Assembly: GCA_964636275.1 (NCBI GenBank)
Contig: CAZWRN010000001.1
Location: 22,070-86,069, forward strand
DNA: 64,000 nucleotides
Origin: an uncultured Gammaproteobacteria bacterium
GTDB taxonomy: Bacteria; Patescibacteriota; Microgenomatia; Daviesbacterales; UBA10151
Direction of reading: 5' to 3'
In this document: piece after piece, positions 1 to 64,000 of the stretch
Layout: the number at the start of each line of letters is the position of its first letter
Position numbering within the stretch: the first letter of the stretch is position 1
Made by a program: the position numbers and the translations under genes
Notes under the pieces: model-generated
The model's input: the letters and a program-made list of their open reading frames with translations, nothing else
Database searches by the model: none
What the model was told of the DNA's origin: nothing

Positions 1-13
1 TGTTGTTAATAAA

Positions 14-286
14 ATGAATGCTGGTGACCCAACAGGGGCTACTGGAGTCAATACCCTCTTAAGTACTGTAGTGAGTCTTTTTTTTGTATTTGCTGGGATA
101 GTATTTGTAATTATGGTGGTTTGGGGTGCGGTAGATTTTATTATCTCTTTTGGCGAAAAGGACGCAATTGGAAAAGCACGGCAAAAAATCACTTGGGCTA
201 TTATTGGAGTCATAATATTATCACTGGTCTTTGTTTTACTTCGGATTGTTGAGAGGCTGACAGGATTAACATTTATTATTAGCTAA
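14..286 (+). CDS. Small double-TM pilin-like protein, paralog 1 (VirB2/TrbC-like topology)
   Basis: 90 aa with two hydrophobic helices flanking the conserved loop WGAVDFIISFGEKDAIGKARQK; the motif is shared with five downstream paralogs; the N-terminus may be cut by the window edge. Confidence 0.45.
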   Translation: MNAGDPTGATGVNTLLSTVVSLFFVFAGIVFVIMVVWGAVDFIISFGEKDAIGKARQKITWAIIGVIILSLVFVLLRIVERLTGLTFIIS

Positions 287-287
287 T

Positions 288-743
288 ATGAAATTATTGA
301 TACTAATTGTTTTGACTCTGACCATTTTTGCCCAGCTGGCTTTGCCTGTCCATTCGGCCGCCCAGATTGGAATCAAACAACCTACTACTGGTGGAGGAAT
401 TCAGGTAGGAAAAAACGATGCTGACACTCTCTTATCCACAGTGATTCGAAATATAATCACCTTTGTTTTTACTTTTGCCAGTGTTGCTTTAGTACTCGTC
501 TTTATGTGGGGATCTGTTGACTGGATTATTTCTGGGGGTGACAAAGACAAAGTGAGTGCTGCTAGAAAAAAGATCACTGCAGCTATCACGGGCTTTATCA
601 TTTTGTCGCTTAGTTTCTTCTTTATAAGTGTGATTGGTGTGATGTTTGGGATAAATCCATTTCAAGGACTTAAAATCCCCTTTCTTGGGGAAGCTGCAAC
701 CATTGGTAATCCGCAACGTCCGACAGGGGGTAATGTCCAATGA
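288..743 (+). CDS. Small secreted double-TM pilin-like protein, paralog 2
   Basis: Signal peptide MKLLILIVLTLTIFAQLALPVHSAAQ; TM1, loop WGSVDWIISGGDKDKVSAARKK, TM2; starts 1 nt after the upstream gene. Confidence 0.5.
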   Translation: MKLLILIVLTLTIFAQLALPVHSAAQIGIKQPTTGGGIQVGKNDADTLLSTVIRNIITFVFTFASVALVLVFMWGSVDWIISGGDKDKVSAARKKITAAITGFIILSLSFFFISVIGVMFGINPFQGLKIPFLGEAATIGNPQRPTGGNVQ

Positions 744-1147
744 AACAAAAAAAGATTATTTTACCCTTTTTATTAGCTCTTCTTATATTTAATCCACTTT
801 CAGCCCAAGCTTTTGATATAACTGTTCCAAATACAATAACCCAACCTGTAACAAACTCTCAGGCAGCCAGCCAAGGAGTTGGCTCAATGATCAGCAACGT
901 AATCACATTAATTTTTTCTTTCTCCGGGGTGGCAGTAGTTTTGTATTTTTTATGGGGAGCCTTTGACTGGATTATGTCTGGAGGTGATAAAGAAAAAGTT
1001 GGAAATGCGAGGAAAAAGATGACTACTGCCATAATCGGTTTACTTTTACTCTCACTTACTTTCGCAATTATGGGTATCATCAGCCAACTCACATCAGTGA
1101 ATATATTGGGAGATCTGACACTTCCCCGATTTGGAGCAAACAACTAG
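740..1147 (+). CDS. Small secreted double-TM pilin-like protein, paralog 3
   Basis: Signal peptide ending AQA; loop WGAFDWIMSGGDKEKVGNARKK between two TM helices; overlaps the upstream stop by 4 nt. Confidence 0.5.
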   Translation: MKQKKIILPFLLALLIFNPLSAQAFDITVPNTITQPVTNSQAASQGVGSMISNVITLIFSFSGVAVVLYFLWGAFDWIMSGGDKEKVGNARKKMTTAIIGLLLLSLTFAIMGIISQLTSVNILGDLTLPRFGANN

Positions 1148-1595
1148 GATGATGAAAATAATAACCATTTTTTTAGCTCTGTCATTATTTATATTCCCGG
1201 TATCTGCCTGGGCGCAAACAAACTCTAAACAAAATAATGCAGGAAGCACCTTTAGAATAAACCAACCGACAGGTTATGGTGTCCAAATTGACGGGACAGC
1301 TGACAATATTATTGGCGTTTTGGTCAAAAATGCCATAATTCTGATTTTTTCTTTTTCAGCTTTAGGAGTTATTGCCTATTTTTTATGGGGAGCTTTTGAC
1401 TGGATTGTTTCTGGTGGAGATAAAGAAAAAATTAACTCAGCCAGAAAAAAAATGACTCATGCTTTGTTTGGTTTAGCTATTCTTTCATTGTCGTTTGTGA
1501 TTATTACTGTTGCTGGAGAGATTGTAGGTTTTAATCCGTTGAAAGAGCTATTATTCCCAGCACTTGGTGATCAATCCTCAACCGTGACTCCTTAA
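1131..1595 (+). CDS. Small secreted double-TM pilin-like protein, paralog 4
   Basis: Signal peptide; loop WGAFDWIVSGGDKEKINSARKK between two TM helices; the true start is possibly the MMKII Met a few codons in. Confidence 0.5.
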   Translation: MEQTTRMMKIITIFLALSLFIFPVSAWAQTNSKQNNAGSTFRINQPTGYGVQIDGTADNIIGVLVKNAIILIFSFSALGVIAYFLWGAFDWIVSGGDKEKINSARKKMTHALFGLAILSLSFVIITVAGEIVGFNPLKELLFPALGDQSSTVTP

Positions 1596-1654
1596 ACTAA
1601 GTAATATAACGCCATTTTTTTGCTTTCTAGAGTATCTTATAGTATAATATAGGC

Positions 1655-2719
1655 ATGTTTAATTCTAGTTTAAATTGCCTAAAAACCTCTCTAACCGGTC
1701 TAATTTTGTCCGGAGTTATATTTAGTGTTTTCGCTTATCCAATCCAGATATCGGCGGATAGTATTACATGGGAACCGGGATACGAAAGTACTTTTGAGAG
1801 TGGCTCAACCCCTACCCCAGCCAACCCCCAAGGTCAAAACTGGATATTTAATCCTATCCGCCAGGTTGGACAAAATACTCAGTTTGGAGGCTATGATCCA
1901 ATTCGAACTGTCGGCAACAACTCAACATTTAATACATATGAGCCGATCAGAACTGTTGGCAATAACTCCACTTTCAATACTTATGAACCGATTCGGACTG
2001 TAGGACAGACCACCACTTTTGGCAGTTACGAACCAATTCGTGCTGTGGGACAAAATACTCAATTTGGAACCTACGACCCTATTAGACGGGTTGGTCAGGC
2101 GACTCGATTTGGGTCCTATGATCCTATTAGACAAGTAGGTCAAAATACCTCATTTGGCGCTTACGATCCAATCCGCCAGGTTGGACAGAATACTCAGTTT
2201 GGAAATTATGATCCTATCCGCCAGGTTGGACAAAATACTCAGTTTGGAAATTATGATCCGATCAGAACTGTCGGACAATCAACCAGTTTTTCAAGCTATG
2301 ACCCCATCCGCCGTGTAGGTCAAAATACCTCATTTGGCGCTTACGATCCAATCCGCCAGGTTGGACAGAATACTCAGTTTGGAAATTATGATCCGATCAA
2401 AACTGTGGGACAAAATAACGCAGCGCCGGCTTACAACCCGATTGTGATACCAAATCTGGAAAACAATCCATATCGATACAATGCTATTCAGGTGCCAAAT
2501 ACTGGTAACTCGGGTGTGACGTACAATCAACCGGTGGTTCCAGCTGCTGGAAGCAATAACCCGGCTTACAACCAACCATTAATTCCACCTACTGGAAATA
2601 GTTCTACGACTTATAATCAGCCGGTCGTCCCCACAGCTTCGACACAGCCCCAGGTAATTGTGGTTGATCCTTCAACATATAGTAGTATTCGTGAACTACC
2701 TAAAACAGGCCTTCGCTAA
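1655..2719 (+). CDS. Secreted tandem-repeat protein (about 13 x 16-aa YDPIRxVGQNTxFGx units) with a C-terminal LPKTG
   Basis: N-terminal signal/TM segment; highly regular 48-nt repeats in the sequence; Pro/Asn-rich tail ending ELPKTGLR; embedded within the pilin paralog array. Confidence 0.6.
   Translation: MFNSSLNCLKTSLTGLILSGVIFSVFAYPIQISADSITWEPGYESTFESGSTPTPANPQGQNWIFNPIRQVGQNTQFGGYDPIRTVGNNSTFNTYEPIRTVGNNSTFNTYEPIRTVGQTTTFGSYEPIRAVGQNTQFGTYDPIRRVGQATRFGSYDPIRQVGQNTSFGAYDPIRQVGQNTQFGNYDPIRQVGQNTQFGNYDPIRTVGQSTSFSSYDPIRRVGQNTSFGAYDPIRQVGQNTQFGNYDPIKTVGQNNAAPAYNPIVIPNLENNPYRYNAIQVPNTGNSGVTYNQPVVPAAGSNNPAYNQPLIPPTGNSSTTYNQPVVPTASTQPQVIVVDPSTYSSIRELPKTGLR
1850..2445 (+). repeat. In-frame tandem 48-bp repeat array inside the CDS
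   Basis: Near-identical units, e.g. gatccaatccgccaggttggacagaatactcagtttggaaattatgat recurs at about 2164, 2212 and 2347; the larger block 2112-2215 is duplicated at 2300-2397. Confidence 0.85.
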
Positions 2720-2748
2720 TCTCGAGGTATTGACAAGGTTGTTTCTTC

Positions 2749-3165
2749 ATGATTATGATTAATTCAATCATGAAAAAGCTTTCTGCCGCTTTTGCTTCTG
2801 TCGCTGGATATTTCACATTAGCTTCTTCTGCTTTGGCACTTCAAGTAAACACACCAACTAATATGGGTATTGATCCAAAGACAGCTCCTAGTACTATTTT
2901 GACAAGCGCTTTAACTATCGTTTATATCGTTGCAGCACTGCTTGTTCTCTATTTTTTGATCATGGGAGCTTTTAAATGGATCACCTCTGGTGGTGACAAA
3001 GATGCTATCGGAAAAGCTCGCGGCGCTATCATAAATGCTTTGATTGGTCTGGCTATATTAGCTTTGGCTGTAGTGATAGTCATAGTTGTTGGAAAGATCT
3101 TGAATATTAATATTTTGGGCAACTTCACTATCCCCAACCTGATGGGTACTGCAACCGACATTTAA
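2749..3165 (+). CDS. Small secreted double-TM pilin-like protein, paralog 5
   Basis: Signal peptide; loop MGAFKWITSGGDKDAIGKARGA between two TM helices. Confidence 0.5.
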   Translation: MIMINSIMKKLSAAFASVAGYFTLASSALALQVNTPTNMGIDPKTAPSTILTSALTIVYIVAALLVLYFLIMGAFKWITSGGDKDAIGKARGAIINALIGLAILALAVVIVIVVGKILNINILGNFTIPNLMGTATDI

Positions 3166-3320
3166 TGTCGGTAAATTCTAAGCACTAAATCCTAAACTCG
3201 AGATAAATCTAATACATAAATTCTAAATACAAAACTATTTTTGAAATTGTTATTTTGATATTTGAATTTGTCTAGAATTTAGGATTTCGATATTAGAGTT
3301 TATTATGTTACTCTTATTAC

Positions 3321-3635
3321 ATGAGTCCTACTCCTTCGATAAACTTAGGTCCTGAACCGGCAGGAATTGCCCAACTTGAGCAGCTTTTCTCCCGCATAGT
3401 TTATTTATCTGCTGGGATAGCATTTATGGCACTCACAGTAATGTTGGTATATGCAGCAATCAGATTTCTTACCTCTGGTGGAGACAAGAAAACGATCCAA
3501 TCAACCTGGGCTGTTATCACTTGGGCATTTCTAGGAATTTTTTTCATGGGTCTAGCCTGGGCTATTCTTCTTTTAGTAAAAAGCTTTACCGGTGTGGATG
3601 TTCTAAATTTTAGACTTGCATTCCCCCAGACTTAA
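3321..3635 (+). CDS. Small double-TM pilin-like protein, paralog 6 (divergent, no obvious cleavable signal)
   Basis: Loop IRFLTSGGDKKTIQSTW between two hydrophobic helices; same family motif SGGDK. Confidence 0.45.
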   Translation: MSPTPSINLGPEPAGIAQLEQLFSRIVYLSAGIAFMALTVMLVYAAIRFLTSGGDKKTIQSTWAVITWAFLGIFFMGLAWAILLLVKSFTGVDVLNFRLAFPQT

Positions 3636-3672
3636 GTTGAAAAAGATAACTCAGTAAGTTACTCTATTCTTA

Positions 3673-5184
3673 ATGCCTTTTATATCCCGAAAATTCTTTT
3701 TCAATTTTAAATCTAAAGTATGCCTGATATTTACATTGGGTCTTTTTATTTTTGGTAGCTGTGCGACCCCAGCGCTAGCTCAAAATAGCCCCGCATCAAC
3801 TCAATCTACGCAACAAGTTTTAAATTCACTTTTAAACTCATTTGCCGGCTGTATGATTATCGGACAAAGCCTGATTGAAACAGAAGAGTGTCCTACCCAG
3901 TCAGGCTCTCAAAGCTCTAACCATCCAAATAGCGGGATGGGGCTGGTCGGTAAGGCTATTTCATTGACCTACAATCCTCCTCTTTCCACTCAGGCCTATC
4001 TGGCAGACGTTAAAGAGAGTTTGGGCTTTGCCAAACCGGCTTATGCCCAATCTGTGACAGGCACAGGTGAGAGTGTAATTGCTCCTGTTAAAAAACTCTG
4101 GCAGATAACACGAAATTTCTCTTATCTGATTTTTACCTTGATATTTGTAGGTATAGGCGTGATGATCATGCTGCGGCGAAAACTAAATCCGCAAACAGTA
4201 CTAAGTGTTCAAAGCGCTTTGCCAGGGCTGGTGATAGGGCTGATATTGATCACATTTAGCTATCTGATTGCCGCTTTGATAGTTGATTTGTCTTTCTTAC
4301 TAATTCCGCTTGTCGCAAGTGTTTTTGAGCAGGCTGGAGGGAATATTTTCAAGGAAAATGGTCAGACTTTGCAGGATTTCGCTCTAAATTCGACAGTCTT
4401 CTCTTTTTTTAAACCGGTTTTTTGGAATCATCCAAACTGGCCATTGGATCTTGATCTTTTGAAAGGAACCCCTCCGGGGTCTGTTACTAGAGAGCAGTTT
4501 TCAATCCCCAACTTAATCCCATATCTTATCCAATTGGCTATTGATGCTGTTCTGGGTCTGGGTAATTTATTGATAATGGTAATCGTTGTCATCGGATTGT
4601 TTTTTCAGATGATTCGTTTACTATGGATAATTTTGAGATCCTATATCTCTATTTTAGTTTTTACTGTTTTGGGACCATTATTGATTTTAATGTCCACAAT
4701 ACCAGGTCGTGGAAAATCAGTCGAATTTTGGTGGAGAAATCTACTAGGAAACGCTTTAATCTTTCCGGCTATATTTGCAGCCTTCTTTTTTGGGGGGATG
4801 ATCTTGTCGGATACTGGTGTGGATCAAAACGCTTTTAACCAGACATTGCCGCTATTTGCCGGTATACCTGTTTATCTGTTAAAATATGTTATAGGATTTG
4901 CCATTATATTGGGCGTTCCTGCGGTACCACAAATGGTTAAAGAAACAATCGGAGTCAAGGATATTAAAGGAATCCCAGAAGCCGCCATGGCTGGCTTTGG
5001 TGCGGGAGTTGGACCAATGCAACAGGGTTTAAAACAAGCCTACAAACCATTTGAAACAGAAAGACAAGCATTTAGAGAAGCAAAAATGCGTTCGATGTTC
5101 CCATCCGACAAAACAACTTTTGATACCATGATGGCAAGTAAATCTTCACGGCCTCGCTGGTACACTCGTTGGTTTAATAAATAG
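3673..5184 (+). CDS. Polytopic membrane protein, VirB6/TrbL-like candidate
   Basis: 503 aa; signal peptide, about 130-aa extracytoplasmic domain, then 5-6 TM helices and a charged C-terminal tail; positioned directly after the pilin array as in T4SS loci; no motif-level proof. Confidence 0.4.
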   Translation: MPFISRKFFFNFKSKVCLIFTLGLFIFGSCATPALAQNSPASTQSTQQVLNSLLNSFAGCMIIGQSLIETEECPTQSGSQSSNHPNSGMGLVGKAISLTYNPPLSTQAYLADVKESLGFAKPAYAQSVTGTGESVIAPVKKLWQITRNFSYLIFTLIFVGIGVMIMLRRKLNPQTVLSVQSALPGLVIGLILITFSYLIAALIVDLSFLLIPLVASVFEQAGGNIFKENGQTLQDFALNSTVFSFFKPVFWNHPNWPLDLDLLKGTPPGSVTREQFSIPNLIPYLIQLAIDAVLGLGNLLIMVIVVIGLFFQMIRLLWIILRSYISILVFTVLGPLLILMSTIPGRGKSVEFWWRNLLGNALIFPAIFAAFFFGGMILSDTGVDQNAFNQTLPLFAGIPVYLLKYVIGFAIILGVPAVPQMVKETIGVKDIKGIPEAAMAGFGAGVGPMQQGLKQAYKPFETERQAFREAKMRSMFPSDKTTFDTMMASKSSRPRWYTRWFNK

Positions 5185-5197
5185 AATACTGAGTGCT

Positions 5198-8119
5198 TCA
5201 ACCTTTTACAAATGCCTGCATTGTAGCCGCTAGCTGCTTTAAAACGCCTTCCAAAAATCCGCTAAAAAGACCTCTTTTATTGGTTTTCTCATACAGATCC
5301 CTCATAAATTGATATAAATCATTACCCAAATACTCCCTATTTAGTCGTTCGGACTCATGGTGAGCTACCATATGTGATAATGTCAATTTTCTGTTTAATA
5401 ATTCTAGTTGATTCCAATTTAGATTATTGAAATCATATTTCTCAGAATGCTTAGTCCGGAATTCAAAAATTCCTCTGGCGAGAGAACCTATAAATTCGTT
5501 CAACTCGTTTGCGCCATGGTGGTCATCAAACTCAGTTAAAGCTAATGAAGCTTTGAAAAACTCTCCCAAGGTTTTTATAATCTGGTCTGGTGTTTCCATA
5601 GCATGAAAATCATAGAGTAGTCTTGGCCCAGATTTATCAAACATGCCCTGGACTTTTTCCATGGCATTCCAGCGGCCGGTATTATATTTGATTCGATTGA
5701 AAAAACGGTCCCATTCTTCGGCCAGCTGAGCATTTGTTCCCAACTGGAAAAACTGCTGAATTGTAACTGTATTTACATAGCCATATTTTCTTAGCTCCTT
5801 AAAGCGACCTGGATTTAACTCACCGTCATTCCAATAATCAGCTGGCTTATGATGAAGCTTTTTCTTGTCTCGCGCTCCTCTTCCACCAATTGATGCATTA
5901 AAATCGATCAAATGGGCGTATCTCTCATAGATCATTCGCTGATGATCTGCCCAGGCTTTGGCTAATTCACCACTTCTTTCCCTGGCCAATTTCTGAGCAA
6001 TCTTTTTTCTTTTCTTCACTTCGGGTGTGTCATTTGGTGACTCGGGCATCATATCTTGAGCCAAATGGAGTGTGATTTTGTTTCCTGAAAACATTTTTTT
6101 GCTACCAGTTTCAGGGTCAATTTCTCTTGTGTCATCGTCATACCATTCAAAAACCGGATCAAAAACAACAGCATCTCCGGCGACGTTTTCATAGCCGAAT
6201 TGCTCAATTCCTCCTTTTAATTCTTCTGGTATTGCTACGCCTTTTTTCCACTTTAGACCATCAAAATCAGCTGACTGACCAGAAGCATGATGGATCTTTT
6301 CGGCAATCACAAAGGCTCGATTGAGATGTCCAAAGACCTGTTCAATATCCTCAAGGTGAATATTACTTAGTGTATCAGGATCTAAATTTTCAACTTCAGC
6401 GCTCTTGAGATTGCGCTCCAGTACGAATTTGGCCTTTTTTGCCTCATGCACTTTCTCTAATTCAGGCTTTATTTCCTCTCTTAGTGCTGGTGTTAATTCA
6501 TTTCTTAACTCGGCAATTCTCTCCTGCCGCTCTTCATCGGTGTAAGCCGGTTTCCCTTCCAGATTTCTGCGAGCATTTTCCTCGTTGATTTTACTTGCTG
6601 TTCTAGCTGGTAAAGCTTCTTCTACTTTTTCCTTTAGTTCAATGGGGAACTGATCTGCAATTTCCCTTGTATAGGCAAAATATTCTGAAATAGTTTTCGT
6701 TACTATTTTTTTACCTGAAGCATCCATTAATAATTTTGCTTTTTCAGGATTTCCTTCCTCTCCTTCTTGTTTTATTCTATTTATTGCACGATGAGCTGAA
6801 TGATACTTATCAAGTGCATCACTGGTAATCATATAATTCATTCCATGAATCATTAATCCTCTATATTTTGTTCTTGCAGCTTCTACTTTTTTCTTTGCTT
6901 CATTTATATCAATTGACTGGTAGTACTTTTTGAGAGCTTGATCATATTGATATTCCTGAAAAACACCTTCATCAGAGTAGAATTTAGTTTTATCGGGAAA
7001 GTCGGTCAATCCCGCAATCTTAAATACATCCGTCATCCCTAAGAAATCTTTTGGTTTTTTATCTTCTCCAACTCCAAAATCATCCCACATTTGATCGATC
7101 AGTTTGATTTTTTGTCTGAGTGTCCAGGTATCTTCTTTTTCTTTATTAGTTAAATTTGCTCCATCAACAATTTTATTTACCAGATTCTGATCTTTTATAC
7201 CTTCATCTTTGACCCGGTAATAATGGCCTCTGGCTCTTGATGGGGTATCTGCATCATCATTCCAACCTTCAAGTAAATCTGATGCCTGCTGGACACCGGC
7301 CTCTCTCATTAATGCTTTTAAATGTCGTCCACGGATATTGGTAATACCACTACCCCATTGTTCACATTTCAAATATTTTGCTGCAAACGCCACATTGTGA
7401 GTGATCTGCCGAGCCTCAATCCAGTTGGAGATCTCAGATCGAAAAGATTCATACTGGGGCTCAGCAAAGACCACGTTTATATATTGCAACATCTCACCAA
7501 CACCTGGAGCCTCACCAGCCTCATCAATGTCAAGAGTTGCTAAAATATTATTTACACGTTGTCTCAATTTACCAAATTGGCGATTTTGTTTATAGTATTC
7601 AAGCTCCTGATAAATATTGTAAAAAGATTGTTCTCTTCCCTCATTGGCCACTGACTCTCTATACGCATCTACTTCAGCTTGGGGAAACCCTTTTGCGGCA
7701 TTTTGATCACGATCCCATTGTTTTTTTTCCTCTTCTCCCCGCATCGGATCAGGCGGAGTTTCTGGAGTTACATTGTCCTCAGGTCGGTGATGTCCAGAGG
7801 TTTCTGCTGATTCATCTGTATCCTCTGCGCCCCCTGCTACTCTAAAAATAGGTTTGCCTGATCTGGTAAAAAGTGTTCCTGGTGGATAATCGGCTGGATT
7901 GGGTTTTTCAGTATTTTTAGGATTTTCTGCACTGCTACGTTTTTGCCCGGTTGCCCATCCTTCGGTTCCTGGCCAAATAGGACGGCCCTTTTCAGTAAAT
8001 TTTGTTCCTGGTGGATAAGGTGACTTTTTTTCAAAATCAGAAGGCTTACTCCCTGAAGGAGCACTTTCGGGTCCTGTTCCTGGTGGTGTACCATCGGCCA
8101 TATTTTTGTCAAAGGCCAT
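5198..8119 (-). CDS. Large (973 aa) hydrophilic acidic protein of unknown function
   Basis: Long uninterrupted ORF with no TM; N-terminal duplicated motif YPPGTKFTEKGRPIWPG / YPPGTLFTRSGKPIFRV; lysine/glutamate-rich; no recognisable catalytic motif. Confidence 0.6.
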   Translation of the reverse strand: MAFDKNMADGTPPGTGPESAPSGSKPSDFEKKSPYPPGTKFTEKGRPIWPGTEGWATGQKRSSAENPKNTEKPNPADYPPGTLFTRSGKPIFRVAGGAEDTDESAETSGHHRPEDNVTPETPPDPMRGEEEKKQWDRDQNAAKGFPQAEVDAYRESVANEGREQSFYNIYQELEYYKQNRQFGKLRQRVNNILATLDIDEAGEAPGVGEMLQYINVVFAEPQYESFRSEISNWIEARQITHNVAFAAKYLKCEQWGSGITNIRGRHLKALMREAGVQQASDLLEGWNDDADTPSRARGHYYRVKDEGIKDQNLVNKIVDGANLTNKEKEDTWTLRQKIKLIDQMWDDFGVGEDKKPKDFLGMTDVFKIAGLTDFPDKTKFYSDEGVFQEYQYDQALKKYYQSIDINEAKKKVEAARTKYRGLMIHGMNYMITSDALDKYHSAHRAINRIKQEGEEGNPEKAKLLMDASGKKIVTKTISEYFAYTREIADQFPIELKEKVEEALPARTASKINEENARRNLEGKPAYTDEERQERIAELRNELTPALREEIKPELEKVHEAKKAKFVLERNLKSAEVENLDPDTLSNIHLEDIEQVFGHLNRAFVIAEKIHHASGQSADFDGLKWKKGVAIPEELKGGIEQFGYENVAGDAVVFDPVFEWYDDDTREIDPETGSKKMFSGNKITLHLAQDMMPESPNDTPEVKKRKKIAQKLARERSGELAKAWADHQRMIYERYAHLIDFNASIGGRGARDKKKLHHKPADYWNDGELNPGRFKELRKYGYVNTVTIQQFFQLGTNAQLAEEWDRFFNRIKYNTGRWNAMEKVQGMFDKSGPRLLYDFHAMETPDQIIKTLGEFFKASLALTEFDDHHGANELNEFIGSLARGIFEFRTKHSEKYDFNNLNWNQLELLNRKLTLSHMVAHHESERLNREYLGNDLYQFMRDLYEKTNKRGLFSGFLEGVLKQLAATMQAFVKG

Positions 8120-8288
8120 AAAAGGCTACCCGTTTGTCAGTACTCTAGTACCTATCCATCTTTTTTATTAGTTTAACTAAAGAAGGAAACGACTAGTGAG
8201 AGTATTATATACCCTATAGCCTATTAAAGCAACTTTCTGACTCCATCGTAACGTGCTTATAAAAAATAGTCAAACTTCAAATACCTAA

Positions 8289-9704
8289 TTGGGTCAGACG
8301 TATGATACTCTTATATATATGACCGGACCGGAGACTGCAGAACGCAATCACAATCGAGATATCCTCATGATGCAGATCCGCAATCCAGCTACACGGGAGA
8401 CCCTCAAAAGGGAGATACCAGCGGATTCAAGGGTGGATTATTCTGGAGGAGGATCTAGGAATGAAACTCTCAGTGCGCTGGCTACTTTAGCGCGAGTTGA
8501 AAAAGGTGATATATATAAATATATTTTGGGAATAGCCACAGTAGCTGAGTCCCCTGATCAGCTGGCTAATGCATTTGGAGCTATTAGAGCTTTGGCCGAT
8601 TGGAAAAATAGCGGGAAAGATCGAGCTGGTACGATAGCAGCAGCCCAAAAAGATTTTCTATCCCGTTCTTCACCACCTATGCATATCACTGATGAGGCAA
8701 AAGATCTAATAAGAATTTTTAAGTCTGCTTGGGACCAATCTCGAGGTGATGAACGCTTTGCAATACGAAGTATTCGAAGCACACTTATGAGTCGCCAAGG
8801 TGAAGCTCAAAGAAATTACGAAAATCATTTTGCCGAAGCTTATTTAGCTAGTATTATGGATGATTCATTACCCGAAGGGCTTCGGCAAGCCGTGTTGAAT
8901 AGTGGGTATATGTTTGACTTGGGATCCCCTCCTTATTTAAATGAAAATGAACGTCGATTTGATACTAGAGCCAGTTTTTGGACCCAAGCCAAGCCAGCCT
9001 GGGTTTTCCCAGAGATTTTTGGATCGGGGACACGTCCGGAAGATCGTTTAGATCCAAAAGATGCAGAAATTGTCAATTTAAAAAAAGAGATAGATAGGCT
9101 TCGTCGACGTCCACCAGCAGCCGATCCAGCACAAGAAGCGCGATTCCGAGCTACAGAAAGAGAAAATACGACTCTAAAAGGACAGCGGGATCGTTTGACT
9201 AAAGAAAATAATGATTTAATAAATATGAATAATCAGCTTAGAACTAAAATTGCTGAACTAGAACGTCTTCGCGGAGCTGCCCCCTCACCCGATGCTTCTC
9301 GAAGAATAAGTGAGCTAATGATGCAGGTGCAGCAACTAGAAGCAGATAAAAAATCACTCCAAGAATCTAATCGTCAAAAGGACACTGACTTAAGACGCGA
9401 AAGGGATGCAAGAGCCGCGGCAGAAAGAGAAGCCGCCAGAGCCAGAGCCGACCGTCGGTCAGGCAGACCCTCTCCATTTGAAGTTTTAGGGATAACTGAC
9501 CGTTTGGCCTGGGATCGAGCTGACATGGCTGGGAAGAGACGGATTTTAGACCTTGCTAGTCGGCCACTACGTATGAAGTATCATACCGATATGCATGTAG
9601 AAGCAGCGAAAAATCCTGTAATTAAGGAGTTATTGGATCGTGAGCTGGTAAAAATAAACTTAGCAGTGGAAGAGCTGGAGAAACAGGCGGGTCTAAGAAA
9701 ATAG
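8289..9704 (+). CDS. Coiled-coil protein with a C-terminal J-domain-like module (HTD variant of HPD)
   Basis: The C-terminus PFEVLGITDRLAWDRADMAGKRRILDLASRPLRMKYHTDMHVEAAKNPVIKELLDRELVKI fits the J-domain pattern (YxxLGv..a..eIkkaYr.l..kyHPD); the central region is heptad-like and charged. Confidence 0.5.
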   Translation: MGQTYDTLIYMTGPETAERNHNRDILMMQIRNPATRETLKREIPADSRVDYSGGGSRNETLSALATLARVEKGDIYKYILGIATVAESPDQLANAFGAIRALADWKNSGKDRAGTIAAAQKDFLSRSSPPMHITDEAKDLIRIFKSAWDQSRGDERFAIRSIRSTLMSRQGEAQRNYENHFAEAYLASIMDDSLPEGLRQAVLNSGYMFDLGSPPYLNENERRFDTRASFWTQAKPAWVFPEIFGSGTRPEDRLDPKDAEIVNLKKEIDRLRRRPPAADPAQEARFRATERENTTLKGQRDRLTKENNDLINMNNQLRTKIAELERLRGAAPSPDASRRISELMMQVQQLEADKKSLQESNRQKDTDLRRERDARAAAEREAARARADRRSGRPSPFEVLGITDRLAWDRADMAGKRRILDLASRPLRMKYHTDMHVEAAKNPVIKELLDRELVKINLAVEELEKQAGLRK

Positions 9705-9742
9705 CTTTGACATTTGTTTTTGAATGTGACAACAATTGATTT

Positions 9743-10081
9743 ATGCATCAGACAATTCATCAATACAGAGAGCAGATCCTGCAAAAAACATATGACGTCA
9801 TGACCCAGGCTGTTGAAAATGGGACACTCCAAGAAGAAGACATCTCACCAATGGCAGATTTTATTTTAGAGAGAGTTGATAAACTCACCACATATGATCA
9901 GGTAATCGGTTTTTTTCATTTACTAGCTTTGAAATGGCCTATCTTCTCCTCTTTATCTGTCGAAACAGAGGGTAAGCTGCAGGAAAAAGTTGAATCTCAT
10001 GTAAGAGATAGTATGTTATCATTGATAAAGGAAGGAAAGGTTGACGAAGCTGTCCAAATAGGACAGGCTTTGCATAAATAA
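9743..10081 (+). CDS. Hypothetical small protein
   Basis: 112-aa ORF tightly linked (1-nt gap) to the downstream gene. Confidence 0.4.
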   Translation: MHQTIHQYREQILQKTYDVMTQAVENGTLQEEDISPMADFILERVDKLTTYDQVIGFFHLLALKWPIFSSLSVETEGKLQEKVESHVRDSMLSLIKEGKVDEAVQIGQALHK

Positions 10082-11920
10082 ATGGCGATTGATTCAAGAG
10101 AAGCTGGTGCAGCATTTGCAGCCGGAGCTCAACCAGAATTAACAAAAACAAAGCGAGCGGGTACTTTTCGTTCCCGTGATTTTGAAGACCGTTCTCGTAG
10201 ACTTGCTCAAAAAGATGCAGTAGGGGCTCGTGAGGCTTGGAGGAGGGAAACAGATAATAAAATAAAAAAGGACGCTCGAATACAAGCTGTAGATTCAAAT
10301 ATTGGCTTTGATGCTAAACGTGATGCGGGAGGTAAAAGAGAATCTACTGGCGATGCTCGTCTCGATAACCAGATTCAAAGAACTGAACAATTGTTTGATA
10401 TTGCTCAAAATATTTCAGAAATGGGCGATTTTTCCAAAATTGAAGCAGAATTTGACCGCCTCGGACTGACTGATATAGTAATCAAACAATATGACAAAAT
10501 CCCCCAGCTCAAACCAATTGCCGATATTTTAAAAGATACTAATACGGCTACTCGGCTTCCCGATGCTCAAAGAAAAGAATTGATTCGTCATCTAGTTGCT
10601 GACCACGATTTTGCTAAACATATGATGGATCGGCTTAAACCACTGATGAAGGAAGGTGTTGTACCTGACTATAATTTACCTGAGATGAGAAAAAAACTGG
10701 CTGAGCTTCAAAAAGAGATGACCGATTTAAATCTAAAAGAAGAGCAGTATCTAGCTCAGAAAAGTGTGTATGTGACAGGAATTACGGATCTCTCTGGGGA
10801 TCCCAACCGAAATATTGAAATTAAAAGAGCTCAAGATTTTATAGATAAGGCCAAGAAAGGCAATGATACTGTCTTCAATAAAGTTGATAAGTATATTGAT
10901 CTCAGAAATAAACGGGCATATTTTGAACATATGAAGTTAAAAGCTACCACCCCTGCTGAAAAAAACGAATGGCAAAGCAAATATGATGCTCTAACTACTG
11001 ATTTTACTAACCTTGATGCTGACCCCCAAATTGTTGCCTCTCGGGGAGCTACTCCTACTGGAATAGCCGATACGATTAAAAACTATATTATTTCCAGAGA
11101 TACTATTGATCTAACCGAAGGTTCTGAATGGACAGATCCGACTGGAAGAAAAGCTACTGAAACAGCCCGACTCACTACGGAAATCGCGGCTCAAAATACA
11201 AAGATTACTGACGCTCAAACAAAGAGAACTCAGGATGAAAATGAATATGTTATAAAAGTTAGGGACGCAATTGGGGAGTCAGCCTACGACACTTTAATCG
11301 GTCGAATGGATGCTAACATGGCTTATATTCAAAAAGAAATTAAGGAATCTGCTGGAGGAGAAATGGGGAAACAATTAAATCGTATCCTTACCAGAGAGGG
11401 CCTGTTTGGAGAAACAGCAGATAGAGGAAAAATCCAAAGTTATTTTAATACTCTGATAGAGTCTGGTGAGGAGGCTGCTATCGATCGGATGAACCTTGAT
11501 CCTGAATTTCAGGAAGAAGTTCTAAATAATCCTGATCTAAAAGCCAAATTTAATGAAACTATTTTATATAATGCGATGAAGTATGGGGGTTTGCGTCGAG
11601 AAAATTTAGACCGAATTATGAATCTTCCCTGGGGGGAAAAGGCTATTAATGATGCACTTAGACGAAATAGTGAGCTGGTTAAATTTGAAGAACAAATGAA
11701 ACAAGCTGGTTTTATGAAAGGCGGAATGGTTGAGTGGTTGAGAAGCGGTAAAAATAAAAACTTAATTGCAGCAGTTATCACAGCTCTTTTAACGGGTGTC
11801 GGTGCTGCCACAGTGGTTGGTCTGGCTTCCATTCCTGCTGCAGGACTGGCTGGTGTGGCGGCTGTGGGTGGAGGAATGATAGGCGGAATGGGGGCAAATA
11901 GACTTGGTGAAGCTGCTTAA
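10082..11920 (+). CDS. Large coiled-coil protein with a C-terminal glycine-zipper transmembrane anchor
   Basis: 612 aa, mostly hydrophilic and charged; C-terminal LIAAVITALLTGVGAATVVGLASIPAAGLAGVAAVGGGMIGGMGANRLG. Confidence 0.55.
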   Translation: MAIDSREAGAAFAAGAQPELTKTKRAGTFRSRDFEDRSRRLAQKDAVGAREAWRRETDNKIKKDARIQAVDSNIGFDAKRDAGGKRESTGDARLDNQIQRTEQLFDIAQNISEMGDFSKIEAEFDRLGLTDIVIKQYDKIPQLKPIADILKDTNTATRLPDAQRKELIRHLVADHDFAKHMMDRLKPLMKEGVVPDYNLPEMRKKLAELQKEMTDLNLKEEQYLAQKSVYVTGITDLSGDPNRNIEIKRAQDFIDKAKKGNDTVFNKVDKYIDLRNKRAYFEHMKLKATTPAEKNEWQSKYDALTTDFTNLDADPQIVASRGATPTGIADTIKNYIISRDTIDLTEGSEWTDPTGRKATETARLTTEIAAQNTKITDAQTKRTQDENEYVIKVRDAIGESAYDTLIGRMDANMAYIQKEIKESAGGEMGKQLNRILTREGLFGETADRGKIQSYFNTLIESGEEAAIDRMNLDPEFQEEVLNNPDLKAKFNETILYNAMKYGGLRRENLDRIMNLPWGEKAINDALRRNSELVKFEEQMKQAGFMKGGMVEWLRSGKNKNLIAAVITALLTGVGAATVVGLASIPAAGLAGVAAVGGGMIGGMGANRLGEAA

Positions 11921-11922
11921 AT

Positions 11923-13371
11923 TTATTCCGGATAACATCTAATACAATATCCACACTCCCCAAAATCACTTCCTCCACAATCATCACATTTTGTTTTTTT
12001 AGTACGTGATCTGCTCATTCTATCAACTCCCCAGCCTCCACCACTAAACTGTGTGAAATTGCGGAGAGAATCGGTGATCCTTTGTGTGACTCCTTCTACC
12101 CTACCGGAGCCACTACCTTTACCCCATGTTCCACAGAAAGCGCCAGTGTTGGCTTTCATAGCAGCCAGGGCTTTCAGATCGACCTGATTTTCCTCGACTA
12201 TATCGGCTGAATCTATCCTATGTTGATCTGACTTTTTAAGCATTCTTTCTAGCTTGATATTTTCGATAGTATTTTGGGTTTCTTGGATATATTTATCTTT
12301 GATGTGATCCTGGATCCAATCAGTGGAAATACCTTTTTCAAGCAGATTTACTACCCAATGCGCCACAATGGTCGAAGCTTCATCTTCTAGCCTTTGGCGC
12401 AAAGTCGGATCTTGAACAGCTAGGAACGTTTTCTGATCGATGCCAAACATAGTGCTGCTACCGTCAACCTCAGCTTTAACTTTAAACATCCTCTGATAAA
12501 TCTCATTGTGCGTTAGTGTCCCTTCTTTCATGATACTGGTTCGCATCACTCGGTCGACATCGACGGTCTGAGCAGTTGAATGTTTGCCAAGTCCAGCAAA
12601 GAACTCTTGGCCCTGTAGTTCACGCATGAACTTTTGATACGCCTCAGTGCTCATATCATTTTTGTATGAGTGCATCACCATTTTGCGAATACCCGCCACC
12701 TCAGTAATCTCTCCAACATAGAGATAGCCATATTCACCGTTGTATTTATGTATCATCTCCCCTTCTGATTCTTTGGCTATTGGACTGCCCCAGACCAACG
12801 TATGGGTTTTGGAGGCATTAAAGAATTTGTCAAAATTGGTAAATAGATACTCATTTTGAGTCATGGAGGCCAGGTCATTTTCTCTTCGCCATCCAGTCAG
12901 CGCTTCGGTGACGCTCCGACCAATATAAGCATGCTCAGGGCTGACCATTTTACGGCTGGTGACTCTTTGGCCAGTCGCCTCATCGACGGATTCTTCTTGA
13001 TGTAGCAGATAGGTGTTTTGGGTTGGCGTAATCTGCATCCGAGCTCGAGATTCTAGATCAAAAAAGGTTTTCCCACCCTGAGATAAAGCGGAGATATTTT
13101 CCTGCATCAGGGCTACACCATCTTTTTTGATAGCTTCAAAGGTATAGCGTTTAGCTAATTCTTGGTTACCACCGGATTTTTGGAGATGTTCCTGGTAAAG
13201 CTGAAGATACAAAGAGACATCACATACGAGTAGTTCACCATCACGTTGCTTCAAGGCTTTGCTGACAGACTCCATGCCAAGAGGAGAATTTATGGTGATG
13301 GATCCCCGCCTGCGCGAGGATGCGGGATATAATGAACGACTTTCTGTTCTTTTATCTAATAATGCTGGCAT
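11923..13371 (-). CDS. Hypothetical protein with a C-terminal Cys-cluster (zinc-ribbon-like)
   Basis: 482 aa ending CDDCGGSDFGECGYCIRCYPE; convergent with the upstream gene with a 2-nt gap. Confidence 0.55.
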   Translation of the reverse strand: MPALLDKRTESRSLYPASSRRRGSITINSPLGMESVSKALKQRDGELLVCDVSLYLQLYQEHLQKSGGNQELAKRYTFEAIKKDGVALMQENISALSQGGKTFFDLESRARMQITPTQNTYLLHQEESVDEATGQRVTSRKMVSPEHAYIGRSVTEALTGWRRENDLASMTQNEYLFTNFDKFFNASKTHTLVWGSPIAKESEGEMIHKYNGEYGYLYVGEITEVAGIRKMVMHSYKNDMSTEAYQKFMRELQGQEFFAGLGKHSTAQTVDVDRVMRTSIMKEGTLTHNEIYQRMFKVKAEVDGSSTMFGIDQKTFLAVQDPTLRQRLEDEASTIVAHWVVNLLEKGISTDWIQDHIKDKYIQETQNTIENIKLERMLKKSDQHRIDSADIVEENQVDLKALAAMKANTGAFCGTWGKGSGSGRVEGVTQRITDSLRNFTQFSGGGWGVDRMSRSRTKKTKCDDCGGSDFGECGYCIRCYPE

Positions 13372-13814
13372 ACTAGTACCTAGCTTCGGAGCAAATAGAA
13401 GAAAGTTCTCTTTGACCCGAAGATATTGCCGCCCTTAAAAAAGGACTCGGGAACCAGGCAGTCCGGCTTGAAAAGAGCTTTTAGTTTTCAGCTTCGAGCT
13501 TCTAGTGGTTTTTACTAAAAGCTGAAAGCTGATCGCTGGAAGCTTTCTCTTACGGTTGCGGTACAGCTGCAGAGTCTCACTGCATTCCCCTGGATTAGGT
13601 TGGTCTGATCCAACCCGTTCCCTCAAGAATATGGATTACCAACTTAGTACTTTTAGTAGACTGAGTCAATACTTGTTTTGAAGTGGATACAGATTAATGG
13701 TTTTGGAAGCCGGTATGGTAGTTGGATGTATGTTTTAGGTTGACCTACTACTAAAACATTTAACCATACTGGCTTCTACACCTTACAACTTATGACAAAC
13801 GCTTGATTCACTTT

Positions 13815-13932
13815 GAGCGGGTGGACAGTGGATTTTTCACGGGGTATAAAGAATGAAGCCTAGTTACTATAAGGACCTGCTCGCTTATTGGTGAGGAATA
13901 TTATACCAACCGCTCGCAGAACCTTGTTTTTT
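13815..13932 (+). promoter_or_regulatory. Candidate structured 5' leader with an intrinsic-terminator-like 3' end, upstream of the PrgI-like gene
   Basis: Long-range complementarity GAGCGGGTGG (13815-13824) with CCAACCGCTC (13906-13915), followed by a T6 run at 13927-13932, then RBS GGGGAG and ATG 13970. Confidence 0.25.
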
Positions 13933-13969
13933 AAAATCCTTGATTTAAAACTAGGGGAGATTTTAAAAA

Positions 13970-15193
13970 ATGGAACCTGTCTTTCAAGCCCATCCTATAC
14001 CGCAAAATGTGACCAACTTTGAATTTCATTTGGTGGGAGATATGACCATCAAGCAGTTTGGGTATCTGGCTTTGGGACTAGTAATCGCTTTTGTGACGTT
14101 TATCGGACTTGCTTCTTCTTTTCCCTTTATAGCCTATCCTATTATAGTTATTTCAGCAGCAACTGGGGCGGCTTTTGCTTTTATTCCGATTCAAGAAAGG
14201 CCTTTAGATCATTGGGTAGGTGCATTTTTTAAGGCGATCTTTCATCCCACCAAACTGACCTATCAGTCAAAAATTTTAAAAAAAGAGGATCCTTTTTTTT
14301 CGAGAAGATTGTCGCTTTATATCCAAAACAAACACCGAAATCAGGCAGCTAAGTCACTTAGCACCCTGGCTTTAAAGCCAGTGAGCCAAAACCCTTCCGC
14401 CCCACCTTCGAATATGCCTTTATCAAGCACCAGAAAGCCTTCAATGGCTGATCGTCTTTTGTCCGGAGTTCAAACTACAGCTCAGGCACAGCCTGCTTCC
14501 CAGCCTGCAGCGCCTGTTTCACTGGGGACAGTTCCGGCAAGCCCGGTGGTAAAAGAACCACCCAAGCCAACAGATCTGAAGAAAACGGTTGACCTAGCAA
14601 AAGACGCCCAAGAAACTCAGAGTAAAATTTTAAAAATAGAAAAGCAGCTGGAACAGATCAAAGCAACCGTTGCTCAACCAGGAATTGATGCCAAAATATA
14701 TATCGATCAGTTTCAATCGCTGCTGGGAGATTTGCAAAAACTAAATGAACACGCTTCTGGTACCGCCCATGATTTGGCGATCCTGGCCAACTCCCCTGCT
14801 GCTGCAGCCCCCTCAGCTACACCGCCAGCCACAAATACTAGCGAGCCTAAGCCTCAAGTAAGTCCTCAACCAGCTCCCCCAAAAACAGTTCCTTCGGTCA
14901 CTTTGACAACGTTTCCCAATGTAGTAAATGGAGTCGTGACTGACAGCCAGGGCAACTATGTTGAAGGAGCTATTGTGGTTGCACATGACAAACAAGGATT
15001 ACCAGTCCGGGCTTTGCGAAGCAACAAACTGGGACAGTTTGTTGCAGCTACCCCCTTATCCAATGGTATCTATACTATTGTGGTTGAAAAAGACTCGATG
15101 GTCTTTGACAAAGTAGCAGTTGAACTAAAAAATGAAATCCTCCCTCCAATTTTGGTAGCCGCCCGTAAACAACTGCCCGGAGGTACAGCCTAA
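13970..15193 (+). CDS. PrgI/VirB3-like two-TM N-terminal domain fused to a Pro/Ala-rich linker and a C-terminal carboxypeptidase-regulatory-like beta-sandwich
   Basis: N-terminus NVTNFEFHLVGDMTIKQFGYLALGLV plus two TM helices then ERPLDHW, typical of PrgI-family proteins that precede VirB4; the C-terminus VTDSQGNYVEGAIVVAHD...GIYTIVVEKD resembles the CarboxypepD_reg fold. Confidence 0.5.
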   Translation: MEPVFQAHPIPQNVTNFEFHLVGDMTIKQFGYLALGLVIAFVTFIGLASSFPFIAYPIIVISAATGAAFAFIPIQERPLDHWVGAFFKAIFHPTKLTYQSKILKKEDPFFSRRLSLYIQNKHRNQAAKSLSTLALKPVSQNPSAPPSNMPLSSTRKPSMADRLLSGVQTTAQAQPASQPAAPVSLGTVPASPVVKEPPKPTDLKKTVDLAKDAQETQSKILKIEKQLEQIKATVAQPGIDAKIYIDQFQSLLGDLQKLNEHASGTAHDLAILANSPAAAAPSATPPATNTSEPKPQVSPQPAPPKTVPSVTLTTFPNVVNGVVTDSQGNYVEGAIVVAHDKQGLPVRALRSNKLGQFVAATPLSNGIYTIVVEKDSMVFDKVAVELKNEILPPILVAARKQLPGGTA

Positions 15194-15997
15194 ATGAGTG
15201 CAACGCAAGATTTTTTACCAGTAGAAGACATCCGCGATGATGTAGTGGTGATGAAAGATGGCTCAATGGCGATCGTACTACAAACATCAGCCGTCAATTT
15301 TGATCTACTTTCTGAAACAGAGCAGTTAGCAATTATTGGATCATTTGCAGCTCTTTTAAATTCCCTCTCTTTTTCAATCCAAATAGTAATCCGCTCAAAA
15401 AGACTCGACATATCCAACTACATTCATCTGCTGAAGGATGCCGAGGCTTTGCAAAAAAATCCGCTATTACAAGCGATGATGCAACATTACCGGCAATTTG
15501 TCACCAATATTATTCGAAATAACGAGGTGCTGGATAAACAGTTTTTTGTGGTCATATCAGTTTCTTATTTAGAACTTGGGGTGGTGAAAGATGTGAATAA
15601 AAACTTTGAGAAAGGATTAACCCTACTCTCTCCCAGACGGGATCATATCATGCGTCAGTTGGGGAGGATTGGTCTTAAAACAACCCAGCTGAATACTGAT
15701 AAACTGATAGCGCTTTTTTATGACTATTACAACGATACTTTTAAATCCAGTTTCAAATCAGCTGGGGCTTCATCAAAAACAACGGCTCCATCGCCAACAC
15801 CACCTGCAGTTGCCCCCCAGCCAGTCAAACCGTCCCAGACACCAACAATCACGCAAATGGCGCCAGCTCCCCAGCCCGCACCAGTACAACCAGTATCTCA
15901 GCCAATAACCAATCCGGCTCCACAGACACAGCCTAAACCAGCGGGAGTCCCTCTCAATCGCAATGTGCCATTTGCTGTGGAGGAGTTGGGAGCCTAA
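15194..15997 (+). CDS. VirB4/TrbE N-terminal domain as a separate ORF with a Pro-rich tail (split VirB4 or pseudogene fragment)
   Basis: LPVEDIRDDVVVMKDGSMAIVLQTSAVNFDLLSETEQLAIIGSFAALLNSL parallels the VirB4 N-terminus (LPY..HL.D.IVLLEDGSI..I.RV.GV.FEL.E..E...); the tail is APSPTPPAVAPQP...; the start is 1 nt after the upstream stop. Confidence 0.5.
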   Translation: MSATQDFLPVEDIRDDVVVMKDGSMAIVLQTSAVNFDLLSETEQLAIIGSFAALLNSLSFSIQIVIRSKRLDISNYIHLLKDAEALQKNPLLQAMMQHYRQFVTNIIRNNEVLDKQFFVVISVSYLELGVVKDVNKNFEKGLTLLSPRRDHIMRQLGRIGLKTTQLNTDKLIALFYDYYNDTFKSSFKSAGASSKTTAPSPTPPAVAPQPVKPSQTPTITQMAPAPQPAPVQPVSQPITNPAPQTQPKPAGVPLNRNVPFAVEELGA

Positions 15998-16086
15998 AGA
16001 ATAAACCAATAAACAAATAACCCAATGTCAAATTCCCAATTATTGAGAATTTGTTTATTTGAATATTGGATTATTTGTATATTTAT
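15998..16086. repeat. CCAAT-rich imperfect palindromic element (copy A), between the VirB4 N-terminal ORF and the VirB4 ATPase ORF
   Basis: aataaaCCAATaaacaaataaCCCAATgtcaaattCCCAATtattgagaatttgtttatttgaatATTGGattatttgtatattt; related copies at 24414-24470, 24581-24629 and 25086-25165. Confidence 0.7.
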
Positions 16087-16089
16087 AGT

Positions 16090-17880
16090 ATGAACTTACC
16101 TTTTAGCAGTAATAAAAAAAGTTATGCGTCAAATATTAAAGGGACTGCGGCTGAAGCACCGAAAGATCCTAGTGTGAATGGACAAACTTTTAGTTTAGAT
16201 GACGCCATTGCTCCCAAAGAGATCGAAATTGATTTTAGTTATCTACGAATGGATGACAAATACTACCGATCTTTTTTCGTCTCAGGTTATCCCCGCTATG
16301 TTGAACCAAACTGGCTTGAGCCGCTGATTAGTTTTGAACACTCACTAACTCTATCGATGTTTATTTATCCATCATCCAGTAAGAATATTTTGGATGATCT
16401 GAAAAGAAAGATCGCCGAGATGGAGGCTACTATTCAGACAGATATGGAGCGTGGCCGAGCAATAGATCCGGCTGTTCAGGTTGCTTTGGATGATGCTAAA
16501 TCACTCCAAGAACAGTTGGTTAAAGGGGCCGAAAGGTTTTTCCGGCTAGGACTTTATGTCACAGTCCCCTCTTCCAATCTTGAAGAGTTAAACAATATTT
16601 CCAAACTTGTTGAATCAACATTGGGATCTTTATCTATTCAACCTCGGGTGATGACCCTTCAGATGGCTGAAGCTTTTAACGCCACAATGCCGATCGATCG
16701 GGATATTTTAAAGCTCAATCACAACATGGACACAACATCCCTAGCGACAACTTTCCCGTTTACAACTTCAGAGCTGACTTCAGAAACGGGTATTATTTAT
16801 GGCATCAATGAACACAATGGCTCTTTGATTATTTTTGACCGTTTTTCATTGGAAAATGCTAATTCGGTGATTTTTGCTAAGTCCGGATCTGGTAAGTCCT
16901 ACTTTGTCAAACTCGAGGCTTTACGCTATATGATGTTTGGTTCGCAGGTGATTGTGATTGATCCTGAACATGAATATTTAAAGCTCTGTCAGGCTGTGGG
17001 AGGGCAATATATAGATTTTTCATCAGAGTCTCCGGTCAAGATAAATCCCTTTGATCTATCCAATGTCACAGAAGAGGGAGAAAATGAGCTGGGAAGAAAG
17101 ATTCTGACACTTACCGGATTTTTAAAACTCGTCTTGGGCCAGTTGGACGCTTCTCAGCAGGCAATTTTAGACCGGGCTTTGATTACAACGTATCGCCTCA
17201 AAGGAATAACCCAGGACCCAAAAACACAACATTTACCGCCACCATTAATGGAAGATCTCTATAAAGTACTGGTGGGTATGGAAGACAAAAGTGCCCAGGA
17301 GCTGGCTTATCGCCTAGAACGATTTATTAAAGGATCATTAGCTGGTATTTTTAGTGCTCCCTCTAATATTAACTTGAACAATCAGCTGATTGTTTTTTCG
17401 GTTCGTGATTTGGCAGATCAGTTGAGGCCTCTGGCGATGTATCTGATATTGGATTATATCTGGACCAAGATCAGACGAGAGATCTCCAAAAGATTGCTGA
17501 TCGTAGATGAGGCCTGGTACATGATGCAAAATGAGGATTCAGCTGAATTTTTGGTAGGTATAGCCAAAAGAGCCCGCAAATATTATTTAGGAGTTACTAC
17601 AATTACCCAGGATGTGGAAGACTTTTTAGGAACAGATCGTGGAAAGGCGATTATATCCAACTCTTCGATTCAGATATTACTTAAACAAGCTCCGGCCTCT
17701 ATTGGAAAAGTAGCTGAAACTTTTAATTTATCTGATGGGGAAAAATTGTTGTTGCTCTCAGCTGGAGTAGGACAAGGACTCTTCTTTGCCGGACAAACCC
17801 ATGTCGCGATGAGTGTAGTTGCTTCTCCAGAAGAACATCGACTGATCACCACCAATCCGTCTGAAGTGTTTAAGAAATAA
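16090..17880 (+). CDS. Type IV secretion ATPase, VirB4/TrbE/CagE family
   Basis: Walker A VIFAKSGSGKSYFVK, Walker B LLIVDEAWYMM, upstream GYPRYVEPNWLEPLI signature of the CagE_TrbE_VirB domain; start chosen at MNLPF (16090) because the track start lies inside the repeat element. Confidence 0.8.
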   Translation: MNLPFSSNKKSYASNIKGTAAEAPKDPSVNGQTFSLDDAIAPKEIEIDFSYLRMDDKYYRSFFVSGYPRYVEPNWLEPLISFEHSLTLSMFIYPSSSKNILDDLKRKIAEMEATIQTDMERGRAIDPAVQVALDDAKSLQEQLVKGAERFFRLGLYVTVPSSNLEELNNISKLVESTLGSLSIQPRVMTLQMAEAFNATMPIDRDILKLNHNMDTTSLATTFPFTTSELTSETGIIYGINEHNGSLIIFDRFSLENANSVIFAKSGSGKSYFVKLEALRYMMFGSQVIVIDPEHEYLKLCQAVGGQYIDFSSESPVKINPFDLSNVTEEGENELGRKILTLTGFLKLVLGQLDASQQAILDRALITTYRLKGITQDPKTQHLPPPLMEDLYKVLVGMEDKSAQELAYRLERFIKGSLAGIFSAPSNINLNNQLIVFSVRDLADQLRPLAMYLILDYIWTKIRREISKRLLIVDEAWYMMQNEDSAEFLVGIAKRARKYYLGVTTITQDVEDFLGTDRGKAIISNSSIQILLKQAPASIGKVAETFNLSDGEKLLLLSAGVGQGLFFAGQTHVAMSVVASPEEHRLITTNPSEVFKK

Positions 17881-17940
17881 GAAGAGACGATAGATGATCG
17901 AAGATAGGGGTAGAAGGTAGATGATAGCAGGTAGATACTT

Positions 17941-18303
17941 TTAGTAACTTTTCCATTTATCTCTTAAATTTACAATCTTTCCTCCCACTAACTCATATCG
18001 CTTAATTAGTTCGCTACATTTCTCTTGATCTAGATACTTCAAATCTTTTGCTATATTTAAATGTACTTCCATCTCATTACAGGATCCCAATGCTCTATCT
18101 AGTGATACCTTGAATTCTTTCTCAAAGCGTCTTTTCGCCCATCCTTCAGCAATATTTGCAGGAGGAGACTTAGTACATCTTCTCATTTGAGAAGCCAGAT
18201 CATTCTTTTCAAAAGATGGAAGCAATACACACAACTTCATTACTTCGATAGCCAACTCATAACATTCTTTATATACATCTAAATCCTTGAAGCTCTGAAT
18301 CAT
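17941..18303 (-). CDS. Four-helix-bundle protein (23S rRNA intervening-sequence protein family)
   Basis: FKDLDVYKECYELAIEV...LPSFEKNDLASQMRRCTKSPPANIAEGWAKRRFEKEFKVSLDRALGSCNEMEVHLNIA matches the family pattern (DL.VW.kA..L......LP..E...L..Q.rRaa.Si..NIAEG..R...keF..fL.iA.GS..E....L). Confidence 0.65.
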   Translation of the reverse strand: MIQSFKDLDVYKECYELAIEVMKLCVLLPSFEKNDLASQMRRCTKSPPANIAEGWAKRRFEKEFKVSLDRALGSCNEMEVHLNIAKDLKYLDQEKCSELIKRYELVGGKIVNLRDKWKSY

Positions 18304-18421
18304 ATCTGCGGATTCTATAAGTTCTATTCTCTATTTTCAATCCTCCACCACTATTTTCTATCTTCAATACTCTATTTTCTTTAAGTTGTCTCTCCTCCAT
18401 CTTTTCAGCTAAACTAGAGGC

Positions 18422-20374
18422 ATGGCTGCCCGCGATTCTGCTTCACTGTCTCGCAACGATTATTTGGCACTTTTCTATGCTTTGCAGGAGCTGCGCTCAG
18501 AGCCTAGCCAGCTCAGAATTTTAAAATCTCACATCTCGAGCGGCCGTTTTTACAATCAACCTTTGCCAAATATGATCCGACATATGCAAATACTTTTGCA
18601 GAGTAAGGATCCTAATCGGAAATTTCCGCAAACTCTCCGGAAAGAGGATGTGCCTGAATACTTTGAATCGCTTTTACGCGAGGTTAATAGCCATACTGAA
18701 CATGATTTTTATGGAAATATTGAACGTGGCATCAAGCAAAATATTTGGGAAAATATTCCGAGTCCGATAGCTGCACCAGTTCAAACTCCCCAGATGACAG
18801 ATGTCCCAGCAGCGACTGAATCACCCACGCCATCCGAGCCAGAAGAGGCCGTGCCAGAGCCGGAAAAAAAGTCTGAGCCGATAAAGCGTTTTAAGGCTGG
18901 CGGGACTCATTCTGAACCGATAAAAAAAGATGAGGGGCATAAAGATCAGCCACAGGCAAAAACTACCCCCAAAAAAAATATCTACCAGAGAGTAAAATCT
19001 TTTTTTACAACATCATCAACCCCTCAGCCTTCAACTTCGAGTGCTCCCTCAACAACGGCTACTAATAATACTCGGATTGTTGTGGCTAAAGCCAGACAAA
19101 CAGTTGGACAGGTACTCAGCAATCCGGTAAAAGATCTTGGCAGTCAGATCGTGAGACAGATCATCCGTCATCCTTTACTAAAAAAACGGGTAGTAACTGC
19201 TGGGATAGGGGCGATCGGCGGATATTATTTTGGCGGGGCACCGGGAGCAGGGGTTGGAGCTGTCCTGGGAGGGTTGTTAGGGCCAAATATCTCCACAACC
19301 ATAGGTGATGTTCTGACTGGAGGAAGAAGTAGCTCTTCCCTTTCGACGGGTACTCCAACAGCGCCAGATGATACATCAGGTGACGCACCTTCAGGTGGTG
19401 GGGGAGGGAGTAACTTTTTCCGCAACCGAGCTTTAAATACTGCGCGTAATTTAGCCAATCAGGCGGCTCGACGAGCCATCATTGCCGGTGGGCGAACTTT
19501 TTTAGCCGCCAACGCCTGGTGGATTATTTTGGTGATAGTTGTGGGGATTTTGCTACTGGTGGCGCTGTTGTTGATGCTCTGCATTCTCCCCTGGTCCGGC
19601 TGCAGTACCGGTGGATTAAATGGTGATGTAAAAAAGAATTTTTCTATTCAAAAATCAGCCCCTCAGGCTGTTGATAATGGATCTCCAATTGAATATAAAA
19701 TTGAAGTTATTAATAAAGGAAATCAAAATGCCTCAGTCACCGTTGTAGATAATCTCCCTGATGGAACTATTTATCAAACTGGAAATAACGATCCGGCTAC
19801 TGACCAAAATACTTCAAAAAAAATTCAATGGACAATTAATGACCTAGGTCCTGGACAGAAGAAAGATCTGACTTTCACCGTAGTTCCTCAAATCCCTGAT
19901 ACATGGATAGTTAATCAGACATCTGCAAATATTAAGTTGCTTGGAAATTCAAGTAGCGGTAATGTCAATATTCCGGGAAATATCCCCCCTACCGCAAACA
20001 ATTGCAATGGTACCTATCCTCTTAAAAATCCATTAGGTAACTTTGGTGATCCAAAGTGTGATTTTAATAAAGATGCCCTATACCAAATACTTCAGCAATT
20101 GGATCCTACAAACGCTACCTACTGGTTTACTAAAGTTGCTCGATGTGAAAGTAACTATTCTCCGAATGCCTATGCAGATCCAATTGCTGTAGGAACACCC
20201 GATCCTATAGGGGCCTGGGGGCTTTTCCAAATGGGACGGGGTAAGAATGGCGAATTTGACCATGGAGATGTTATCTGGCAACTTCAAACAAGTAATGCAG
20301 TGAATTATAACAACAATATTTCTAAGCTTGGGTTAGCCTGGCGATATTGGCAGTGCGCCAATGACAGATGGTAA
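18422..20374 (+). CDS. Membrane-anchored cell-wall hydrolase: N-terminal cytoplasmic region, Gly-zipper/TM, DUF11-like repeat domain, C-terminal Rpf/SLT-like transglycosylase (VirB1-like role)
   Basis: GIGAIGGYYFGGAPGAGVGAVLGGLLG then TM WWIILVIVVGILLLVALLLML; IEYKIEVINKGNQNASVTVVDNLPDG (DUF11-like); VARCESNYSPNAYADPIAVGTPDPIGAWGLFQM (the CES...GLFQ transglycosylase-like motif). Confidence 0.6.
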   Translation: MAARDSASLSRNDYLALFYALQELRSEPSQLRILKSHISSGRFYNQPLPNMIRHMQILLQSKDPNRKFPQTLRKEDVPEYFESLLREVNSHTEHDFYGNIERGIKQNIWENIPSPIAAPVQTPQMTDVPAATESPTPSEPEEAVPEPEKKSEPIKRFKAGGTHSEPIKKDEGHKDQPQAKTTPKKNIYQRVKSFFTTSSTPQPSTSSAPSTTATNNTRIVVAKARQTVGQVLSNPVKDLGSQIVRQIIRHPLLKKRVVTAGIGAIGGYYFGGAPGAGVGAVLGGLLGPNISTTIGDVLTGGRSSSSLSTGTPTAPDDTSGDAPSGGGGGSNFFRNRALNTARNLANQAARRAIIAGGRTFLAANAWWIILVIVVGILLLVALLLMLCILPWSGCSTGGLNGDVKKNFSIQKSAPQAVDNGSPIEYKIEVINKGNQNASVTVVDNLPDGTIYQTGNNDPATDQNTSKKIQWTINDLGPGQKKDLTFTVVPQIPDTWIVNQTSANIKLLGNSSSGNVNIPGNIPPTANNCNGTYPLKNPLGNFGDPKCDFNKDALYQILQQLDPTNATYWFTKVARCESNYSPNAYADPIAVGTPDPIGAWGLFQMGRGKNGEFDHGDVIWQLQTSNAVNYNNNISKLGLAWRYWQCANDRW

Positions 20375-20978
20375 AGTAAAAGTTATGAAAATTGAAAATA
20401 TTTTTGCAAATAAAAAAATAGCCTTAGTTATTGTTGTTTTGCTTGTTTTACTTTTAATAGCGTTTTTATTGCGACTTATATTCTCTTCCCCTAAATCATC
20501 CATCCCACCAGTTATTGATGTCCCAAAAGCTTCATTTTCTCCATCGCCAAGAATAGTCGGCCAGCCTTTTCCATCTGTAATTTCATCTACCCCATCAGCT
20601 CAAATCAAATCACTTGTATATAAACCGGGGGAGTTGACTAAAGATTATGAACGAATCAGTTCTCACCCACCCCTTTCTTCAGCAGATCAAACAGTTAAAA
20701 CGAACCTCTTAAGGCCCTTGAATTCCCAGTCGGGGGTTGTAGCAAGTACCAATCAATTTAGAATCGAGTACGTCAAAAGTCCTGATTTGTTTATGATTGA
20801 AGTAAGAAGCATCAACCCCAATATTGGAAAAAATGCCGCTGAACAATATTTAAAGGATCAGGGACTTAGTACTTCAGGGGTTTGTAATCTGCCGGTACTA
20901 TTTTATCTCAGTCAGCAAGTTCAAGATGATTTAATTTCAAAAGGACAGACTTTCAATCCAATACCGACAGGATGTTAA
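20361..20978 (+). CDS. Membrane-anchored extracytoplasmic protein (possible VirB8-like scaffold)
   Basis: N-terminal TM IALVIVVLLVLLLIAFLLRLIF followed by about 170 aa extracellular; role inferred only from context. Confidence 0.35.
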   Translation: MTDGKVKVMKIENIFANKKIALVIVVLLVLLLIAFLLRLIFSSPKSSIPPVIDVPKASFSPSPRIVGQPFPSVISSTPSAQIKSLVYKPGELTKDYERISSHPPLSSADQTVKTNLLRPLNSQSGVVASTNQFRIEYVKSPDLFMIEVRSINPNIGKNAAEQYLKDQGLSTSGVCNLPVLFYLSQQVQDDLISKGQTFNPIPTGC

Positions 20979-20979
20979 A

Positions 20980-22305
20980 ATGCAAAAAAATATAAAAATA
21001 ATATTATTTATACTTAGTGTTTTCTTTGTCAGCCAACTCCGACCGGTTCAAGCTCAGGAACCAGTAGATTTTCCCACAATCATACCCAAAGTGTCCTGTC
21101 CGGTGATCGGTGGTTCTATACTAACCCCTTCATTTCAAGCTGATCCAGTCAAAGGGCATTGTGGAAGTGATTATGGATATTCCTGCACTTGCGGAAATTC
21201 AGGTCGTAGAGCTAAAGCTATAGATATTCCCACCACTCCAGATACAGATGTTGTTCTGCCAAAAATCGAGGGTGAAGACATTACATGGACACTAATTGAA
21301 ACTCTTTGTGCCGGATCAGGTTTATATCCCAACTGCAGTGATAGTAATGGCGGAACAGGCGGGATGATAACATTTGTAGGTATTAATCCCTCTAGACCTA
21401 ACGACAAATGGTATATTCAGTTTCTTCATCTCAAAGTATCAACAATTTTGGTAGAAAAAGGAGGTTCGTATTCACCAGGAACTGTAGTTGGAAAAACCGA
21501 TATATCAGCCCATGTCCACACTACTATAGGTAAAAACCTGAACGTAAGTGGTGACAATATTTCAGGTGCTGCAGACTGTGATGCCAATTGGCTACCTTCT
21601 GACTTTATTTGTGACCCCTCCAAACAACCAACAACTATCCCTGAAGCCAAACCGGTTGGGGCTGCAGCTGGTGAAATAAAAAGTAATTATGCATGTACCA
21701 AAGTTGGAACTCCCAAAGAAGATATGCCTGCGATCTGCAAAAACCAGGCACTTCCTCAATTTGGAGAAGCAGGCAATTTTACCTATTACTGCCAGGGGGA
21801 TGACCGTTGGCAAAAATTTGCCTGTAGCGTTGGAAAGGTTGGCTGTGGTGCTACATCAGCCGCCATGATTACTACCTATTTTGGACAAACTCTTACTCCG
21901 GCTGATGTGTTTGGTGATTTTTTAAATTCTGGCGCATTAACATGTGGAGACGGGATCTATCCAGACAGAGTGTTAAACTGGTTTAGGAATAATGGCTATG
22001 AAGTGGGGCCGAGCGTAGTCGCTGGAGGCACTCTAGATGCTGTCGCTGCTAAAAATTATATTGACAAGGGATATCTGATCTTGGGATCCTCGCATAATTT
22101 TAGAGGACAGAGTGGCGCGACATTTAGCCATGTGTTTGTTGTTCAAAATGTGGACCCACAGACCGATACTTTTATCATGCGTGATCCGGAAAATTGCGCT
22201 TATGGGCCGGGAACAGAGCTGGCTCAAAATAATGTTCAACCGATCAAAAGCGATAAGATTCCAAGCTGGGCATATGCCTATCCGATTAAAAAAGGAGGTA
22301 ATTAG
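20980..22305 (+). CDS. Secreted cysteine-rich two-domain hydrolase: degenerate M23/LytM-like N-domain plus C39-like (Peptidase_C39_2) papain-fold C-domain
   Basis: Signal peptide; YIQFLHLKVS...GTVVGKTDISAHVHTTIG resembles the M23 HxH region; CSVGKVGCGATSAAMITTYFG (Cys nucleophile) and SHNFRGQSGATFSHVFVV (His) fit the C39-like domain. Confidence 0.5.
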   Translation: MQKNIKIILFILSVFFVSQLRPVQAQEPVDFPTIIPKVSCPVIGGSILTPSFQADPVKGHCGSDYGYSCTCGNSGRRAKAIDIPTTPDTDVVLPKIEGEDITWTLIETLCAGSGLYPNCSDSNGGTGGMITFVGINPSRPNDKWYIQFLHLKVSTILVEKGGSYSPGTVVGKTDISAHVHTTIGKNLNVSGDNISGAADCDANWLPSDFICDPSKQPTTIPEAKPVGAAAGEIKSNYACTKVGTPKEDMPAICKNQALPQFGEAGNFTYYCQGDDRWQKFACSVGKVGCGATSAAMITTYFGQTLTPADVFGDFLNSGALTCGDGIYPDRVLNWFRNNGYEVGPSVVAGGTLDAVAAKNYIDKGYLILGSSHNFRGQSGATFSHVFVVQNVDPQTDTFIMRDPENCAYGPGTELAQNNVQPIKSDKIPSWAYAYPIKKGGN

Positions 22306-22310
22306 TAACT

Positions 22311-22754
22311 ATGAATAGATTTCAAATGTTTCTCATGATATTTATAATTATCTTAGCCTTTATCGTTTTTATTAGCTTTATCTTTTTCTCTAATGCTCCA
22401 TTCCCTTCTGAGCCTACACCAATCCCTTCAGCGTCAACAACACCAGTCCAAAGAGTTATTGATGATAAAAGTGTGGAGCTTCATCCAAATAACGGTGTCT
22501 ATCAGACAATCTCCTCGGCAGCAGCGGAACAGATTGACCAGGATACTAAAATTGGCCAGTTAATAAAAAAATTACCACATCGATCGGAGAATTTTTCGCT
22601 TGTATATGATATAGACACTAATTCTTTTATTGCTGAACTTTCTCCCACCAGAAGAGCTCAGGCAAATAGAGAACTAGATCAATTTTTGGAAGAAAACGGT
22701 ATAATGGATAGAGATTGGTTATATAATTTAAGCATTAAACAACAAACCTACTAA
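22311..22754 (+). CDS. Small membrane-anchored hypothetical protein
   Basis: N-terminal TM FLMIFIIILAFIVFISFIFF then a hydrophilic domain. Confidence 0.4.
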   Translation: MNRFQMFLMIFIIILAFIVFISFIFFSNAPFPSEPTPIPSASTTPVQRVIDDKSVELHPNNGVYQTISSAAAEQIDQDTKIGQLIKKLPHRSENFSLVYDIDTNSFIAELSPTRRAQANRELDQFLEENGIMDRDWLYNLSIKQQTY

Positions 22755-22758
22755 GTTT

Positions 22759-23205
22759 ATGAGTACTAAAGCTAAAATCATTGCAGTTATCGTCGCTATC
22801 GGAGCAATCTTGATTGCCGTATTTCAGTTTGGTCTGGGTGGGCCAGCGACTGAAAGAGGATCGGAGGTCTCCCAAACTGATTCTCCAGTCGTCGTATCTA
22901 CCAATCCTCCAACAATGAAAGAGAAGAAAACCGTAGTTGTGCTCCCAACTCAGCCAATTGAGATCACTTTCAATCAACCATTAGAAAATGTACCAGAAAC
23001 ACGAATTACCATTGAACCAAAAGCTGATTACAAAGTTGAATTGTCAGGAGATAAAAAAACTATCAAAATAATCCCTGTAACCCCCTATTCTTTGGGGCAA
23101 GGTTACTCGCTTTTTATCAAAGCTGATACCAAATTTGACGGTAAAAAGACTTTAGGTTCAGATGTGGATTTTCATTTTGCAACCATTAGTTATAACGGAG
23201 TTTAA
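22759..23205 (+). CDS. Small membrane-anchored protein with an Ig-like beta domain
   Basis: N-terminal TM IIAVIVAIGAILIAVF; beta-rich C-terminus (ITIEPKADYKVELSGDKKTIKIIPV). Confidence 0.4.
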   Translation: MSTKAKIIAVIVAIGAILIAVFQFGLGGPATERGSEVSQTDSPVVVSTNPPTMKEKKTVVVLPTQPIEITFNQPLENVPETRITIEPKADYKVELSGDKKTIKIIPVTPYSLGQGYSLFIKADTKFDGKKTLGSDVDFHFATISYNGV

Positions 23206-23296
23206 ATTTGTATTTCTCCATGCGCGTAAAGCTGCTTAGTCAAAAAAGATTGTTTTATTATTCTTGTTCGAGCGAAGTCGAGAACTTCATTTTAAT

Positions 23297-24409
23297 CTAA
23301 CTTAAGCGGATTGGCATAATCACATATTCCAGTCCTTCGATGCCTTCTGGTTTGATTAAAGCCGCAGAGAGATTTCCGGAAAATTCAATCCTGACTTTTT
23401 CGGAATTTACTGAAGACAAAGCATCTGTCAGGTATTTAGCATTAAAGGCGATCTGGATCGGGTTTTGCCCCGTCTGAGCCTCTATTTCAGTCTCTTGCTC
23501 CCCTACTTCTCTGGCCTGAGAAGAGATTTTTATTTTTCCTTCCAAAGTCTCCATTTTGATAACATTCGCTTCTGTTTTAGCAAAAACCGATGCCAACTTG
23601 ACGGCTTTTAATAAATCTGTTCGATCGATATGGGTGATATTTTGAAATTCAGTCGGAACTATTTTTTCCCAGGATGGAAAATTACCCTCAATCAGCCGAG
23701 AAGAAGCCTGTGTATCCCCTACTTTAAAAATAATCTGGTTGTCACTGGTTCCAATCTCAACCAGTCCTGATTCCGACTTTTCAATATCTTCGCTAATCAG
23801 CCTGACAACTTCTTCTAGGGTTCTTCTGGGTATCAGAGATCTAAATGGTTGATCAGTTTCACTCTCGAGGCTCATTTTTTTGTGAGCCAGCCGAAAACCA
23901 TCAGTTGCAACCAACTCTAAGGTATGTTTGGTAATCTCGGTTAATATTCCAGTTAAAACAGGTCTGCCGTCATCAGCTGCAGCAGCAAAGGCGATCTGAG
24001 GGACAGAATCTTTTAGTACCGCAGCTTGAACAGAGGCGGCTTTTTCTCCGGCCAATGGTATAGCTGGAAACTCGGCAGACGAGATACCATTTAAAGTGAC
24101 ATTAAAGTTTTTAGCTGAAATTCGAAGTTGTTCGCCGCCGGATTCGAGAGTTAGTTCTAAGCCACTTAAAGACGAGATGATCTCTTGAAATGTTTTAGCT
24201 GGTACTGTTAGATCCCCTTCTTCTTCCACGCTTGCATTAATCGATTTAACAACACCAATTTCCAGATTGGTAGCAGATAAAACTAATTTATTTCCCTGAG
24301 CCTGTAACAGGATATTGGCCAAAACAGGTAAAGTGGTACGAATTCCGACTGATCTTGAAACAGCTTGTAGTGGACCATTTAAATCTGATTGTTGAATTTT
24401 TAATCGCAT
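23297..24409 (-). CDS. dnaN: DNA polymerase III beta subunit (sliding clamp)
   Basis: MRLKIQQSDLNGPLQAVSRSVGIRTTLPVLANILLQAQGNKLVLSATNLEIG and full-length clamp; start set at the internal Met (24409) since the track extension runs into the repeat element. Confidence 0.93.
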   Translation of the reverse strand: MRLKIQQSDLNGPLQAVSRSVGIRTTLPVLANILLQAQGNKLVLSATNLEIGVVKSINASVEEEGDLTVPAKTFQEIISSLSGLELTLESGGEQLRISAKNFNVTLNGISSAEFPAIPLAGEKAASVQAAVLKDSVPQIAFAAAADDGRPVLTGILTEITKHTLELVATDGFRLAHKKMSLESETDQPFRSLIPRRTLEEVVRLISEDIEKSESGLVEIGTSDNQIIFKVGDTQASSRLIEGNFPSWEKIVPTEFQNITHIDRTDLLKAVKLASVFAKTEANVIKMETLEGKIKISSQAREVGEQETEIEAQTGQNPIQIAFNAKYLTDALSSVNSEKVRIEFSGNLSAALIKPEGIEGLEYVIMPIRLS

Positions 24410-24413
24410 AATG

Positions 24414-24470
24414 GAATAAACCAATAACCCAATAGACAAATAAACCAATTCTTGAATTAAGAATTCGCTG
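24414..24470. repeat. CCAAT-rich element, copy C (left arm), abutting the dnaN start
   Basis: aataaaccaataacccaatagacaaataaaccaattcttgaattaagaattcg. Confidence 0.6.
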
Positions 24471-24580
24471 TTTTTGGATAATTGTTTAAAGTGTTTTTTG
24501 GTAATTTTTCAACCGCTTTAAGAACTTCAACAACGAATTCAAAAATTCTTTCATATATATCGTGTTTATATTCATTATTC

Positions 24581-24629
24581 GCCATTTGTTTATTGGGTTA
24601 TTTGTATATTTGTTTATTCAGTAAATGGC
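24581..24629. repeat. CCAAT-rich element, copy D (right arm, ATTGG orientation)
   Basis: gccatttgtttattgggttatttgtatatttgtttattcagtaaatggc, closely matching the right arm of copy A. Confidence 0.6.
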
Positions 24630-24633
24630 AGAT

Positions 24634-25113
24634 TTACTTAAGACCTTTAACAACTCTTTCAACTTCGTCTTCGGTGACCTTAATCAAGCGAAAATAAACT
24701 CGCTGATGCTCTATGAGGGTTTTAATATGTTTTTCCTCTGGTGTCAAGGCAGCACTTGTTCCCGACTTCACTTCGATGAAATCAATTCTTTCCCCATTTT
24801 TGACTCCAACAAAATCAATTGGCCATCCTAAAGGAATAATTCGGTCATAATCATAACGAAGTTCAGCATACGTTAAAAGTTCAGCCATCTTGCCCTTTTG
24901 TGGATTGATCGATCCCTGAATGGTCTGAAGTACCCTAACTGGCAGATTATTTACCTGTTGATAAAGGTCAATAAAATCCTGTGGGATATCTGTACGTGGT
25001 TTGGCTTGGAGTCTGCCAATTAAATAAGCGATGATTAATCCTAAAATAATAAACCCGATAGTAACCCAGTTAAATTCCATGATTAAGAATAATCCAATAA
25101 CCCGATAAACCAA
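24634..25113 (-). CDS. Membrane-anchored PD-(D/E)xK nuclease, Hjc-like (archaeal-type Holliday junction resolvase fold)
   Basis: N-terminal TM WVTIGFIILGLIIAYLIG; the core AEL...PIDFVGVKNGERIDFIEVKSG parallels Hjc AERE...KVDLVAGNGKKYLCIEVK (Glu, Asp, E-V-K catalytic triad). Confidence 0.55.
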   Translation of the reverse strand: MVYRVIGLFLIMEFNWVTIGFIILGLIIAYLIGRLQAKPRTDIPQDFIDLYQQVNNLPVRVLQTIQGSINPQKGKMAELLTYAELRYDYDRIIPLGWPIDFVGVKNGERIDFIEVKSGTSAALTPEEKHIKTLIEHQRVYFRLIKVTEDEVERVVKGLK

Positions 25114-25165
25114 TGCCCAATTTCCAATTATTGGAGTCTGGTTTATTTGGAGATTTGTTTATTAG
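25086..25165. repeat. CCAAT-rich palindromic element, copy B
   Basis: aataatCCAATaacccgataaaCCAATgcccaatttCCAATtattggagtctggtttatttggagatttgtttatt, alignable with copy A over about 80 bp. Confidence 0.7.
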
Positions 25166-25169
25166 GCTA

Positions 25170-25382
25170 TTATACAGTATTGAGTTATCCCGAGAGTTAT
25201 CAACAAGGCTGGTGAATATAAACTTTATTATTTATATACAGTAATGGTATTTATAGGGGGTGTGAATAAGTATATAACTTAGTATTTTAGCTTCACTTTT
25301 CGGATAATTTTGGTGTTGAAAAGCGGTGGATAATTGTGGATAACTTGGTGGATAAGTTGGGGATAAATTGTTGATAAGTAGT
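25170..25382. promoter_or_regulatory. oriC: oriC core: DnaA-box cluster plus an AT-rich unwinding-element candidate
   Basis: TTATCCCGA (25186-25194) and TTATCAACA (25198-25206) on the plus strand; AT-rich stretch 25207-25300; then on the minus strand TTATCCACC (25325-25333), perfect TTATCCACA (25335-25343), TTATCCACC (25347-25355) and weaker GGGGATAAA / TTGATAAG. Confidence 0.75.
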
Positions 25383-26729
25383 TCATCCGGCTAAATTTTG
25401 CTTTATTTCCATTACAACTCTTTGGATTTCTCTGTCTCTTGAGATAGCTGACTTGATCTTATCCACACCGTGCATAACTGTTGTATGGTCTCTACCACCC
25501 AAAACCTGGCCAATTTTTTCAAAAGGCATATTACATTCAGTTTGCATCAGGTACATGGCTATTTGGCGAGGCATGACGAGCTCTTTTTGTCTTCTGGGGC
25601 CGGTAATATCTGCCATTTTGAGATTGAAATAATCGTTTACTGTCGACAACAGTTTTTTATGGTCAACCTTCTGGTTTTGATTTAGCTGTGGTCCCCCCAA
25701 GTATCTTGAAACAAATTCAATAGTCGGTTCTTGATTCATCAGCTTACTAGTTTCTAATATTTGTATCAGCTTTCCTTCTAGTTCCCGAGTGTTGGATTGA
25801 ATTGATTCAGCAATTAAGGTTAGGCTTTCTTCAGGTAGTGTTTGTCCTTTCTCTACTAGCTTAGCTTTTAAGATGGCTACTCTGGTTTCAAAATCAGGGA
25901 GTTGGAGATCGACCATAAGACCACCTTGAAATCGAGATCTTAAACGGTCTTCGAGTTTGGTTAGTTCATTTGGTGGACGATCAGATGTAAGGACTATTTG
26001 GGCGTTTTTGGTGTGAAGTTCATTAAAAGTATGGAAAAATTCTTCCTGGAATGAATCTTTGCCGGCGATAAATTGAATATCGTCAACTAAAAGACAGTCA
26101 CAGTCTCGATATTTTTGACGAAAAGCGGTTGTACCTTTTCTTTGAATTGATTCAACGAAATCGTTTAAAAATCTTTCTGATGAGACAAACACCAGTTTGG
26201 CTCGAGGGTTTTTTTCTAATATAGCGTTGCCAATGGCATGCATGAGATGGGTCTTCCCTACTCCAGATGGTCCATACATAAAGAATGGATTATATGATTG
26301 GCCTGGATTTTGAATAATTGCTTGGGCTGCAGCGAAAGCTAAATTGTTGGTCGGTCCGACAACAAAATTTTGAATAGTGTATTTTTTATTCAAGGCGGTA
26401 GTTGGTTTTGGTGCCCCAGGCATTTCTATAGTAAAGAGGTCGTCATCTTCTTCTGTTTGGATGATATTTTTTTTATTGTCTAAAGACGGGTCGATAGTGT
26501 AGGAGATTGTCAGCGTGTCGCCTATGACAGCCTGGATTGATTCGTTGAGTACCGGGCCATAACGCAATAATTGTTGCCCTTTGACAAAAGCTGACGGAAC
26601 GGCTAAAACGATCTCGTTGTTTTCGATCTTGCGAGCTTCGGTTTTACCAAACCAGGTTCTAAAATTGTGGGCATCCAGTTTTTGTTTGAGCTGAGCTTGG
26701 ATTTTTTGCCAGGTTGCTTGAGGGTCCAT
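25383..26729 (-). CDS. dnaA: Chromosomal replication initiator DnaA
   Basis: Walker A GPSGVGKTHLMHAIGN, Walker B LLVDDIQFIAGK, C-terminal DNA-binding MPRQIAMYLMQTECNMPFEKIGQVLGGRDHTTVMHGVDKI; ATG at 26729 (MDPQATWQKIQ...) preferred over the GTG-extended track start. Confidence 0.95.
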   Translation of the reverse strand: MDPQATWQKIQAQLKQKLDAHNFRTWFGKTEARKIENNEIVLAVPSAFVKGQQLLRYGPVLNESIQAVIGDTLTISYTIDPSLDNKKNIIQTEEDDDLFTIEMPGAPKPTTALNKKYTIQNFVVGPTNNLAFAAAQAIIQNPGQSYNPFFMYGPSGVGKTHLMHAIGNAILEKNPRAKLVFVSSERFLNDFVESIQRKGTTAFRQKYRDCDCLLVDDIQFIAGKDSFQEEFFHTFNELHTKNAQIVLTSDRPPNELTKLEDRLRSRFQGGLMVDLQLPDFETRVAILKAKLVEKGQTLPEESLTLIAESIQSNTRELEGKLIQILETSKLMNQEPTIEFVSRYLGGPQLNQNQKVDHKKLLSTVNDYFNLKMADITGPRRQKELVMPRQIAMYLMQTECNMPFEKIGQVLGGRDHTTVMHGVDKIKSAISRDREIQRVVMEIKQNLAG

Positions 26730-26741
26730 GAGGCCAATACT

Positions 26742-26760
26742 AGTGGATAAGTTGTCCACA
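26742..26760. promoter_or_regulatory. Two DnaA boxes immediately upstream of the dnaA start (autoregulatory candidate)
   Basis: agTGGATAAgTTGTCCACA: TTATCCACT (26742-26750) and TTGTCCACA (26752-26760). Confidence 0.6.
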
Positions 26761-26949
26761 GAAAAGGGAGAGAAACTAGCAAGAAGTGTATCAGTAGATA
26801 ATTTACAATTTTCAATTTACAACTTACAGTTTTCAAATAAATTTAAATTCTTAGAATTTGTAAATTGTAATTTGATTACTAAATTGACAAATAGAAATTG
26901 AAAATTCTTCACTCTTGGTTTTTAGCTTCAACTAGGTTATAATGTACGC

Positions 26950-27090
26950 ATGTCAACCAAAAGAACCTATCAGCCAAAGAAACTTAAAAGAGTCAGAAAA
27001 CACGGTTTTCGTGCTCGTATGAGTACCGATTCAGGTAAAAAAGTCTTAGCTCGTCGTAGAGCAGTTGGACGCGCTAGTTTGAGTATCTAA
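26950..27090 (+). CDS. rpmH: 50S ribosomal protein L34
   Basis: Translation [46 protein letters not shown]; not in the ORF track because it is under 60 aa. Confidence 0.9.
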
Positions 27091-27097
27091 CTATTTC

Positions 27098-27424
27098 ATG
27101 CTTCCTAAACATCAAAGGCTCAATTTAAAAACTGATTTTTCCCGAGTTATCAAAGGCAGACGAATTGAAACTCCTCACTTTATCATTTACACCAAACCAA
27201 CCGCAGAAGAAATTATCCGGATTGGTATAAGTATCCGGACTAAAAATTTTGGCAAAGCTCACAATCGCAATCGGGCTCGGAGATTGACTTCAACAGCTAT
27301 TCAAACTATTTATGAAGTGATACCTCAAAAGCAGGATTTGATTATTATGCCAAAATCTGGTCTACTAGAGACTACGGTAGATGTTTTAGCAGAGGAGTTG
27401 AAGCATGTCTTGGCTGGCGGTTAA
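27098..27424 (+). CDS. rnpA: RNase P protein component
   Basis: MLPKHQRLNLKTDFSRVIKGRRIETPHFIIY..., canonical position after rpmH. Confidence 0.85.
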   Translation: MLPKHQRLNLKTDFSRVIKGRRIETPHFIIYTKPTAEEIIRIGISIRTKNFGKAHNRNRARRLTSTAIQTIYEVIPQKQDLIIMPKSGLLETTVDVLAEELKHVLAGG

Positions 27425-27605
27425 ATTAATTGAGTTTTACCAGTTGTTTTTATCCTTTGATACCGGTATATTGCGTTTTCTGGCTCCGGGAGGGGCATGT
27501 AAATATCCGATTCGGTGTTCTGAATATACTAAACAGCAGATCATACGGTACGGCGTATTTAAAGGGATTTACTTGGGAGGGTTAAGAATACTTTCATGCA
27601 GATAA
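27405..27605 (+). CDS. yidD: Membrane protein insertion efficiency factor YidD
   Basis: LAPGGACKYPIRCSEYTKQQIIRYGVFKGIYLGGLRILSC matches the YidD Cys-containing motif; sits between rnpA and yidC. Confidence 0.8.
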   Translation: MSWLAVKLIEFYQLFLSFDTGILRFLAPGGACKYPIRCSEYTKQQIIRYGVFKGIYLGGLRILSCR

Positions 27606-28435
27606 TAACATCACTTTTTGACACTATCTTTTTTGGCCCGATTGTTAATGTGTTGGTGCTTTTGGTGCGTGGCCTGGAAGGAATGGGCGTTCCAGGTGCT
27701 TTAGGAATTGCCATAATTGTCGTAACTATTTTAATTCGGATTTTGGTTTGGCCACTGATGGCAACTCAGCTGAAATCGGCCAAAAAATTGGCAGATTTAA
27801 AGCCACACATGGATGAGTTAAAGAAGAAACATAAAGATGACAAACAGGCTTTGGCTAAAGCCCAGATGGATCTTTATAAAGAACATGGTGTAAATCCGGC
27901 TGGAGGCTGTCTCCCCCTTTTGATTCAAATTCCGCCAATGATTGCTATCTACCAGGTCATCTATGCTTTCTTTGATGGAGATCATGGCCTCAACCGCATA
28001 AATGGGGTTTTATACAACCAGGACTGGGCTTTAAGCCAGGTCCCAAATTTGAATTTCTTTGGAATGAATCTGGCGGATAAGCCTTCAGATTTTGCTCGAG
28101 TTGGTCTGATTATTTTGATTGTTCCCCTCATAACTGCCGCTTTGCAATTGGTTCAATCACGTATGATGACCCCCAAGGCGGTTCCTGTAAATAAGAAAGA
28201 CTCAAAGAAAGAAAAGCAGGAAAAAGAATCAATGGAGGATGCTATGGCTTCGATGCAGGGGCAGATGATGTTTATCATGCCTTTAATGATGGGATATATT
28301 TCTTATACCTTCCCCATAGGTTTGGCATTGTATTTAAACACCCTGACTATCGTTGGGATCTGGCAACAATATCTGATCTCTGGTTGGGGCGGTCTGGAAG
28401 ACTGGGTCAAAAAACTTTTTCCGAACTCTAAATAA
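27596..28435 (+). CDS. yidC: Membrane protein insertase YidC (short form)
   Basis: 279-aa polytopic protein; VPGALGIAIIVVTILIRILVWPL motif; synteny. Confidence 0.85.
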   Translation: MQIITSLFDTIFFGPIVNVLVLLVRGLEGMGVPGALGIAIIVVTILIRILVWPLMATQLKSAKKLADLKPHMDELKKKHKDDKQALAKAQMDLYKEHGVNPAGGCLPLLIQIPPMIAIYQVIYAFFDGDHGLNRINGVLYNQDWALSQVPNLNFFGMNLADKPSDFARVGLIILIVPLITAALQLVQSRMMTPKAVPVNKKDSKKEKQEKESMEDAMASMQGQMMFIMPLMMGYISYTFPIGLALYLNTLTIVGIWQQYLISGWGGLEDWVKKLFPNSK

Positions 28436-28590
28436 CTCTTTATAATTAACAGTTGCTAATTTGTGCCTAATCTAATATACTTGCGTTCATAAGGACTTGT
28501 TCGTTTTTTGGAAAGAGTATTTTACCAAAAATCTCACAAAACCTTTCCTTTTAAAATCTGCCGATTTTAAGAGGAGAAAGATTTTAAAAC

Positions 28591-29037
28591 GTGGAAGAAA
28601 AAGTTTCCGAATTACTTGAAAATATTTTAGGTTTACTGGGTCTTGAAGGATCTTTTGAAGTGGAAGAAAAAGAGGATTCGATCTTTGTATCTATCGATAC
28701 CAACGAACCAGGTAAACTGATTGGTAAAATGGGTGAAACTCTGGCTGCTTTACAGTTGATTCTCAATTTAGCATTATCCCGATCGGTTGGGATGGAAAAC
28801 TCCAAGAGAGTGGTTGTCGATGTGTCTGATTGGAGAAAAAGTAAAGAAGAGGATTTAGCTCACAAAGCACGAGGTTGGGCTGAGCAGGTTTTAGAAACCA
28901 AAGAGCCGATGGAATTACAGCCGATGCCAGCCTGGCAACGACGAATTGTTCATATGACTATTGAACAAACTGCTGGTGTAAAATCTGAAAGTGCTGGTGA
29001 AGGTGCGGAACGTCATTTGATCATCTCCCCTGAATGA
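28591..29037 (+). CDS. jag: Jag/KhpB-like RNA-binding protein (KH plus R3H)
   Basis: C-terminal R3H WQRRIVHMTIEQTAGVKSESAGEGAERHLIISP; GTG start; synteny after yidC. Confidence 0.8.
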   Translation: MEEKVSELLENILGLLGLEGSFEVEEKEDSIFVSIDTNEPGKLIGKMGETLAALQLILNLALSRSVGMENSKRVVVDVSDWRKSKEEDLAHKARGWAEQVLETKEPMELQPMPAWQRRIVHMTIEQTAGVKSESAGEGAERHLIISPE

Positions 29038-30260
29038 AGATCTTAAATCGGTTGAAGGCATTCTCGCCTGCTTCCCTTGAAAGATGGTTTTTTTCTTTAT
29101 CAATTATTCTACTTCCTTCCCAACTAGGTAAACATTTTTGGCCCGATTGGAGCTACGTATTTTCATTAAAAATTGATTATTTGGCTATAACCATCTATTT
29201 TTGGGATATACTGGTGGTTTTTTTGTGGATTTTGTATTTGACAAGACCAAGATTAAACTTAAAGGCGGCTAGTTTATCTGGTATTTTTTTATTTACAGCC
29301 AGTATATCGATGTTTTTTTCAGACAATTGGCAAGTCGGATTTTCCAGATTGATCAATTGGATACCGGCTGGGTTGTTTGGTATATATATTGCTTCTATTT
29401 CGAGTGCAGAATTAATTAAAAATTTACAGAAATGGCTACCTGTAAGTGTTGTTCTGTCTGCACTGATAGCTTTTTTGCAGGTCATAACTGGTGCTGATGT
29501 CGGGTTGTGGATACTGGGAGAAAGAAATTTTTCGTTGAATACAACCAACATAGCCACTTTTAACTGGTATGGCGAGGTTTTTTTACGGCCATATGCTACA
29601 TTTGCTCACCCCAATGTTTTTGCAGCCTACATGTTGCTATCAGGAATGATTTTGGTGTTTTTATCCGGGATTAAAACCTCATTGCAAAAAATTTATCAGC
29701 TGTTGGTTGCGGCCTCAGTACTAGTAAGTTTTTCTCGAGCCTCTGTAGCTATTTATATCTCTTTAGTTTTGTTCCTGCTACGAAAACAGCTACTCATTCT
29801 AACAATGCTTTTTTTGCTTTTCTCACCATTTTTGTTTATTAGATTTGATTCAGCATTTAATTTTGATAGATTGTCACTCATTCGACGCGAGGAACTGGCA
29901 GAAACTGCAATTGTAATATTTACTAAAAATCCCTTATTTGGAGTGGGTTTGAACAACTTTATACCTGAGGCGATGTCTTCTGCTTTTATATCCGGGACCA
30001 ATCGCTTTTTGCAGCCTGTACACAATATATTTCTACTTGTACTGGTAGAATCAGGATTAATTGGTCTGATTGGATTTTTGTTGTTTTTATTTGGGCCGAT
30101 ATTGCTGCATAAACCTTCAAATTTATTAACTAAATCGCAAGGGGTCGGTTTATTGCTGATTATTATATTTTTGGGGATGGTTGACCACTATTTTTTAACT
30201 TTACCTCAAGGGCAGCGCGTTCTTTTTTTAGTTTGGGGTCTGTTATTGGCGAGAAAATGA
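29034..30260 (+). CDS. O-antigen ligase-like (Wzy_C) polytopic membrane protein
   Basis: About 10 TM helices with a loop containing RPYATFAHPNVFAAYMLL, typical of the O-antigen ligase family. Confidence 0.55.
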   Translation: MKILNRLKAFSPASLERWFFSLSIILLPSQLGKHFWPDWSYVFSLKIDYLAITIYFWDILVVFLWILYLTRPRLNLKAASLSGIFLFTASISMFFSDNWQVGFSRLINWIPAGLFGIYIASISSAELIKNLQKWLPVSVVLSALIAFLQVITGADVGLWILGERNFSLNTTNIATFNWYGEVFLRPYATFAHPNVFAAYMLLSGMILVFLSGIKTSLQKIYQLLVAASVLVSFSRASVAIYISLVLFLLRKQLLILTMLFLLFSPFLFIRFDSAFNFDRLSLIRREELAETAIVIFTKNPLFGVGLNNFIPEAMSSAFISGTNRFLQPVHNIFLLVLVESGLIGLIGFLLFLFGPILLHKPSNLLTKSQGVGLLLIIIFLGMVDHYFLTLPQGQRVLFLVWGLLLARK

Positions 30261-30290
30261 GTAATCTGATAATTTGTTACAATTACTGGC

Positions 30291-31511
30291 ATGGAAACTA
30301 TAAAAAAAATAATCCATCAGGTGAGTTGGCAAATGGGATCAAAGATTTTAACAGCCGCTTCCACCATCGCTACACTGTCATTCGTTACCAGATCATTTGG
30401 TGAGACTGGTACTGGAGTATACACTCTGGCTTTGACATACCTTGCCTTTTTTTACTTAGCAGCGGATCTTGGTTTGAACGGGTTTTATTTAAGTAGTTAT
30501 CGTGATGATCCTCTATTACCCAATAAATTGTTTAATTTCCGGCTGATTTGGAGCTTTTTATTAATACTGATTGCGTTAGGGCTACTCCCTTTTTTGCCTT
30601 TTTCAACCACCCCGTTTATCTTGACGGTAATTATTGGTGCTACAAGTATACTCTTTAACGGTTTTTACAATTCAGCCAACTTTGTTTTCCAGCATGAGTT
30701 GGCTTATTCTAAATCCTCAATTGCTTTAGCCGCGGGATCATTGATGAGTCTGGCTGTTGCAGTGGTATTTTATACTCTCCAAATGCCTGTTTATATATTC
30801 GTACTGGCGCCTCTTGCGGGGTGGATGTTAACTGCTTTTTTGTGCTGGATATTTGTTAAGCGTTATTATCAGATTAAGCTTGCGAAAATAGATTTAATGT
30901 TTCCGGTTGAGACTTTAAAAATAGCCTGGCCCGTAGCCGCTACTTTGGTCATCAACACACTTTATTTTCGGATAGATGCTTTTATACTTTCATCAACCCA
31001 GTCCTTTGCAGTTACTGGAGCTTACAATTTAGCCTATGCTGTTTTTCAAAATTTATTGGTTATCCCAGCTTTTATAATGAATGGGTACTACCCTCTTATG
31101 CTGAGGTCCTTGAGGGAAAATACGTATCAGTTTTACCTTCATCTTAATAATGCAGTTTTTATAATGCTTGGTTTAGGGATTGTCGGGGCGGTTGGTTTAT
31201 TTGTTTTCTCGGATATTTTTATTGACCTTTTGACTGGCGGTGGATTTAAAGATTCAGTTGTGACACTGCATATTTTAGCTACTTCACTCCCCGCTTTCTT
31301 TTTATCAGCTCTTTTGATGTGGGTATTGATGGCAAAAAAGATGTATAGACAGTTATTAGCAGTTTATTTGACAGCTTTGCTTTTTAACTTTAGTGCAAAT
31401 TGGTATTTAATCCCTCTTTATTCGTATCAGGCGGCGGCTTGGGTGACAGTTGGTGGTGAATATTTAATTTTAGTGTTACAGCTTTTTACGCTTTATCGGC
31501 ATAGAAGTTAG
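30291..31511 (+). CDS. Polysaccharide biosynthesis flippase (Wzx/MOP superfamily)
   Basis: 406 aa with about 12 TM helices; adjacent to the ligase-like gene. Confidence 0.55.
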   Translation: METIKKIIHQVSWQMGSKILTAASTIATLSFVTRSFGETGTGVYTLALTYLAFFYLAADLGLNGFYLSSYRDDPLLPNKLFNFRLIWSFLLILIALGLLPFLPFSTTPFILTVIIGATSILFNGFYNSANFVFQHELAYSKSSIALAAGSLMSLAVAVVFYTLQMPVYIFVLAPLAGWMLTAFLCWIFVKRYYQIKLAKIDLMFPVETLKIAWPVAATLVINTLYFRIDAFILSSTQSFAVTGAYNLAYAVFQNLLVIPAFIMNGYYPLMLRSLRENTYQFYLHLNNAVFIMLGLGIVGAVGLFVFSDIFIDLLTGGGFKDSVVTLHILATSLPAFFLSALLMWVLMAKKMYRQLLAVYLTALLFNFSANWYLIPLYSYQAAAWVTVGGEYLILVLQLFTLYRHRS

Positions 31512-31579
31512 AAATTTATCAACTAAATTTTTCTATCTTCAAAACAGATCGCCAATCTTCTATCATCTACATTCAAGAT

Positions 31580-31996
31580 ATGGATTTAATTATTTATACA
31601 GATGGTGCATCTCGGGGTAATCCAGGTGATGCATCATACGGATATATTATTTATGCCAGAGGGGGAGAAATTCTTCGACAAGAAGGAAAAGTGCTAGGTG
31701 TGACTACCAATAATGTGGCGGAGTATACAGCGGTTTTAGCAGCGTATCAGTATATCTTAAACAAATGGGGAAATGAAAATTCTTTAAAAATTGAGTTACG
31801 AGCTGATTCCCGGCTTGTAATAGAGCAGCTTGCGGGAAGATTTAAAATCAAAAGCCCACATCTAATTGAAATATTTAAACAAATTAAACAAATTGAATCT
31901 AAGTTAGGACTAATTCACTATAAACATGTTCCCAGGGCGGAAAATTTTATAGCAGATAGATTGGCAAATCAGGCTCTTGACGCACAACTAACATGA
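31580..31996 (+). CDS. rnhA: Ribonuclease HI
   Basis: IIYTDGASRGNPGDASYGYII, plus the C-terminal HVPRAENFIADRLANQA. Confidence 0.85.
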   Translation: MDLIIYTDGASRGNPGDASYGYIIYARGGEILRQEGKVLGVTTNNVAEYTAVLAAYQYILNKWGNENSLKIELRADSRLVIEQLAGRFKIKSPHLIEIFKQIKQIESKLGLIHYKHVPRAENFIADRLANQALDAQLT

Positions 31997-32496
31997 GAGA
32001 ATCACGTTTATATCTGCAGTTTATTAGGGATTTTGGCCTACTGTTTGTTTTGTTTGGTCTTATTGGTTTAATAATTGCTTTTTATCTACTTAAACAACAA
32101 CCTACAGTTTATGTCAGTGAAAGAATGTATGAATTTGATTACTCAGTGGAAAATGCCGCTACTGTTGAAAAACAATCTGAAGAAGTCGTAACAATCCTTA
32201 GATCACCTCAGTTAAAAGAAGAGCTACGGTTGTCTTCTTCAGATATAGCGATATACAAACCAGGTCCGTTTTCCATTGCTCTTCAAACAAAAGATCCTAA
32301 TGCTGAAAAATCGATGAGCAATTTAGTTGTTTTATCCGGTTATCTGACGGGAAAATACCAAGTAAACCAGGTTGGAAAAGAAATTTTTTTTGTTGAGCCC
32401 AAGCCCTACTTTAAGTATTTTATCGCTGGAATAGTACTTGCAGAATTGGTGGCCTTACTCTTTTCACTGACAATATCCTATTTTAAACGGTACTAA
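31993..32496 (+). CDS. Hypothetical membrane protein (N- and C-terminal TM helices)
   Basis: TM LLFVLFGLIGLIIAFYLL and TM FIAGIVLAELVALLFSLTI. Confidence 0.4.
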   Translation: MRESRLYLQFIRDFGLLFVLFGLIGLIIAFYLLKQQPTVYVSERMYEFDYSVENAATVEKQSEEVVTILRSPQLKEELRLSSSDIAIYKPGPFSIALQTKDPNAEKSMSNLVVLSGYLTGKYQVNQVGKEIFFVEPKPYFKYFIAGIVLAELVALLFSLTISYFKRY

Positions 32497-32546
32497 ACAT
32501 TCCTCCTCGGCTGGTAATTCTTCACGTTTGGGGCTACAATTTATAT

Positions 32547-35531
32547 GTGGAAGAAGCTGCCGATTCGAGAATCCTCAATAAGCGTATTTTAGTTTCGCGA
32601 AACCATCCAGTAGCTTTTGTCGTGGGAGTTTCTGGGTTCATTGGATCTCATTTAGCCGAGAAATTGCTTGATAAAGGAATTCAAGTGATTGGAGTAGACA
32701 ATCTCTCTTCGGGAAACAAAGGCAACCTAATAGATTGTGTGAAAAATGGTAATTTTCACTTTCTAAATGAAGACATCGCTGATAATCAGACAGTAAAAAA
32801 ATTATTAAACCTTATCTTGCCGCGGATTGATTACGCTTTTTTCGTTGCAGAAAATGGGAAAACAAGTTCAGTATATTCCCACGGATTGGTAAATTTTTTA
32901 CATTTCCTTAAAGAGGCCCGAGATCGGATTGCTGAAGATAAAGATACGGCGATGTCAGAGGAAAAGCCAAAGATATTGATGGCTTCATCTACTGATTTAT
33001 ATGACTCTAAGCTCGCTCGGAATAAACGGGATTTAAAAGAAGCTGAGGTCAAATTTGCTAAATTTGTCCGATATTACAAAATGAATGCCCGGGTGGTGCG
33101 ACTTTCCCCAGTCTTTGGACCACGGATGCATTTTCGAGAAAGTGATTCAGTAGTGAGGCTACTTCAAGTGGCTTTAAATGGTGATTTACAAAAAGAACAA
33201 GTAGATAATGACTTTAGCACCAGATCAATTTTTATAAATGATGCTGTATCTTTGCTTATAAAAGCGATGTTTTCTGGAGGGACTTCTCATAAAATTTATG
33301 ACGGTTCCCTACTCCAGCCCGTCAAGATTGCTGAAATAAAACAGATATTGCTCGATCCCCTTTGGCACGAAGAACGAAATTTTAAACCAACTGAACTCCC
33401 CCCTTGGCCAACACCAAATCTTGAAAAAACCATGACTGAATTAAGCTGGAAGCCTAAGACACCGATTGTTGAGGCTTTAAAAGAAACAATTGTTTATTTT
33501 AAACATCATAGTGAGGAAGTGCCTGAGAGTTCATATAGTAAATTCCAAGAAGAAGGGAAAAAGTGGTCTTTTTCCAATCCGGAAATATTTGGACCAGATA
33601 AGTCCATGGAAAAGAAAGAACCTAGTCGAAGTTTATATTCATCTGAGGAGGATGATAAGATCCGATCGGTTAAATGGGAGAAATTCAAACAAGGGGTCGG
33701 AATGTTAATCTTGACAAGTATTTTAGTGATGGGTTTGATTTATCCATTTGGATCGTTGGCGGTGGGTGGAGTCATGATGAAAAACAATGTAGCCAATACA
33801 CAAAAAGCCTTGGAAGAAGGAGATTTTGATAAAGCTAAATCTGAAATAGGTATGGTAAGAAAAACCATCGGTGATACAAATGAGATGTTAAATTCAGTAG
33901 TAATACTGAAAAAGATTGGATTTTTAAATCAGCCTTTATCTGTCGCAGATGAAGGGGTGATGGTAATAAAAGAGGGGGTTGAGGGGATTGAACACGCTAT
34001 TGTAGGGAGTGAGGCTCTGTTTCAGACAACTAAAATTATCTCTGGTGAGGATCGTTCGGATCCAAAGCCAAATTATGAAAAAGCTCAGACTGAGTTGGTG
34101 GCGGCTAGTGAGAAGATTTCTAAAGTAAACGCTAAGCTAAAAGATGAAAACTTTTTAAATAGCTTTCCGGAGGTGATAAAAGATCGTCTGGTCGATTTGC
34201 AAGGTAGAATCGGGCTTTATCAGAAATTAGTTGACCAGGCACGAGTTGCGGCGATCTTATTGCCGGAAATTACTGCGGTAGAGGGTAAAAAGTCGTATTT
34301 AGTATTGCTGCAAAACAATCTTGAGCTGCGCCCGGCGGGAGGATTTATTGGTTCTTATGGTAAATTTGATTTTGAGGCTGGAAGGCTGACTGGTATAAAA
34401 GTGGATGATATTTATGCCCTGGATGGTCAATTGAAGGATGTGATCGAGCCACCAGCTGAGATTAAAACTCATTTAAATGTTGATAGGTGGTATTTGAGGG
34501 ATTCTAATTATGACCCGGATTTTCCGACATCTGCCAAGCAGGCGAGCTTTTTTTACAAAAAAGAGGGTGGGGATCTAATTAATGGTGTGGTTGCGCTAGA
34601 TCTGACCGCATCAGGTAAACTGCTAAACGCGGTGGGCGGACTTGATTTACCGGAATATGGAGAGAGTGTGGATGGGGACAATTTATTTGAACGGGCTATC
34701 TCTCATGCTGAGGTTGGTTTTTTCCCAGGATCACAAGCCAAAAAAAATTATTTAGTGTCTCTACAAACCCAGCTCTTTAATAAAGTATTCTATCTATCAA
34801 AACAAAATTGGCCGGCTATCATTCAGGCTCTGGGATCTTCCCTTGAACAAAAACATATGATGGTATATATGGAAGATCCCCGGCTTTTTTCCTATATTGC
34901 CTCTCAGAATTGGGCAGGTGTGATGCCACGCGGTGGGGTAAAAGTAGCTGGGGAGACGAGTGACTTTCTAGCAGTTAATGAAGCCAACTTGTCGGCTAAT
35001 AAATCAAACTATTATTTGAAGCGTTCTTTGAATCTGGAGACCGATATAGGTAAAGATGGGGGAGTGAAACACACTTTGCGGATCTCGTATAACAATACCT
35101 CTCCATCTAGTGTCTTTCCGGCTGGTACATATAAAAATTTCTTTAGAGTTTATATGCCTTTGGGAGCCAAGATAAACAAAGCAACAATAGGGGAGAGTGA
35201 TATCACTTCCCAGATGGTAGCTTTTTCTGATTATGGTCGTTCTGGATATTCTACATTCTTTGAAGTAGCTCCTCAGGAGACTAAAAATCTGGTGATTGAA
35301 TACACACTGGCTGACCCACTGGCATTTAAGAATGGGGTAGTGAATTATCGTCTGGATGTACTAAAGCAAGCTGGAGTAATTGCTGATCCATTTAACTGGA
35401 CTTTGAACTATCCGATTAACTACGAAATATCGGATCTGACCGAAGAGTCTTCATCTCAGACCCAACAACTTAAAATTTCTAGCGATTTATTGGAAGACAG
35501 ATCATTCCAATTAAAAGTTAAACAGAAGTAA
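32547..35531 (+). CDS. Fusion protein: NAD-dependent epimerase/dehydratase (Rossmann) N-domain, TM helix, large DUF4012-like extracytoplasmic domain
   Basis: VVGVSGFIGSHLAEKLL GxxGxxG motif; TM VGMLILTSILVMGLIYPFGSLAVGGV; about 600-aa C-terminal domain. Confidence 0.55.
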   Translation: MEEAADSRILNKRILVSRNHPVAFVVGVSGFIGSHLAEKLLDKGIQVIGVDNLSSGNKGNLIDCVKNGNFHFLNEDIADNQTVKKLLNLILPRIDYAFFVAENGKTSSVYSHGLVNFLHFLKEARDRIAEDKDTAMSEEKPKILMASSTDLYDSKLARNKRDLKEAEVKFAKFVRYYKMNARVVRLSPVFGPRMHFRESDSVVRLLQVALNGDLQKEQVDNDFSTRSIFINDAVSLLIKAMFSGGTSHKIYDGSLLQPVKIAEIKQILLDPLWHEERNFKPTELPPWPTPNLEKTMTELSWKPKTPIVEALKETIVYFKHHSEEVPESSYSKFQEEGKKWSFSNPEIFGPDKSMEKKEPSRSLYSSEEDDKIRSVKWEKFKQGVGMLILTSILVMGLIYPFGSLAVGGVMMKNNVANTQKALEEGDFDKAKSEIGMVRKTIGDTNEMLNSVVILKKIGFLNQPLSVADEGVMVIKEGVEGIEHAIVGSEALFQTTKIISGEDRSDPKPNYEKAQTELVAASEKISKVNAKLKDENFLNSFPEVIKDRLVDLQGRIGLYQKLVDQARVAAILLPEITAVEGKKSYLVLLQNNLELRPAGGFIGSYGKFDFEAGRLTGIKVDDIYALDGQLKDVIEPPAEIKTHLNVDRWYLRDSNYDPDFPTSAKQASFFYKKEGGDLINGVVALDLTASGKLLNAVGGLDLPEYGESVDGDNLFERAISHAEVGFFPGSQAKKNYLVSLQTQLFNKVFYLSKQNWPAIIQALGSSLEQKHMMVYMEDPRLFSYIASQNWAGVMPRGGVKVAGETSDFLAVNEANLSANKSNYYLKRSLNLETDIGKDGGVKHTLRISYNNTSPSSVFPAGTYKNFFRVYMPLGAKINKATIGESDITSQMVAFSDYGRSGYSTFFEVAPQETKNLVIEYTLADPLAFKNGVVNYRLDVLKQAGVIADPFNWTLNYPINYEISDLTEESSSQTQQLKISSDLLEDRSFQLKVKQK

Positions 35532-35894
35532 AAATTTCTAATTACTCTAATTTCTAATTTCTAATTTCTAAACAATATTAAAAACTTTAATTTTTTAGAA
35601 ATTACTAATTAGTAATTAGAACTTACCTTCTACTTATCCACCGGACTCTGTAAAGTATAAATTACAAAGTATAAAGTATAAAACTCTGAAATTGAAGCTA
35701 ATTGATATGGTGGGGTTCTTCTCTTTTCGGTTATCCTCCGGACTCTTTTGCACGTATAGGTCTAGTAAGTGGATTAGTTGATTGGTTAATCCGTTAATCA
35801 GGATTTTTTGCTTTTCCGATGAACTAGTTCACTGTTTAACCAATTACTTTCTTATGGTTGAATTCGTGAGGCTAAACGTGATATAGTACTCCCC

Positions 35895-36656
35895 ATGGAC
35901 AAGATTAATTTAAAAGCACAAGAACGAACTGTATTGGGAAAGAAGGTTAAGGCTCTACGAAAAGCTGGTATTATACCTGCTCACGTATTTGGAAATACCA
36001 AAGAGGTTGAACACGTTCAGGTCGATGTTAAAGACTTTATGGCTGTATTACAGCAGGCCGGCGAGACAGGGCTGATCAATTTGCGAATAGGTGAAGAGAA
36101 GGTCAGACCGGTATTAATCCGAGAAACTGACTTTGATCCGCGAAATGGTTCTCTCACCCACGTTGGTTTTTATCAGGTCAATTTGAAAGAAAAAGTTCAG
36201 GTACCGGTGCCAATTGTATTGGTAGGTGAAGAACCAGAATCTGTCAAAATGGGTGAGCATATCGTATTGCAAAATTTGTCAGAAGTGCAGGTGGAGGCTT
36301 TGCCGACAGACTTAATTGAAAATATCGAAGTTAATATTGAGGTTCTGAAGAATGTTGATGATGCTGTGACCGTTGATCAGTTGAGCTATAATCATGATCT
36401 GATTACTGTTTTAGCTGAACCAGAAGAGGTAGTGGTAAAACTGGCTCCGGCAGTGACTGAAGAGATGAAAGCGATGTTGGAAGAGGCTGATGCTGAAGCC
36501 GCTGCCGCAGCTGAAGAAGCGGAAGCCGCTGAGGGTGAAGAAAAAGCTGAAGGTGAAGAGGGTGAGGCTGCTGAAGGAGAAGACGGTGCTGAGTCTACTG
36601 AAGGTGAGTCTACAGAAGAAAAGCCAACTGAAGAAAAATCCGATTCTGCTGAATAA
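35895..36656 (+). CDS. rplY: 50S ribosomal protein L25 / general stress protein Ctc with an acidic E/A-rich tail
   Basis: MDKINLKAQERTVLGKKVKALRKAGIIPAHVFG...; the tail is EEADAEAAAAAEEAEAAEGEE. Confidence 0.85.
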   Translation: MDKINLKAQERTVLGKKVKALRKAGIIPAHVFGNTKEVEHVQVDVKDFMAVLQQAGETGLINLRIGEEKVRPVLIRETDFDPRNGSLTHVGFYQVNLKEKVQVPVPIVLVGEEPESVKMGEHIVLQNLSEVQVEALPTDLIENIEVNIEVLKNVDDAVTVDQLSYNHDLITVLAEPEEVVVKLAPAVTEEMKAMLEEADAEAAAAAEEAEAAEGEEKAEGEEGEAAEGEDGAESTEGESTEEKPTEEKSDSAE

Positions 36657-36661
36657 TCTAT

Positions 36662-36940
36662 ATGTCCTCCCTATCTGAATTAGAAACCCGCATTATTGCG
36701 ATTGAAAAGCGCAATCAGGAGGTTGAGTTAAGTAAAGCCTGGGAAGGCTCATGGACACGAAAGTTTCTAATTATTTTCTTCACTTATATCTCAATATCTT
36801 TTTATCTCTATTTCATCGTTGGTATCGATCCTTGGATTAATGCAATAGTCCCGGCACTTGGTTTCCTTTTGTCCACCTTAACTCTTCCCTATTTTAAGAA
36901 ATGGTGGGGTATGAGAATATACAAGAAGAATGGTGTTTAA
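36662..36940 (+). CDS. Small two-TM membrane protein
   Basis: FLIIFFTYISISFYLYFIVGI and AIVPALGFLLSTLTL. Confidence 0.4.
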   Translation: MSSLSELETRIIAIEKRNQEVELSKAWEGSWTRKFLIIFFTYISISFYLYFIVGIDPWINAIVPALGFLLSTLTLPYFKKWWGMRIYKKNGV

Positions 36941-37427
36941 AAACTTCGTTACCTCCTTTGTTCGTCAATGGAACTTTGTTCGTTCTGAAACTCTTGATAT
37001 CCTTGATTCATTAGATGACCAGAAATTGCTCTATCGACCAACTGGTTCAAATAAATGGCAACCTCTCTACTACCAATTTACATGTATAGCTAGAACGCAA
37101 ATGGTTTATGCCAAAGCCATTAAAGAAGGCAAAATGGATTTTAAATGGTTTGAGAGTGATGAGTTTCCAGACAAGTATCTGTTTAAAACAAAATCAGATT
37201 TGAAGCAGTTACTGGATAAAGCAGATAAACTTTGGAGTGCCGCTATTGTGGACCACAGAAGAAATGAAGAGTTTCAAGTAGCCTGGCCAGGATTTAAACA
37301 ATCTCTTCCTAACCATATTGTTTCTCTTATCTCTCATGAGCGGATTCATCATGGTGAGCTGATTAGTTATCTGACTTTAGGTGGATTTAAACTTCCCAAA
37401 AACTTCAAACAAAATTGGGCTCTTTAA
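36930..37427 (+). CDS. DinB/YfiT-like four-helix-bundle metal-dependent hydrolase family candidate
   Basis: 165 aa with paired His sites (DHRRNEE...HERIHHGE); weak family-level call. Confidence 0.3.
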   Translation: MVFKNFVTSFVRQWNFVRSETLDILDSLDDQKLLYRPTGSNKWQPLYYQFTCIARTQMVYAKAIKEGKMDFKWFESDEFPDKYLFKTKSDLKQLLDKADKLWSAAIVDHRRNEEFQVAWPGFKQSLPNHIVSLISHERIHHGELISYLTLGGFKLPKNFKQNWAL

Positions 37428-39541
37428 GCAGTTGGCCAATGGGTGATCATGATGGATTTGCCTTCGTGGGGCAACTTTTGCCACAATTCTTCGGTTATAA
37501 ACGGCATGTAGGGATGTAAAAGTTCCAGTGATGTTCGAAAAACGTACTCTAAAACTGGTTGGGCTTCAGCTCGGCGCTCTTTGGTTGACTCGATATATTT
37601 ATCGGCAAATTCATGCCATATAAATTCATAGAGAGCTTCAGCACCGTCGTGAAATCTAAATTGTTCGATGGAGTGGGTTACTTTCTTAGTTGTATCGTTT
37701 AGTTTATTTAGTATTGCCTGATCATTGGCTGGTAATTGTTGTATTGTTAAACTGTTAAATTGTTGAGAAGCCTCTAGCGATTTGGCGTCTTCGGGTTTGA
37801 ATTCGATCAAGAATCTTCCTATATTCCAGAGTTTGTTGGTGAATTTTCGCATCGCGTCTAGCTTTGGATAAGATAAGGCTTGATCGTGTCCAAAGGCTGT
37901 TCCATAAACAAGTGCCATTCGGGCAGCGTCGGATCCATACTGGTCAACTATTTCCATAGGAGACACCACATTGCCTTTAGATTTAGACATTTTTTTACCA
38001 AGTGGGTCATTCACTAGACCGTGCAAAGCGACGTCAGTAAAAGGAACTTTACCGGTGACCAAAAGTCCCATCATGACCATTCTGGACACCCAGGCTTTTA
38101 AAATATCATAGCCGGTTTCCATGACACAGGTTGGATAAAACTTTTCAAAATCCCCTGGCATTGTTGTTTGCAGAGTGGCAAATGGCCATTGGCCAGAGGA
38201 GAACCACGTGTCGAAGGTATCCGTATCACGTGTGATATTGGTTGCACCACAATGCTCACAGGCTTCGGGAATCTCCCCTTCAGTGATAGACCATTTGTTA
38301 CACGTTTCACAATACCAGGCAGGGATGCGGATACCCCAGATATTTTGACGTGAGATGTTCCAGTCTTTCAAATTTTCCAACCACTGATAATACAGAGTCG
38401 CATAGTTGGTCGGGTGAATTTTGATCTCCCCTTTCTTGACTGCGTCGATTGCTTGATGTTTGAGTTCCTGAACATTGAGGTACCATTGCTCCATTGGAAG
38501 TGGTTCTAAAACTGTGCCACATTTGTAACAAGTCCCAACTCGGTTTTGATACTGGTCATCAATCTTTTCAATTAAACCTTTTTGCTGCATCTCCTCAACC
38601 ACTGCTTGGCGGGCTTCCAAGACTTTCATTCCAGCAAATTTACCAGCATGTTCATTCATTCGTCCATTAAAACCAATAACCTGTTTCATTTCCAGGTTAT
38701 GTCTTTTTCCCGTTTCAAAATCATTAAAGTCATGAGCTGGCGTGATTTTTACAACTCCTGTCCCAAACTCAGGATCAACGGATTCATCAGCAATAACTTT
38801 GATTTTAGCTGGACCCAAAACAGTCTCTATTTCCAGTTCTTGGTCAATGTATTGTTGGTATCTTTTGTCAGAAGGATGAACAGCGACTGCAGTATCACCA
38901 AATTTAGTTTCTGGTCTAGTAGTTGCTAATACAAGCGGACCATATTTGATGAAGTAGAGTGAACTGGTACGATCTTCATAGGCGACTTCTAGGTCACTAA
39001 ACCCAGTGCCGTGTTTGGTACAGTAATTGACCAATCGGTTGGAACGATAGATCATTCCCTGGTCAGACATCTGTTTGAAGGTTTTATAGACCACTTTGAC
39101 AACATCCGGATCGAGGGTGAATTTTTCTCTGGACCAGTCAACTGAAAAACCTAGACGTCTAAGCTGATTTTCCATTTTGGATTTGTTGGATTGGACATAG
39201 TCCCAGATCATCTGATAAAGAGTGTCTCGGTCGTAGTCAAAACGGGATTTTCCCTCTTTGGCTAAGTTTTTTTCAAACACAACCTGAGTTTCAAATCCTG
39301 CATGATCTGAACCAGGAACCCACAGAGCAGCATCCCCTTTCATTCGGTGATAACGAACCATGATGTCTTCAATACTCATCATGGCGTGACCAAAGTGCAA
39401 ATCAGCATTGGCATTGGGTGGGGGAAGAATGATGGTAAAAGGTTTACCGTCTGGATTTATCTCAGGTTGAAAGAAGCCTGAGTCTTCCCAGAACTGGTAC
39501 CATTTTTCTTCAACTTCATTTTGATTGTAAATTTTATCCAT
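37424..39541 (-). CDS. valS: Valyl-tRNA synthetase, compact form (705 aa)
   Basis: HIGH region ILPPPNANADLHFGHA (ValRS-type PPPN..G.LH.GHA) and KMSKSKGNVVSP; T-box leader upstream. Confidence 0.7.
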   Translation of the reverse strand: MDKIYNQNEVEEKWYQFWEDSGFFQPEINPDGKPFTIILPPPNANADLHFGHAMMSIEDIMVRYHRMKGDAALWVPGSDHAGFETQVVFEKNLAKEGKSRFDYDRDTLYQMIWDYVQSNKSKMENQLRRLGFSVDWSREKFTLDPDVVKVVYKTFKQMSDQGMIYRSNRLVNYCTKHGTGFSDLEVAYEDRTSSLYFIKYGPLVLATTRPETKFGDTAVAVHPSDKRYQQYIDQELEIETVLGPAKIKVIADESVDPEFGTGVVKITPAHDFNDFETGKRHNLEMKQVIGFNGRMNEHAGKFAGMKVLEARQAVVEEMQQKGLIEKIDDQYQNRVGTCYKCGTVLEPLPMEQWYLNVQELKHQAIDAVKKGEIKIHPTNYATLYYQWLENLKDWNISRQNIWGIRIPAWYCETCNKWSITEGEIPEACEHCGATNITRDTDTFDTWFSSGQWPFATLQTTMPGDFEKFYPTCVMETGYDILKAWVSRMVMMGLLVTGKVPFTDVALHGLVNDPLGKKMSKSKGNVVSPMEIVDQYGSDAARMALVYGTAFGHDQALSYPKLDAMRKFTNKLWNIGRFLIEFKPEDAKSLEASQQFNSLTIQQLPANDQAILNKLNDTTKKVTHSIEQFRFHDGAEALYEFIWHEFADKYIESTKERRAEAQPVLEYVFRTSLELLHPYMPFITEELWQKLPHEGKSIMITHWPTA

Positions 39542-39869
39542 AGTTTTTAGTACAGAAGTACAAAGTGATAAGACAATTAATTATTTTTGTGATCTGTACT
39601 TGTAAGCATAAAAAAACACGCGAAATCCCATTGTTGGGACGAGCGTGTCGTGGTACCACCCAAATTTATTAATATTTTTCGAGTGTAACGAGAAATTACA
39701 TTTAATTTTGGAAATTTCTCACTTTTTGAAACTTATTCAAAAAGAAAGCTCTGCTTACTTCGTTCGAAAAATAATAACCTTATTGAAAGCTGTAACGGGC
39801 AAACCCGGAAGAGTCTAATGGGTCCAAGGACCGTTCTTTCTTCAAACACAGGAGACGTTATTTCCTGAT
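39542..39869 (-). promoter_or_regulatory. T-box riboswitch leader of valS
   Basis: On the minus strand AAATTTGGGTGGTACCACG (plus 39649-39667) matches the T-box core AAnnnGGGUGGnACCgCG; a terminator directly follows. Confidence 0.7.
39610..39648 (-). terminator. T-box attenuator terminator
   Basis: Minus-strand ACACGCUCGUCCCAACAAUGGGAUUUCGCGUGU followed by UUUUUUU. Confidence 0.7.
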
Positions 39870-39875
39870 AGGGTG

Positions 39876-39904
39876 ATTATACGATATTTGGTGTAAATTG
39901 ACAA
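39876..39904 (-). promoter_or_regulatory. Sigma-70-type promoter for the valS leader
   Basis: Minus strand TTGTCA (39899-39904), 17-nt spacer, TATAAT (39876-39881). Confidence 0.55.
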
Positions 39905-39905
39905 T

Positions 39906-40406
39906 TTAATTTTTTTCTATCTTCATTGGTCTGGTTACATAACTCACATTGATTTTTTTCTGATTATAGGTTGAAGGAAGTATTCCGCCATTTTTCCTTC
40001 TAAACCAGAAAGTGATATTTTCAGCATTTGTTTCAATACTTTCTAGATTTGCTCCGGGAATTGTTGTTTTGATAGCTCCATTCATGATTATGATTCGGCG
40101 AAGTCCTTGTTGTTTCCATTCTTCAGCAGTGATTAATTCTGAAGGACGTAAATTTTCGATTTCGTCTTCTAGAAATTTACCTCCCACATTGTGAGATAAA
40201 AAAATAGCTGGTAAGTGTTCTATATAGACAGGCCAACCCATTGAATCTGGAAATCTAGTTTCGGATAAAGCAGAGGGATCACTTAAAGTTCCATATTCTG
40301 TCCAGCGGCCAATGGTTCTACTAGGATTTTCTCTCCAAACTCTAGCTCGAGAACTAAAATGACGATCGGCAGAGTCAGAATAGTCTCGGTCATTATCGAG
40401 GATCAT
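39906..40406 (-). CDS. Hypothetical protein
   Basis: 166-aa ORF overlapping the tsaD start by 4 nt; no recognised motif. Confidence 0.4.
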   Translation of the reverse strand: MILDNDRDYSDSADRHFSSRARVWRENPSRTIGRWTEYGTLSDPSALSETRFPDSMGWPVYIEHLPAIFLSHNVGGKFLEDEIENLRPSELITAEEWKQQGLRRIIIMNGAIKTTIPGANLESIETNAENITFWFRRKNGGILPSTYNQKKINVSYVTRPMKIEKN

Positions 40407-41572
40407 AGTGTTAGATTTGGATCTGCCTGTAATTGTATAATATTATCTATGGGTTTTGCAAAAAAAGCTGCTGAGGCAATCATAGCGGCGTTGTCGCCGC
40501 AATATTTGAGATTGGGGAAATGAATGGTAGCTTCCAGCTTTGAGCTTTTAGCTTCAAGTGTTAGTTGGTCGCGGAGTTTTTGATTAGCAGAGACTCCTCC
40601 CCCGACGATAATTGTCGAAACATTGTTTTCCCGAGCAGCTTTGATAGTTTTTTTTACTAAAGATTTGACGATAGTATTTTCCAGGGTTGCACACAGATCT
40701 TTGGCTTCTTGGGTATCATTTTCAATATTTTTTTCTTTAACTAGATTGAGAAAGGCTGTTTTAAGACCAGAAAAAGAGAAATCAAAATCATGTGAGTTAC
40801 TCATTGGTAAAGGCAGAGTAAATTTTTTTGGATTTCCTTCTTTAGCTAGCTGGGAGATCTTGGGGCCACCCGGATAGGGATAGCCCAAAAGCCGGGCACA
40901 TTTATCAAAACATTCACCTGCAGCATCATCTCTGGTGCCGCCAATATATAAATATTTGTTATGGGATTTGAACAAAACCAGATCGGTGTGACCTCCAGAA
41001 ACGAGTAGACCGATACAGGGGAATTCAGGTTCTTTCCAGTTACCGGTTTTCGGTTGTCTGTTATCAGAATTAAGTTGATCAGTTATCGGTTTATCAGTTT
41101 TAGAAACAGACTGACCGACAACAGATAGACTTTCACCTGAAAACTGATGACTGAAAACTGATGACTGACTAATCCAGTTAGCATAGTAATGACCTATGAG
41201 ATGATTGATAGGCAATAGTGGCTTATTCCAGGCTAGTGCCAGAGTCTTGGCTGTTTCGACTCCGACGAGTAAAGAACCGATTAAACCAGGTCCATAGGTT
41301 ACTGCTATAGCATCTATCTGACTGATTTGTTGTGTCAATGTCTCAGTAGGAAACGCTTGAGATAATGCCTCTTTTAATACAGGGATCATGGCTTTTACCT
41401 GCTCTCTGGCTGCCTGTTCTGGGATGATTCCGCCAAATTTAGCCTGTATTTCGGCTGAGGAAGCTATAACACTGGATAAGACTACTATTTCATCGCCGGT
41501 TTTTTTTAATATTGCGGCAGCTGTTTCGTCACAGGATGTTTCAATGCCGAGAATTATCTTAAAGTCATTCAT
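40403..41572 (-). CDS. tsaD: tRNA N6-adenosine threonylcarbamoyltransferase TsaD (Kae1/Gcp) with an internal low-complexity insertion
   Basis: ILGIETSCDETAAAI, HLIGHYYAN, LLVSGGHTDLV; an about 45-aa insert SQSSVFSHQFSGESLSVVGQSVSKTDKPITDQLNSDNRQPKTGNWKEPEF sits between conserved blocks. Confidence 0.88.
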   Translation of the reverse strand: MNDFKIILGIETSCDETAAAILKKTGDEIVVLSSVIASSAEIQAKFGGIIPEQAAREQVKAMIPVLKEALSQAFPTETLTQQISQIDAIAVTYGPGLIGSLLVGVETAKTLALAWNKPLLPINHLIGHYYANWISQSSVFSHQFSGESLSVVGQSVSKTDKPITDQLNSDNRQPKTGNWKEPEFPCIGLLVSGGHTDLVLFKSHNKYLYIGGTRDDAAGECFDKCARLLGYPYPGGPKISQLAKEGNPKKFTLPLPMSNSHDFDFSFSGLKTAFLNLVKEKNIENDTQEAKDLCATLENTIVKSLVKKTIKAARENNVSTIIVGGGVSANQKLRDQLTLEAKSSKLEATIHFPNLKYCGDNAAMIASAAFFAKPIDNIIQLQADPNLTL

Positions 41573-41744
41573 AGCGTAAGTTTAAAGCGTAAAGCATGAA
41601 GGGTAAAGGGTGAAGTTCATTAGTTTAATTTCTAAGTCCTCTAACTTCTAATATCTAAACAAATACCAAAATAAAAATATCAAAATTTTAGAAATTGAGA
41701 TTTAATAATTGTTTAGGTCAATTAGGAATTAGTAATTAGAAATT

Positions 41745-42302
41745 CTAGATCAGCTTTATCTCTGCCAAGGTGTTGTGCTGATGGAAAGAGTGATCTGGGA
41801 CGGACTCAAAGAGCTTGATTGAATCCACTTTGATAGGGTCAAAATCGATCTGTTCAATCTTTTCAAATTCAGCTTCCTGAAAAGGGGTGATTTCAAAATT
41901 GTTGATCTTTCCTAAAGCAATGTGAGGTATAAACCTTCTATCATCGACATCCATACCGAGTTTTTCTATCCCGTCTTTGATACGGTGCCTGAGTAAAAAG
42001 AGTTTATCTATCTCGCCTTTAACACCAATCCAGATCACTTTGGCGGTGTGTAATTGAGGAAAGCCGTCAATATAACCAGGAGTGACAGAAAAAGGCGGAA
42101 TGTCTCTGGTGGCTTCTGTCATTATTTCTATTAAAGGGTCTTTCATATCATCGGGCTGTTCGCCAACAAAAGCGATTGTTAAATGAAACTTATCTGGATC
42201 CTGCGGTTTAAAGTCCGGGACTAAGTCGATAATTTTTTGCTGAGCCATATGAAGCTCCTGTTTGCTATTTTCTGGGATTTCCAGAGAGATAAAAAAACGC
42301 AT
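41745..42302 (-). CDS. thpR: RNA 2',3'-cyclic phosphodiesterase / 2'-5' RNA ligase (2H family)
   Basis: Two H-x-T/S-x motifs: HLTIAFVGE and PHIALGK. Confidence 0.75.
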   Translation of the reverse strand: MRFFISLEIPENSKQELHMAQQKIIDLVPDFKPQDPDKFHLTIAFVGEQPDDMKDPLIEIMTEATRDIPPFSVTPGYIDGFPQLHTAKVIWIGVKGEIDKLFLLRHRIKDGIEKLGMDVDDRRFIPHIALGKINNFEITPFQEAEFEKIEQIDFDPIKVDSIKLFESVPDHSFHQHNTLAEIKLI

Positions 42303-42364
42303 AGAATTAGTTTAGAGCGTTTAGCCTTTAGCGTAAAGTGGAGGTTTGGTGTATAGTTGTTTTT

Positions 42365-42805
42365 ATGAAAATTGAAACAATTACCCTTTGTTCCAGTGCA
42401 TCGATGTATGAAAAATTGATCCTGATTGAAAAAGAGCTGTTGAAAGTGGGTTTTAAGGTGTTGGTTCCCTTGAGTGCTAGGAAGATGGAGGAAAAAGGGG
42501 ATTTTTCTATGACAGGAAAAAAAGCCTGGTTAAAAGACCCTAATTTATTTTATCACAAAAAAGCTTTAATGGATGCGCATTTTAAAAAAGTTGAAGCAGG
42601 TGATGCAGTTTTGGTGGTGAATATGGATAAAGGAGATATTAATGGTTACATTGGAGGGAATGTCCTGATGGAGATGATGTTGGCCTATTGGCTAAAGAAA
42701 CCGATCTATATATGGAAGCAAGTGGAACCAGAGAATCCTTTTTATGAGGAAATATTGGGAATGAATGTACAGTTTTTAAATGAAGACTTAACTAACCTTC
42801 TTTAG
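42365..42805 (+). CDS. Hypothetical protein (nucleoside 2-deoxyribosyltransferase-like fold is only a guess)
   Basis: ORF; start set at MKIETI. Confidence 0.35.
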   Translation: MKIETITLCSSASMYEKLILIEKELLKVGFKVLVPLSARKMEEKGDFSMTGKKAWLKDPNLFYHKKALMDAHFKKVEAGDAVLVVNMDKGDINGYIGGNVLMEMMLAYWLKKPIYIWKQVEPENPFYEEILGMNVQFLNEDLTNLL

Positions 42806-44603
42806 TTCCTACCAGATAAACTGCTTGCCAAGGACGGTAGTTGGAGCGGAAGGTGTCGTTGTAAAGTGTTTGTCCGGCGCGTTCAACTTTTCGGGTAAAG
42901 ACTACATTGGCTCCATTGGCTGCCCAGTCAACTTGTTTGACGGTGCCTTTGGGTAAAGTGGGATCATCTTGTCTGAGTTCAGGTGGAGCCGGAGTGACAC
43001 TGGTGATGACTGGAGTAGAGACCGTTGCCACCCGACCGTCTGAAGTACCATAAAAATCGATTGTCAGACTGGTACCAACTACTTTGGCCTGGATCAGGAT
43101 GTAGTGAGCGGTATCGTTTTTAAATTTAAAATCTACCGTAGGCGAAAAAATAGTGGCATCGATTCCAGGCGGATAGCCTTGTTCATAATAACCGACTCGG
43201 TAAGCATGAGCGACTCGGTTGGTGATCTGGACACCGGCATTTAAAGCGGCGCGAAAGATAGTGGTGGATACCTGGCAAACACCCCCGCCATCATCTAGTA
43301 CAGTGCGTCCACTTTTGATGACATAGGCTTGTTTGTATCCACTGGCGGCGGATATATCTCCCACTGTATTTACAAAAGAAAATTCTTCTCCTGGTGCGAC
43401 GAGCACACCATTAATTCGAGCAGCGGCCAGTCCGACATTGTAGATACGTCCTTCTATTGATCCAGCAAAGTTGGATTGCCCTCGGCCAATCAGCTCTTTA
43501 ATACCGTAGTCGTTGACTAGCTGATTTTTAGGATGAGTGATCTCCACCGGTAATTCGATCAGTTGTTTATTGCTGGTCAAAAGTGCTTCATTGAGCCTGT
43601 CGATAGCAAGAGGGATGTTCAAAGTCTGACCTTCGACTGGTGGTTGGAACTCTTTGATTTTTGGTCTATTTGGATCGGCGGTGTTCTCAACAGAAAAAAG
43701 AGGTTCTTGCGATGGTCGATCAATTGAAGTGGCGATGGTTTTAAAGTAATTGGTTACTTTTTGATGGTTCAGAGTGAGAGTGGTATCTGTTAGGTTTTGT
43801 TCGCCAATCTCTACAGACTCAATAATAATAGGTTGTCCAGCCAAATTGATGGATGCTAGTGTTGGCTGAGAAGACTGCATATCTATCAGGTTGACCAGAT
43901 CATTTATAGTCAAAGTATAGACTTTGTCTTTAAAAGTTAGTTGGAGTGGTTGGAGTTTGATCTCATCGAGTCGTTTTTTTATTTTTAGAGCTGTTTCATA
44001 GGATAGCCGAGGTGGTGCTGATCTGACTTGAATCTGATCACTGATCATCTGATCTCCGTTCATAAAATTAGTAATTTGCCTTTTGAGTGCTGTTTCATCG
44101 AATTCGAGTCCGGATTGAGACGGTGTGACAACTATTTGTTCACCATCGACTTTGATTTGTGAATCAATTGGTGGTTGATTGAGTTTGGTTGAGATTTGTT
44201 GAAGTTTGAAATCAAAAGATGGTTTATAACTGACTTCTATTTCGACAGTTTTTGGTGGAAAATATAGTTTTTGGTGACCATAAGTAAAAGCCTCAGCCAA
44301 GGCTCCCTGACTATCAATAAGTATGTCTTCGGATGCCAGCTGGATCATCAGATCTTCGGTATCTGTGGCATATCTAAATTGAGATTTTTGGTTTAAACGA
44401 TCTTTAAAGGTTTGATCTATTTTAGATTTAGCTTGGGGGATGGTGAGAAATGATACATCAACGCCGGCTATTTTGACGCCGGGATACATTTTATCAAACA
44501 AAAAAAGCCAGCTTACCACTAGTAAAAAAATTACCCCTAAGATACTAATCAAAATATAACCGAAAATAGGTACAAAATGGTTGTTTTTTTTCTGTTTGCT
44601 CAT
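42792..44603 (-). CDS. VanW-domain protein with an N-terminal membrane anchor
   Basis: VLDDGGGVCQVSTTIFRAALNAGVQITNR is the VanW signature; N-terminal TM FVPIFGYILISILGVIFLLVVSWLFLF. Confidence 0.75.
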   Translation of the reverse strand: MSKQKKNNHFVPIFGYILISILGVIFLLVVSWLFLFDKMYPGVKIAGVDVSFLTIPQAKSKIDQTFKDRLNQKSQFRYATDTEDLMIQLASEDILIDSQGALAEAFTYGHQKLYFPPKTVEIEVSYKPSFDFKLQQISTKLNQPPIDSQIKVDGEQIVVTPSQSGLEFDETALKRQITNFMNGDQMISDQIQVRSAPPRLSYETALKIKKRLDEIKLQPLQLTFKDKVYTLTINDLVNLIDMQSSQPTLASINLAGQPIIIESVEIGEQNLTDTTLTLNHQKVTNYFKTIATSIDRPSQEPLFSVENTADPNRPKIKEFQPPVEGQTLNIPLAIDRLNEALLTSNKQLIELPVEITHPKNQLVNDYGIKELIGRGQSNFAGSIEGRIYNVGLAAARINGVLVAPGEEFSFVNTVGDISAASGYKQAYVIKSGRTVLDDGGGVCQVSTTIFRAALNAGVQITNRVAHAYRVGYYEQGYPPGIDATIFSPTVDFKFKNDTAHYILIQAKVVGTSLTIDFYGTSDGRVATVSTPVITSVTPAPPELRQDDPTLPKGTVKQVDWAANGANVVFTRKVERAGQTLYNDTFRSNYRPWQAVYLVGTKEG

Positions 44604-44738
44604 GGCTGATATTGTAACAAATTTAGAAGATAGATGGTGGAGGGTAGAAGATCGGATTCGATAGTAGAATATAGAGATTAGCTTCTATTTTCCATCTTCC
44701 ATATTCTACCACCATCTTCAATCCTCTATAATAGATGT

Positions 44739-46142
44739 ATGTTTCGTTATCTGATCATCGGAGTGATTGCTTTTGCTATTTTATCGGCATTTTTATTTTG
44801 GAAATTCGGTCCTGATCTTTTTAAAAAAGAAGAACCCCCAACAGCTTCAGAACTGACTATTTGGGGTCTGTGGGAAGATGAATCCTTGCTCCAGCCGGCT
44901 TTTGAAGAGTACAAAAAGACCCACCCAAATTTAGTAATTAAATATGAGTATCAGTCTTCTTTAAACTACCGTTCACGAACTCAAACCAAAATAACTCAAG
45001 GCGAGGGGCCGGATATTTTGATGATTCATTCGACTTGGGTTCCAATGTTTTTGAAATCAAACTCTTTAGCAGCTGCGCCTGCTGAGGTAGTGCCGATGGC
45101 AGATTTTATGAAAGAGTTTAATCCAGTGGTAGTGGAAGACTTTACTAATTATAAAATGCTGGAAGATCAGATAAATCGTTCGCCAAATATTAAAGACAAA
45201 ACGAAAGCTTTGCAGGAACAATTTGTTAAAAGTGGCAAAATCTATGGAATGCCCAGAGGTATCGATGGTCTGGCTTTGTATGTAAATATGGATATATTAC
45301 AAAATATTGGAGGCCAAGTTCCTGTTACCTGGAATGAATTTAAAGATACAGCTTTTAAAGCCACTGTTGCACAAGATGGAGTCATTCAGACAAGTGGGGC
45401 AGCTATTGGTCTGACTGGAAATGTGGATCATTGGTCGGATATATTAGGCCTTTTATTTAGCCAACAGCCAGGGGCCAATATTGCAGCTCCAAACGACCAA
45501 AATGGGGCTGATGTTGTAAAGTTTTATACCGATTTTGTGCGCAATAAAGATATTAAAACCTGGGATAGTACAATGCCTCGGTCGACCGAGGCATTTGCAT
45601 CAGGTAAAGTACTGTTTTATTTTGCTCCTTCATGGCGGGCACATGAGCTGCGTCAATTAAATCCAAGTTTGAATTTTAAAATTTTCCCTGTTCCGCAGTT
45701 GGCAAGTAAAAAAGTAGCCTGGGCCAATTACTGGGGATATGGAGTCTCTTCACAAAGTAAATTTCAGAAAGATGCCTGGGAAATGGTGAAATTTTTAACC
45801 GCCGCTAATACAGAAAGCTTACTTTATCAGCAGGCCTCTACTGCAGAAGATCGTTTGTTTGGTCTTCCTTATGCCAATGTGACACTACAACAGCAACTCC
45901 AAGCCGATCCTTTGGTCGGAGCATTTGTCTCTCAGGGGCCTTACTATAAATCATGGTATTTGTCCTCGGATACCAAGGATCAAGGAATTAATGATGAGAT
46001 GATAAAATATTTTGAGGATGCGGTAAATGCAACTGCGCAAGGAAGTGATCCCCGTGGTGCACTTGAAACGACAAAAAAAGGTGTTGACCAGATTTTAGAT
46101 AAATATATCAACCCTTCGGCTGCATCACCAAGTCCAAAATAA
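44739..46142 (+). CDS. Extracellular solute-binding protein (ABC-type, family 1-like), membrane-anchored
   Basis: N-terminal TM then an about 440-aa periplasmic-binding-protein-like domain; no cognate permease nearby. Confidence 0.55.
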   Translation: MFRYLIIGVIAFAILSAFLFWKFGPDLFKKEEPPTASELTIWGLWEDESLLQPAFEEYKKTHPNLVIKYEYQSSLNYRSRTQTKITQGEGPDILMIHSTWVPMFLKSNSLAAAPAEVVPMADFMKEFNPVVVEDFTNYKMLEDQINRSPNIKDKTKALQEQFVKSGKIYGMPRGIDGLALYVNMDILQNIGGQVPVTWNEFKDTAFKATVAQDGVIQTSGAAIGLTGNVDHWSDILGLLFSQQPGANIAAPNDQNGADVVKFYTDFVRNKDIKTWDSTMPRSTEAFASGKVLFYFAPSWRAHELRQLNPSLNFKIFPVPQLASKKVAWANYWGYGVSSQSKFQKDAWEMVKFLTAANTESLLYQQASTAEDRLFGLPYANVTLQQQLQADPLVGAFVSQGPYYKSWYLSSDTKDQGINDEMIKYFEDAVNATAQGSDPRGALETTKKGVDQILDKYINPSAASPSPK

Positions 46143-46195
46143 TATAATCCATAAAGGCTGATATATCATGGGTGATGTATATCAAATAATTAGTA

Positions 46196-47140
46196 TCAAC
46201 TGAGGGGTTGAAGATTGATGAACTGGACTTCAACATCTAGCCTGACTCCAAATTTTTCAAACACCTTTTCAGAATAATCCCGAGCGAGATTCCAAAAATC
46301 TTTAGCTGTGCCGTCTCCTAGATTGATAAACAAATTGGCATGGTAGGGGGCAATTTGGATATTTCCCAGTTGGGCTCCTTTGGCTCCTACCATTTCTAAA
46401 AGTGTTCCTGCTGGAACTTTTCCATAAACTATTTTCTCCTCAGGTATTTTTGATTTAGCTTCTGGTGATAGTTCACTGGCGACAATATTTTTGAAGAAAC
46501 TGCCTGGACACATGATTCCCGGAGGGTATTTGGCTTCGCGTTTTTTGATGGTTTCAGCTGATTCCTGAGTTAATTGATCAGTATTGCCAGGTGTTAAGAC
46601 TATTTCAATCTCCAAAATATATTCATCAGAAAAATAATAAGCGTTGGATTTTGCTTTTTTAAAATAGCTATCCCGATAACCAAACAGACATTCATCTTTG
46701 GAAGAGGTGATGGTTTCTTTTTTAATCCGGTTGTACCAGAGGACTTTAGTCAGATGATCTGAGATGGATTGGCCATAGGCGCCAGCGTTTCCATAAATAG
46801 CGCCACCAATAGTGCCTGGAATCCCAGCTAGTTTTTCTAATCCGGCCAGCCCATGTTGATTGGCGTAGTCGACTGCTTCCTGTAAAAGAGTACCACTTTT
46901 TATTTTGAGTGTATTTCCAGATTGTTCGATCCCTTTGATGTCATTTTTGATGATGACAGAATCACTGCCTTCATCTGAGCAGAGTAAATTGCTGCCCGAA
47001 CCGATCATGACAATCAAATTTTTCTCGGCGATTTCTGAAGTGACAGTTTCGATGAGTTGTTGGGCTGATGAAACAGAGATGACTTTTTTGACCGGACCGC
47101 CGATATGAAGAGTGGTCAGCTCTTTGAGATTTTGGGTCAT
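46196..47140 (-). CDS. murB: UDP-N-acetylenolpyruvoylglucosamine reductase
   Basis: LTTLHIGGPVKKVISVSS..., MIGSGSNLL, GGAIYGNAGAYG. Confidence 0.85.
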   Translation of the reverse strand: MTQNLKELTTLHIGGPVKKVISVSSAQQLIETVTSEIAEKNLIVMIGSGSNLLCSDEGSDSVIIKNDIKGIEQSGNTLKIKSGTLLQEAVDYANQHGLAGLEKLAGIPGTIGGAIYGNAGAYGQSISDHLTKVLWYNRIKKETITSSKDECLFGYRDSYFKKAKSNAYYFSDEYILEIEIVLTPGNTDQLTQESAETIKKREAKYPPGIMCPGSFFKNIVASELSPEAKSKIPEEKIVYGKVPAGTLLEMVGAKGAQLGNIQIAPYHANLFINLGDGTAKDFWNLARDYSEKVFEKFGVRLDVEVQFINLQPLS

Positions 47141-47237
47141 GTATGAATTGTATCACTTCAGATTGATCATATGGTATAAACAGACTGTAGATGATGGGAA
47201 ATTGAGGATAGATATATTTTCTGTTGTCGATTTTCTT

Positions 47238-48104
47238 ATGGAAAAGGCAATTTTAAAAACACTGGTTTACGCTGATTTATTTGACTATCCTTTACTCGCC
47301 CAGGAAATTCATAAATGGCTGATAGGCCGGCAATCCAGTATAGAACAGGTCGATAAAATCCTTATCAGGTTAGTAAAAAATAAAAAGATAGGTTTCAAAA
47401 AAGGAGTTTATTTTTTAAAAAATCGATCAAAGCTGGCGGATATCCGGCATGAAAGGGAGGTCATCTCACAGAAGTACTATCAGAAAGCGGTATGGGTAGC
47501 CAGACTTTTTAAGATCGTCCCCTGGATTCAGTTGGTTGGTATTTCTGGTAGTTTGGCTTTGCGCAATGCAGATAAAAAAGCGGATATCGATCTGTTTGTT
47601 ATAACCAGAAGAAAAAGAGTTTGGTTGTCCAGGTTACTTTCCGCATTTATTTTAGAGTTGCTGGGCGTGAGGCGAGCCCGTGAGGCTTCAGTGACAGAGA
47701 GTGCTGGTAAAATCTGTCTTAATTTGCTGATTTCCGAAGACGCTATGCTTCAGTCCACCCACAATTTATATATCGCTCACGAAGTATTGCAGATGAAAGT
47801 ATTATGGGAAAGACAAAAAACATACCAGCGATTTTTAGAAGCCAATGAATGGGCGTTTGAATTTTTACCAAACTGGATTGGGATGACTGCGGTAGAAAAA
47901 AAGATTGGCAAAGGGATTAAAAAACAGTGGCGTTTTTTTGATTGGTTGGAATATTTAGTTGAGGTATTGCAAAGAAGATATATGGGGCGGGTGTTGAGGG
48001 AGGAGAAGGTTGGTCATCAGATGGCCTATTTTCACCCCGATGATGCAGGTGAATGGGTGATGAGGGAATATAGTAAAAAAATTATAAAGTATAAAGTATT
48101 ATAA
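47238..48104 (+). CDS. Pol-beta-superfamily nucleotidyltransferase-domain protein
   Basis: GISGSLALRNADKKADIDLFVI (hG[GS]...DxD); start set at MEKAIL to avoid overlap with murB; the C-terminus overlaps the AAAGTATAAAG repeat. Confidence 0.45.
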   Translation: MEKAILKTLVYADLFDYPLLAQEIHKWLIGRQSSIEQVDKILIRLVKNKKIGFKKGVYFLKNRSKLADIRHEREVISQKYYQKAVWVARLFKIVPWIQLVGISGSLALRNADKKADIDLFVITRRKRVWLSRLLSAFILELLGVRRAREASVTESAGKICLNLLISEDAMLQSTHNLYIAHEVLQMKVLWERQKTYQRFLEANEWAFEFLPNWIGMTAVEKKIGKGIKKQWRFFDWLEYLVEVLQRRYMGRVLREEKVGHQMAYFHPDDAGEWVMREYSKKIIKYKVL

Positions 48105-48165
48105 AGTATAAAGTATAAAGTATAAGCGAAGCTTTCATGCTCCGCATATAAAGTATAAAACGGAG
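48084..48165. repeat. Tandem AAAGTAT(T)A(T)AAAG short repeats plus a CTCCG/CGGAG hairpin
   Basis: attataaagtataaagtattataaagtataaagtataaagtataagcgaagctttcatgctccgcatataaagtataaaacggagttgc; family members at 35651-35684, 48832-48870 and 51321-51352. Confidence 0.75.
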
Positions 48166-48206
48166 TTGCTAGGTTTTATAATTTAGACTTTATCCTTTAT
48201 CATTTC

Positions 48207-48830
48207 TTATTCTGCTAGGTGGGCAAAGTCGTTGACGCTTTTTACCCGCCAGCCTTTATCCTGATTAAACGTACAAACAGAAATAGCGGTATTATCTATC
48301 GACATTCCATGAAATGAGTCATCAAATTGCTCGATTCGGAGTGTGTCCTTTAAAATAATCAGCATTATAACCATCTTGATAAAGACGCCGTGTGATACAA
48401 CCACGATATTTTCTTCTGGTCTTTTTTCAAGCATCTGTAAAACATCTGCTGCTCTTTTTTTTATATCAAAAAAATTTTCTTCATCTGAATGATGATGTTC
48501 CGGATCTGGATGCGTATCTAAAAAATGGCGGAGTTTTTCTAGTTCTGGATCATCGTAAGGTTGATTGTGAAATGAAGAAGGTCTTTTTCTTTCTACCAAA
48601 GAATCCATCACCTGCATTGGTTTGCCAGTAGCTTCTTGAATTGCTTTGGCTGTTTCATGAGCCCTGGTGAAAGAGCTTGCCAGGATTACATCAAAATCCA
48701 CATGAGTCAAACGCTCGGCAACAATCTTGGCTTGTTGCTGTCCCAGTTCAGACAGTTTTACATCTGCACCTTGATAATTTCTGGCAACATTGTTGACGGA
48801 TTCGCCATGGCGAACGAAGTAAATAGTCAT
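48207..48830 (-). CDS. Histidine phosphatase family protein (phosphoglycerate mutase-like)
   Basis: IYFVRHGESVNN RHGE motif and the catalytic His region. Confidence 0.8.
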   Translation of the reverse strand: MTIYFVRHGESVNNVARNYQGADVKLSELGQQQAKIVAERLTHVDFDVILASSFTRAHETAKAIQEATGKPMQVMDSLVERKRPSSFHNQPYDDPELEKLRHFLDTHPDPEHHHSDEENFFDIKKRAADVLQMLEKRPEENIVVVSHGVFIKMVIMLIILKDTLRIEQFDDSFHGMSIDNTAISVCTFNQDKGWRVKSVNDFAHLAE

Positions 48831-48940
48831 GAAAGAAAGTATAAAGGATAGATTATAAATTATAAATAAGAATTATGAATGGATATTTTCGATTTATGAT
48901 TCAAGATTTACGAATATCCTAATACTAATTAACTAACCCA

Positions 48941-48980
48941 TTGGCAGCTCTTGACAATGATTGCTAATTTATTGTATATA
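48941..48980 (+). promoter_or_regulatory. groESL promoter (-35 TTGACA) overlapped by a degenerate CIRCE-like inverted repeat
   Basis: TTGGCAGCTC-ttgacaatg-ATTGCTAA compared with the CIRCE consensus TTAGCACTC-N9-GAGTGCTAA; TTGACA 48951-48956, TATATA about 18 nt downstream. Confidence 0.35.
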
Positions 48981-49033
48981 TTCACTTACACAACTGCCTC
49001 AGACTTTTAGTTCTGAACTTCTTTTAAAAAATT

Positions 49034-49354
49034 ATGGCTAAAAAAAATATTGAAGAGACCAAAAAAGTTTCACTTCGCCCACTCATGGGGTATCTTTTAG
49101 TAGAGCCTGTAGCAGCTGAGACGAAAACAGCTTCTGGGCTTTATTTACCAGATAGTGCTCAGGAAAAACCAGCTGGCCAGGGTGTGGTTGTAGCAGTTGG
49201 CACAGATATTATCGTCAATGGTCAAACATTTACCTCGCCGGTCAAAGTGGGGGAAAAGATCGTCTATAAAAAATGGGGTGGGGATGAAGTTAAACTCGGT
49301 GGTGTGGAATACAAACTAGTAAAATTTGAAGATGTGATGGGGGTATTTGAGTAA
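49034..49354 (+). CDS. groES: Co-chaperonin GroES
   Basis: LRPLMGYLLVEPVAAETKTASGLYLPDSAQEKPAGQGVVVAVG. Confidence 0.95.
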   Translation: MAKKNIEETKKVSLRPLMGYLLVEPVAAETKTASGLYLPDSAQEKPAGQGVVVAVGTDIIVNGQTFTSPVKVGEKIVYKKWGGDEVKLGGVEYKLVKFEDVMGVFE

Positions 49355-49686
49355 TGAAAATTGAGCTTAGATCTCAAAGCATGGGATTAGTTGATGCTTT
49401 ACGAAAGCCTATTCTAGATCAGCAATCACCAGATCGAGATTTTGTACAGAGAGCTAGGACTCGAATTGATGTGATCAATCAAAAAGCTATAATGATGACC
49501 GAAGTATTAGGTTTACCTCCTGAGTTTAAATATGATGTAATGGCCGGAGTTAATACTCCTGCATTATTAGATTCTCAGTTATCAATGATGGTAGATGGTC
49601 GGTTAACTCGATTAACTCCCGAAGGAATTAGTGCTTTGAATTTTCAGCATATGAGAATGGGAAGAACAGGAGGCCTAACAGAATAA
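49354..49686 (+). CDS. Hypothetical 110-aa protein encoded between groES and groEL
   Basis: ATG overlaps the groES TAA (TAATG); stop 1 nt before the groEL ATG; no known motif. Confidence 0.5.
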
Positions 49687-49687
49687 T

Positions 49688-51319
49688 ATGGCAAAAATAC
49701 TTAAATTTGATGCAGAGGCACGAGAAAAATTGTTAAAGGGTATTAATACCCTGACTGACGCAGTTGCTGCGACACTTGGTCCAAAAGGACGCAATGCAGC
49801 GATCGATCGAAAATGGGGTGCGCCAAACGTTGTGCATGATGGTGTCACTGTGGCTAAAGAGATCGAGTTAGAAGATCCATTTGAAAATATGGGGGCACAG
49901 ATCCTCAAAGAAGCAGCTTCCAAAACCAATGATATTGCTGGTGATGGTACGACCACAGCTACTGTTTTAGCTCAGGCTATCGTATCTGAAGCTTTGAAAA
50001 ATATCCAGGCTGGTGCCAATCCAATGGTCTTAAGACGAGGAATAGATCGGGCAGTGACGGAAGTAGTTGCTGAGCTAAAAAAGATGAGTAAAAAATTGGT
50101 AACTCCAGAAGAGATCACTCAGGTTGCAACTATTTCGGCTCAAAATGAGGAGATTGGCCGACTTATCTCAGAAGCAATTGCCAAAGTTGGTAAAGATGGT
50201 GTTATCACTGTCGAAGAAGGCAAAACCATGCAGATGAGTGTGGACTATAAAGAAGGTATGGAGTTTGATAAAGGTTACCAATCACCTTATTTTGTGACCG
50301 ACTCAGACAAAATGGAAGCTTCGATGGAAGATGTTCATATCCTGATCACTGATAAAAAGATCTCAGCGATGGCGGAGTTTATGCCATTTTTGGAAAAATA
50401 TGTTCAGGTATCAAAAACCCTGGTTATCATTGCTGAAGAGGTCGAAGGTGAAGCTTTGACTACCCTGATCCTCAATAAAATCCGTGGTTCTTTCAATGTC
50501 TTAGCTGTAGCTGCTCCTGGATTTGGTGATCGCAGAAAACAGATGCTGGAAGATATTGCTATTTTAACGGGTGGTACTGTTGTCTCAGCCGAGACTGGTA
50601 TGAAGTTTGAAGATATTGATATTGAAAAAGATCTCGGTCGGGCAGGCAGGGTGACTTCAACCAAAGATTCTACTTTAATTGTGGACGGTAAAGGTAGTAA
50701 GAAAGCTTTGGAAGCACGAATTGCTCAGATCAGACGAGAGCTGGCTGCGGCTGATAGTGAATTTGATAAAGAAAAGTTGCAGGAAAGATTGGCTAAATTG
50801 ACTGGTGGTGTAGCAGTACTCAACGTCGGTGCAGCAACTGAAGTTGAGATGAAGGAGAAAAAAGAGCGGGTGATCGATGCCGTATCTGCAACAAAAGCGG
50901 CTTTGGATGAAGGTATTGTGCCTGGTGGAGAGACTGCTTTACTGCGGGCAATGGTTGCTTTGGATAAAGTTAAAGTAGCTGATGATGAAGAACAGCTAGG
51001 AATTACTCTGGTAAGAAAAGCTTTGGAAAAACCATTTAGAAAGTTGCTACAAAACGGTGGAATGGATGAGGGTGTTGCTTTAGTTAAGGTTTTGGAGAGT
51101 AAAGGCAATATGGGTATTGATCTGATGGATGGTCAGTTGAAAGATTTGGTTAAAGCGGGTGTGATTGATCCTGTCAAAGTGACCCGAAGTGCGCTGCAAA
51201 ATGCTGCATCAGTGGCGATCATGGTGATGACTACCAATGTTTTGATCACCGATGCTCCGGAAAAAGAAAAAGGTTCACCAGCCATGCCAGGTGGTGGCAT
51301 GCCAGGAATGGATTATTAG
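49688..51319 (+). CDS. groEL: Chaperonin GroEL
   Basis: [36 protein letters not shown]..., [12 protein letters not shown]-terminal GGM tail [11 protein letters not shown]. Confidence 0.97.
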
Positions 51320-51350
51320 AAATTACAAAGTATAAAGGATAAAGTATAAA

Positions 51351-51378
51351 AGTCTCCGCAAGGAGGCTTTTTTGTGCT
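51351..51378 (+). terminator. Rho-independent terminator after groEL
   Basis: agtCTCCgcaaGGAGgcttttttgtg. Confidence 0.7.
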
Positions 51379-51414
51379 CTTGATTCCTACTTAAAAATCT
51401 ATACAATACCTCTA

Positions 51415-53343
51415 ATGGCTTTGGGTCAAGAACACTCTTCAAATGGCCGTCCGCATATATCTTCAGACACCGAGCCTTTAACCAACTTTGCGCAATATGG
51501 GGCGTTAAGATCATCTGGATTAATAGTTCCGATGAACTCTCAACAAATTCTTTGGAAATCGTTGACTGCAGGTGGAGTATTTTTGAGAGATTCAGGTTTT
51601 AATGATTTAGGTGTTTATAGAAACAGAAATAGTAGAAATCAAGTTTTTGGATCTGAATATACTATTCATGCTACTGCTGAAGCTGTAAAGGTGGCCGCCT
51701 CTAATCCCGAGCATGATAAAGGGCTACTATTTTATGGACCAACAGGGTCTGGTAAATCAAATATAGTTGATATTACTGTTAAATCAGTTGAGGCAACAGC
51801 ACCGAAAATACCAGGTTTGTTGGCGATTAAGGATTGCCCAATTAAGGAAGATCCGGATCATTTACTAAACTTAAAAAACGTCTCAGGTCGAGTTAGTTCT
51901 GATGTAAAACCACATGGTGATTTGTGTCCTTGTTGTCAAATTAAATATGAAGGTCTGTCTGCTGAAGAAATAGATGCAATTCTGTTAGCCCCACTAAAAT
52001 TTAGAAGTCGCACAGGAGAGCAAATTGTAAGACTTCAGCCATCTGATACTCAATTTAAGGATAGTTTAGAAGGTCTTGATCGGTTGGTTCAGTTGATTCA
52101 GGCTGCCAATAGAGGTTTGTTAGTGGTAGATGAAATGGGTGATCATCCATTTAGTTTTTTTCATCATATAAAGGACTTGCTTCGTGATGGAGATTTGAAA
52201 TACAGAGGAATGGTTTTCCCGATGGACTTGATGATGATTACCCACACTACCTCTCAAGAGTGGAAGGGGTTTTCTGATAATCAAAGTAATCGTCCGGTTA
52301 TAGAACGAATACAATCGATCCCTGTTGCATACAACTTAGATAAACAAGCTGAAGTGCAAGTTTATAACAAAGGAATAAGTGTATTGGAATCGCCACCTCA
52401 TATAGCACCTAATACATTGGAGACCTGGGCTGAACTGGCTGTTTCAACTAGAATAACACCAACATCTAGCACCTTAGATAGTCGCTACAGGGATATTAAA
52501 AATAGTAGATCTTTCTTGCTAGGAGAATTAGCAAATTTAGGAGATCATGAAGCTACGAGAAGAATAAAAGTGGATTTATATAGTGGAGAAGAAGTACCAG
52601 GTTTTAAAAAAGGAGATGTAAAAGCGATTCAGGAGGAAGGTATTATCAGTTTGGAAGGTATGACTGGACTATCTCCGGTCGCAGCTAGGGGTTTGTTAAT
52701 TGAAATGATGGGACAGCAGGGGAAATGTATTTCACCTAAAGATTTATTTTTTGGTATATCTGAGCGTTTAAAACAGGGGGGGAAGCCAGGTTATGTTGAA
52801 AAAGATAAATGGAATCCTGTGATTTCCGCAGTGAAAAAAAGATGGGAAGAGGGTCTTCAAAAAGTAGTTTTAGGAGCATTTAGGGATGATATGTTGAATA
52901 AGATCAATACTAAAACTACAGCGTATATTGAGGAATGCGAATTATTGCTTGGGATGGTAGATCCAAGGATAGACAGTAATGGTGAGAATATACCAGCAGA
53001 TATCACATTCATGACAAATATAGAAAAGACTATATTTGGAAAAGTTTTAACCAATGAAGAAAGAGGGAGTATTTTAAGAGGTTTGCCTCGTAAAAGTTCT
53101 CAATCTGCTGATAAAACTCCGGAAAGAGCAAAATTTGATCAGGGTATTGAACAAATTGTACTGGAAGAAGGTTCTTATAGACCTCAAGATGTATTAAAAT
53201 CTTTTCCACGAAAACAGAAAGAAGTTGGCTATATTGAGGAAGCAAGGCAAAAACTCGTAACAGATAAAGGGTTTTGTGTACATTGTGCGACAGAGTCTAT
53301 TGATTATGTAGCGCAGATTCTGCGTCAGTCTTCAGATAAATAA
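51415..53343 (+). CDS. PrkA-family serine protein kinase-like AAA protein
   Basis: P-loop LLFYGPTGSGKSN; THTTSQEWKGFSDNQSNRPVIERIQSIPVAY parallels YeaG/PrkA HSNESEW..F.NN.NNEAFLDR.YIVKVPY; size 642 aa. Confidence 0.55.
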   Translation: MALGQEHSSNGRPHISSDTEPLTNFAQYGALRSSGLIVPMNSQQILWKSLTAGGVFLRDSGFNDLGVYRNRNSRNQVFGSEYTIHATAEAVKVAASNPEHDKGLLFYGPTGSGKSNIVDITVKSVEATAPKIPGLLAIKDCPIKEDPDHLLNLKNVSGRVSSDVKPHGDLCPCCQIKYEGLSAEEIDAILLAPLKFRSRTGEQIVRLQPSDTQFKDSLEGLDRLVQLIQAANRGLLVVDEMGDHPFSFFHHIKDLLRDGDLKYRGMVFPMDLMMITHTTSQEWKGFSDNQSNRPVIERIQSIPVAYNLDKQAEVQVYNKGISVLESPPHIAPNTLETWAELAVSTRITPTSSTLDSRYRDIKNSRSFLLGELANLGDHEATRRIKVDLYSGEEVPGFKKGDVKAIQEEGIISLEGMTGLSPVAARGLLIEMMGQQGKCISPKDLFFGISERLKQGGKPGYVEKDKWNPVISAVKKRWEEGLQKVVLGAFRDDMLNKINTKTTAYIEECELLLGMVDPRIDSNGENIPADITFMTNIEKTIFGKVLTNEERGSILRGLPRKSSQSADKTPERAKFDQGIEQIVLEEGSYRPQDVLKSFPRKQKEVGYIEEARQKLVTDKGFCVHCATESIDYVAQILRQSSDK

Positions 53344-53365
53344 ATGGTGTATTATAAGAGAATAG

Positions 53366-53956
53366 ATGAAAAAAGTTCATTATAAAGAGCCGTCGCATAA
53401 AGATAAAAAAGCTTTTGGAGCTTATTTATCTGAAGACGAGGAGTTGGTGCTGGCGACAGGATATGGGGCCAACTATCTTCGTCATCAGTTTGCTTATTTC
53501 ATGATGATTCCAGGGGGGATCTCCTGGTTGATTGGTGCTGGGCTGGCCTATTTTTATCAGTTTAATTTGGGATATGGATTGTTGGCTGGATTAATTATTT
53601 CTATGATCTATGCCTATATCAAAGTTGTTTGGCTTTATCATGCCAACCGTTTTCTGCTTACTACCAGAAGAGTGATCATCAAGCAAGGCGTGATTGCTGT
53701 AAAACTTAAATCAGCTTTGTACGATAAAATTACTCACATTGAAGTAGATCAGAGTTTGTTTGACAGATTGATTATGAAACACGGAAATGTACTGATCCAT
53801 ACTGCTGGAGGAAACAATGACGAGATCAAAGTTCTAAATATTGATGAGCCGATCGAATTTAAAAATTTACTTGAACGACTGATCAACAGAGAAAGAGAGC
53901 GATTTGGTGGGGCGACTGGTCCGGTAGTGACTTTGGAAGGTGAACTGGTAGAGTGA
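53366..53956 (+). CDS. Membrane protein with a bacterial PH-like (bPH_2/YdbT-like) domain
   Basis: Two TM helices then RRVIIKQGVIAVKLKSALYDKITHIEVDQSLFDRL... Confidence 0.55.
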   Translation: MKKVHYKEPSHKDKKAFGAYLSEDEELVLATGYGANYLRHQFAYFMMIPGGISWLIGAGLAYFYQFNLGYGLLAGLIISMIYAYIKVVWLYHANRFLLTTRRVIIKQGVIAVKLKSALYDKITHIEVDQSLFDRLIMKHGNVLIHTAGGNNDEIKVLNIDEPIEFKNLLERLINRERERFGGATGPVVTLEGELVE

Positions 53957-53961
53957 GTAAC

Positions 53962-55254
53962 TTATTTAAGATTTAGGAAAGATAATAGGTCCAAAGAGAT
54001 TCTTCCTCCGGTTGGGACTTCTTCTTTAGCTGGAATATTTGTCACAAAGTTGAGAGTATTTGGAGTATTATTGGTTTGATTTAATAAAGTTGAAAGATTG
54101 GTCTGAGCAATTGTTTCAAATTTCTGTTTTTCTTCAGCACTTCTAGACTGATGCATAGAGAAAGCCAGAATACTATTAAAGTTTTCTTTAGCTATATCAG
54201 ATGGAATTGCGTAATTAGCCAAAGTTTTTGGTAGACTGTCTGTCAAATTGAGAGATAAATTATCTTTCAACTCTGGGTTTGATGGGGTGACAAGTGCCTT
54301 TAAAGTAGTTTCAGATATCTTCTCGGGTGTTAATTTTTTATCTGCTTCCTCTTTTTTGGCTTCATCACTAACTTCTGATGAAGCAGATGCTGTATTCTCT
54401 ACTATGCCGGTGAAAATATTGGCACTGGTAGAAGCTTGTTCTTCAGTTGGAATGGCGATAGCCGATGCCGTTGCTGATTGATAAGTGATGAAATCTTCCT
54501 CTTTTGGATAGTTACGGATCTCAGGGAGAAGAGGTCGTGGATCTACTTTTTTCCCAGCGTAAGAAAGCTCTAAATGAGTGTGTGGACCCGTGGTATGTCC
54601 GGTCATTCCGACCTCACCGATCAGATCATCAGTATTTACCTCTTTACCTTTGGTGACGTAGATTTTACCCATATGACCATAAGTAGATTTATAGCCATTA
54701 CCATGATCGATCTCAACCATCAAACCCAATCCCCAGATGTTGTAACCGGCTTCAGTGACTACACCTTTACCGATTGGTTTGATTGGCATCCCTAAACCAA
54801 TACAAATATCGATACCAGGATGGTATGAAGCAAAAGGTGTAGTGATGTATCCGGTATGTGGTAGCTGGAAGTTGGTAGGTGGAGGTGTCGGAATAGGGGC
54901 AGCTGATGGTGATGGTGTGGCTGAAGGGAGGGTGCTTTGAACCTGATTGATGACTTGGTTGACGGGTGCAATTGGTGTTTGGGCAAAGGTAATAGAACCG
55001 TTTTGTAGGAAAAAAGAGAAACAAAAAACCCCCAAGGCTGTTTTAGCAAAAATTTTGCTAAGTGCTTGGTTCCTGGTGGCGCCCAGATGAAATGACGTAA
55101 CAATCTTCGCCAAAGACTGTTTAAGGGCGGGCAGCTGCTTGTATGGATAACCCCAATGGAAATCCACTCTGCTTAGTCCGTTGACCATCAAAAAACCCAT
55201 CATACTCTTAAGCATGATGGGCAGAAGCGATACTATAACACATATCAGGCTCAA
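53962..55254 (-). CDS. M23-family metallopeptidase (LytM-like) with an N-terminal secreted linker region
   Basis: HPGIDI...GNGYKSTYGHMGKIYVTKG...VGMTGHTTGPHTHLEL; exact start codon uncertain. Confidence 0.85.
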   Translation of the reverse strand: MSLICVIVSLLPIMLKSMMGFLMVNGLSRVDFHWGYPYKQLPALKQSLAKIVTSFHLGATRNQALSKIFAKTALGVFCFSFFLQNGSITFAQTPIAPVNQVINQVQSTLPSATPSPSAAPIPTPPPTNFQLPHTGYITTPFASYHPGIDICIGLGMPIKPIGKGVVTEAGYNIWGLGLMVEIDHGNGYKSTYGHMGKIYVTKGKEVNTDDLIGEVGMTGHTTGPHTHLELSYAGKKVDPRPLLPEIRNYPKEEDFITYQSATASAIAIPTEEQASTSANIFTGIVENTASASSEVSDEAKKEEADKKLTPEKISETTLKALVTPSNPELKDNLSLNLTDSLPKTLANYAIPSDIAKENFNSILAFSMHQSRSAEEKQKFETIAQTNLSTLLNQTNNTPNTLNFVTNIPAKEEVPTGGRISLDLLSFLNLK

Positions 55255-55285
55255 AAGTCAAATTTAGGGCTTCCTAGCAGGGTGA

Positions 55286-56821
55286 TTAATTGATGAGAAA
55301 TGAATTGGATTTTGAGGTATAGGTGGTTCCTTGAAGGAATAGTCGGACCTCATATGATCCACTAGTAGCGGTAGTAGGGATTGTCATTGAACAGCGGCCT
55401 GTGATCGTAGGAGTAGCTGGTACTCCTTGAGATTTAGAGCAATTACCCAAATAAACCCATTCAATAAAACTGCTGATAGGTGTTAGAGAATCAGTTGTTT
55501 TGTAGATGCCCATCCAACTTGCTCCCTGTGGATTAATCAGATTTTGCCAGATGATATTAATTCTGCCACCTTTATTGACAGATGGGGTATTTACTTTGAT
55601 GAAGTTTTGTTTTGTTGAAGGGACTGGGGTTGGGCTAGGTGAAGGAGAGCTGGTTGGTGGAAATGAAGCCAGAGGAAAACCTGTAGAGGAGACAGTAAAC
55701 TGATTACTTTTTTTAGCTAAAGTAGTTCCCTGTATATATAGTCGAAATTCATACAACCCTTCAGCTAAATTATTTGGTAGATTAATTGTGCATTTTCCTA
55801 CCTGAGGTGTAGTACTTGGTGTACCTTGATTGGAGACACAATTACCTAGATAAAACCAGGTGATGAAATTACTAAACTGAGTATCAGGGATATCTTTTTT
55901 ATATAGTCCAATCCAACTGTCTCCACTGGCATTTGTTTGGTTGTACCAGCTAATTGTTTGAGGAGAGCCCGGTTTAACATATGAATAATTTGCGACTATA
56001 CCATTGGAATTTGGATCTGAAAGAATTGAGGTGAGCATGTTTTGCCAGACATTGGCTATTTTTTGATAGCCTGGTTCATTGGGGTGGACATTATCACTGA
56101 TGTCACTTAGTGTAACCGCATTGAAATTGTCGACCAGGTAGATTTTTTTACCTTCTTTATATTTTTTATCAATAAGCTCAGGCAATGCTTTGTTGAAATT
56201 TTGGATATTGGTTTGAAGATTGGCGACATAGCTAATATCACTGGGAGTGATTGTAGAAACAATAATTTTCGTATTTGGGTTATTGCTGGAGATCGTATCA
56301 ATAACTTTTTCTAGATGTTTTAAAGCATCAGCTCTAAAGGCATCTGTACGTGGCTGGGCAAAATCATTTATGCCACACATTACCAACGCAATATCGGGAT
56401 TGTACTGAGATACTTTTGTTGTGAGTATATTGGCGAGCATGTCACAATCATAGCCGTTGTGTCCTTCATGATCCTTATCTTCTAGTACTGAAGGTCCAGA
56501 AATGAGTGAACCTACCAAATCAACTGAAAAGCTGTTTTTAAGATTGTTGTAAAGATAGTAGCGGTAGCCAGCCATTACATTGTCTGGGTCTGTTGATGCA
56601 TTTTTAACTCCATGGGTAATAGAATCACCAATTGGCATGATTTTTACAGTGGAATAGGTGGTTTCAGCCGCAAAAGATCGATCTTTAGGATAAACAGAAG
56701 CCAGAAAATTATCTTTAAAACTGCCGACATTGGCAACTACCATAATTGCTAAGACGCTAATTACTGCAAGTGATAAAACGATAGGAGTAGCTCCTTGCTC
56801 TGATTTGGTTGGGTTTATCAT
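55286..56821 (-). CDS. SGNH/GDSL hydrolase with two C-terminal about 95-aa repeated beta domains
   Basis: GDS block MPIGDSITHG, DHEGHNGY, VHPN; duplicated modules ISWYNQTNASGDSWIGLYKK...EFRLYIQGTT and IIWQNLINPQGASWMGIYKT...EVRLFLQGTT; alternative start at 56884. Confidence 0.7.
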   Translation of the reverse strand: MINPTKSEQGATPIVLSLAVISVLAIMVVANVGSFKDNFLASVYPKDRSFAAETTYSTVKIMPIGDSITHGVKNASTDPDNVMAGYRYYLYNNLKNSFSVDLVGSLISGPSVLEDKDHEGHNGYDCDMLANILTTKVSQYNPDIALVMCGINDFAQPRTDAFRADALKHLEKVIDTISSNNPNTKIIVSTITPSDISYVANLQTNIQNFNKALPELIDKKYKEGKKIYLVDNFNAVTLSDISDNVHPNEPGYQKIANVWQNMLTSILSDPNSNGIVANYSYVKPGSPQTISWYNQTNASGDSWIGLYKKDIPDTQFSNFITWFYLGNCVSNQGTPSTTPQVGKCTINLPNNLAEGLYEFRLYIQGTTLAKKSNQFTVSSTGFPLASFPPTSSPSPSPTPVPSTKQNFIKVNTPSVNKGGRINIIWQNLINPQGASWMGIYKTTDSLTPISSFIEWVYLGNCSKSQGVPATPTITGRCSMTIPTTATSGSYEVRLFLQGTTYTSKSNSFLIN

Positions 56822-56913
56822 TTCACTATCGTAGGTTATATATGAGCTGATTGTCAATTTGAAAAGATATATATTCAAAGTCACATGATCTATAATGAAT
56901 TGAAGTTTCTTTT

Positions 56914-57735
56914 ATGAAAAAGGTTCTGCTAATTATTCTGGTATTTGTTAGTTTGATCTCGATTTTGTTTCAGTTTGGTCGAGCCCCTTTACAAAAATTA
57001 ATTGGTTCTCACTCCCGAAGTGGCTTACAGATCGATAGTAATGTTAAAGCCAAAGTATTTATTGGTGGTCAGGAGGTGGGTGAAACACCCTTTACTGATA
57101 GTAATTTGCAAGAAGGGGAGCTTTTAATTGGTTTAGAACCAGTTCAAGAGTCTAGCACTACTGCCAAGTTATGGCAGGGTTATATAAGGCTCAACCCAGG
57201 GACTTTGACTGTCATCAATCGTAATCTAGAGGCAAGTGCTCAAGCTTCATCGGGTGAGGTTATTACTCTGGAAACAGGTAAAGGTGTGACAGTGATCTCT
57301 ACTCCACCTGAGGCTCAGGTAGAAGTCGATGGAGCAGTTGTTGGTCGTACGCCGATCACCTTGTCGGATTTGTCTTCTGGGGATCATCAGTTTATTTTAA
57401 GCAAAGAAAATTTTGTAAAGCGTAGCATCCGGGCAAAAGTGGTAGAGGGATTTAACCTGATTTTAACAGTCGATTTGGCGATAGCCGAGGCAGATCTGAC
57501 TAAATTACCTACAGTGCCAATATCCGCAACAGCGCAGGTTGTAGTGAAAAATACTCCGACTGGTTTTTTACGAGTTCGCAGTACTGCTTCAGCAAATGGG
57601 CAGGAGATTGGTCAGCTTAAACCAGGAGATGTGGTGGTGATGTTAGAAGAGATTCCCAACTGGTACAGAGTTAGGCTGAGTGATGGAAAAGAAGGTTTTA
57701 TATCGGCTTCATATGCCCAGAAAAAGCAACAATAA
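56914..57735 (+). CDS. Membrane-anchored protein with two PEGA domains and a C-terminal bacterial SH3 domain
   Basis: VKAKVFIGGQEVGETPF and VTVISTPPEAQVEVDGAVVGRTPIT (PEGA-like); GFLRVRSTASANGQEIGQLKPGDVV...WYRVRL (SH3b-like). Confidence 0.6.
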   Translation: MKKVLLIILVFVSLISILFQFGRAPLQKLIGSHSRSGLQIDSNVKAKVFIGGQEVGETPFTDSNLQEGELLIGLEPVQESSTTAKLWQGYIRLNPGTLTVINRNLEASAQASSGEVITLETGKGVTVISTPPEAQVEVDGAVVGRTPITLSDLSSGDHQFILSKENFVKRSIRAKVVEGFNLILTVDLAIAEADLTKLPTVPISATAQVVVKNTPTGFLRVRSTASANGQEIGQLKPGDVVVMLEEIPNWYRVRLSDGKEGFISASYAQKKQQ

Positions 57736-57746
57736 TTGTTGAATTG

Positions 57747-58256
57747 TTAGGATTGTTTACACTGAGAAAATCGAAGTGTTAAATTGTTAGTTACTCTTAC
57801 TTGTTTAATGCCGTTTTCTTGACTGATGGTTTTGACATGTAGTTCAAATGGAGTTGGCGAGAAATTTTGAGATTGCCACTGTTTTAGCATTTCAAAAGTA
57901 GTGGGGATAATGTTTTTATTTAAAACTTCAGTGGTAGAAACCCATTCTAGTAAGCCGTCATCAGATAGGGGAAGTGGTTCATTAAAGATTCCCCAGAAAT
58001 AAATCAATTCTTCAGTATCATCAATAATCACTTTGGCACATTGTTTCAGTGTTACATTGGTAATGCCTGTCTCTTCTTTTAGTTCCCGATAAGCACTATC
58101 AAGAAATGTTTCACCTATTTCAATTTTACCGCCAATTCCGGTGTACATACCCGGCGCAAATTTTTTATTGGCGGCTCTTTTGAGTAAAACTATTTTTGAA
58201 GGGGTTGCTTGATTTATTAAAAAGATTACATTCCAGGAATTCATACTAAGCACCAA
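57747..58256 (-). CDS. NUDIX hydrolase
   Basis: Nudix box GGKIEIGETFLDSAYRELKEETGI. Confidence 0.8.
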   Translation of the reverse strand: MVLSMNSWNVIFLINQATPSKIVLLKRAANKKFAPGMYTGIGGKIEIGETFLDSAYRELKEETGITNVTLKQCAKVIIDDTEELIYFWGIFNEPLPLSDDGLLEWVSTTEVLNKNIIPTTFEMLKQWQSQNFSPTPFELHVKTISQENGIKQVRVTNNLTLRFSQCKQS

Positions 58257-59235
58257 AGAAATAGAGGATAAATACAGTCATGATGAGCCATAATATGACT
58301 GTGTAGAGGAGTGGTTTGTCAGTGAGTAAAACTCTTTCTGGTGATTCACCCTCTTTCTTTTCATAAATGATATACAGATAGCGCATCACACCGTAGATAA
58401 CAAGTGGAATAGTAGCCATTAAAAATTTGGCTTGGGAGAAAGGTAATGAGAAATTATCAAATAAAATAGACAGCCTATTGCGAGCAACAATTGGTGGCTG
58501 TAAAAAAGTAAACAGCGCATAGGCCAGCCAGGTAGAGTTGGCAAACATACTGGTCAAAATATCTAGTAGGTTTTCTGGATAGTGTAGAAGAGTTTCTCGG
58601 TGTTTAGCTGCCTGGGCCTGGAGCAGGGTTAACTCCGATCGTCTTTTACCAATGGCTAAAAATAGAGCAAAAGATGTAACAGTAAGTAAAAACCAGACAT
58701 TTAGATGGGCATCTATCACCCAGACCCCGGCATAAATACGTAAAACAAAACCAGCTGCTATTGCCATCACGTCTAGTAAAATAGTTGTTTTCAAATAAGC
58801 CGAGTAAAGCAACTGAAGAAATAAGTAAGCTAAAACGGCTAGAAAAAGTGCGGGGGTGATACCATAGGATATCGGTAACACAATCACAATCAATCCCAAA
58901 GCGATAGCTATAGCAGATTTTTCGGGAACTACCCCAGAGGCGATCGGCCGTTTACTTTTAAAAGGATGAAGCTGGTCACGTTCAATATCAAATACATCAT
59001 TGAGTAGATAGACAGCGGAGGTGGTGGCGCAAAAAATTAGAAAAGTTTGAAAAACTAGCCAAACTGCTACTGGATTGTCGAGTTGATTGGCTAAAAGGAG
59101 AGCTGCAAAGATAACTAAATTTTTAATCCATTGGCGTGGCCGAACGGCTTTGATAAGTCCCCATATAAATTTAAGGGCGGGGTAAGTATTTATTGTTGAT
59201 TGAATTTTTCCTTGTAAAGTGATTTGGTTTCCCAT
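58246..59235 (-). CDS. UbiA-family prenyltransferase (decaprenyl-phosphate phosphoribosyltransferase-like)
   Basis: NDVFDIERDQLHPFKSKRPIASG Asp-rich motif; about 8 TM helices. Confidence 0.7.
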   Translation of the reverse strand: MGNQITLQGKIQSTINTYPALKFIWGLIKAVRPRQWIKNLVIFAALLLANQLDNPVAVWLVFQTFLIFCATTSAVYLLNDVFDIERDQLHPFKSKRPIASGVVPEKSAIAIALGLIVIVLPISYGITPALFLAVLAYLFLQLLYSAYLKTTILLDVMAIAAGFVLRIYAGVWVIDAHLNVWFLLTVTSFALFLAIGKRRSELTLLQAQAAKHRETLLHYPENLLDILTSMFANSTWLAYALFTFLQPPIVARNRLSILFDNFSLPFSQAKFLMATIPLVIYGVMRYLYIIYEKKEGESPERVLLTDKPLLYTVILWLIMTVFILYFFGA

Positions 59236-59252
59236 GGGTTTATTGCTAACCG

Positions 59253-60332
59253 TTATTTCTTGTTTTTTCCCTCAGGAAAGTAAAAGAGTTGTAGCCACAC
59301 AATAGCACCAGTTATTATAACTGTTCCGAGAAGTAGTGTAAAAAGTTTTTCTTTTGAAGATAAATTGATAACTAAAATACCTAAAATTGTAGAGCAACCC
59401 ATAAAGAAAAGTGAAATTTTTTGATGAGACCAGCCTCTTTGTAAAAGTAAATGATGCAGATGTTTTTGATCTCCAAAGAAAGGGGATTTGCCAGATACTA
59501 TTCGACGGAAAAATGTATAGAAAAAATCAATAGCCGGGACTAAAAGAACAATAACGGCGGTTGCAAGTTTTCCTCCTGATAAAATAGCGACAGTTGCCAG
59601 CATAAAGCCTAGAATTGTTGACCCCGAAAAAGCCGGTAATATTTTAGCCGGATGCCAATTAAAATATAGTAGTCCTAAAGCAGCGCCGGCTACGATAAAG
59701 GCAATTAGAGCGATATTAAACTGATTGGGATCTCCTTGGATAAAGAATCGATAGGAGATAAATCCGATTACCAAAAAAGCGATCGTCATTACTCCAGGCA
59801 TCTGACCATCAACCCCTTTGCTCCAATTGACAACGTTCATAATCCAGGTGATCCATATTAAAGCCAAAAGATCAGCGATTAGTAAAATATGATGTTCTCC
59901 AAAAAAATAGATGGGGATATTAATTGCATCTAAATATAAAATTCCTCCAAACGGATTGGTAATAAATGTAATACCAATTCCAGCTAAAACAACAGTTAAA
60001 GCAGCTAGTATTTGGAACCCAAGACGAGGGAATGGGCTGAAATCGGAAAATTTATCATCAAGTAGACCTACAATCAAAAGCAGTGTTATAGCAATAATGA
60101 TCCCGATAATGGCTTTATTTAAAGGTATAAAAATAAGAAGTCCGGTAATTATCGCAATATAAATAGGAAGTCCACCTGCTCGGGGTATTACTCTGTTTTG
60201 AATATGAGCAGGGTGAGGTCTTTTTTTAGGATCATCAACCCATTTGTATTTTTTGGCTAACCAAATAGTAAAAGGAGTTGAAATGATTGAAACAATCAAG
60301 CTTACTAAAAATGCGGTTATCAGTGTCGTCAT
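59253..60332 (-). CDS. Glycosyltransferase family 4 (MraY/WecA-like polyprenyl-phosphate sugar-1-phosphate transferase)
   Basis: GLLDDKF and NVVNWSKGVDGQMPG motifs; about 10 TM helices. Confidence 0.65.
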   Translation of the reverse strand: MTTLITAFLVSLIVSIISTPFTIWLAKKYKWVDDPKKRPHPAHIQNRVIPRAGGLPIYIAIITGLLIFIPLNKAIIGIIIAITLLLIVGLLDDKFSDFSPFPRLGFQILAALTVVLAGIGITFITNPFGGILYLDAINIPIYFFGEHHILLIADLLALIWITWIMNVVNWSKGVDGQMPGVMTIAFLVIGFISYRFFIQGDPNQFNIALIAFIVAGAALGLLYFNWHPAKILPAFSGSTILGFMLATVAILSGGKLATAVIVLLVPAIDFFYTFFRRIVSGKSPFFGDQKHLHHLLLQRGWSHQKISLFFMGCSTILGILVINLSSKEKLFTLLLGTVIITGAIVWLQLFYFPEGKNKK

Positions 60333-60700
60333 ATTGCTGTAAAGATAATCCGAATGCCAGCCATCACTGCTAATAATGCAACAATAGTTGTAGAAGAAGC
60401 AATAATTCTTTTCATTGTCAGTTGGGAAGTATGAAGATGCCAGGTAAGAATAAGATTGATTAATGAAGCTAAAATAACCAAAGAAGGCAAGATAAAAAAC
60501 TGGTTTTTATGTGCCAGTTGAGTCTCACCCCATGGTAAAGAAAAGAAAAAAGGGATAAATGCGGGCAATTGGTCATAATAAAGCAGATAAAAAATACTTA
60601 AAAATAGCGATAATAGAATAGAAATCGATGTAGACCAAAAAATAATACTGTCTTGGCGTTGGTAAAAATTTATGAATTTTTTGAGTGGTTTCATATACAA
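60329..60700 (-). CDS. Small multi-TM membrane protein
   Basis: Three to four hydrophobic helices; translationally coupled to the GT4 gene. Confidence 0.4.
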   Translation of the reverse strand: MYMKPLKKFINFYQRQDSIIFWSTSISILLSLFLSIFYLLYYDQLPAFIPFFFSLPWGETQLAHKNQFFILPSLVILASLINLILTWHLHTSQLTMKRIIASSTTIVALLAVMAGIRIIFTAI

Positions 60701-60730
60701 AGGCAGAATGATTGCTTACGCAAAACCAGA

Positions 60731-62497
60731 CTATTTAGTTCTGGCCTTGTTTGTTACTCGGTATTCCAAATATCTGCCAAACATCAGCGAAGTTTGGGCA
60801 TCAATGGCTGGGATTGTGGTGATTGTTACTAAAACAACAGGGACCAATAAATATTGGAGATAAGACCAGAACCATTTCACAAATGGCCAGTGTTTGGGAC
60901 GGGGCGGAGCTGTTTTTTCATGAACAAAGATGGTCGCAAAAAGTCCCAAAAAAGCGACAGTTAGAATCCAGGATGAGACAATTGGTAAATTGATGGCGAT
61001 GACTGATTGGGCGTAGGTCGGGTTGACCAGAGGGATCACAAGTCCGGCAAATGTGACGATCAGGGCTAAAGATCCCCAACGTAAATTACCCCAAAGCACA
61101 AAAAGCAGTTTATCTGTTTTGTCCCAAAAATCGATATCTTGTCTTCTGAAATATTCTTTAAAGGCGTAAGGAACATGTTCAACGCCATAAGCCCAGCGTT
61201 TGAGTTGTTGGTACTGATTGACAAATGTTTTAAGTAAATTGGTATCAAGGTTGGTATCTCCATTGATAGGGATATAGTGGGGGATCACTTTATAATCCCC
61301 TTTAAAATGGAAATAGGCTTTCCAATAAAAGCCTGAATCATCATTTACTTTATTGGGTATCCAGCCGCCAATCTCTTTTAGGGACTGTAAATTGATAGTT
61401 AAAGAGGAAAAATTCATGTACTTGTCTGATCCGTACATTTCGGCTAGTTGCCAAAAGGCTGTACCGGTAGAAATCAATCGCATCGGAGTGGGAGAAGACC
61501 AGTAATTGTTGTAGTAGAAAAAGGAGCCAGTAAATGATCTTTTATCTCGTTCTTCTACAGGTGTGGAGAGGTATTTATGTAGAGCTCCTGATAACAGATC
61601 TTTATCTATGACAAAGTCCGCATCCAAAGTGGTTACTAGAACTTTATGAAGGGGAATCCCTTTTCTCTCCAATTCTTTAATAGCATTTTTGTACATACAG
61701 TTGCGGTTGGTAGCCGGGCCTTTGATTTCGCCCGGTTGCAGTTCATGAATAGTGATAAAGACATCTCCGATGATTTTTTTATAATGTTCAAGCTGTTTAA
61801 TAATTCCGTTTACTTGCTCTCGATCTGCCCAGGCTTCAAAACCGACACAAAGGTATATTTGTTTTTTAGGATACGAAGAGTTGGCAACAGCTTCAAAGGC
61901 TGGTTTTAATACTTCAATACTTTCCTTATACGTTGGTAGCAATATGATATGATGATAGGTGTCCCACTCAGTTGGGAAATCTTCTTTCAGCTTTTTAAGC
62001 CAATCCTGTTTTTTAGCCCAAGTGAGTTTACGATAACCAAGTAAAATCAGAACGGCATTTTTAAGTGCAGTGATCAGCCAGTAAGCCTGAGCAGCGATGA
62101 TAAAGTAAGCAACAGCAAAAGGAAACGTAAATGAGAGCCAGATTGGAGAGGTAAGAGCGGTCCAAGTGAGAGCGCCAGGCAGTATTTCCAAAGCTCTTTC
62201 AATTTTTGTTTCATGTTTGCGGGCGAAGTCGAGTTCCACTCGTTCGGAGATGATGTAGCGCTGTGTGAGTAGATGGTAGAGTGTGATGGCAACACCGATA
62301 CCACCTAGAAAGACTGAAAGTAAGGTATCGATAGGCTGAGGAATCCAATAATGACCAAAAATTCCTATTATAAATGAGGCTAGTATAGTAACTAATCCGA
62401 TTATACTGGGTATTGGGCGTTTAAAAACCCGGTCGAAACCATTACTTATTAGAAAGAAGATTAAAAAACCGGTGATAAATGAGAGTAAGATACGCAT
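60731..62497 (-). CDS. Membrane-embedded GT2 processive glycosyltransferase (cellulose/chitin synthase-like)
   Basis: TTLDADF (DxD) and QQLKRWAYG (QxxRW); flanking TM helices. Confidence 0.7.
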   Translation of the reverse strand: MRILLSFITGFLIFFLISNGFDRVFKRPIPSIIGLVTILASFIIGIFGHYWIPQPIDTLLSVFLGGIGVAITLYHLLTQRYIISERVELDFARKHETKIERALEILPGALTWTALTSPIWLSFTFPFAVAYFIIAAQAYWLITALKNAVLILLGYRKLTWAKKQDWLKKLKEDFPTEWDTYHHIILLPTYKESIEVLKPAFEAVANSSYPKKQIYLCVGFEAWADREQVNGIIKQLEHYKKIIGDVFITIHELQPGEIKGPATNRNCMYKNAIKELERKGIPLHKVLVTTLDADFVIDKDLLSGALHKYLSTPVEERDKRSFTGSFFYYNNYWSSPTPMRLISTGTAFWQLAEMYGSDKYMNFSSLTINLQSLKEIGGWIPNKVNDDSGFYWKAYFHFKGDYKVIPHYIPINGDTNLDTNLLKTFVNQYQQLKRWAYGVEHVPYAFKEYFRRQDIDFWDKTDKLLFVLWGNLRWGSLALIVTFAGLVIPLVNPTYAQSVIAINLPIVSSWILTVAFLGLFATIFVHEKTAPPRPKHWPFVKWFWSYLQYLLVPVVLVTITTIPAIDAQTSLMFGRYLEYRVTNKARTK

Positions 62498-62617
62498 CTT
62501 TTATAATTTTCCCCTTTTCAGACACTTTAGTCAATGACAGGGCAGTTAAAACTTGTGGTATTTTACGCATAGTATCAGTCAATTGCAATTGGTTATTAGA
62601 TAGGGTGATAATGAATT

Positions 62618-63649
62618 ATGCTGATGAAAACTGTCCAATCAATGCTATTTTTGTTTATTCTGGGTGATCTGGTTTTAGTAAATGGGTTATTTTTAGCTGA
62701 TTCAATTAAAGGGTTTCACTCTTTGGTAGATAAAGTTGGTATTGATCCGATTGTTTTTTTAGTTTTATCTCTGGCAGCTATAGTTGGTTTGCGTATTTGG
62801 AAACAATCTATCATTCCACAGATCTTTTTCTACACCTACCTATATATATTAGTACCGGTACTTACAATTTTGGCTATTGTTTTGACTTATATTGAACTTT
62901 CACATTATTATAATTTTCTTTATAGCCAGTATTTCATTTATTTTGAGAGGGTATCGATGTGGGCGATCTCGAGTTGGTTGATGGTGCTGGTACTGTCTCC
63001 CCAAAAAATGTGGAAAAAACAATGGCAGAATATTGTTTTTATATTACCTGTAGTTTTTTTAGCCGGAATGACTTTGATCTGGATGTGGCCTCAAGATGTG
63101 TTTATAGGCTTGGTTAAAGAAGATAATTTGATTGAAAATCTTCAAGTGTTGGTTTTATTGGCTGGGGCAACTGGAGCATTTTTGTTAGCGAATAAATTTA
63201 TTAAAACTAAGCTATTTTTTATAGCAACCATTTTTATAGTTGGGGGAGCAGGATTATTATTTATTGCTGGTGATGAAATCTCTTGGGGTCAGCGGTTGTT
63301 GGGTTTTGGAACACCGTCAGATCTGGCCGCAGAAAATGTCCAGAATGAAGTGACCGTCCACAATATCGAGGGCATTCATCAGTTGGTAGGATATGGTTAT
63401 ATCTTGACTGGACTTTATGGGGCATTTGCCTGGATTTTGGCAGATAATTTTCTGAAAAAATATTATCGCTGGACAAAATACTTTGTTCCACCGGCATATT
63501 TATTTTTCTTTTTCTATCTGAGTTTAGTTTACAACTCATATGCACTGGGAGGAGTAAACAACTTTAAAGAGTGGTCAGAGGTGGCAGAGCTTTTTTTGTA
63601 TAGTGGAATTGGGCTATTTTTAATAATTGTATTAAAAAAGAAGAATTAA
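62618..63649 (+). CDS. Polytopic membrane protein of unknown function
   Basis: 343 aa with about 9 TM helices. Confidence 0.45.
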   Translation: MLMKTVQSMLFLFILGDLVLVNGLFLADSIKGFHSLVDKVGIDPIVFLVLSLAAIVGLRIWKQSIIPQIFFYTYLYILVPVLTILAIVLTYIELSHYYNFLYSQYFIYFERVSMWAISSWLMVLVLSPQKMWKKQWQNIVFILPVVFLAGMTLIWMWPQDVFIGLVKEDNLIENLQVLVLLAGATGAFLLANKFIKTKLFFIATIFIVGGAGLLFIAGDEISWGQRLLGFGTPSDLAAENVQNEVTVHNIEGIHQLVGYGYILTGLYGAFAWILADNFLKKYYRWTKYFVPPAYLFFFFYLSLVYNSYALGGVNNFKEWSEVAELFLYSGIGLFLIIVLKKKN

Positions 63650-63650
63650 A

Positions 63651-64000
63651 ATGCCAAACGAATCAAGCTCAAATCTAGAAGTATTTACTCCAATGATTGA
63701 TCCTGCTGTTAAGAAGCAAGGAATAAAGGCTTATATTGGCCAGATTCAGGAGAAATATCAGCGAAAGATTCCCCAAATAGTACAAACTAATGAAACTGTC
63801 CCAAAAAGGATAATTCCTCCAAAGTGGGTAATAGAAGAAACAGCCCGGTTAGCGGAGTTGGATCCGACAACTGATCCAGAGCAATACAGAAAAGATGTTA
63901 AATACTTGGAATATTTTGATAGATCATTGTATGGGGAAGTTGGTAAAAATTTGACCTTACCTAGATCATTAACCCAGAGGAAAATTTGGGCTTTGGAAGA
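63651..64000 (+). CDS. Hypothetical protein, 3' end truncated by the window edge
   Basis: ATG at 63651 with an open frame to the end of the sequence (MPNESSSNLEVFTPMIDPAVKK...). Confidence 0.35.
   Translation, partial: MPNESSSNLEVFTPMIDPAVKKQGIKAYIGQIQEKYQRKIPQIVQTNETVPKRIIPPKWVIEETARLAELDPTTDPEQYRKDVKYLEYFDRSLYGEVGKNLTLPRSLTQRKIWALE

Follow-up and report, generated by a model that had tools for sequence, protein, structure and literature searches.

A probable Patescibacteria-type chromosomal type IV secretion locus beside dnaN and dnaA in Candidatus Daviesbacteria

Patescibacteria carry a type IV secretion system (T4SS) made of VirB4, TrsD, PrgI, VirB6 and arrays of VirB2, which comes without a relaxase, lies in the proximity of dnaA and is essential in Southlakia epibionticum (PMC12102498, PMC10633639, PMC12857230). 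In a cultivated relative, tubular T4SS-like structures occur at a parasite-host interface (bioRxiv 10.64898/2026.06.21.733656). An origin-adjacent T4SS/pilus cluster of the Patescibacteria (CPR) has already been described (Wang et al. 2023, Cell; Quinonero-Coronel et al. 2025, Microb Genom; a 2025 FEMS review), the idea is not new, and the Daviesbacteria copy is a typical example. We analyzed a 64-kb stretch of DNA (the window), whose named best matches place its nearest relatives in Candidatus Daviesbacteria (Microgenomates, CPR), and conclude with high confidence that positions 1-23205 hold a Patescibacteria-type chromosomal T4SS derived from monoderm MPF-FATA conjugation machinery (Table 1). 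An earlier note on this DNA, made from the letters alone, had proposed a chromosomal T4SS/pilus-type machine rather than an integrated conjugative element, in a CPR organism and with a plausible role in host contact or transfer, a reading that component tests, synteny and the published Patescibacteria T4SS all support. What is new here is a VirB6, missed by HMMs in Microgenomatia and identified from its predicted structure, the coordinates of a split VirB4 and a hypervariable slot, little described so far, that separates virB6 from prgI and holds signal-less acidic giants and a Cys4-tailed family.

The closest systems, that of S. epibionticum ML1 (SEML1_0006-0019, Wang et al. 2023) and those surveyed by Quinonero-Coronel et al. 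2025, share with this locus VirB4, TrsD, PrgI/VirB3, VirB6 and a divergent VirB2-like pilin array, peptidase and lysozyme-type genes downstream of virB4, and a chromosomal cluster adjoining dnaA/dnaN that lacks a relaxase and a coupling protein (T4CP). Unlike the S. epibionticum system, the present one belongs to the class Microgenomatia (Daviesbacteria); it also departs from the Patescibacteria T4SS in a PrgI longer by ~300 aa, with a beta-sandwich domain, and in an orphan-protein slot of ~8.8 kb that splits the locus. While in the survey VirB6 is scarce and VirB3 rarely linked to virB4 in this class, 74 of the 80 loci compared here have PrgI alongside virB4, and a predicted VirB6-like fold sits in a family without Pfam annotation.

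Table 1. Features of the locus and its flank in window coordinates. GA, Pfam gathering cutoff (26.6 bits for PF18895); TM, transmembrane segment.
Feature	Coordinates	Strand	Evidence and remarks
VirB2-like pilin paralog 0	2-286 (also given as 14-286)	+	PF18895 34.4 bits; no in-frame upstream stop
VirB2-like pilin paralog 1	288-743	+	PF18895 30.7 bits; signal peptide and 2 TM
VirB2-like pilin paralog 2	740-1147	+	PF18895 29.0 bits; alignment
VirB2-like pilin paralog 3	1131-1595	+	PF18895 17.4 bits, below GA; aligns over loop motif
Secreted tandem-repeat protein, within pilin array	1655-2719	+	15-aa unit YDPIRQVGQNTQFGN; N-terminal hydrophobic segment
VirB2-like pilin paralog 4	2749-3165	+	PF18895 30.5 bits
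VirB2-like pilin paralog 5	3321-3635	+	PF18895 31.9 bits; 83% identity in locus L087
VirB6-like polytopic membrane protein	3673-5184	+	Signal peptide and 6 TM; N-terminal VirB2-like hairpin
973-aa acidic hydrophilic orphan, first slot gene	5198-8119	-	Convergent with virB6; neither signal peptide nor TM predicted
471-aa basic coiled-coil protein	8289-9704	+	Coiled-coil noise matches only; one 59%-identical homolog (L087)
112-aa protein	9743-10081	+	No family match, no homolog among loci
612-aa hydrophilic protein	10082-11920	+	C-terminal glycine-zipper/TM tail, TM-like segments 561-596; no family match, no homolog among loci
482-aa protein with C-terminal 4-Cys tail	11923-13371	-	Divergent from prgI
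Extended PrgI/VirB3-like protein	13970-15193	+	PF12666 40 bits (GA 27)
TrsD-like protein, VirB4 N-terminal domain as own ORF	15194-15997	+	NF041427 (TrsD) E 1.3e-9, profile positions 16-200 of 201
VirB4 ATPase, MPF-FATA type	16066-17880	+	NF045971 391 bits (cutoff 325), profile positions 183-734
23S_rRNA_IVP gene	17941-18303	-	Unrelated to T4SS
Bitopic DUF11 protein, VirB1 candidate	18422-20374	+	DUF11 36.9 bits; TM 368-386
N-terminally anchored small extracellular protein	20361-20978	+	Paralog of 22311-22754 (jackhmmer, alignment); no PDB relative found
Secreted two-domain hydrolase candidate	20980-22305	+	M23-like N-terminal domain; Peptidase_C39_2 (PF13529 33.8 bits, GA 24)
N-terminally anchored small extracellular protein	22311-22754	+	Paralog of 20361-20978
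N-terminally anchored Big_5 (Ig-like) protein	22759-23205	+	PF13205 28.3 bits (GA 23.6); last gene ahead of dnaN
DnaA-box cluster (oriC)	25197-25377	.	7 boxes, <=1 mismatch, within 180 bp, at dnaA stop codon; context, outside the machine

The triad PrgI, TrsD and VirB4 is found in 74, 75 and 80 of 80 related loci, respectively. The PrgI/VirB3-like protein, expected from the earlier reading and recovered by its Pfam model, is composed of a PrgI domain (residues 9-98) with a TM hairpin, which is the part present in the 74 loci, a P/S/A-rich linker and a C-terminal CarboxypepD_reg-like beta-sandwich that scores below GA (PF13620, 26.6 bits). The next ORF, which also aligns to positions 2-181 of conju_CD1110, is TrsD-like, and VirB4 is split in two ORFs, this N-terminal one and the ATPase. 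Both the TrsD-like ORF and the minus-strand 23S_rRNA_IVP gene had been overlooked. As for the ATPase, the claim of a VirB4 with Walker A and B motifs stands, since the ORF passes a T4SS ATPase model (NF045971), matches PF19044 (115 bits), P-loop_TraG, AAA_10 and PDB 4ag5 (E 1.8e-48), and carries readable Walker A (AKSGSGKS) and Walker B (LLIVDE) motifs; the CagE_TrbE signature claimed with it does not, the Pfam model giving no match to this ORF. Translation probably begins at the ATG at ~16090, and there are >8000 homologs. VirB4 protein identity reaches 98-99% while the DNA is ~79% identical, with DnaA/DnaN at 89-90% in that comparison; with other genomes the identities are 84% for VirB4 and 58% for DnaA. 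Judged from these alignments, VirB4 is under extreme purifying selection. The locus resembles Gram-positive conjugative systems in a VirB4 that passes the CD1110-family model, a PrgI, two-domain cell-wall hydrolases and no outer-membrane core proteins, and resembles pGO1 in the separate TrsD-like ORF upstream of VirB4. In contrast to those systems, it is a chromosomally fixed locus without relaxase, T4CP or oriT context, and it includes VirB2-type pilins, which they lack.

The six two-TM paralogs previously picked out as pilin-like are indeed VirB2-like: five score above GA with the Pfam T4SS_pilin model PF18895, and the sixth, paralog 3, aligns over the loop motif WGAxDWIxSGGDKxxIxxARxKI common to the pilin paralogs. 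Paralogs 1, 2 and 3 have a 78-nt DNA repeat in common. The array may extend upstream because the frame of paralog 0 is open to the window edge, and the N-terminus of that pilin may lie beyond it. The repeat protein encoded within the array, also named in the earlier note, consists of at least 10 copies of a 45-nt/15-aa unit and ends in ...LPKTGLR, with no hydrophobic tail after the LPKTG and no homolog among 88 loci; we consider it a candidate pilus-associated adhesin.

The pilin array is followed by the polytopic protein that had been likened to VirB6. The best matches of its AlphaFold model, by two fold-matching methods, are VirB6/TrwI and DotA, with modest Foldseek E-values (0.02-0.1) and ~11-13% sequence identity to TrwI, and the product is predicted to be structurally VirB6/DotA-like. 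This alignment with TrwI/VirB6 and DotA, together with pilins of a VirB2/TrbC-related family and a VirB4 homologous to TrwK, links the locus to the diderm VirB/Trw (R388) and Dot/Icm systems. Unlike them, it shows no VirB7/9/10 core, VirB5, VirB11 or VirD4; no VirB8-like component was identified in the locus either.

Between virB6 and prgI lies a slot of about 8-8.8 kb of orphan proteins, which diverge or turn over against a VirB4 that remains 98% identical. For four large hydrophilic proteins (5198-13371), the expectation of huge hydrophilic or coiled-coil proteins outside known families is confirmed, with no match in Pfam, NCBIfam, PADLOC or PHROGs. The slot proteins are acidic, without Sec signals or TM segments, and have a P/G/E-rich N-terminus in common. 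The 973-aa orphan has only 2 entries in 5.8e9 proteins, one being the window's own sequence, yet positional analogues exist in all Daviesbacteria loci; its AF2 model is unusable, and AF2 gave no usable fold for the slot. The 482-aa protein has homologs in L004 (87%) and L008/L010 (30%), aligns with its positional equivalents in L086/L003/L006 (hhalign probability 91%, E 1e-6) and counts 21 clusters in 1.84e9 representatives; by sequence comparison, the family is small, fast-evolving and positionally conserved. We infer that these signal-less, fast-evolving proteins are lineage-specific accessory parts or substrates.

Downstream of virB4, the membrane-anchored transglycosylase proposed as VirB1-like proved to have its anchor, a single TM between a 365-aa cytoplasmic region and a DUF11 domain, while the Cys-rich C-terminal SLT-like domain, kept in L001, L003, L054 and L086, gives a weak, sub-threshold match over an ES...GLFQM motif (E 0.013-0.042). 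The secreted M23-like/C39-like hydrolase was likewise confirmed in part: C39_2 is above cutoff, and the M23-like assignment is marginal, with M23 peptidases as top PDB profile matches (sub-threshold, E 0.0055 upward) and the invariant residues H36/D58/H126/H154/H156 (H/D/H/HxH). The locus also encodes three small membrane-anchored extracellular proteins, of which the Big_5 protein holds the same position in Daviesbacteria loci.

One possible alternative function, which we hold tentatively, is import of DNA or RNA, with the T4SS drawing host nucleic acid into the epibiont for nucleotides, as proposed in PMC12102498 and PMC11665869. The cultivated relative, in which T4SS-like tubes occur, feeds on host RNA, and a VirB4-centered machine without relaxase or T4CP recalls H. 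pylori ComB and archaeal Ced. However, the weak match of VirB4 to the CedB model (49 bits, cutoff 700) reflects generic VirB4 similarity, ComB- and Ced-specific subunits were not found in the locus, and the sequence carries no sign of direction. It is unlikely that the machine exports effectors, the giant acidic slot proteins being injected into a host bacterium. Their composition, placement inside a T4SS operon as is typical of effector genes, and turnover or divergence past recognition beside a fixed core suit such cargo; on the other hand, searches turned up neither a toxin or enzyme nor a known T4SS signal domain in them, AF2 offers no usable fold, the positionally conserved 482-aa family may be a cytoplasmic machine part, and the T4CP, the usual substrate receptor, is absent from the window. 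A VirB2-array pilus purely for host attachment, without substrate transfer, strikes us as quite improbable. Six divergent pilins, a secreted repeat protein and Ig-like/DUF11 surface domains would fit it, and pilin diversity has been read as host-range adaptation (PMC12102498), but Type IV pili already serve adhesion in Saccharibacteria, and an extremely conserved VirB4 motor and a VirB6 channel subunit also fit translocation.

The origin adjacency noted earlier is confirmed: the T4SS block ends ~2 kb before the DnaA-box cluster, with dnaN and dnaA at 23297-26759 and the cumulative GC-skew minimum at ~22-24 kb of the window. The synteny comparison that the note had called for finds DnaN in 63 and DnaA in 64 of 80 related Microgenomates loci beside the triad, with no mobile context. 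As it had also stated, the 64-kb window contains no relaxase, VirD4-type coupling protein (T4CP), integrase or tRNA; nor were flanking repeats found around the locus. A coupling protein or relaxase could sit elsewhere in the genome, and a T4CP occupies the equivalent slot in five related loci. The genes listed for an "island" are in place, but the word misleads: the core has been conserved by vertical descent, and variability is confined to the middle ~8 kb. An integrated conjugative element or its decaying remnant, that is, a once-mobile DNA-transfer island, would account for this variable middle and for the homology of VirB4, TrsD and PrgI to MPF-FATA conjugation proteins, but is largely refuted already and extremely improbable, given these absences, the same dnaN/dnaA-side position across Microgenomates, a GC content only slightly above the rest of the window and a VirB4 more strongly conserved than DnaA, the opposite of decay.

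For the Patescibacteria-type T4SS that we favor, VirB4 and TrsD docked on PrgI would drive a VirB2 pilus or tube to assemble through a VirB6 platform, while the hydrolases would breach the peptidoglycan of the cell itself or of its host. As the system comes with neither a relaxase nor a coupling protein, the machine would replace conjugation. The appendage would contact a host bacterium and move macromolecules across, either exporting effectors or taking up nucleic acid or protein from the host.

[quoted passage not shown] All six of the pilin-like paralogs described in that earlier note were found. In a Pfam scan, five exceed the gathering score (GA) of T4SS_pilin (PF18895) and the sixth scores 17 bits; a loop motif, WGAxDWIxSGGDKxxIxxARxKI, is common to the paralogs, whose identity to the first is 29-38%. 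Since the reading frame of this first pilin runs open to the window edge, the array may extend upstream.

Features of the T4SS block and the origin region. Coordinates refer to the window unless another locus is named; L numbers denote related Microgenomates loci compared with the window.
Feature	Coordinates	Strand	Length	Characteristics
Pilin paralogs	14-286, 288-743, 740-1147, 1131-1595, 2749-3165, 3321-3635			two hydrophobic helices each
Repeat protein	1655-2719	+	354 aa	between pilins 3 and 4; N-terminal hydrophobic segment; 15-aa unit present in at least 10 copies
VirB6-like protein	3673-5184	+	503 aa	after the pilins; signal peptide and six TM segments
Slot between virB6 and prgI	5198-13371		~8.8 kb	five proteins, next rows
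Slot protein	5198-8119	-	973 aa
Slot protein	8289-9704	+	471 aa
Slot protein	9743-10081	+	112 aa
Slot protein	10082-11920	+	612 aa
Slot protein	11923-13371	-	482 aa
PrgI-family protein	13970-15193		407 aa	PF12666, 40 bits (GA 27); weak C-terminal CarboxypepD_reg domain
TrsD-like ORF	15194-15997	+	267 aa	directly upstream of virB4 ORF
VirB4	16066-17880	+	604 aa	P-loop protein; P-loop_TraG 115 bits, AAA_10, DUF87
23S_rRNA_IVP/Avd-like gene	17941-18303	-		four-helix bundle; between virB4 and next T4SS gene
650-aa protein	18422-20374		650 aa	single TM; DUF11 domain; SLT-like C-terminal domain
205-aa anchored protein	20361-20978		205 aa	N-terminal TM segment
C39_2 protein	20980-22305		441 aa	secreted; M23-like N-terminal domain, Peptidase_C39_2
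147-aa anchored protein	22311-22754		147 aa	N-terminal TM segment
Big_5 protein	22759-23205		148 aa	anchored; N-terminal TM segment
dnaN		-		after Big_5 gene
Membrane-anchored endonuclease (PF10107)	24634-25113	-		related to archaeal Holliday-junction resolvase; between dnaN and dnaA/oriC
dnaA		-		after resolvase-like gene
DnaA boxes	25197-25377			seven, at most one mismatch
rnpA, yidC, jag		+		after dnaA
45-nt AT-rich motif	16039-16083, 24574-24618, 25127-25171		45 nt	just upstream of virB4; upstream of dnaN; edge of DnaA-box cluster
L039 coupling protein	L039:5561-7735	-		slot between virB6 and prgI
Woesebacteria-like secreted family	L040:685-4218, L079:1701-4988, L061:1300-3735, L052:1027-3417, plus relatives		800-1180 aa	Sec signal; between pilin array and virB6

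The repeat protein was likewise found where it had been reported, and yielded coiled-coil noise at most in PADLOC, PHROGs and NCBIfam. Its C terminus (2695-2719) reads ...ELPKTGLR-stop and is LPXTG-like. Sortase anchoring was considered and rejected, since LPKTG is followed by two residues and a stop, with neither a hydrophobic tail nor a charged anchor in any frame; the 64-kb window contains no sortase gene. The position of the repeat protein is occupied in Woesebacteria-like loci by an unrelated family of Sec-signal-bearing proteins. A secreted non-pilin partner inside the pilin array seems to be a recurring theme.

The protein earlier described as VirB6-like and polytopic belongs to a family without Pfam annotation, and a sequence-profile search of the PDB gave no matches; fold comparison alone succeeded, assigning it a VirB6/DotA-like fold. 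We therefore predict that it is the polytopic VirB6 subunit of the system. Its first two TM helices (residues 103-205, window 3979-4290) resemble the VirB2/TrbC pilin hairpin, with a Pfam TrbC score of 18 bits and a PF04956 match in one homolog.

The PrgI/VirB3-like assignment was upheld by Pfam. At 407 aa this protein is far longer than the usual ~100. The extension, made up of a linker rich in P, S, A and Q, a coiled-coil segment and, at the C terminus, a CarboxypepD_reg-like β-sandwich, is kept in Daviesbacteria relatives, with alignments extending to residue 400. The TrsD-like ORF, which was missing from the earlier list, matches the TrsD model NF041427 (E 1.3e-9, profile positions 16-200 of 201) below its curated cutoff, and also positions 2-181 of the CD1110 VirB4 model (NF045971). 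The ATPase ORF passes the latter model (391 bits, cutoff 325), its alignment spanning positions 183-734 of 752. The VirB4 sequence is thus divided between two ORFs, as in pGO1: a TrsD-like one for the N-terminal part and one for the ATPase. The ATPase, recognized as VirB4 already in the earlier note, has the expected Walker A and B motifs and matches both the Thermoanaerobacter VirB4 domain (PDB 4ag5, E 1.8e-48) and R388 TrwK. The CagE_TrbE signature once attributed to it was not recovered by the Pfam model of that name, which is immaterial to the assignment. VirB4 homologs number more than 8000; those with a name in the range of 70-98% identity come from Candidatus Daviesbacteria, and named close homologs (56-99% identity) are all from CPR/Microgenomates or from MAGs labelled, probably wrongly, as Gammaproteobacteria. 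Many contigs with a Microgenomates-type locus (L002, L004, L005, L011 and others) were deposited as "uncultured Gammaproteobacteria/Pseudomonadales" MAGs, labels that are probably taxonomic errors; Daviesbacteria belong to the Microgenomates group of Patescibacteria. The 45-nt AT-rich motif (ATTATTGAGAATTTGTTTATTTGAATATTGGATTATTTGTATATT and variants) could act as a common promoter or regulatory element and so tie T4SS expression to the origin region. A promoter and terminator scan was uninformative.

Downstream of virB4, the earlier description of a VirB1-like membrane-anchored transglycosylase was borne out in part: the 650-aa protein has the single TM segment, but the match of its C-terminal domain to SLT (PF01464) is weak (E 0.013-0.042, over the segment C-E-S...G-L-F-Q-M), its score of 13.9 bits falling below the GA of 21.3. 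The C-terminal 130 aa are kept in four relatives, with invariant Cys residues and the same segment, and E57 of the SLT-like domain is invariant in five homologs. A PDB profile search with this domain gave no matches, and tblastn against plasmids a single irrelevant one. A VirB1-like identity is plausible but unproven. Similarly, the C39-like half of the reported M23-like/C39-like hydrolase stands (PF13529, 33.8 bits, GA 24), but the M23 half has marginal E-values only. Its N-terminal domain gave no match in Pfam; H36, D58, H126, H154 and H156 do not vary among 10 homologs, but H and D are separated by 22 residues and do not form an HxxxD motif. Of the nine best PDB profile matches, eight have an M23/LytM fold, at marginal E-values (0.0055-0.2). 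On these sequence comparisons, an M23-like domain is likely, not established. The 205- and 147-aa anchored proteins are paralogs with no detectable relative of solved structure in a PDB profile search. The sole match (DotF, E 0.004), which would have suggested a VirB8/DotF identity for them, was rejected as low-complexity, as it covers the TM segment along with a linker rich in proline; together with the Big_5 protein, the two paralogs are candidates for a VirB8-like subunit by virtue of their N-terminal TM segments. L083, L013, L002, L062 and L057 have homologs of the 23S_rRNA_IVP gene in their T4SS loci, at positions that differ. The Avd-like character of this gene prompted a search for a diversity-generating retroelement, which was dismissed as the window has neither a reverse transcriptase nor a TR/VR-like repeat pair.

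Synteny across related genomes was assessed by tblastn in 80 Microgenomates loci, taken from GTDB species representatives that span the group. VirB4 is present in all 80, TrsD in 75, where it is adjacent to virB4, and PrgI in 74; DnaN and DnaA lie within 10 kb downstream in 63 and 64 loci, respectively. Both the PrgI-TrsD-VirB4 triad and its proximity to dnaN/dnaA thus recur, and the twelve loci mapped in detail have the same orientation as the window, including virB4(+)/dnaN(-). In Daviesbacteria, the pilin array is followed by virB6-like, a variable segment, prgI, trsD, virB4, the hydrolase and anchored proteins and the Big_5 protein, and then by dnaN, the resolvase-like gene and dnaA. The adjacency to oriC that had been proposed was confirmed. 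The DnaA boxes lie directly after the dnaA stop codon, their number in the whole window exceeds that in each of 100 shuffles, and the cumulative GC skew turns at ~22-24 kb; the T4SS block therefore ends ~2 kb from oriC, with dnaN, dnaA and the boxes within 2-3.5 kb of the cluster. The T4SS genes, mostly on the + strand to the left of oriC (~25.2-25.4 kb), are transcribed toward it and so run head-on against the replication fork that moves leftward. The PF10107 endonuclease is 64-88% identical across Daviesbacteria loci and more conserved than DnaA. The GC content of the block is slightly above that of the rest of the window, which consists of housekeeping genes. The term "island" does not hold in the sense of horizontal transfer, the locus being a vertically inherited chromosomal fixture.

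Evolutionary rates were compared with L086 (the closest contig), L004, L081, L083 and L085. Relative to L086, protein identity is 98% for VirB4, 90% for DnaN, 89% for DnaA, 81% for Big_5, 77% for TrsD, 74% for PrgI, 69% for the C39_2 protein, 54% for the 650-aa protein (C-terminal part only), 49% for the 147-aa and 41% for the 205-aa protein. Relative to L004, VirB4 is 99% identical as protein but the DNA over prgI-virB4 only about 79%; divergence is therefore heavy at synonymous sites, and purifying selection extreme. For three more genomes the identities are 84% (VirB4), 58% (DnaA) and 52-54% (DnaN). The VirB4 motor is more constrained than the replication proteins DnaA and DnaN.

The huge proteins without family match singled out in the earlier note fill the slot between virB6 and prgI. 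All five slot proteins are unmatched in Pfam, NCBIfam, PADLOC and PHROGs, the last three giving coiled-coil noise at most. Among 5.8 billion proteins, the 973-aa protein has two entries, its own sequence and a 66% identical relative in the same context; because conservation between them is mosaic, this is a real gene. An AF2 model from the two-sequence alignment was unusable (pLDDT 38.8, pTM 0.26). Every Daviesbacteria-like locus has an ORF of 770-1640 aa at the same place, mostly on the - strand. These positional analogues are acidic (pI 5.1-6.2), have neither signal peptide nor TM segment, and in most cases start with a P/G/E-rich N terminus of the form MA[DE]...P.G, yet apart from a few small groups they cannot be aligned with one another by BLAST or hhalign. 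For the 973-aa protein and its analogues in L008 and L009, hhalign found no homology, the likeness being confined to 20 N-terminal residues (probability 0.9%). The 482-aa family comprises 21 clusters in 1.84 billion representatives. Its equivalents in L086, L003 and L006, missed by BLAST and jackhmmer, were matched profile to profile (probability 91%, E 1e-6) and share with it a C-terminal four-cysteine tail; the 482-aa protein is therefore a conserved, fast-diverging component. The 471-, 112- and 612-aa ORFs are lineage-specific, with a homolog for the 471-aa one only, in L087. A J-domain in the C terminus of the 471-aa protein ("FEVLGI...KYHTD") was dropped when Pfam gave no match. Across loci, 141 ORFs of at least 300 aa upstream of prgI, a set that leaves out matches to T4SS-block proteins of the window except for the 482-aa family, form 78 clusters, 56 of them singletons. 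In five Gottesmanbacteria-like loci (L039, L022, L037, L030 and L064), the slot contains a VirD4-type coupling protein (T4CP) of 724-784 aa with TrwB_AAD_bind, TraG-D_C and T4SS-DNA_transf all above cutoff, whereas the slot of the window has no T4CP; some Microgenomates T4SS loci thus carry a T4CP in cis.

Together, the component tests and conserved synteny support the earlier reading of a chromosomal T4SS or conjugative-pilus-type machine rather than an ICE. The same system is already in the literature, so this interpretation is correct but not new. A phylum survey (Quinonero-Coronel et al. 2025, PMC12102498) found that VirB4 forms a monophyletic clade related to MPF-FATA, and reported TrsD as the commonest partner, PrgI/VirB3 and VirB6 as also present, VirB2 arrays of 2-11 genes abundant in Microgenomatia, rare relaxases, and T4SS genes near dnaA/dnaN in Microgenomatia and Paceibacteria. 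A 2025 review (PMC12857230) and a 2024 perspective (PMC11665869) restate this picture and stress that function is unknown, and a 2026 preprint (bioRxiv 10.64898/2026.06.21.733656) describes possible T4SS tubes at the parasite-host interface. With its MPF-FATA-related VirB4, adjacent TrsD, PrgI homolog, divergent VirB2-like pilin array (PF18895/PF04956) and chromosomal position near dnaA/dnaN, the window locus is a textbook instance of the Patescibacteria T4SS and leaves the picture unchanged. It departs from the survey in two respects. While 22.6% of VirB3 homologs in Microgenomatia were reported as virB4-linked, in 74 of the 80 loci compared here a PrgI-like domain immediately precedes trsD-virB4; and while VirB6 was reported as scarce there, the VirB6/DotA-like fold occurs here in a family that Pfam does not annotate.

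Following established T4SS biology, TrsD/VirB4 docked on PrgI would energize the assembly of VirB2 subunits on the VirB6 platform, the hydrolases would open the peptidoglycan, and the resulting pilus or channel would touch the host cell. As to what such a machine does, uptake of nucleic acid or other macromolecules from the host, as proposed for Patescibacteria T4SS (PMC12102498), is a tentative possibility. Export of effectors, possibly the slot proteins, strikes us as rather unlikely, and we are equally hesitant to regard the slot as a dedicated hypervariable T4SS cassette, whose products, acidic giants without a signal that have a P/G/E-rich N terminus in common and a Cys4-tailed protein, would be passed to the host as strain-specific substrates or determinants of host range, in an arms race set against a frozen motor. 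A role in adhesion only is doubtful, more so than either. A conjugative element or ICE remnant is highly improbable, as the 64-kb window has no relaxase, coupling protein (VirD4/TcpA), integrase, tRNA or flanking repeats, just as the earlier note had reported for the first four, and the genomic position is conserved.

For a chromosomal T4SS of the Patescibacteria type, our additions are incremental: the PrgI linkage and VirB6-like fold, the coordinates of the split VirB4, and the hypervariable slot, which is not discussed in PMC12102498. In Microgenomatia, HMM surveys miss part of the VirB6 and VirB3 complement, which fold-based or lineage-specific profiles recover. The conservation of VirB4 above DnaA and DnaN underlines the central role of a machine without which the only species examined so far, Southlakia epibionticum, cannot grow as an epibiont; there the T4SS (SEML1_0006-0019) includes pilin genes and has no coupling protein or relaxase (Wang et al. 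2023, PMC10633639). The positionally conserved, sequence-hypervariable block of large orphan proteins inside the locus is a concrete lead, and the most obvious place to seek T4SS substrates or specificity factors.

Follow-up and report, generated by a model that had tools for sequence, protein, structure and literature searches.

Tandem PF18895 pilin-family genes beside T4SS genes on a putative Microgenomatia-type chromosome

What is the function of a row of small, diverged membrane proteins encoded beside the genes of a T4SS, and are its members interchangeable? An ORF scan of the 64-kb window (the whole stretch of DNA analysed) identifies six paralogous small ORFs, all on the + strand between positions 2 and 3635 (14-286, 288-743, 740-1147, 1131/1149-1595, 2749/2770-3165 and 3321-3635). 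These copies, c1 to c6, align with one another at 21-48% identity, confirming the array of six small paralogues described in a first-pass annotation of this DNA. The array and its neighbourhood are composed as follows.

2..286, + strand: c1, pilin-like copy 1, 5' end cut by the window edge; PF18895 34.4 bits; loop SFGEKD.
288..743, + strand: c2, 151 aa; PF18895 30.7 bits; N-terminus ..VHSA/A, two TM helices, loop SGGDKDK.
740..1147, + strand: c3, 135 aa; PF18895 29.0 bits; N-terminus ..AQA/F, loop SGGDKEK.
1149..1595, + strand: c4, 148 aa from ATG 1149; N-terminus ..AWA/Q, loop SGGDKEK.
1655..2719, + strand: non-pilin insert, a secreted 354-aa repeat protein that ends ELPKTGLR-stop.
2730..2759, + strand: sigma-70-like promoter match directly 5' of c5, TTGACA-18-TATGAT, 11/12.
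2770..3165, + strand: c5, 131 aa from ATG 2770; PF18895 30.5 bits; weaker signal-like ..ALA/L, loop SGGDKDA.
3321..3635, + strand: c6, 104 aa; PF18895 31.9 bits; short N-terminus with GPEPAG; loop SGGDKK.
3673..5184, + strand: VirB6-like polytopic membrane protein, 503 aa, the array's conserved downstream partner.
13970..15193, + strand: PrgI (VirB3-like) with a C-terminal CarboxypepD_reg domain; PF12666 E 5.9e-10.
15194..15997, + strand: TrsD-like, resembling the N-terminal part of VirB4/TraC; PF11130 TraC_F_IV E 2.4e-4, below cut-off.
16066..17880, + strand: VirB4-like ATPase, the signature T4SS motor; PF19044 P-loop_TraG E 4.9e-33, AAA_10 E 5e-12.

How far does the array extend? The ORF of c1 has no in-frame stop 5' of position 14. 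In near-identical contigs (98.4-99.2% identity to the window) full-length c1 measures 111 aa (L001 4393-4728), and upstream of it lie three further family members, u1, u2 and u3. The array therefore has nine members, and the earlier count of six holds for the window, whose edge cuts c1. Nor are the six genes strictly consecutive, as had been stated: the repeat protein interrupts the run between c4 and c5, and a 155-nt gap precedes c6. The several overlaps of 1-4 nt reduce to one, the 4 nt (740-743) shared by c2 and c3, when ATG starts are used; two other neighbouring pairs are spaced by 1 nt. For c4 a TTG at 1131 offers an alternative start, and the gene callers applied to L001 picked the 148-aa form. 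An alternative ATG for c5 lies at 2749, and its orthologues begin at MKK. The c2 protein is found identically on 8 metagenome contigs.

To which family do these proteins belong? Scored independently, five of the six copies pass the gathering score of PF18895 (T4SS_pilin; 26.6 bits) with E-values of 2e-8 to 1e-6. The remaining copy, c4, falls below it (17.4 bits, E 5e-3), yet shares 48% identity with c3, its nearest paralogue, and is recovered by the family HMM with an E-value of 3e-48. Judged by sequence, these matches lie far beyond chance. PF18895 is matched by 41 of 41 aligned homologues as well, and an HMM built from homologues, run over the 64-kb window, matches exactly the six copies and nothing else. 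The first-pass annotation, which could tie the loop motif to no named family, thus missed an existing one, and the Pfam search it proposed returns this pilin family, not a non-pilin family. Sequence searches give no link to TrbC/VirB2 (PF04956): none of 41 family members matches at E <= 0.01, and none of the six copies at E <= 0.1. A PDB sequence search gave no match for the pilin-like copies, and tblastn detected no plasmid homologue of them.

The two-helix, VirB2/TrbC-like topology stands. Hydropathy places two hydrophobic helices in every paralogue, and the AlphaFold model of c3 is a confident helical hairpin (helices 39-79 and 84-118; block-mean pLDDT 95-98 over residues 61-110). As is typical of PF18895, a short, polar, basic loop separates the two TM helices; across all nine paralogues the net charge is +1 to +3 in the loop and -3 to +1 in the outer segments. 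The loop itself is less invariant than claimed. Across the six copies S, G and K alone are invariant, c1 reading SFGEKD, while GGDK is invariant in an alignment of 41 sequences (copies 2-6 plus homologues, with c1 left out). Because this polar motif is kept throughout, the PF18895 signal reflects more than hydrophobic composition. In the alignment of the six, the exposed N-terminal segments are the most variable part.

A signal peptide had been assigned to every copy except c6, or to every copy outright. A heuristic based on hydrophobicity and motifs, used in place of SignalP, assigns a hydrophobic N-terminus with a subsequent AxA-type site to c2, c3, c4, c5, u1 and u3, and detects no signal-like N-terminus in full-length c1, c6 or u2. 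The call for c6 is therefore upheld, but c6 is not the sole such copy. Three members of nine without a signal peptide is a trait unlike classical VirB2/TraA. Member u1 carries a cysteine-rich ectodomain of ~340 aa.

Do the surrounding genes fit a pilin? The product of 3673-5184 has a polytopic helical fold, structurally VirB6/DotA-like; it does not match PF04610 (TrbL/VirB6), and among 49 homologues there is a single match (E 0.008). Of 80 related loci, 54 contain this VirB6-like gene. Its immediate 5' neighbour is a pilin gene in 52 of 53 loci, and in 44 of 52 loci that last pilin gene is of the c6 type. Nothing specific supports c6 as a scaffold or regulator, as had been suggested; what it occupies is this last position before the VirB6-like gene. 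The array lies ~10 kb from the PrgI/VirB3-, TrsD- and VirB4-like genes and ~20 kb from dnaN/dnaA (dnaN, dnaA, rnpA and yidC at 23-28 kb; dnaN and dnaA at 23297-26759). PrgI is found downstream of the array, within a 10-kb flank, in 12 of 80 related loci. The proteins are thus encoded, in the manner of VirB2, with VirB3, VirB4 and VirB6 homologues, and this context, together with family matches that all point to PF18895, upholds the view that they are secretion-system pilin paralogues. Of 59 ORFs scanned in the 64-kb window, none gave a Pfam match to a relaxase, coupling protein or sortase. The homologues that carry a taxon name belong to Ca. Daviesbacteria, Roizmanbacteria, Levybacteria and the Microgenomates group, and these names suggest a Microgenomatia-type chromosome of a Ca. 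Daviesbacteria-like Patescibacterium.

Arrays of this kind have been described. Quinonero-Coronel et al. (2025, Microb Genom, PMC12102498) found that 383 Patescibacteria assemblies carry VirB2-like arrays, each of 2-11 genes; these are most abundant in Microgenomatia and Saccharimonadia, often lie near dnaA and have a mean identity between members of 25% (maximum 54%). An array is defined there as at least two VirB2-like genes, in tandem or one non-pilin gene apart, in a Patescibacteria genome with VirB4; the same text calls TrsD adjoining VirB4 typical of Patescibacteria and VirB6 homologues scarce in Microgenomatia. Our locus has pilin genes in tandem with one intervening gene and VirB4 in the same genome. 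It shares with the published arrays the Pfam family, the low identity of members (21-48%), the chromosomal setting with VirB4, TrsD and PrgI/VirB3 near dnaA/dnaN, and a neighbourhood free of relaxase and coupling-protein genes, here within the 64-kb window. Since tandem PF18895 arrays beside Patescibacteria T4SS genes are already published, the six genes, real PF18895 members by sequence, add one more, unremarkable case to a known kind of array, whose function is putative. In Ca. Southlakia epibionticum ML1 the pilin series of the T4SS cluster is essential (Wang et al. 2023, Cell, PMC10633639; PMC12857230). That organism differs in species and class (Saccharimonadia), and its array has six members against nine here.

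Are the members equivalent? For each of u1, u2, u3, c1, c5 and c6, 16-56 other genomes hold homologues closer than any paralogue at home, whereas for c2-c4 this applies to just 1-5 genomes. The order recurs as u1, u2, u3, c1, c2-4 type (xN), [c5], c6, VirB6-like; the 44 complete spans contain 5-12 genes each, with 0 to 9 of the c2-4 type. As far as sequence comparison tells, most members are long-established orthologues that keep their place in the gene order, copy number varies only in the c2-4 type, and that type is a recent, lineage-specific expansion. Orthologues so old, fixed in position across dozens of genomes, point to differentiated structural roles. By far the most conserved copy is c5, with 96.4% identity to its orthologue in L009 (dN 0.019, dS 0.43) and 89% to that in L007; its dN values of 0.019 and 0.093 compare with 0.2-0.5 for the other copies, which are 43-71% identical to their L009/L007 orthologues and saturated in dS. 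Recent recombination, rather than high expression, could alternatively account for the low dS of c5 against L009. The positional orthology, the conservation of c5 with its own promoter-like site and the structurally VirB6-like neighbour are what this locus adds. Fixed orthology, variation confined to one subtype, a very conserved c5 and a VirB6-like neighbour are not met in the available text of PMC12102498 and PMC10633639.

How does the array compare with better-known systems? Like VirB2/TrbC/TraA (PF04956; T-pilus, F-pilus, pKM101, R388), its proteins are small and have two hydrophobic helices joined by a short basic loop, most with a leader-like N-terminus, and homologues of VirB3, VirB4 and VirB6 are encoded alongside. 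The R388 structure reportedly led to VirB6 being proposed as the platform on which pilins assemble; here the VirB6-like gene directly follows the array. Unlike VirB2/TrbC/TraA, the array proteins match neither PF04956 (0/41) nor any solved pilin by sequence, and number nine paralogues instead of one, three of them leaderless and one fused to a large ectodomain. In contrast to diderm T4SSs, the host here is monoderm and therefore lacks the VirB7/9/10 outer-membrane core. The known cases polymerise into an extracellular, T4SS-dependent filament with bound phospholipid, whereas this array is known from genes alone. Bartonella (Trw) and Anaplasma phagocytophilum likewise have diverged tandem VirB2-type genes, a T4SS for host interaction and not conjugation, and one subtype of varying copy number. 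These are diderm intracellular animal pathogens with PF04956-type proteins, whose paralogues presumably provide variation of antigens or receptors; unlike those variants, most members here are ancient and positionally fixed. The Mbov_0395 family (NF045849) of Mycoplasma ICEs, also a small two-helix protein of a monoderm, MPF-FATA-type (Tenericutes) conjugation system, is matched weakly by c1 (E 9.5e-5) and c3 (E 2.3e-5), at 22-24 bits against a curated cut-off of 40; it is encoded by one gene of a mobile element, not by a chromosomal array.

We favour, with moderate confidence, a reading in which the nine genes encode VirB2-like pilin hairpins of a chromosomal, origin-proximal T4SS of a Microgenomatia epibiont, assembling a pilus or conduit. 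The proteins would insert into the cytoplasmic membrane, most with a cleavable signal peptide and three without; we infer an orientation with the basic SGGDK loop toward the cytoplasm and both protein ends outward. Subunits would be recruited to the VirB6-like platform encoded directly 3' of the array, and the VirB4 ATPase, TrsD and PrgI/VirB3 would power their polymerisation into a pilus or conduit extending to the host bacterium that carries the epibiont. The members would not be interchangeable, u1, u2, u3, c1, c5 and c6 being old and fixed in order and the c2-c4 type expanding and contracting. Conjecturally, each may have a role of its own: c5, as the most conserved member and one with a strong promoter-like site to itself, is the candidate major subunit; u1 may form the tip or be an adhesin subunit; c6 might work beside the VirB6-like protein; and c2-c4 are possibly a diversifying, perhaps host-specific class.

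Could the proteins instead remain in the membrane? They might be parts of a T4SS translocon, or its assembly factors, around VirB6, VirB3 and VirB4, with no extracellular pilus and with a gene order that reflects a heteromeric inner-membrane complex. We hold this to be unlikely, although several observations agree with it. Gram-positive-type T4SSs generally lack a pilus (PMC10633639; PMC12102498), and in the literature searched we found no observation, solved structure or imaging of a pilus built of PF18895 proteins. Three members have no signal peptide, orthologues strictly fixed in position and closely tied to the VirB6-like gene suit stoichiometric complex subunits, and the links to proven pilins in fold and sequence are weak or not discriminating. 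However, nine differentiated hairpins, u1 with its large ectodomain among them, are hard to fit into a membrane core for which VirB3/6/8 suffice elsewhere, and a c2-4-type count of 0 to 9 between genomes is unlike core parts of fixed stoichiometry. Moreover, a hairpin with a basic loop and a putatively processed N-terminus is what VirB2 shows, and the name of the curated family is that of a pilin.

Or does the array generate diversity, its paralogues being alternative, interchangeable major pilins for antigenic variation or host-strain matching? This is the explanation favoured in the literature, PMC12102498 proposing, from the parallel with Bartonella and Anaplasma, that the arrays serve adaptation to host strains. 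We regard it as quite improbable for the array as a whole. The low identity of the paralogues, the recent lineage-specific expansion of c2-c4 and the variable, exposed N-termini speak for it, and the first-pass suggestion of antigenic or host-range variants accordingly fits c2-c4. It does not fit the six of nine members whose closer orthologues elsewhere keep their operon position and which are therefore long-lived, differentiated genes, nor c5, nearly invariant between close relatives. A switching mechanism, by inverted repeats, silent cassettes or a recombinase, is unsupported.

That these are chance ORFs or unrelated hydrophobic proteins (holins, bacteriocin-immunity or toxin-like peptides), with the pilin label an artefact of TM composition, is very improbable and effectively refuted: hydrophobic hairpins do draw spurious weak matches (SecY, Reticulon, QcrA_N, E 0.03-0.3), but five independent paralogues pass the PF18895 cut-off and all 41 homologues match it, the polar GGDK is invariant in 41 sequences, the VirB6-like and VirB4 genes stay linked to them in many genomes, and identical proteins are called on eight independent metagenome contigs.

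Might the pilus itself be heteromeric? A more elaborate form of the pilin reading divides the labour, with c5 as the shaft, u1 as tip adhesin, the leaderless u2, c1 and c6 as initiators or adaptors on the VirB6-like platform, and the rapidly expanding c2-c4 subtype setting host range. We put it forward tentatively, as doubtful but conceivable; if true, it would be the first T4SS pilus of a monoderm lineage. The LPxTG-ended repeat protein might then be attached to the pilus in the nearest relatives. This protein consists of 13-14 tandem 15-aa units (YDPIRxVGQNTxFGx), matches no Pfam family, and has orthologues only in L007 and L009, the two nearest genomes.

The site at 2730-2759, a consensus match alone, is the best sigma-70-like match in positions 1-5400, and the same sequence is kept in L009. 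If used, it would yield a nearly leaderless mRNA for c5.

Mutual alignment confirms six paralogous small open reading frames on the plus strand of positions 1–3635, with pairwise identities of 21–48%. The first-pass annotation, which had read them as six consecutive genes, thus recorded a real observation yet described it in part wrongly: the run is interrupted between the fourth and fifth copies by the gene for a secreted repeat protein. The features of the locus are as follows.

14–286, + strand: c1, small ORF, 5' end beyond the window edge
288–743, + strand: c2, small ORF
740–1147, + strand: c3, small ORF
1131/1149–1595, + strand: c4, small ORF with two alternative starts
1655–2719, + strand: secreted repeat protein, 354 aa, between c4 and c5
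2749/2770–3165, + strand: c5, small ORF with two alternative starts
3321–3635, + strand: c6, small ORF
3673–5184: VirB6-like polytopic protein, 503 aa, immediately after c6, without Pfam family
13970–17880, + strand: PrgI (VirB3-like), TraC-N-terminal/TrsD-like and VirB4 ATPase genes, ~10 kb downstream
23.3–26.8 kb: dnaN and dnaA, followed by rnpA, yidC and jag

How far does the array extend? The frame of c1 remains open upstream of position 14, without a stop codon, and c1 is therefore truncated at the window edge. An identical copy of the c2 protein is present on eight metagenome contigs, six of which are 98.4–99.2% identical to the window in their DNA. Samples that contain this strain include SRR31051132 and JGI 3300046786. 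On the near-identical contigs c1 is 111 aa long, lacks a signal peptide and follows three additional family members.

Contig L001 (99% identical to the window), 2277–3587: u1, first gene of the array, 436 aa; signal-peptide-like N-terminus, cysteine-rich ectodomain (~340 aa), pilin domain at the C-terminus
Upstream of c1 on near-identical contigs: u2, 132 aa
Upstream of c1 on near-identical contigs: u3, 118 aa

Because u1–u3 add to the six copies of the window, the array has nine members and not six. A family HMM, built from an alignment of 41 sequences, matched exactly c1–c6 in the 64-kb window and found no extra pilin copies elsewhere in it.

To which family do these proteins belong? The first-pass annotation had left their loop motif without a named family and had proposed a Pfam search. 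Its matches go to a pilin family, PF18895 (T4SS_pilin), whose curated cut-off of 26.6 bits is passed by five of the six copies (29–34 bits) and which is matched by all 41 aligned homologues. The sixth copy, c4, scores 17.4 bits, below the cut-off, and is 48% identical to c3. Matches to PF04956 (TrbC/VirB2) at E <= 0.01 were absent from the 41 homologues. Named homologues of the pilins and of the VirB6-like protein come from Ca. Daviesbacteria, Roizmanbacteria, Levybacteria, Gottesmanbacteria and the 'Microgenomates group', which identifies the source as a Patescibacterium of the class Microgenomatia; a species-representative collection yielded no genome of the same species, its best pilin identity being 54%. 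We are nearly certain that the locus is a PF18895 array belonging to a patescibacterial type IV secretion system (T4SS). Quinonero-Coronel et al. (2025, PMC12102498) used PF18895 together with other pilin profiles to search 3,035 Patescibacteria genomes, and report within-array identities with a mean of 25% and a maximum of 54%, compared to 21–48% here. The earlier pilin interpretation was right in kind, with both family and array type already known; PF18895 arrays in Patescibacteria are a published kind of feature, to which this locus adds nothing categorically new. In Southlakia epibionticum, with one strain tested so far, the T4SS including a pilin series is reported as essential for epibiotic growth (Wang et al., PMC10633639). 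Our literature search found no paper on a solved or imaged pilus of the PF18895 type.

Each of c1–c6 displays two strongly hydrophobic segments, between which lies a short loop of S-G-G-D-K-x-K...A-R-K-K type. Its net charge is +1 to +3, compared with −3 to +1 in the stretches outside the helices. Conservation is highest in the polar loop, and GGDK is invariant in the 41-sequence alignment (c2–c6 with database homologues), which argues that the resemblance is not an artefact of composition. The SGGDK loop, formerly taken as invariant, is less strict among the six window copies, where just S, G and K are fixed and c1 reads SFGEKD. Likewise, not every copy has a signal peptide. By a heuristic of hydropathy and AxA motif, c2, c3, c4, c5, u1 and u3 have signal-peptide-like N-termini and c1, c6 and u2 do not, as a rough check also indicates for the orthologues of these last three; for c6, the absence had been anticipated. 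AlphaFold models c3 as a helical hairpin (helices 39–79 and 84–118) behind a signal helix, with block-mean pLDDT of 95–98 over residues 61–110. A Foldseek search returned nothing at E <= 1e-3, and all PDB sequences, searched by profile with the six copies, gave chance SecY matches only (E about 0.2). The fold searches are compatible with conjugative pilins, without discriminating.

A weak likeness leads to the mycoplasmas. Below threshold, c1 (14–286; E 9.5e-5) and c3 (740–1147; E 2.3e-5) resemble the NCBIfam pilin-like conjugal transfer protein Mbov_0395, a Mycoplasma ICE protein. If real, this resemblance would place pilin-like hairpins in a monoderm MPF-FATA-type system, and it would bear on whether patescibacterial pilins were inherited with the T4SS or co-opted from diderms. 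A tblastn search with c3 matched none of 72,556 plasmids, and we therefore have no evidence that the array came from a plasmid or an ICE.

The surroundings are those of a chromosomal type IV secretion locus. Of 80 related loci, 54 have a homologue of the VirB6-like gene, which directly follows a pilin gene in 52 of 53 loci; weak PF04956 matches occur in 6 of 49 VirB6-like homologues. The N-terminal TrbC-like hairpin of the VirB6-like protein was considered as a tenth pilin domain and rejected, hhalign of the pilin alignment with the VirB6-like family having aligned signal peptides only (probability 10%). Further downstream, the PrgI/VirB3-like protein bears an extra C-terminal CarboxypepD_reg domain, and a separate TrsD-like ORF of 267 aa, similar to TraC/VirB4 in its N-terminal part, comes before VirB4, an arrangement that has been described from Patescibacteria. 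The cumulative GC skew turns at the dnaN/dnaA region, and the remaining window holds housekeeping genes, including groES/EL and a leucyl-tRNA synthetase-like gene. The 59 window ORFs scanned gave no match to a relaxase, a coupling protein or a sortase domain; according to the survey of Patescibacteria T4SS (PMC12102498), a relaxase is usually absent and the loci often lie close to dnaA/dnaN.

Between the VirB6-like gene and PrgI (5198–13371) lie five ORFs of 973 (−), 471, 112 and 612 (+) and 482 (−) aa, with no Pfam or NCBIfam match and poor conservation (0–3 of 80 related loci); the 973-aa protein is highly charged. Directly after VirB4, on the minus strand (17941–18303), is a 23S rRNA intervening-sequence protein gene (PF05635, E 5e-27); in 10 of the 80 related loci a homologue lies close to the pilin array. 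Rfam at gathering threshold yielded no tRNA, rRNA, RNase P RNA or riboswitch over the whole 64 kb, in contrast to the origin-proximal housekeeping context (dnaA, dnaN, rnpA, yidC).

Are the members interchangeable, or does each occupy a place of its own? A scan for [DEG]WIxSGGDK, with one genome per species, gave 214 relatives, of which 80 loci were fetched; these hold a median of 6 and a maximum of 12 family genes within ±10 kb. For u1, u2, u3, c1, c5 and c6, homologues closer than the home paralogues exist in 16–56 other genomes; the nearest relative of c2, c3 or c4 is another of these three, except in 1–5 genomes. Dozens of independently assembled genomes share the order u1-u2-u3-c1-(c2-4 type, N copies)-[c5]-c6-VirB6-like. 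The first pilin gene is of u1 type in 46 of 52 loci and the last of c6 type in 44 of 52; 44 complete spans contain 5–12 genes, and c2-4-type copies number 0 to 9 per locus. This 80-genome comparison suggests that the array consists of differentiated subunits in fixed positions and a single variable subtype, and that a VirB6-like platform comes next.

The most conserved member is c5. It is 96.4% and 89% identical to its counterparts in the two nearest genomes (dN 0.019 and 0.093); for the other pilin members and the VirB6-like protein identity is 43–71%, with saturated dS. Against L009, the genome with 96.4% identity, dS of c5 is 0.43, that of the flanking genes saturated, at more than 1.4. The best sigma-70-like site in 1–5400 (TTGACA-18-TATGAT, 11 of 12 matching) is directly upstream of c5 (feature 2730–3165) and kept in L009; the conserved start of c5 is MKK. 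A transcript from this site would be almost leaderless. The conservation could stem from strong selection combined with high expression, or from a recent recombination event.

In the diderm R388 system, VirB6 is the proposed platform at which pilin subunits are added under the action of VirB4. By analogy with this architecture and with the VirB2 paradigm, the pilin proteins would enter the membrane with the basic loop inside; the VirB6-like protein would then be the site where they polymerise into a fibre or conduit leading to the host cell, and the ancient members would have distinct roles. We consider it probable that the array works as such an extracellular filament. With much less confidence, c5 would be a candidate major subunit (shaft), u1 a candidate tip or adhesin, and c6, which adjoins the VirB6-like gene, a candidate initiator or adaptor, while the c2-4 type may diversify, perhaps with host range. 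The main rival, a set of components of a membrane-resident heteromeric translocon, seems unlikely. A model of interchangeable variants fits c2–c4 only; the antigenic or host-range variation once suggested for all copies would fit these but not the positionally fixed members. Patescibacteria account for a large part of bacterial diversity and apparently live attached to other microbes. The putative c5 shaft, u1 tip and c6 partner of VirB6 are candidates for structural and genetic work, and the VirB6-like neighbour may show where VirB6, reportedly scarce in Microgenomatia, resides.

The inserted repeat protein has no Pfam family, and its orthologues occur in the two nearest relatives only (L009, 3920–4780; L007, 8543–9691). 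It consists of 13–14 tandem 15-aa units (YDPIRxVGQNTxFGx), the number varying between strains. In all three genomes the C-terminus reads ELP[KR]TG plus 1–2 residues before the stop, an LPxTG motif at the extreme end without the hydrophobic/charged tail of a sortase sorting signal. An assembly error or frameshift after LPKTGLR was rejected, the two orthologues ending alike.

Many related loci (L007–L086) are third-party MAGs titled 'uncultured Gammaproteobacteria' or 'Pseudomonadales'; one bears the title candidate division TM6 (CP011212) and one Vitreimonas (a 1.4-Mb contig). All have typical Microgenomatia-type pilin arrays, and the titles look like mislabels or mis-binning.

Follow-up and report, generated by a model that had tools for sequence, protein, structure and literature searches.

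The gene considered here raises the question of what a repetitive, secreted protein is doing in the middle of an array of T4SS pilin genes, and of whether the LPKTG pentapeptide at its end marks it as a sortase substrate. The gene lies near the start of a stretch of 64,000 nucleotides, referred to here as the window. Our preferred reading, to which we assign a probability of about 0.5, is that the product is a Sec-exported, elongated, β-rich accessory surface component of a Patescibacteria-type T4SS/pilin apparatus, either a stalk or fiber or a host-contact adhesin. In the one patescibacterial species in which they have been tested, the T4SS and the pilin arrays are indispensable for epibiotic life, and the epibiotic growth of a Saccharibacterium requires the T4SS, pilins and several adhesins (PMC10633639). 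For an accessory surface component of such arrays, the repeat gene is a concrete and lineage-specific candidate; given that its distribution is narrow, with three lineages, its general importance is limited.

Genomic setting of the repeat gene

The complete open reading frame, 354 codons followed by TAA, occupies positions 1655–2719 of the forward strand, as do all of the features located below. The gene recurs in independent assemblies (L003, L006, L008, L009 and L011), and its reading frame is intact in three divergent lineages. Six neighboring genes match the Pfam family T4SS_pilin (PF18895), five of them above the curated cut-off. Four of these VirB2-like pilin genes lie upstream at 14–1595 (14–286, which is cut by the window start, 288–743, 740–1147 and 1131–1595), and two lie downstream at 2749–3635 (2749–3165 and 3321–3635). 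The original prediction had placed the gene inside a pilin array, between pilin paralogs, and this is confirmed by the PF18895 genes on both sides and by synteny that is kept in three lineages. The repeat protein itself matches neither the PF18895 nor the PF04956 pilin profile and is a non-pilin insert.

The pilin block is closed by a polytopic membrane protein (3673–5184) in the VirB6/TrbL position, with a weak TrbC match and 52% identity to its counterpart in the syntenic locus L001; its topology and position suggest that it is VirB6-like. Downstream of the array, this gene is accompanied by genes for PrgI/VirB3, a TraC-like protein, a VirB4 P-loop ATPase, a DUF11 protein and a C39-like peptidase, and dnaN, dnaA and yidC are found at 23–28 kb in the window. 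By its gene content, the cluster looks like a Patescibacteria-type, MPF-FATA-like T4SS near dnaA. T4SS clusters with arrays of VirB2-like pilin genes near dnaA have been published for Patescibacteria (Quinonero-Coronel et al. 2025, PMC12102498), and the window resembles them both in its divergent PF18895 genes beside PrgI/VirB3, TrsD-like plus VirB4, and VirB6-like genes and in its closeness to dnaA and dnaN. The non-pilin genes of the published arrays are uncharacterized, whereas the insert in the window encodes a rare repeat protein of three lineages. The window gene is one of these uncharacterized non-pilin genes within pilin arrays of the Patescibacteria type.

Two contigs that overlap the window start, L008 and L009, carry three further pilin-domain genes upstream. 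One of the three, which is preceded by a ClpB/ClpC-like gene, encodes a 436-aa protein in which a large N-terminal domain that contains Cys is fused to a C-terminal pilin domain, and L001 encodes a 327-aa protein with an architecture of extracellular domain plus pilin. Scans of the window for tRNA genes and Rfam families gave no match.

The proposal that the protein is secreted is upheld by a signal-peptide-like N-terminus, recognized by inspection, that is common to all three homologs: the window protein, its ortholog in L001, and P0001, the homolog encoded in locus L002. In the window protein, the predicted Sec signal peptide spans aa 1–34 (1655–1756; MFNSSLNCLKTSLTGLILSGVIFSVFAYPIQISA, followed by D), with a hydrophobic core and then I-S-A. 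The mature protein begins with a short non-repeat segment, aa 35–64 (1757–1846), that is poorly conserved, with 33% identity to L001 and 38% to P0001. A TATAAT hexamer at 1643–1648, 6 nt 5' of the ATG, could be the -10 element of a transcript of the gene's own, possibly a leaderless one. Inspection of the sequence before the ATG revealed no Shine-Dalgarno motif at normal spacing, and a promoter scan left the hexamer unlisted because its -35 match is poor.

An old array of 15-residue units

The repeat had been described as a unit of 48 nt or 16 aa, but its period is 45 nt or 15 aa, as determined by Tandem Repeats Finder (scores for the array of 130–336) and by invariant P-I-[RK] anchors that lie exactly 15 aa apart; the consensus quoted earlier has 15 letters as well. 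Thirteen type-A units, W1–W13, with the consensus YDPIRxVGQNTxFGx, are found at 1847–2431 by Tandem Repeats Finder and unit alignment. Behind them, at 2432–2656 (aa 260–334), five units rich in Pro and Asn (YNPIVIPNLENNPYR, YNAIQVPNTGNSGVT, YNQPVVPAAGSNNPA, YNQPLIPPTGNSSTT and YNQPVVPTASTQPQV) keep to the 15-aa register, which brings the protein to 18 in-phase units in all. The Pro/Asn-rich units are predicted to be disordered or extended, and the stretch resembles a wall-spanning spacer.

The count of about 13 good in-frame tandem units in the original prediction therefore stands, but to call them near-perfect was an overstatement. Unit pairs share mostly 21–34 of 45 nt, and most units are about 55–70% identical in DNA. 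In comparisons of all pairs among W1–W13, 30.5% of codons are the same, synonymous differences account for 36%, and 33% encode another amino acid. The invariant P3, I4, V7 and G8 of the repeat use every available synonymous codon. Because these four residues are spread over all of their codons, the frame must be translated and under purifying selection, and the array as a whole must be old. The window repeat gene is a real, selected coding sequence. Several overlapping ORFs in other frames at the array are spurious.

Only a few unit pairs are close: W8 and W12 are identical (45/45), W9 is nearly so (42/45), and W7 resembles W11 (38/45). The nearly identical blocks reported earlier were recovered as an exact 80-nt duplicate, with one copy at 2135–2214 (the end of W7, W8 and the start of W9) and the other at 2315–2394 (the end of W11, W12 and the start of W13). 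The copies are offset by 180 nt, or four units. Within the array, recent origin is limited to this four-unit block. The remainder is saturated with synonymous differences, and the claim that the array must be recently expanded is overstated.

Nor does the array fit the suggestion of contingency-style variation. The defining property of a contingency locus is hypermutable simple repeats that shift the reading frame or the promoter spacing, and the array lacks it. Since the units are 45 nt long and in frame, on/off switching is impossible, and changes affect the length of the protein and not its expression state. The sole long substrate for recombination in the array is the one 80-nt repeat.

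Predicted fold of the repeat domain

A single-sequence AlphaFold model has a pLDDT of 50.8 overall and of 55–70 in the repeats, with two short β-strands per unit; from aa 253 on the pLDDT falls below 50, and the Pro-rich C-terminus is disordered. A second AlphaFold model, for which P0001 and 14 Bacteroidota repeat fragments, the latter possibly non-homologous, were aligned in register as input, has a pLDDT of 58.6 and a pTM of 0.41 and shows the same regular pattern of two strands per 15 aa. In a Foldseek search against the PDB, all of the top matches are β-helix or solenoid proteins (GlmU, LpxA/D and tapirin), with a best E of 0.014 and a TM of about 0.17. The best guess from these low-confidence models is that the repeat domain is a solenoid-like rod. 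Each unit would then form one strand-turn-strand rung, giving a rod roughly 6–9 nm long.

Short-rung β-solenoids include insect antifreeze proteins, the ice-nucleation protein and the curli protein CsgA. The window protein is like them in its short, regular units, in which Gly, Asn/Gln and aromatic residues recur at conserved positions, and in the strand-turn-strand predicted for each unit. There is no sequence relationship to these proteins, however, and the matches of the window protein to left-handed β-helices are weak and do not go below an E of 0.014, with the TM of about 0.17.

Relatives of the repeat protein

A word-indexed search of proteins gave no match for the window protein, and for P0001 it returned only P0001 itself. 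An exhaustive HMMER search gave 105 matches, of which one is a true homolog, P0001 (683 aa, E = 3e-65). The remaining matches, about 100, are long repeat proteins with a 15-aa period, eukaryotic ones included. Their E-values were not taken as homology because periodicity inflates the scores, such that unrelated eukaryotic 15-aa repeats match too. The matches include uncharacterized Bacteroidota-type fiber proteins (P0002–P0044) with the repeat [YF]GxYxx[IL]xxxGxGxx. These have the same 15-aa period as the window protein, one consistent HMMER register and a common pattern of aromatic-Gly-x-Tyr-x-x-Ile/Leu-x-x-x-Gly, with scores that are inflated by the periodicity. Identity to the window protein is just 21–28%, however. 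Some of these proteins end in a Peptidase_S74 tail-fiber chaperone domain, whereas the window protein has neither S74 nor the FNFVVYKK domain and shares no flanking domains with the Bacteroidota proteins.

Scans of metagenome contigs with the repeat alignment and with a VirB6-like alignment gave no match, and neither did a scan of viral contigs. With the window protein, Pfam and NCBIfam searches found no family at E ≤ 0.01, and PHROGs gave one weak, repeat-driven match to a family of unknown function. PDB sequence searches with the window protein and with the C-terminal part of P0001 gave no match even at E = 1 and E = 10. In short, this is a previously unclassified 15-residue repeat without an entry in Pfam, NCBIfam or the PDB. 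Among about 15 billion proteins searched, three lineages carry the family, those of the window, of L001 and of L002 with P0001, a distribution too narrow for a general T4SS component. In all three lineages, the homologs sit after T4SS_pilin (PF18895) genes.

L001 was found by genome scan and is a syntenic locus that encodes a 285-aa ortholog directly after pilin genes. This ortholog has nine type-A units, two YNQP units as compared to three in the window, and the identical tail IRELPKTGLR. The record for L001 is labelled Gammaproteobacteria. In L002, P0001 is encoded directly after three pilin genes, and the protein has a similar type of signal peptide, about 10 units, a cap unit, a Ser/Thr-rich linker and then about 340 aa without a known family. 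Given that this additional C-terminal region follows the linker, the repeats of P0001 are an N-terminal stalk module.

The layout of P0001 bears on whether the repeat protein is instead a T4SS substrate or effector, or an independent solenoid that binds host glycans or the cell wall, with its position in the pilin array reflecting co-expression only. The Patescibacterial T4SS lacks a relaxase and has been proposed to export proteins (PMC10633639; PMC12102498), which would suit a substrate. The predicted N-terminal Sec-type signal peptide is normally absent from T4SS substrates, no enzymatic or toxin domain is detectable in the protein, and repeats that form an N-terminal module before another domain, as in P0001, are better suited to a stalk. 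Tyr and Phe residues conserved at fixed spacing recall ligand-binding β-hairpin repeats, which would speak for a binding role. On balance, we regard a substrate or an independent binder as improbable and retain the reading as an accessory surface component of the T4SS/pilin apparatus.

Variation in length and apparent mosaic structure

The original prediction held that the array is probably length-variable between strains. What can be supported is variation between lineages: 13 type-A units in the window, nine in L001 and about 10 in P0001, with three YNQP units in the window and two in L001, the L001 numbers coming from a metagenome co-assembly. Comparison among close strains is limited by the assemblies: in five other samples (L003, L006, L008, L009 and L011), every short-read contig ends within the array, before the units can be counted.

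When the units of the window and L001 are paired, W3–W8 correspond to A3–A8, W13 pairs with A9, and W14 equals A10. L001 therefore lacks exactly W9–W12, the block that lies between the two exact 80-nt copies. Copy number thus differs between relatives by a block bounded by a recombination substrate, with the caveat that, L001 being a co-assembly, both the missing four units and its mosaic structure could be assembly artifacts across the 80-nt repeat. Unequal recombination between the few units that are still identical would account for the gain or loss of blocks of units. A smaller rearrangement is seen in L009, which is 98.4% identical to the window: its units 1–6 are collinear with W1–W6, and its unit 7 is a W7/W9 hybrid, which by its sequence is a gene-conversion-type patch.

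The mosaic structure of L001 extends beyond the missing block. L001 and L002 are 100% identical over 720 nt of the upstream pilin genes, after which identity drops to about 70%. Compared to the window, L001 is about 60–70% identical in the flanks and about 87–100% identical over 2380–3340. In its N-terminal part, the L001 protein shares 64% identity with P0001 and 33% with the window protein, and its last four units and tail are 96–97% identical to the window protein. These patterns leave two explanations: the array could be a joint at which recombination reassorts N- and C-terminal modules, or L001 could be a chimera. In the former case, recombination in the array would not only change the number of units but also join different N- and C-terminal modules.

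The broken contigs make the copy number uncertain in any assembly, and together with the spurious ORFs in other frames they might be taken to mean that the gene is itself an artifact, either a spurious ORF derived from a repeat at the DNA level or a misassembled array. This is very unlikely indeed. The synonymous/non-synonymous pattern is specific to the frame of the repeat protein, that frame is intact in three divergent lineages, and both flanks of the array are 100% identical to the window in the independent contigs L003 and L004. Contigs L008, L009 and L011 are 98.4–99.1% identical to the window, and the collinearity of the first six units in L009 also argues against misassembly.

Streptococcal surface proteins of the Alp/Rib type carry variable numbers of in-frame tandem repeats whose DNA is almost uniform from one end of the array to the other. 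The window protein is like these in its in-frame units, in a copy number that varies among relatives, and in the gain or loss of blocks by recombination between identical copies. It is unlike them in that its units are mostly about 55–70% identical and long diverged, with one 80-nt repeat that is able to drive change. By analogy, the window protein appears to work like a Gram-positive repeat surface protein, but not as a contingency locus.

The C-terminal LPKTG

The C-terminal tail (2657–2716, IVVDPSTYSSIRELPKTGLR) is the same or nearly so in L001, L003 and L006. It includes the LPKTG pentapeptide (aa 348–352, 2696–2710), followed by just Leu-Arg and the stop codon. As had been noted earlier, the usual hydrophobic and charged tail is missing: the protein ends in SSIRELPKTGLR and then TAA, without a hydrophobic segment, and Leu-Arg-TAA is found in four assemblies. 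A hydrophobic-tail scan of the ORFs did not flag the repeat ORF. Two ways to restore a tail were considered and rejected. Read-through or frameshifting past the stop is ruled out by the TAA kept in four assemblies and by the downstream frame, which reads SRGIDKVVSS-stop. The signal peptide of the downstream pilin, considered as a displaced tail of the sorting signal, belongs to a complete PF18895 pilin.

Among the properties of LPXTG substrates, the protein has a signal peptide (by inspection) and a C-terminal LPxTG, and it lacks the hydrophobic/charged tail and a match to an anchor profile (Pfam Gram_pos_anchor and the NCBIfam LPXTG anchor domain). It fails the defining test for sortase-anchored proteins. 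Over about 68 kb, comprising the 64-kb window and 4.4 kb upstream of it in L008, Pfam searches revealed no sortase, none of the window ORFs contains a TLxTC motif, and no other protein with a sorting signal is encoded. The repeat protein is the only one with a C-terminal motif of the LPxTG type in the window and in all of the loci compared.

These results lend some weight to the view that the LPKTG is vestigial or coincidental, and that the protein is secreted and then released or non-covalently held, as a matrix or fiber or by repeat-mediated binding to wall or host polymers, with no sortase involved. The lack of the hydrophobic segment and charged tail, the lack of an anchor-model match and of a sortase within about 68 kb, the single occurrence of the motif in the window and the absence of any LPxTG from the longer homolog P0001 all favor this view. 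However, the order found here, with LPxTG at the extreme C-terminus behind a Pro-rich spacer, is the canonical one, and with about 55 proteins an LPxTG would be expected by chance about 0.006 times in the final 10 residues. When the codons for ELPKTGLR are compared between the window, L006 and L001, all three changes are synonymous and none is non-synonymous, whereas the residues just upstream do vary (STYSS vs SPYSN). All three LPKTG variants belong to a single highly similar block, which makes their conservation weak evidence. A sortase is also reported for a Microgenomates genome (PMC7143001). Taken together, a vestigial or coincidental LPKTG is a serious possibility, if a doubtful one.

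Under the preferred reading of an accessory surface component, the Pro-rich spacer and LPKTG would be a sortase-type attachment signal, either now or until recently. Without a tail for membrane retention, attachment of any kind would have to proceed by a route other than the canonical one.

Gram-positive LPXTG repeat adhesins, including PrgB of pCF10, provide a point of comparison. The window protein shares with them the order of signal peptide, tandem repeats, Pro-rich spacer and C-terminal LPxTG, and it is likewise tied to a monoderm-type (MPF-FATA-like) T4SS; LPxTG adhesins such as PrgB are used by Gram-positive conjugative T4SSs (PMC12857230). It differs from them in having Leu-Arg only beyond the LPKTG, no anchor match and no sortase nearby. 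A Pfam scan of the repeat protein found no domain of any kind and thus no PrgB-type adhesin domain, and the anchor is incomplete. In the published Patescibacteria systems, no adhesins such as PrgB were detected (PMC12102498).

A far more speculative use of the motif, and one that we consider quite unlikely, is that the tail-less LPKTG is a working ligation handle, such that a sortase-like transpeptidase links the stalk, via Thr351, either to the wall at the foot of the pilus or to a VirB2-like pilin. A T4SS pilus decorated by a sortase would result, with the repeat array serving as a recombination joint for the swapping of tips. To our knowledge, such a pilus has not been described in any bacterium. 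If this were true, an architecture of extracellular domain plus pilin would be made in trans, just as the array encodes it in cis in the 436-aa protein of L008 and L009 and the 327-aa protein of L001.

The pilin array and the repeat gene

The pilin array begins upstream of the window with a 436-aa protein, encoded at 2277-3587 of L008, a contig from another sample that overlaps the window start. A 327-aa counterpart is found at 218-1201 of L001, the syntenic locus from a metagenome co-assembly that carries a 285-aa ortholog of the repeat protein. Each has a signal peptide and a large, cysteine-containing extracellular domain, and ends in a PF18895 pilin domain. The extracellular domain and the pilin domain are therefore joined in one polypeptide, as a "decorated pilin."

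The best promoter-like site of this region, TTGACA-18-TATGAT (11/12 matches; window 2730-2759), lies between the stop codon of the repeat gene and the downstream pilin ORF, and overlaps the first ATG of that ORF. Given that the site covers this ATG, translation of the pilin may instead start at the ATG at 2770 (MKKLSAAF...), such that the transcript would be nearly leaderless.

Whereas a pilin follows the repeat gene in the window, the corresponding slot holds a different cargo in the lineage of L002, the locus that encodes P0001, a 683-aa homologue of the repeat protein. There, the gene that follows P0001 (L002 3418-4242) encodes a product that is cut by the contig end and matches phrog_10356 (E = 3e-13), a family of phage "virion structural protein."

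Among the further HMMER matches with a 15-aa period, P0002-P0044 belong to a large Bacteroidota-type family of long proteins built of the repeat [YF]GxYxx[IL]xxxGxGxx. The C-terminus is a Peptidase_S74 tail-fibre chaperone domain in some members, whereas others have a conserved C-terminal domain with the sequence "...FNFVVYKK." The repeat gave no Pfam match in the five members scanned, and the family is apparently unclassified.

Comparison of L001, L002 and the window also revealed mosaic blocks with sharp edges in the pilin locus. L001 2595-3314 and L002 1-720 are 100% identical across 720 nt, after which identity falls to ~70%. Window 2380-3340 is ~87-100% identical to L001 at about 4500-5400, as opposed to 60-70% outside that block, which spans the 3' end of the repeat gene, the first pilin gene downstream of it (pilin 5) and the intergenic spacer. 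The mosaic reflects either recombination between lineages or a chimera of the co-assembly.

The secretion gene cluster

VirB4 function is divided between two genes of the window, which encode a 267-aa protein with weak similarity to the TraC N-terminus (15194-15997) and a 604-aa TraG/VirB4 P-loop protein (16066-17880). This arrangement agrees with the pair of TrsD and VirB4 described for Patescibacteria (PMC12102498).

A large, highly charged protein is encoded on the minus strand, opposite to and directly after the VirB6-like gene, and is kept in both the window (973 aa; 5198-8119) and L001 (916 aa; 7483-10233). It belongs to no Pfam or NCBIfam family, and three more proteins without a family follow the 973-aa gene at window 8289-13371. 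A 23S rRNA intervening-sequence protein, a PF05635 four-helix bundle, is also encoded on the opposite strand within the T4SS/pilin cluster (window 17941-18303, minus strand). The position of its gene differs in L001, where the counterpart, as judged from sequence only, lies at 1262-1621 on the minus strand.

Possible replication origin and taxonomic label

In a composition profile of window 1-64000, GC skew is mixed or negative to ~24 kb and then positive to the window end, except in one 2-kb bin, regardless of gene orientation. The turning point adjoins dnaN and dnaA (23.3-26.8 kb), and is consistent with a replication origin near these genes.

The record of the L001 contig (CAYOMO010000042.1) is titled "uncultured Gammaproteobacteria bacterium." The contig carries a PF18895 pilin array together with the T4SS genes seen in the window, and was probably mis-binned or mislabelled.
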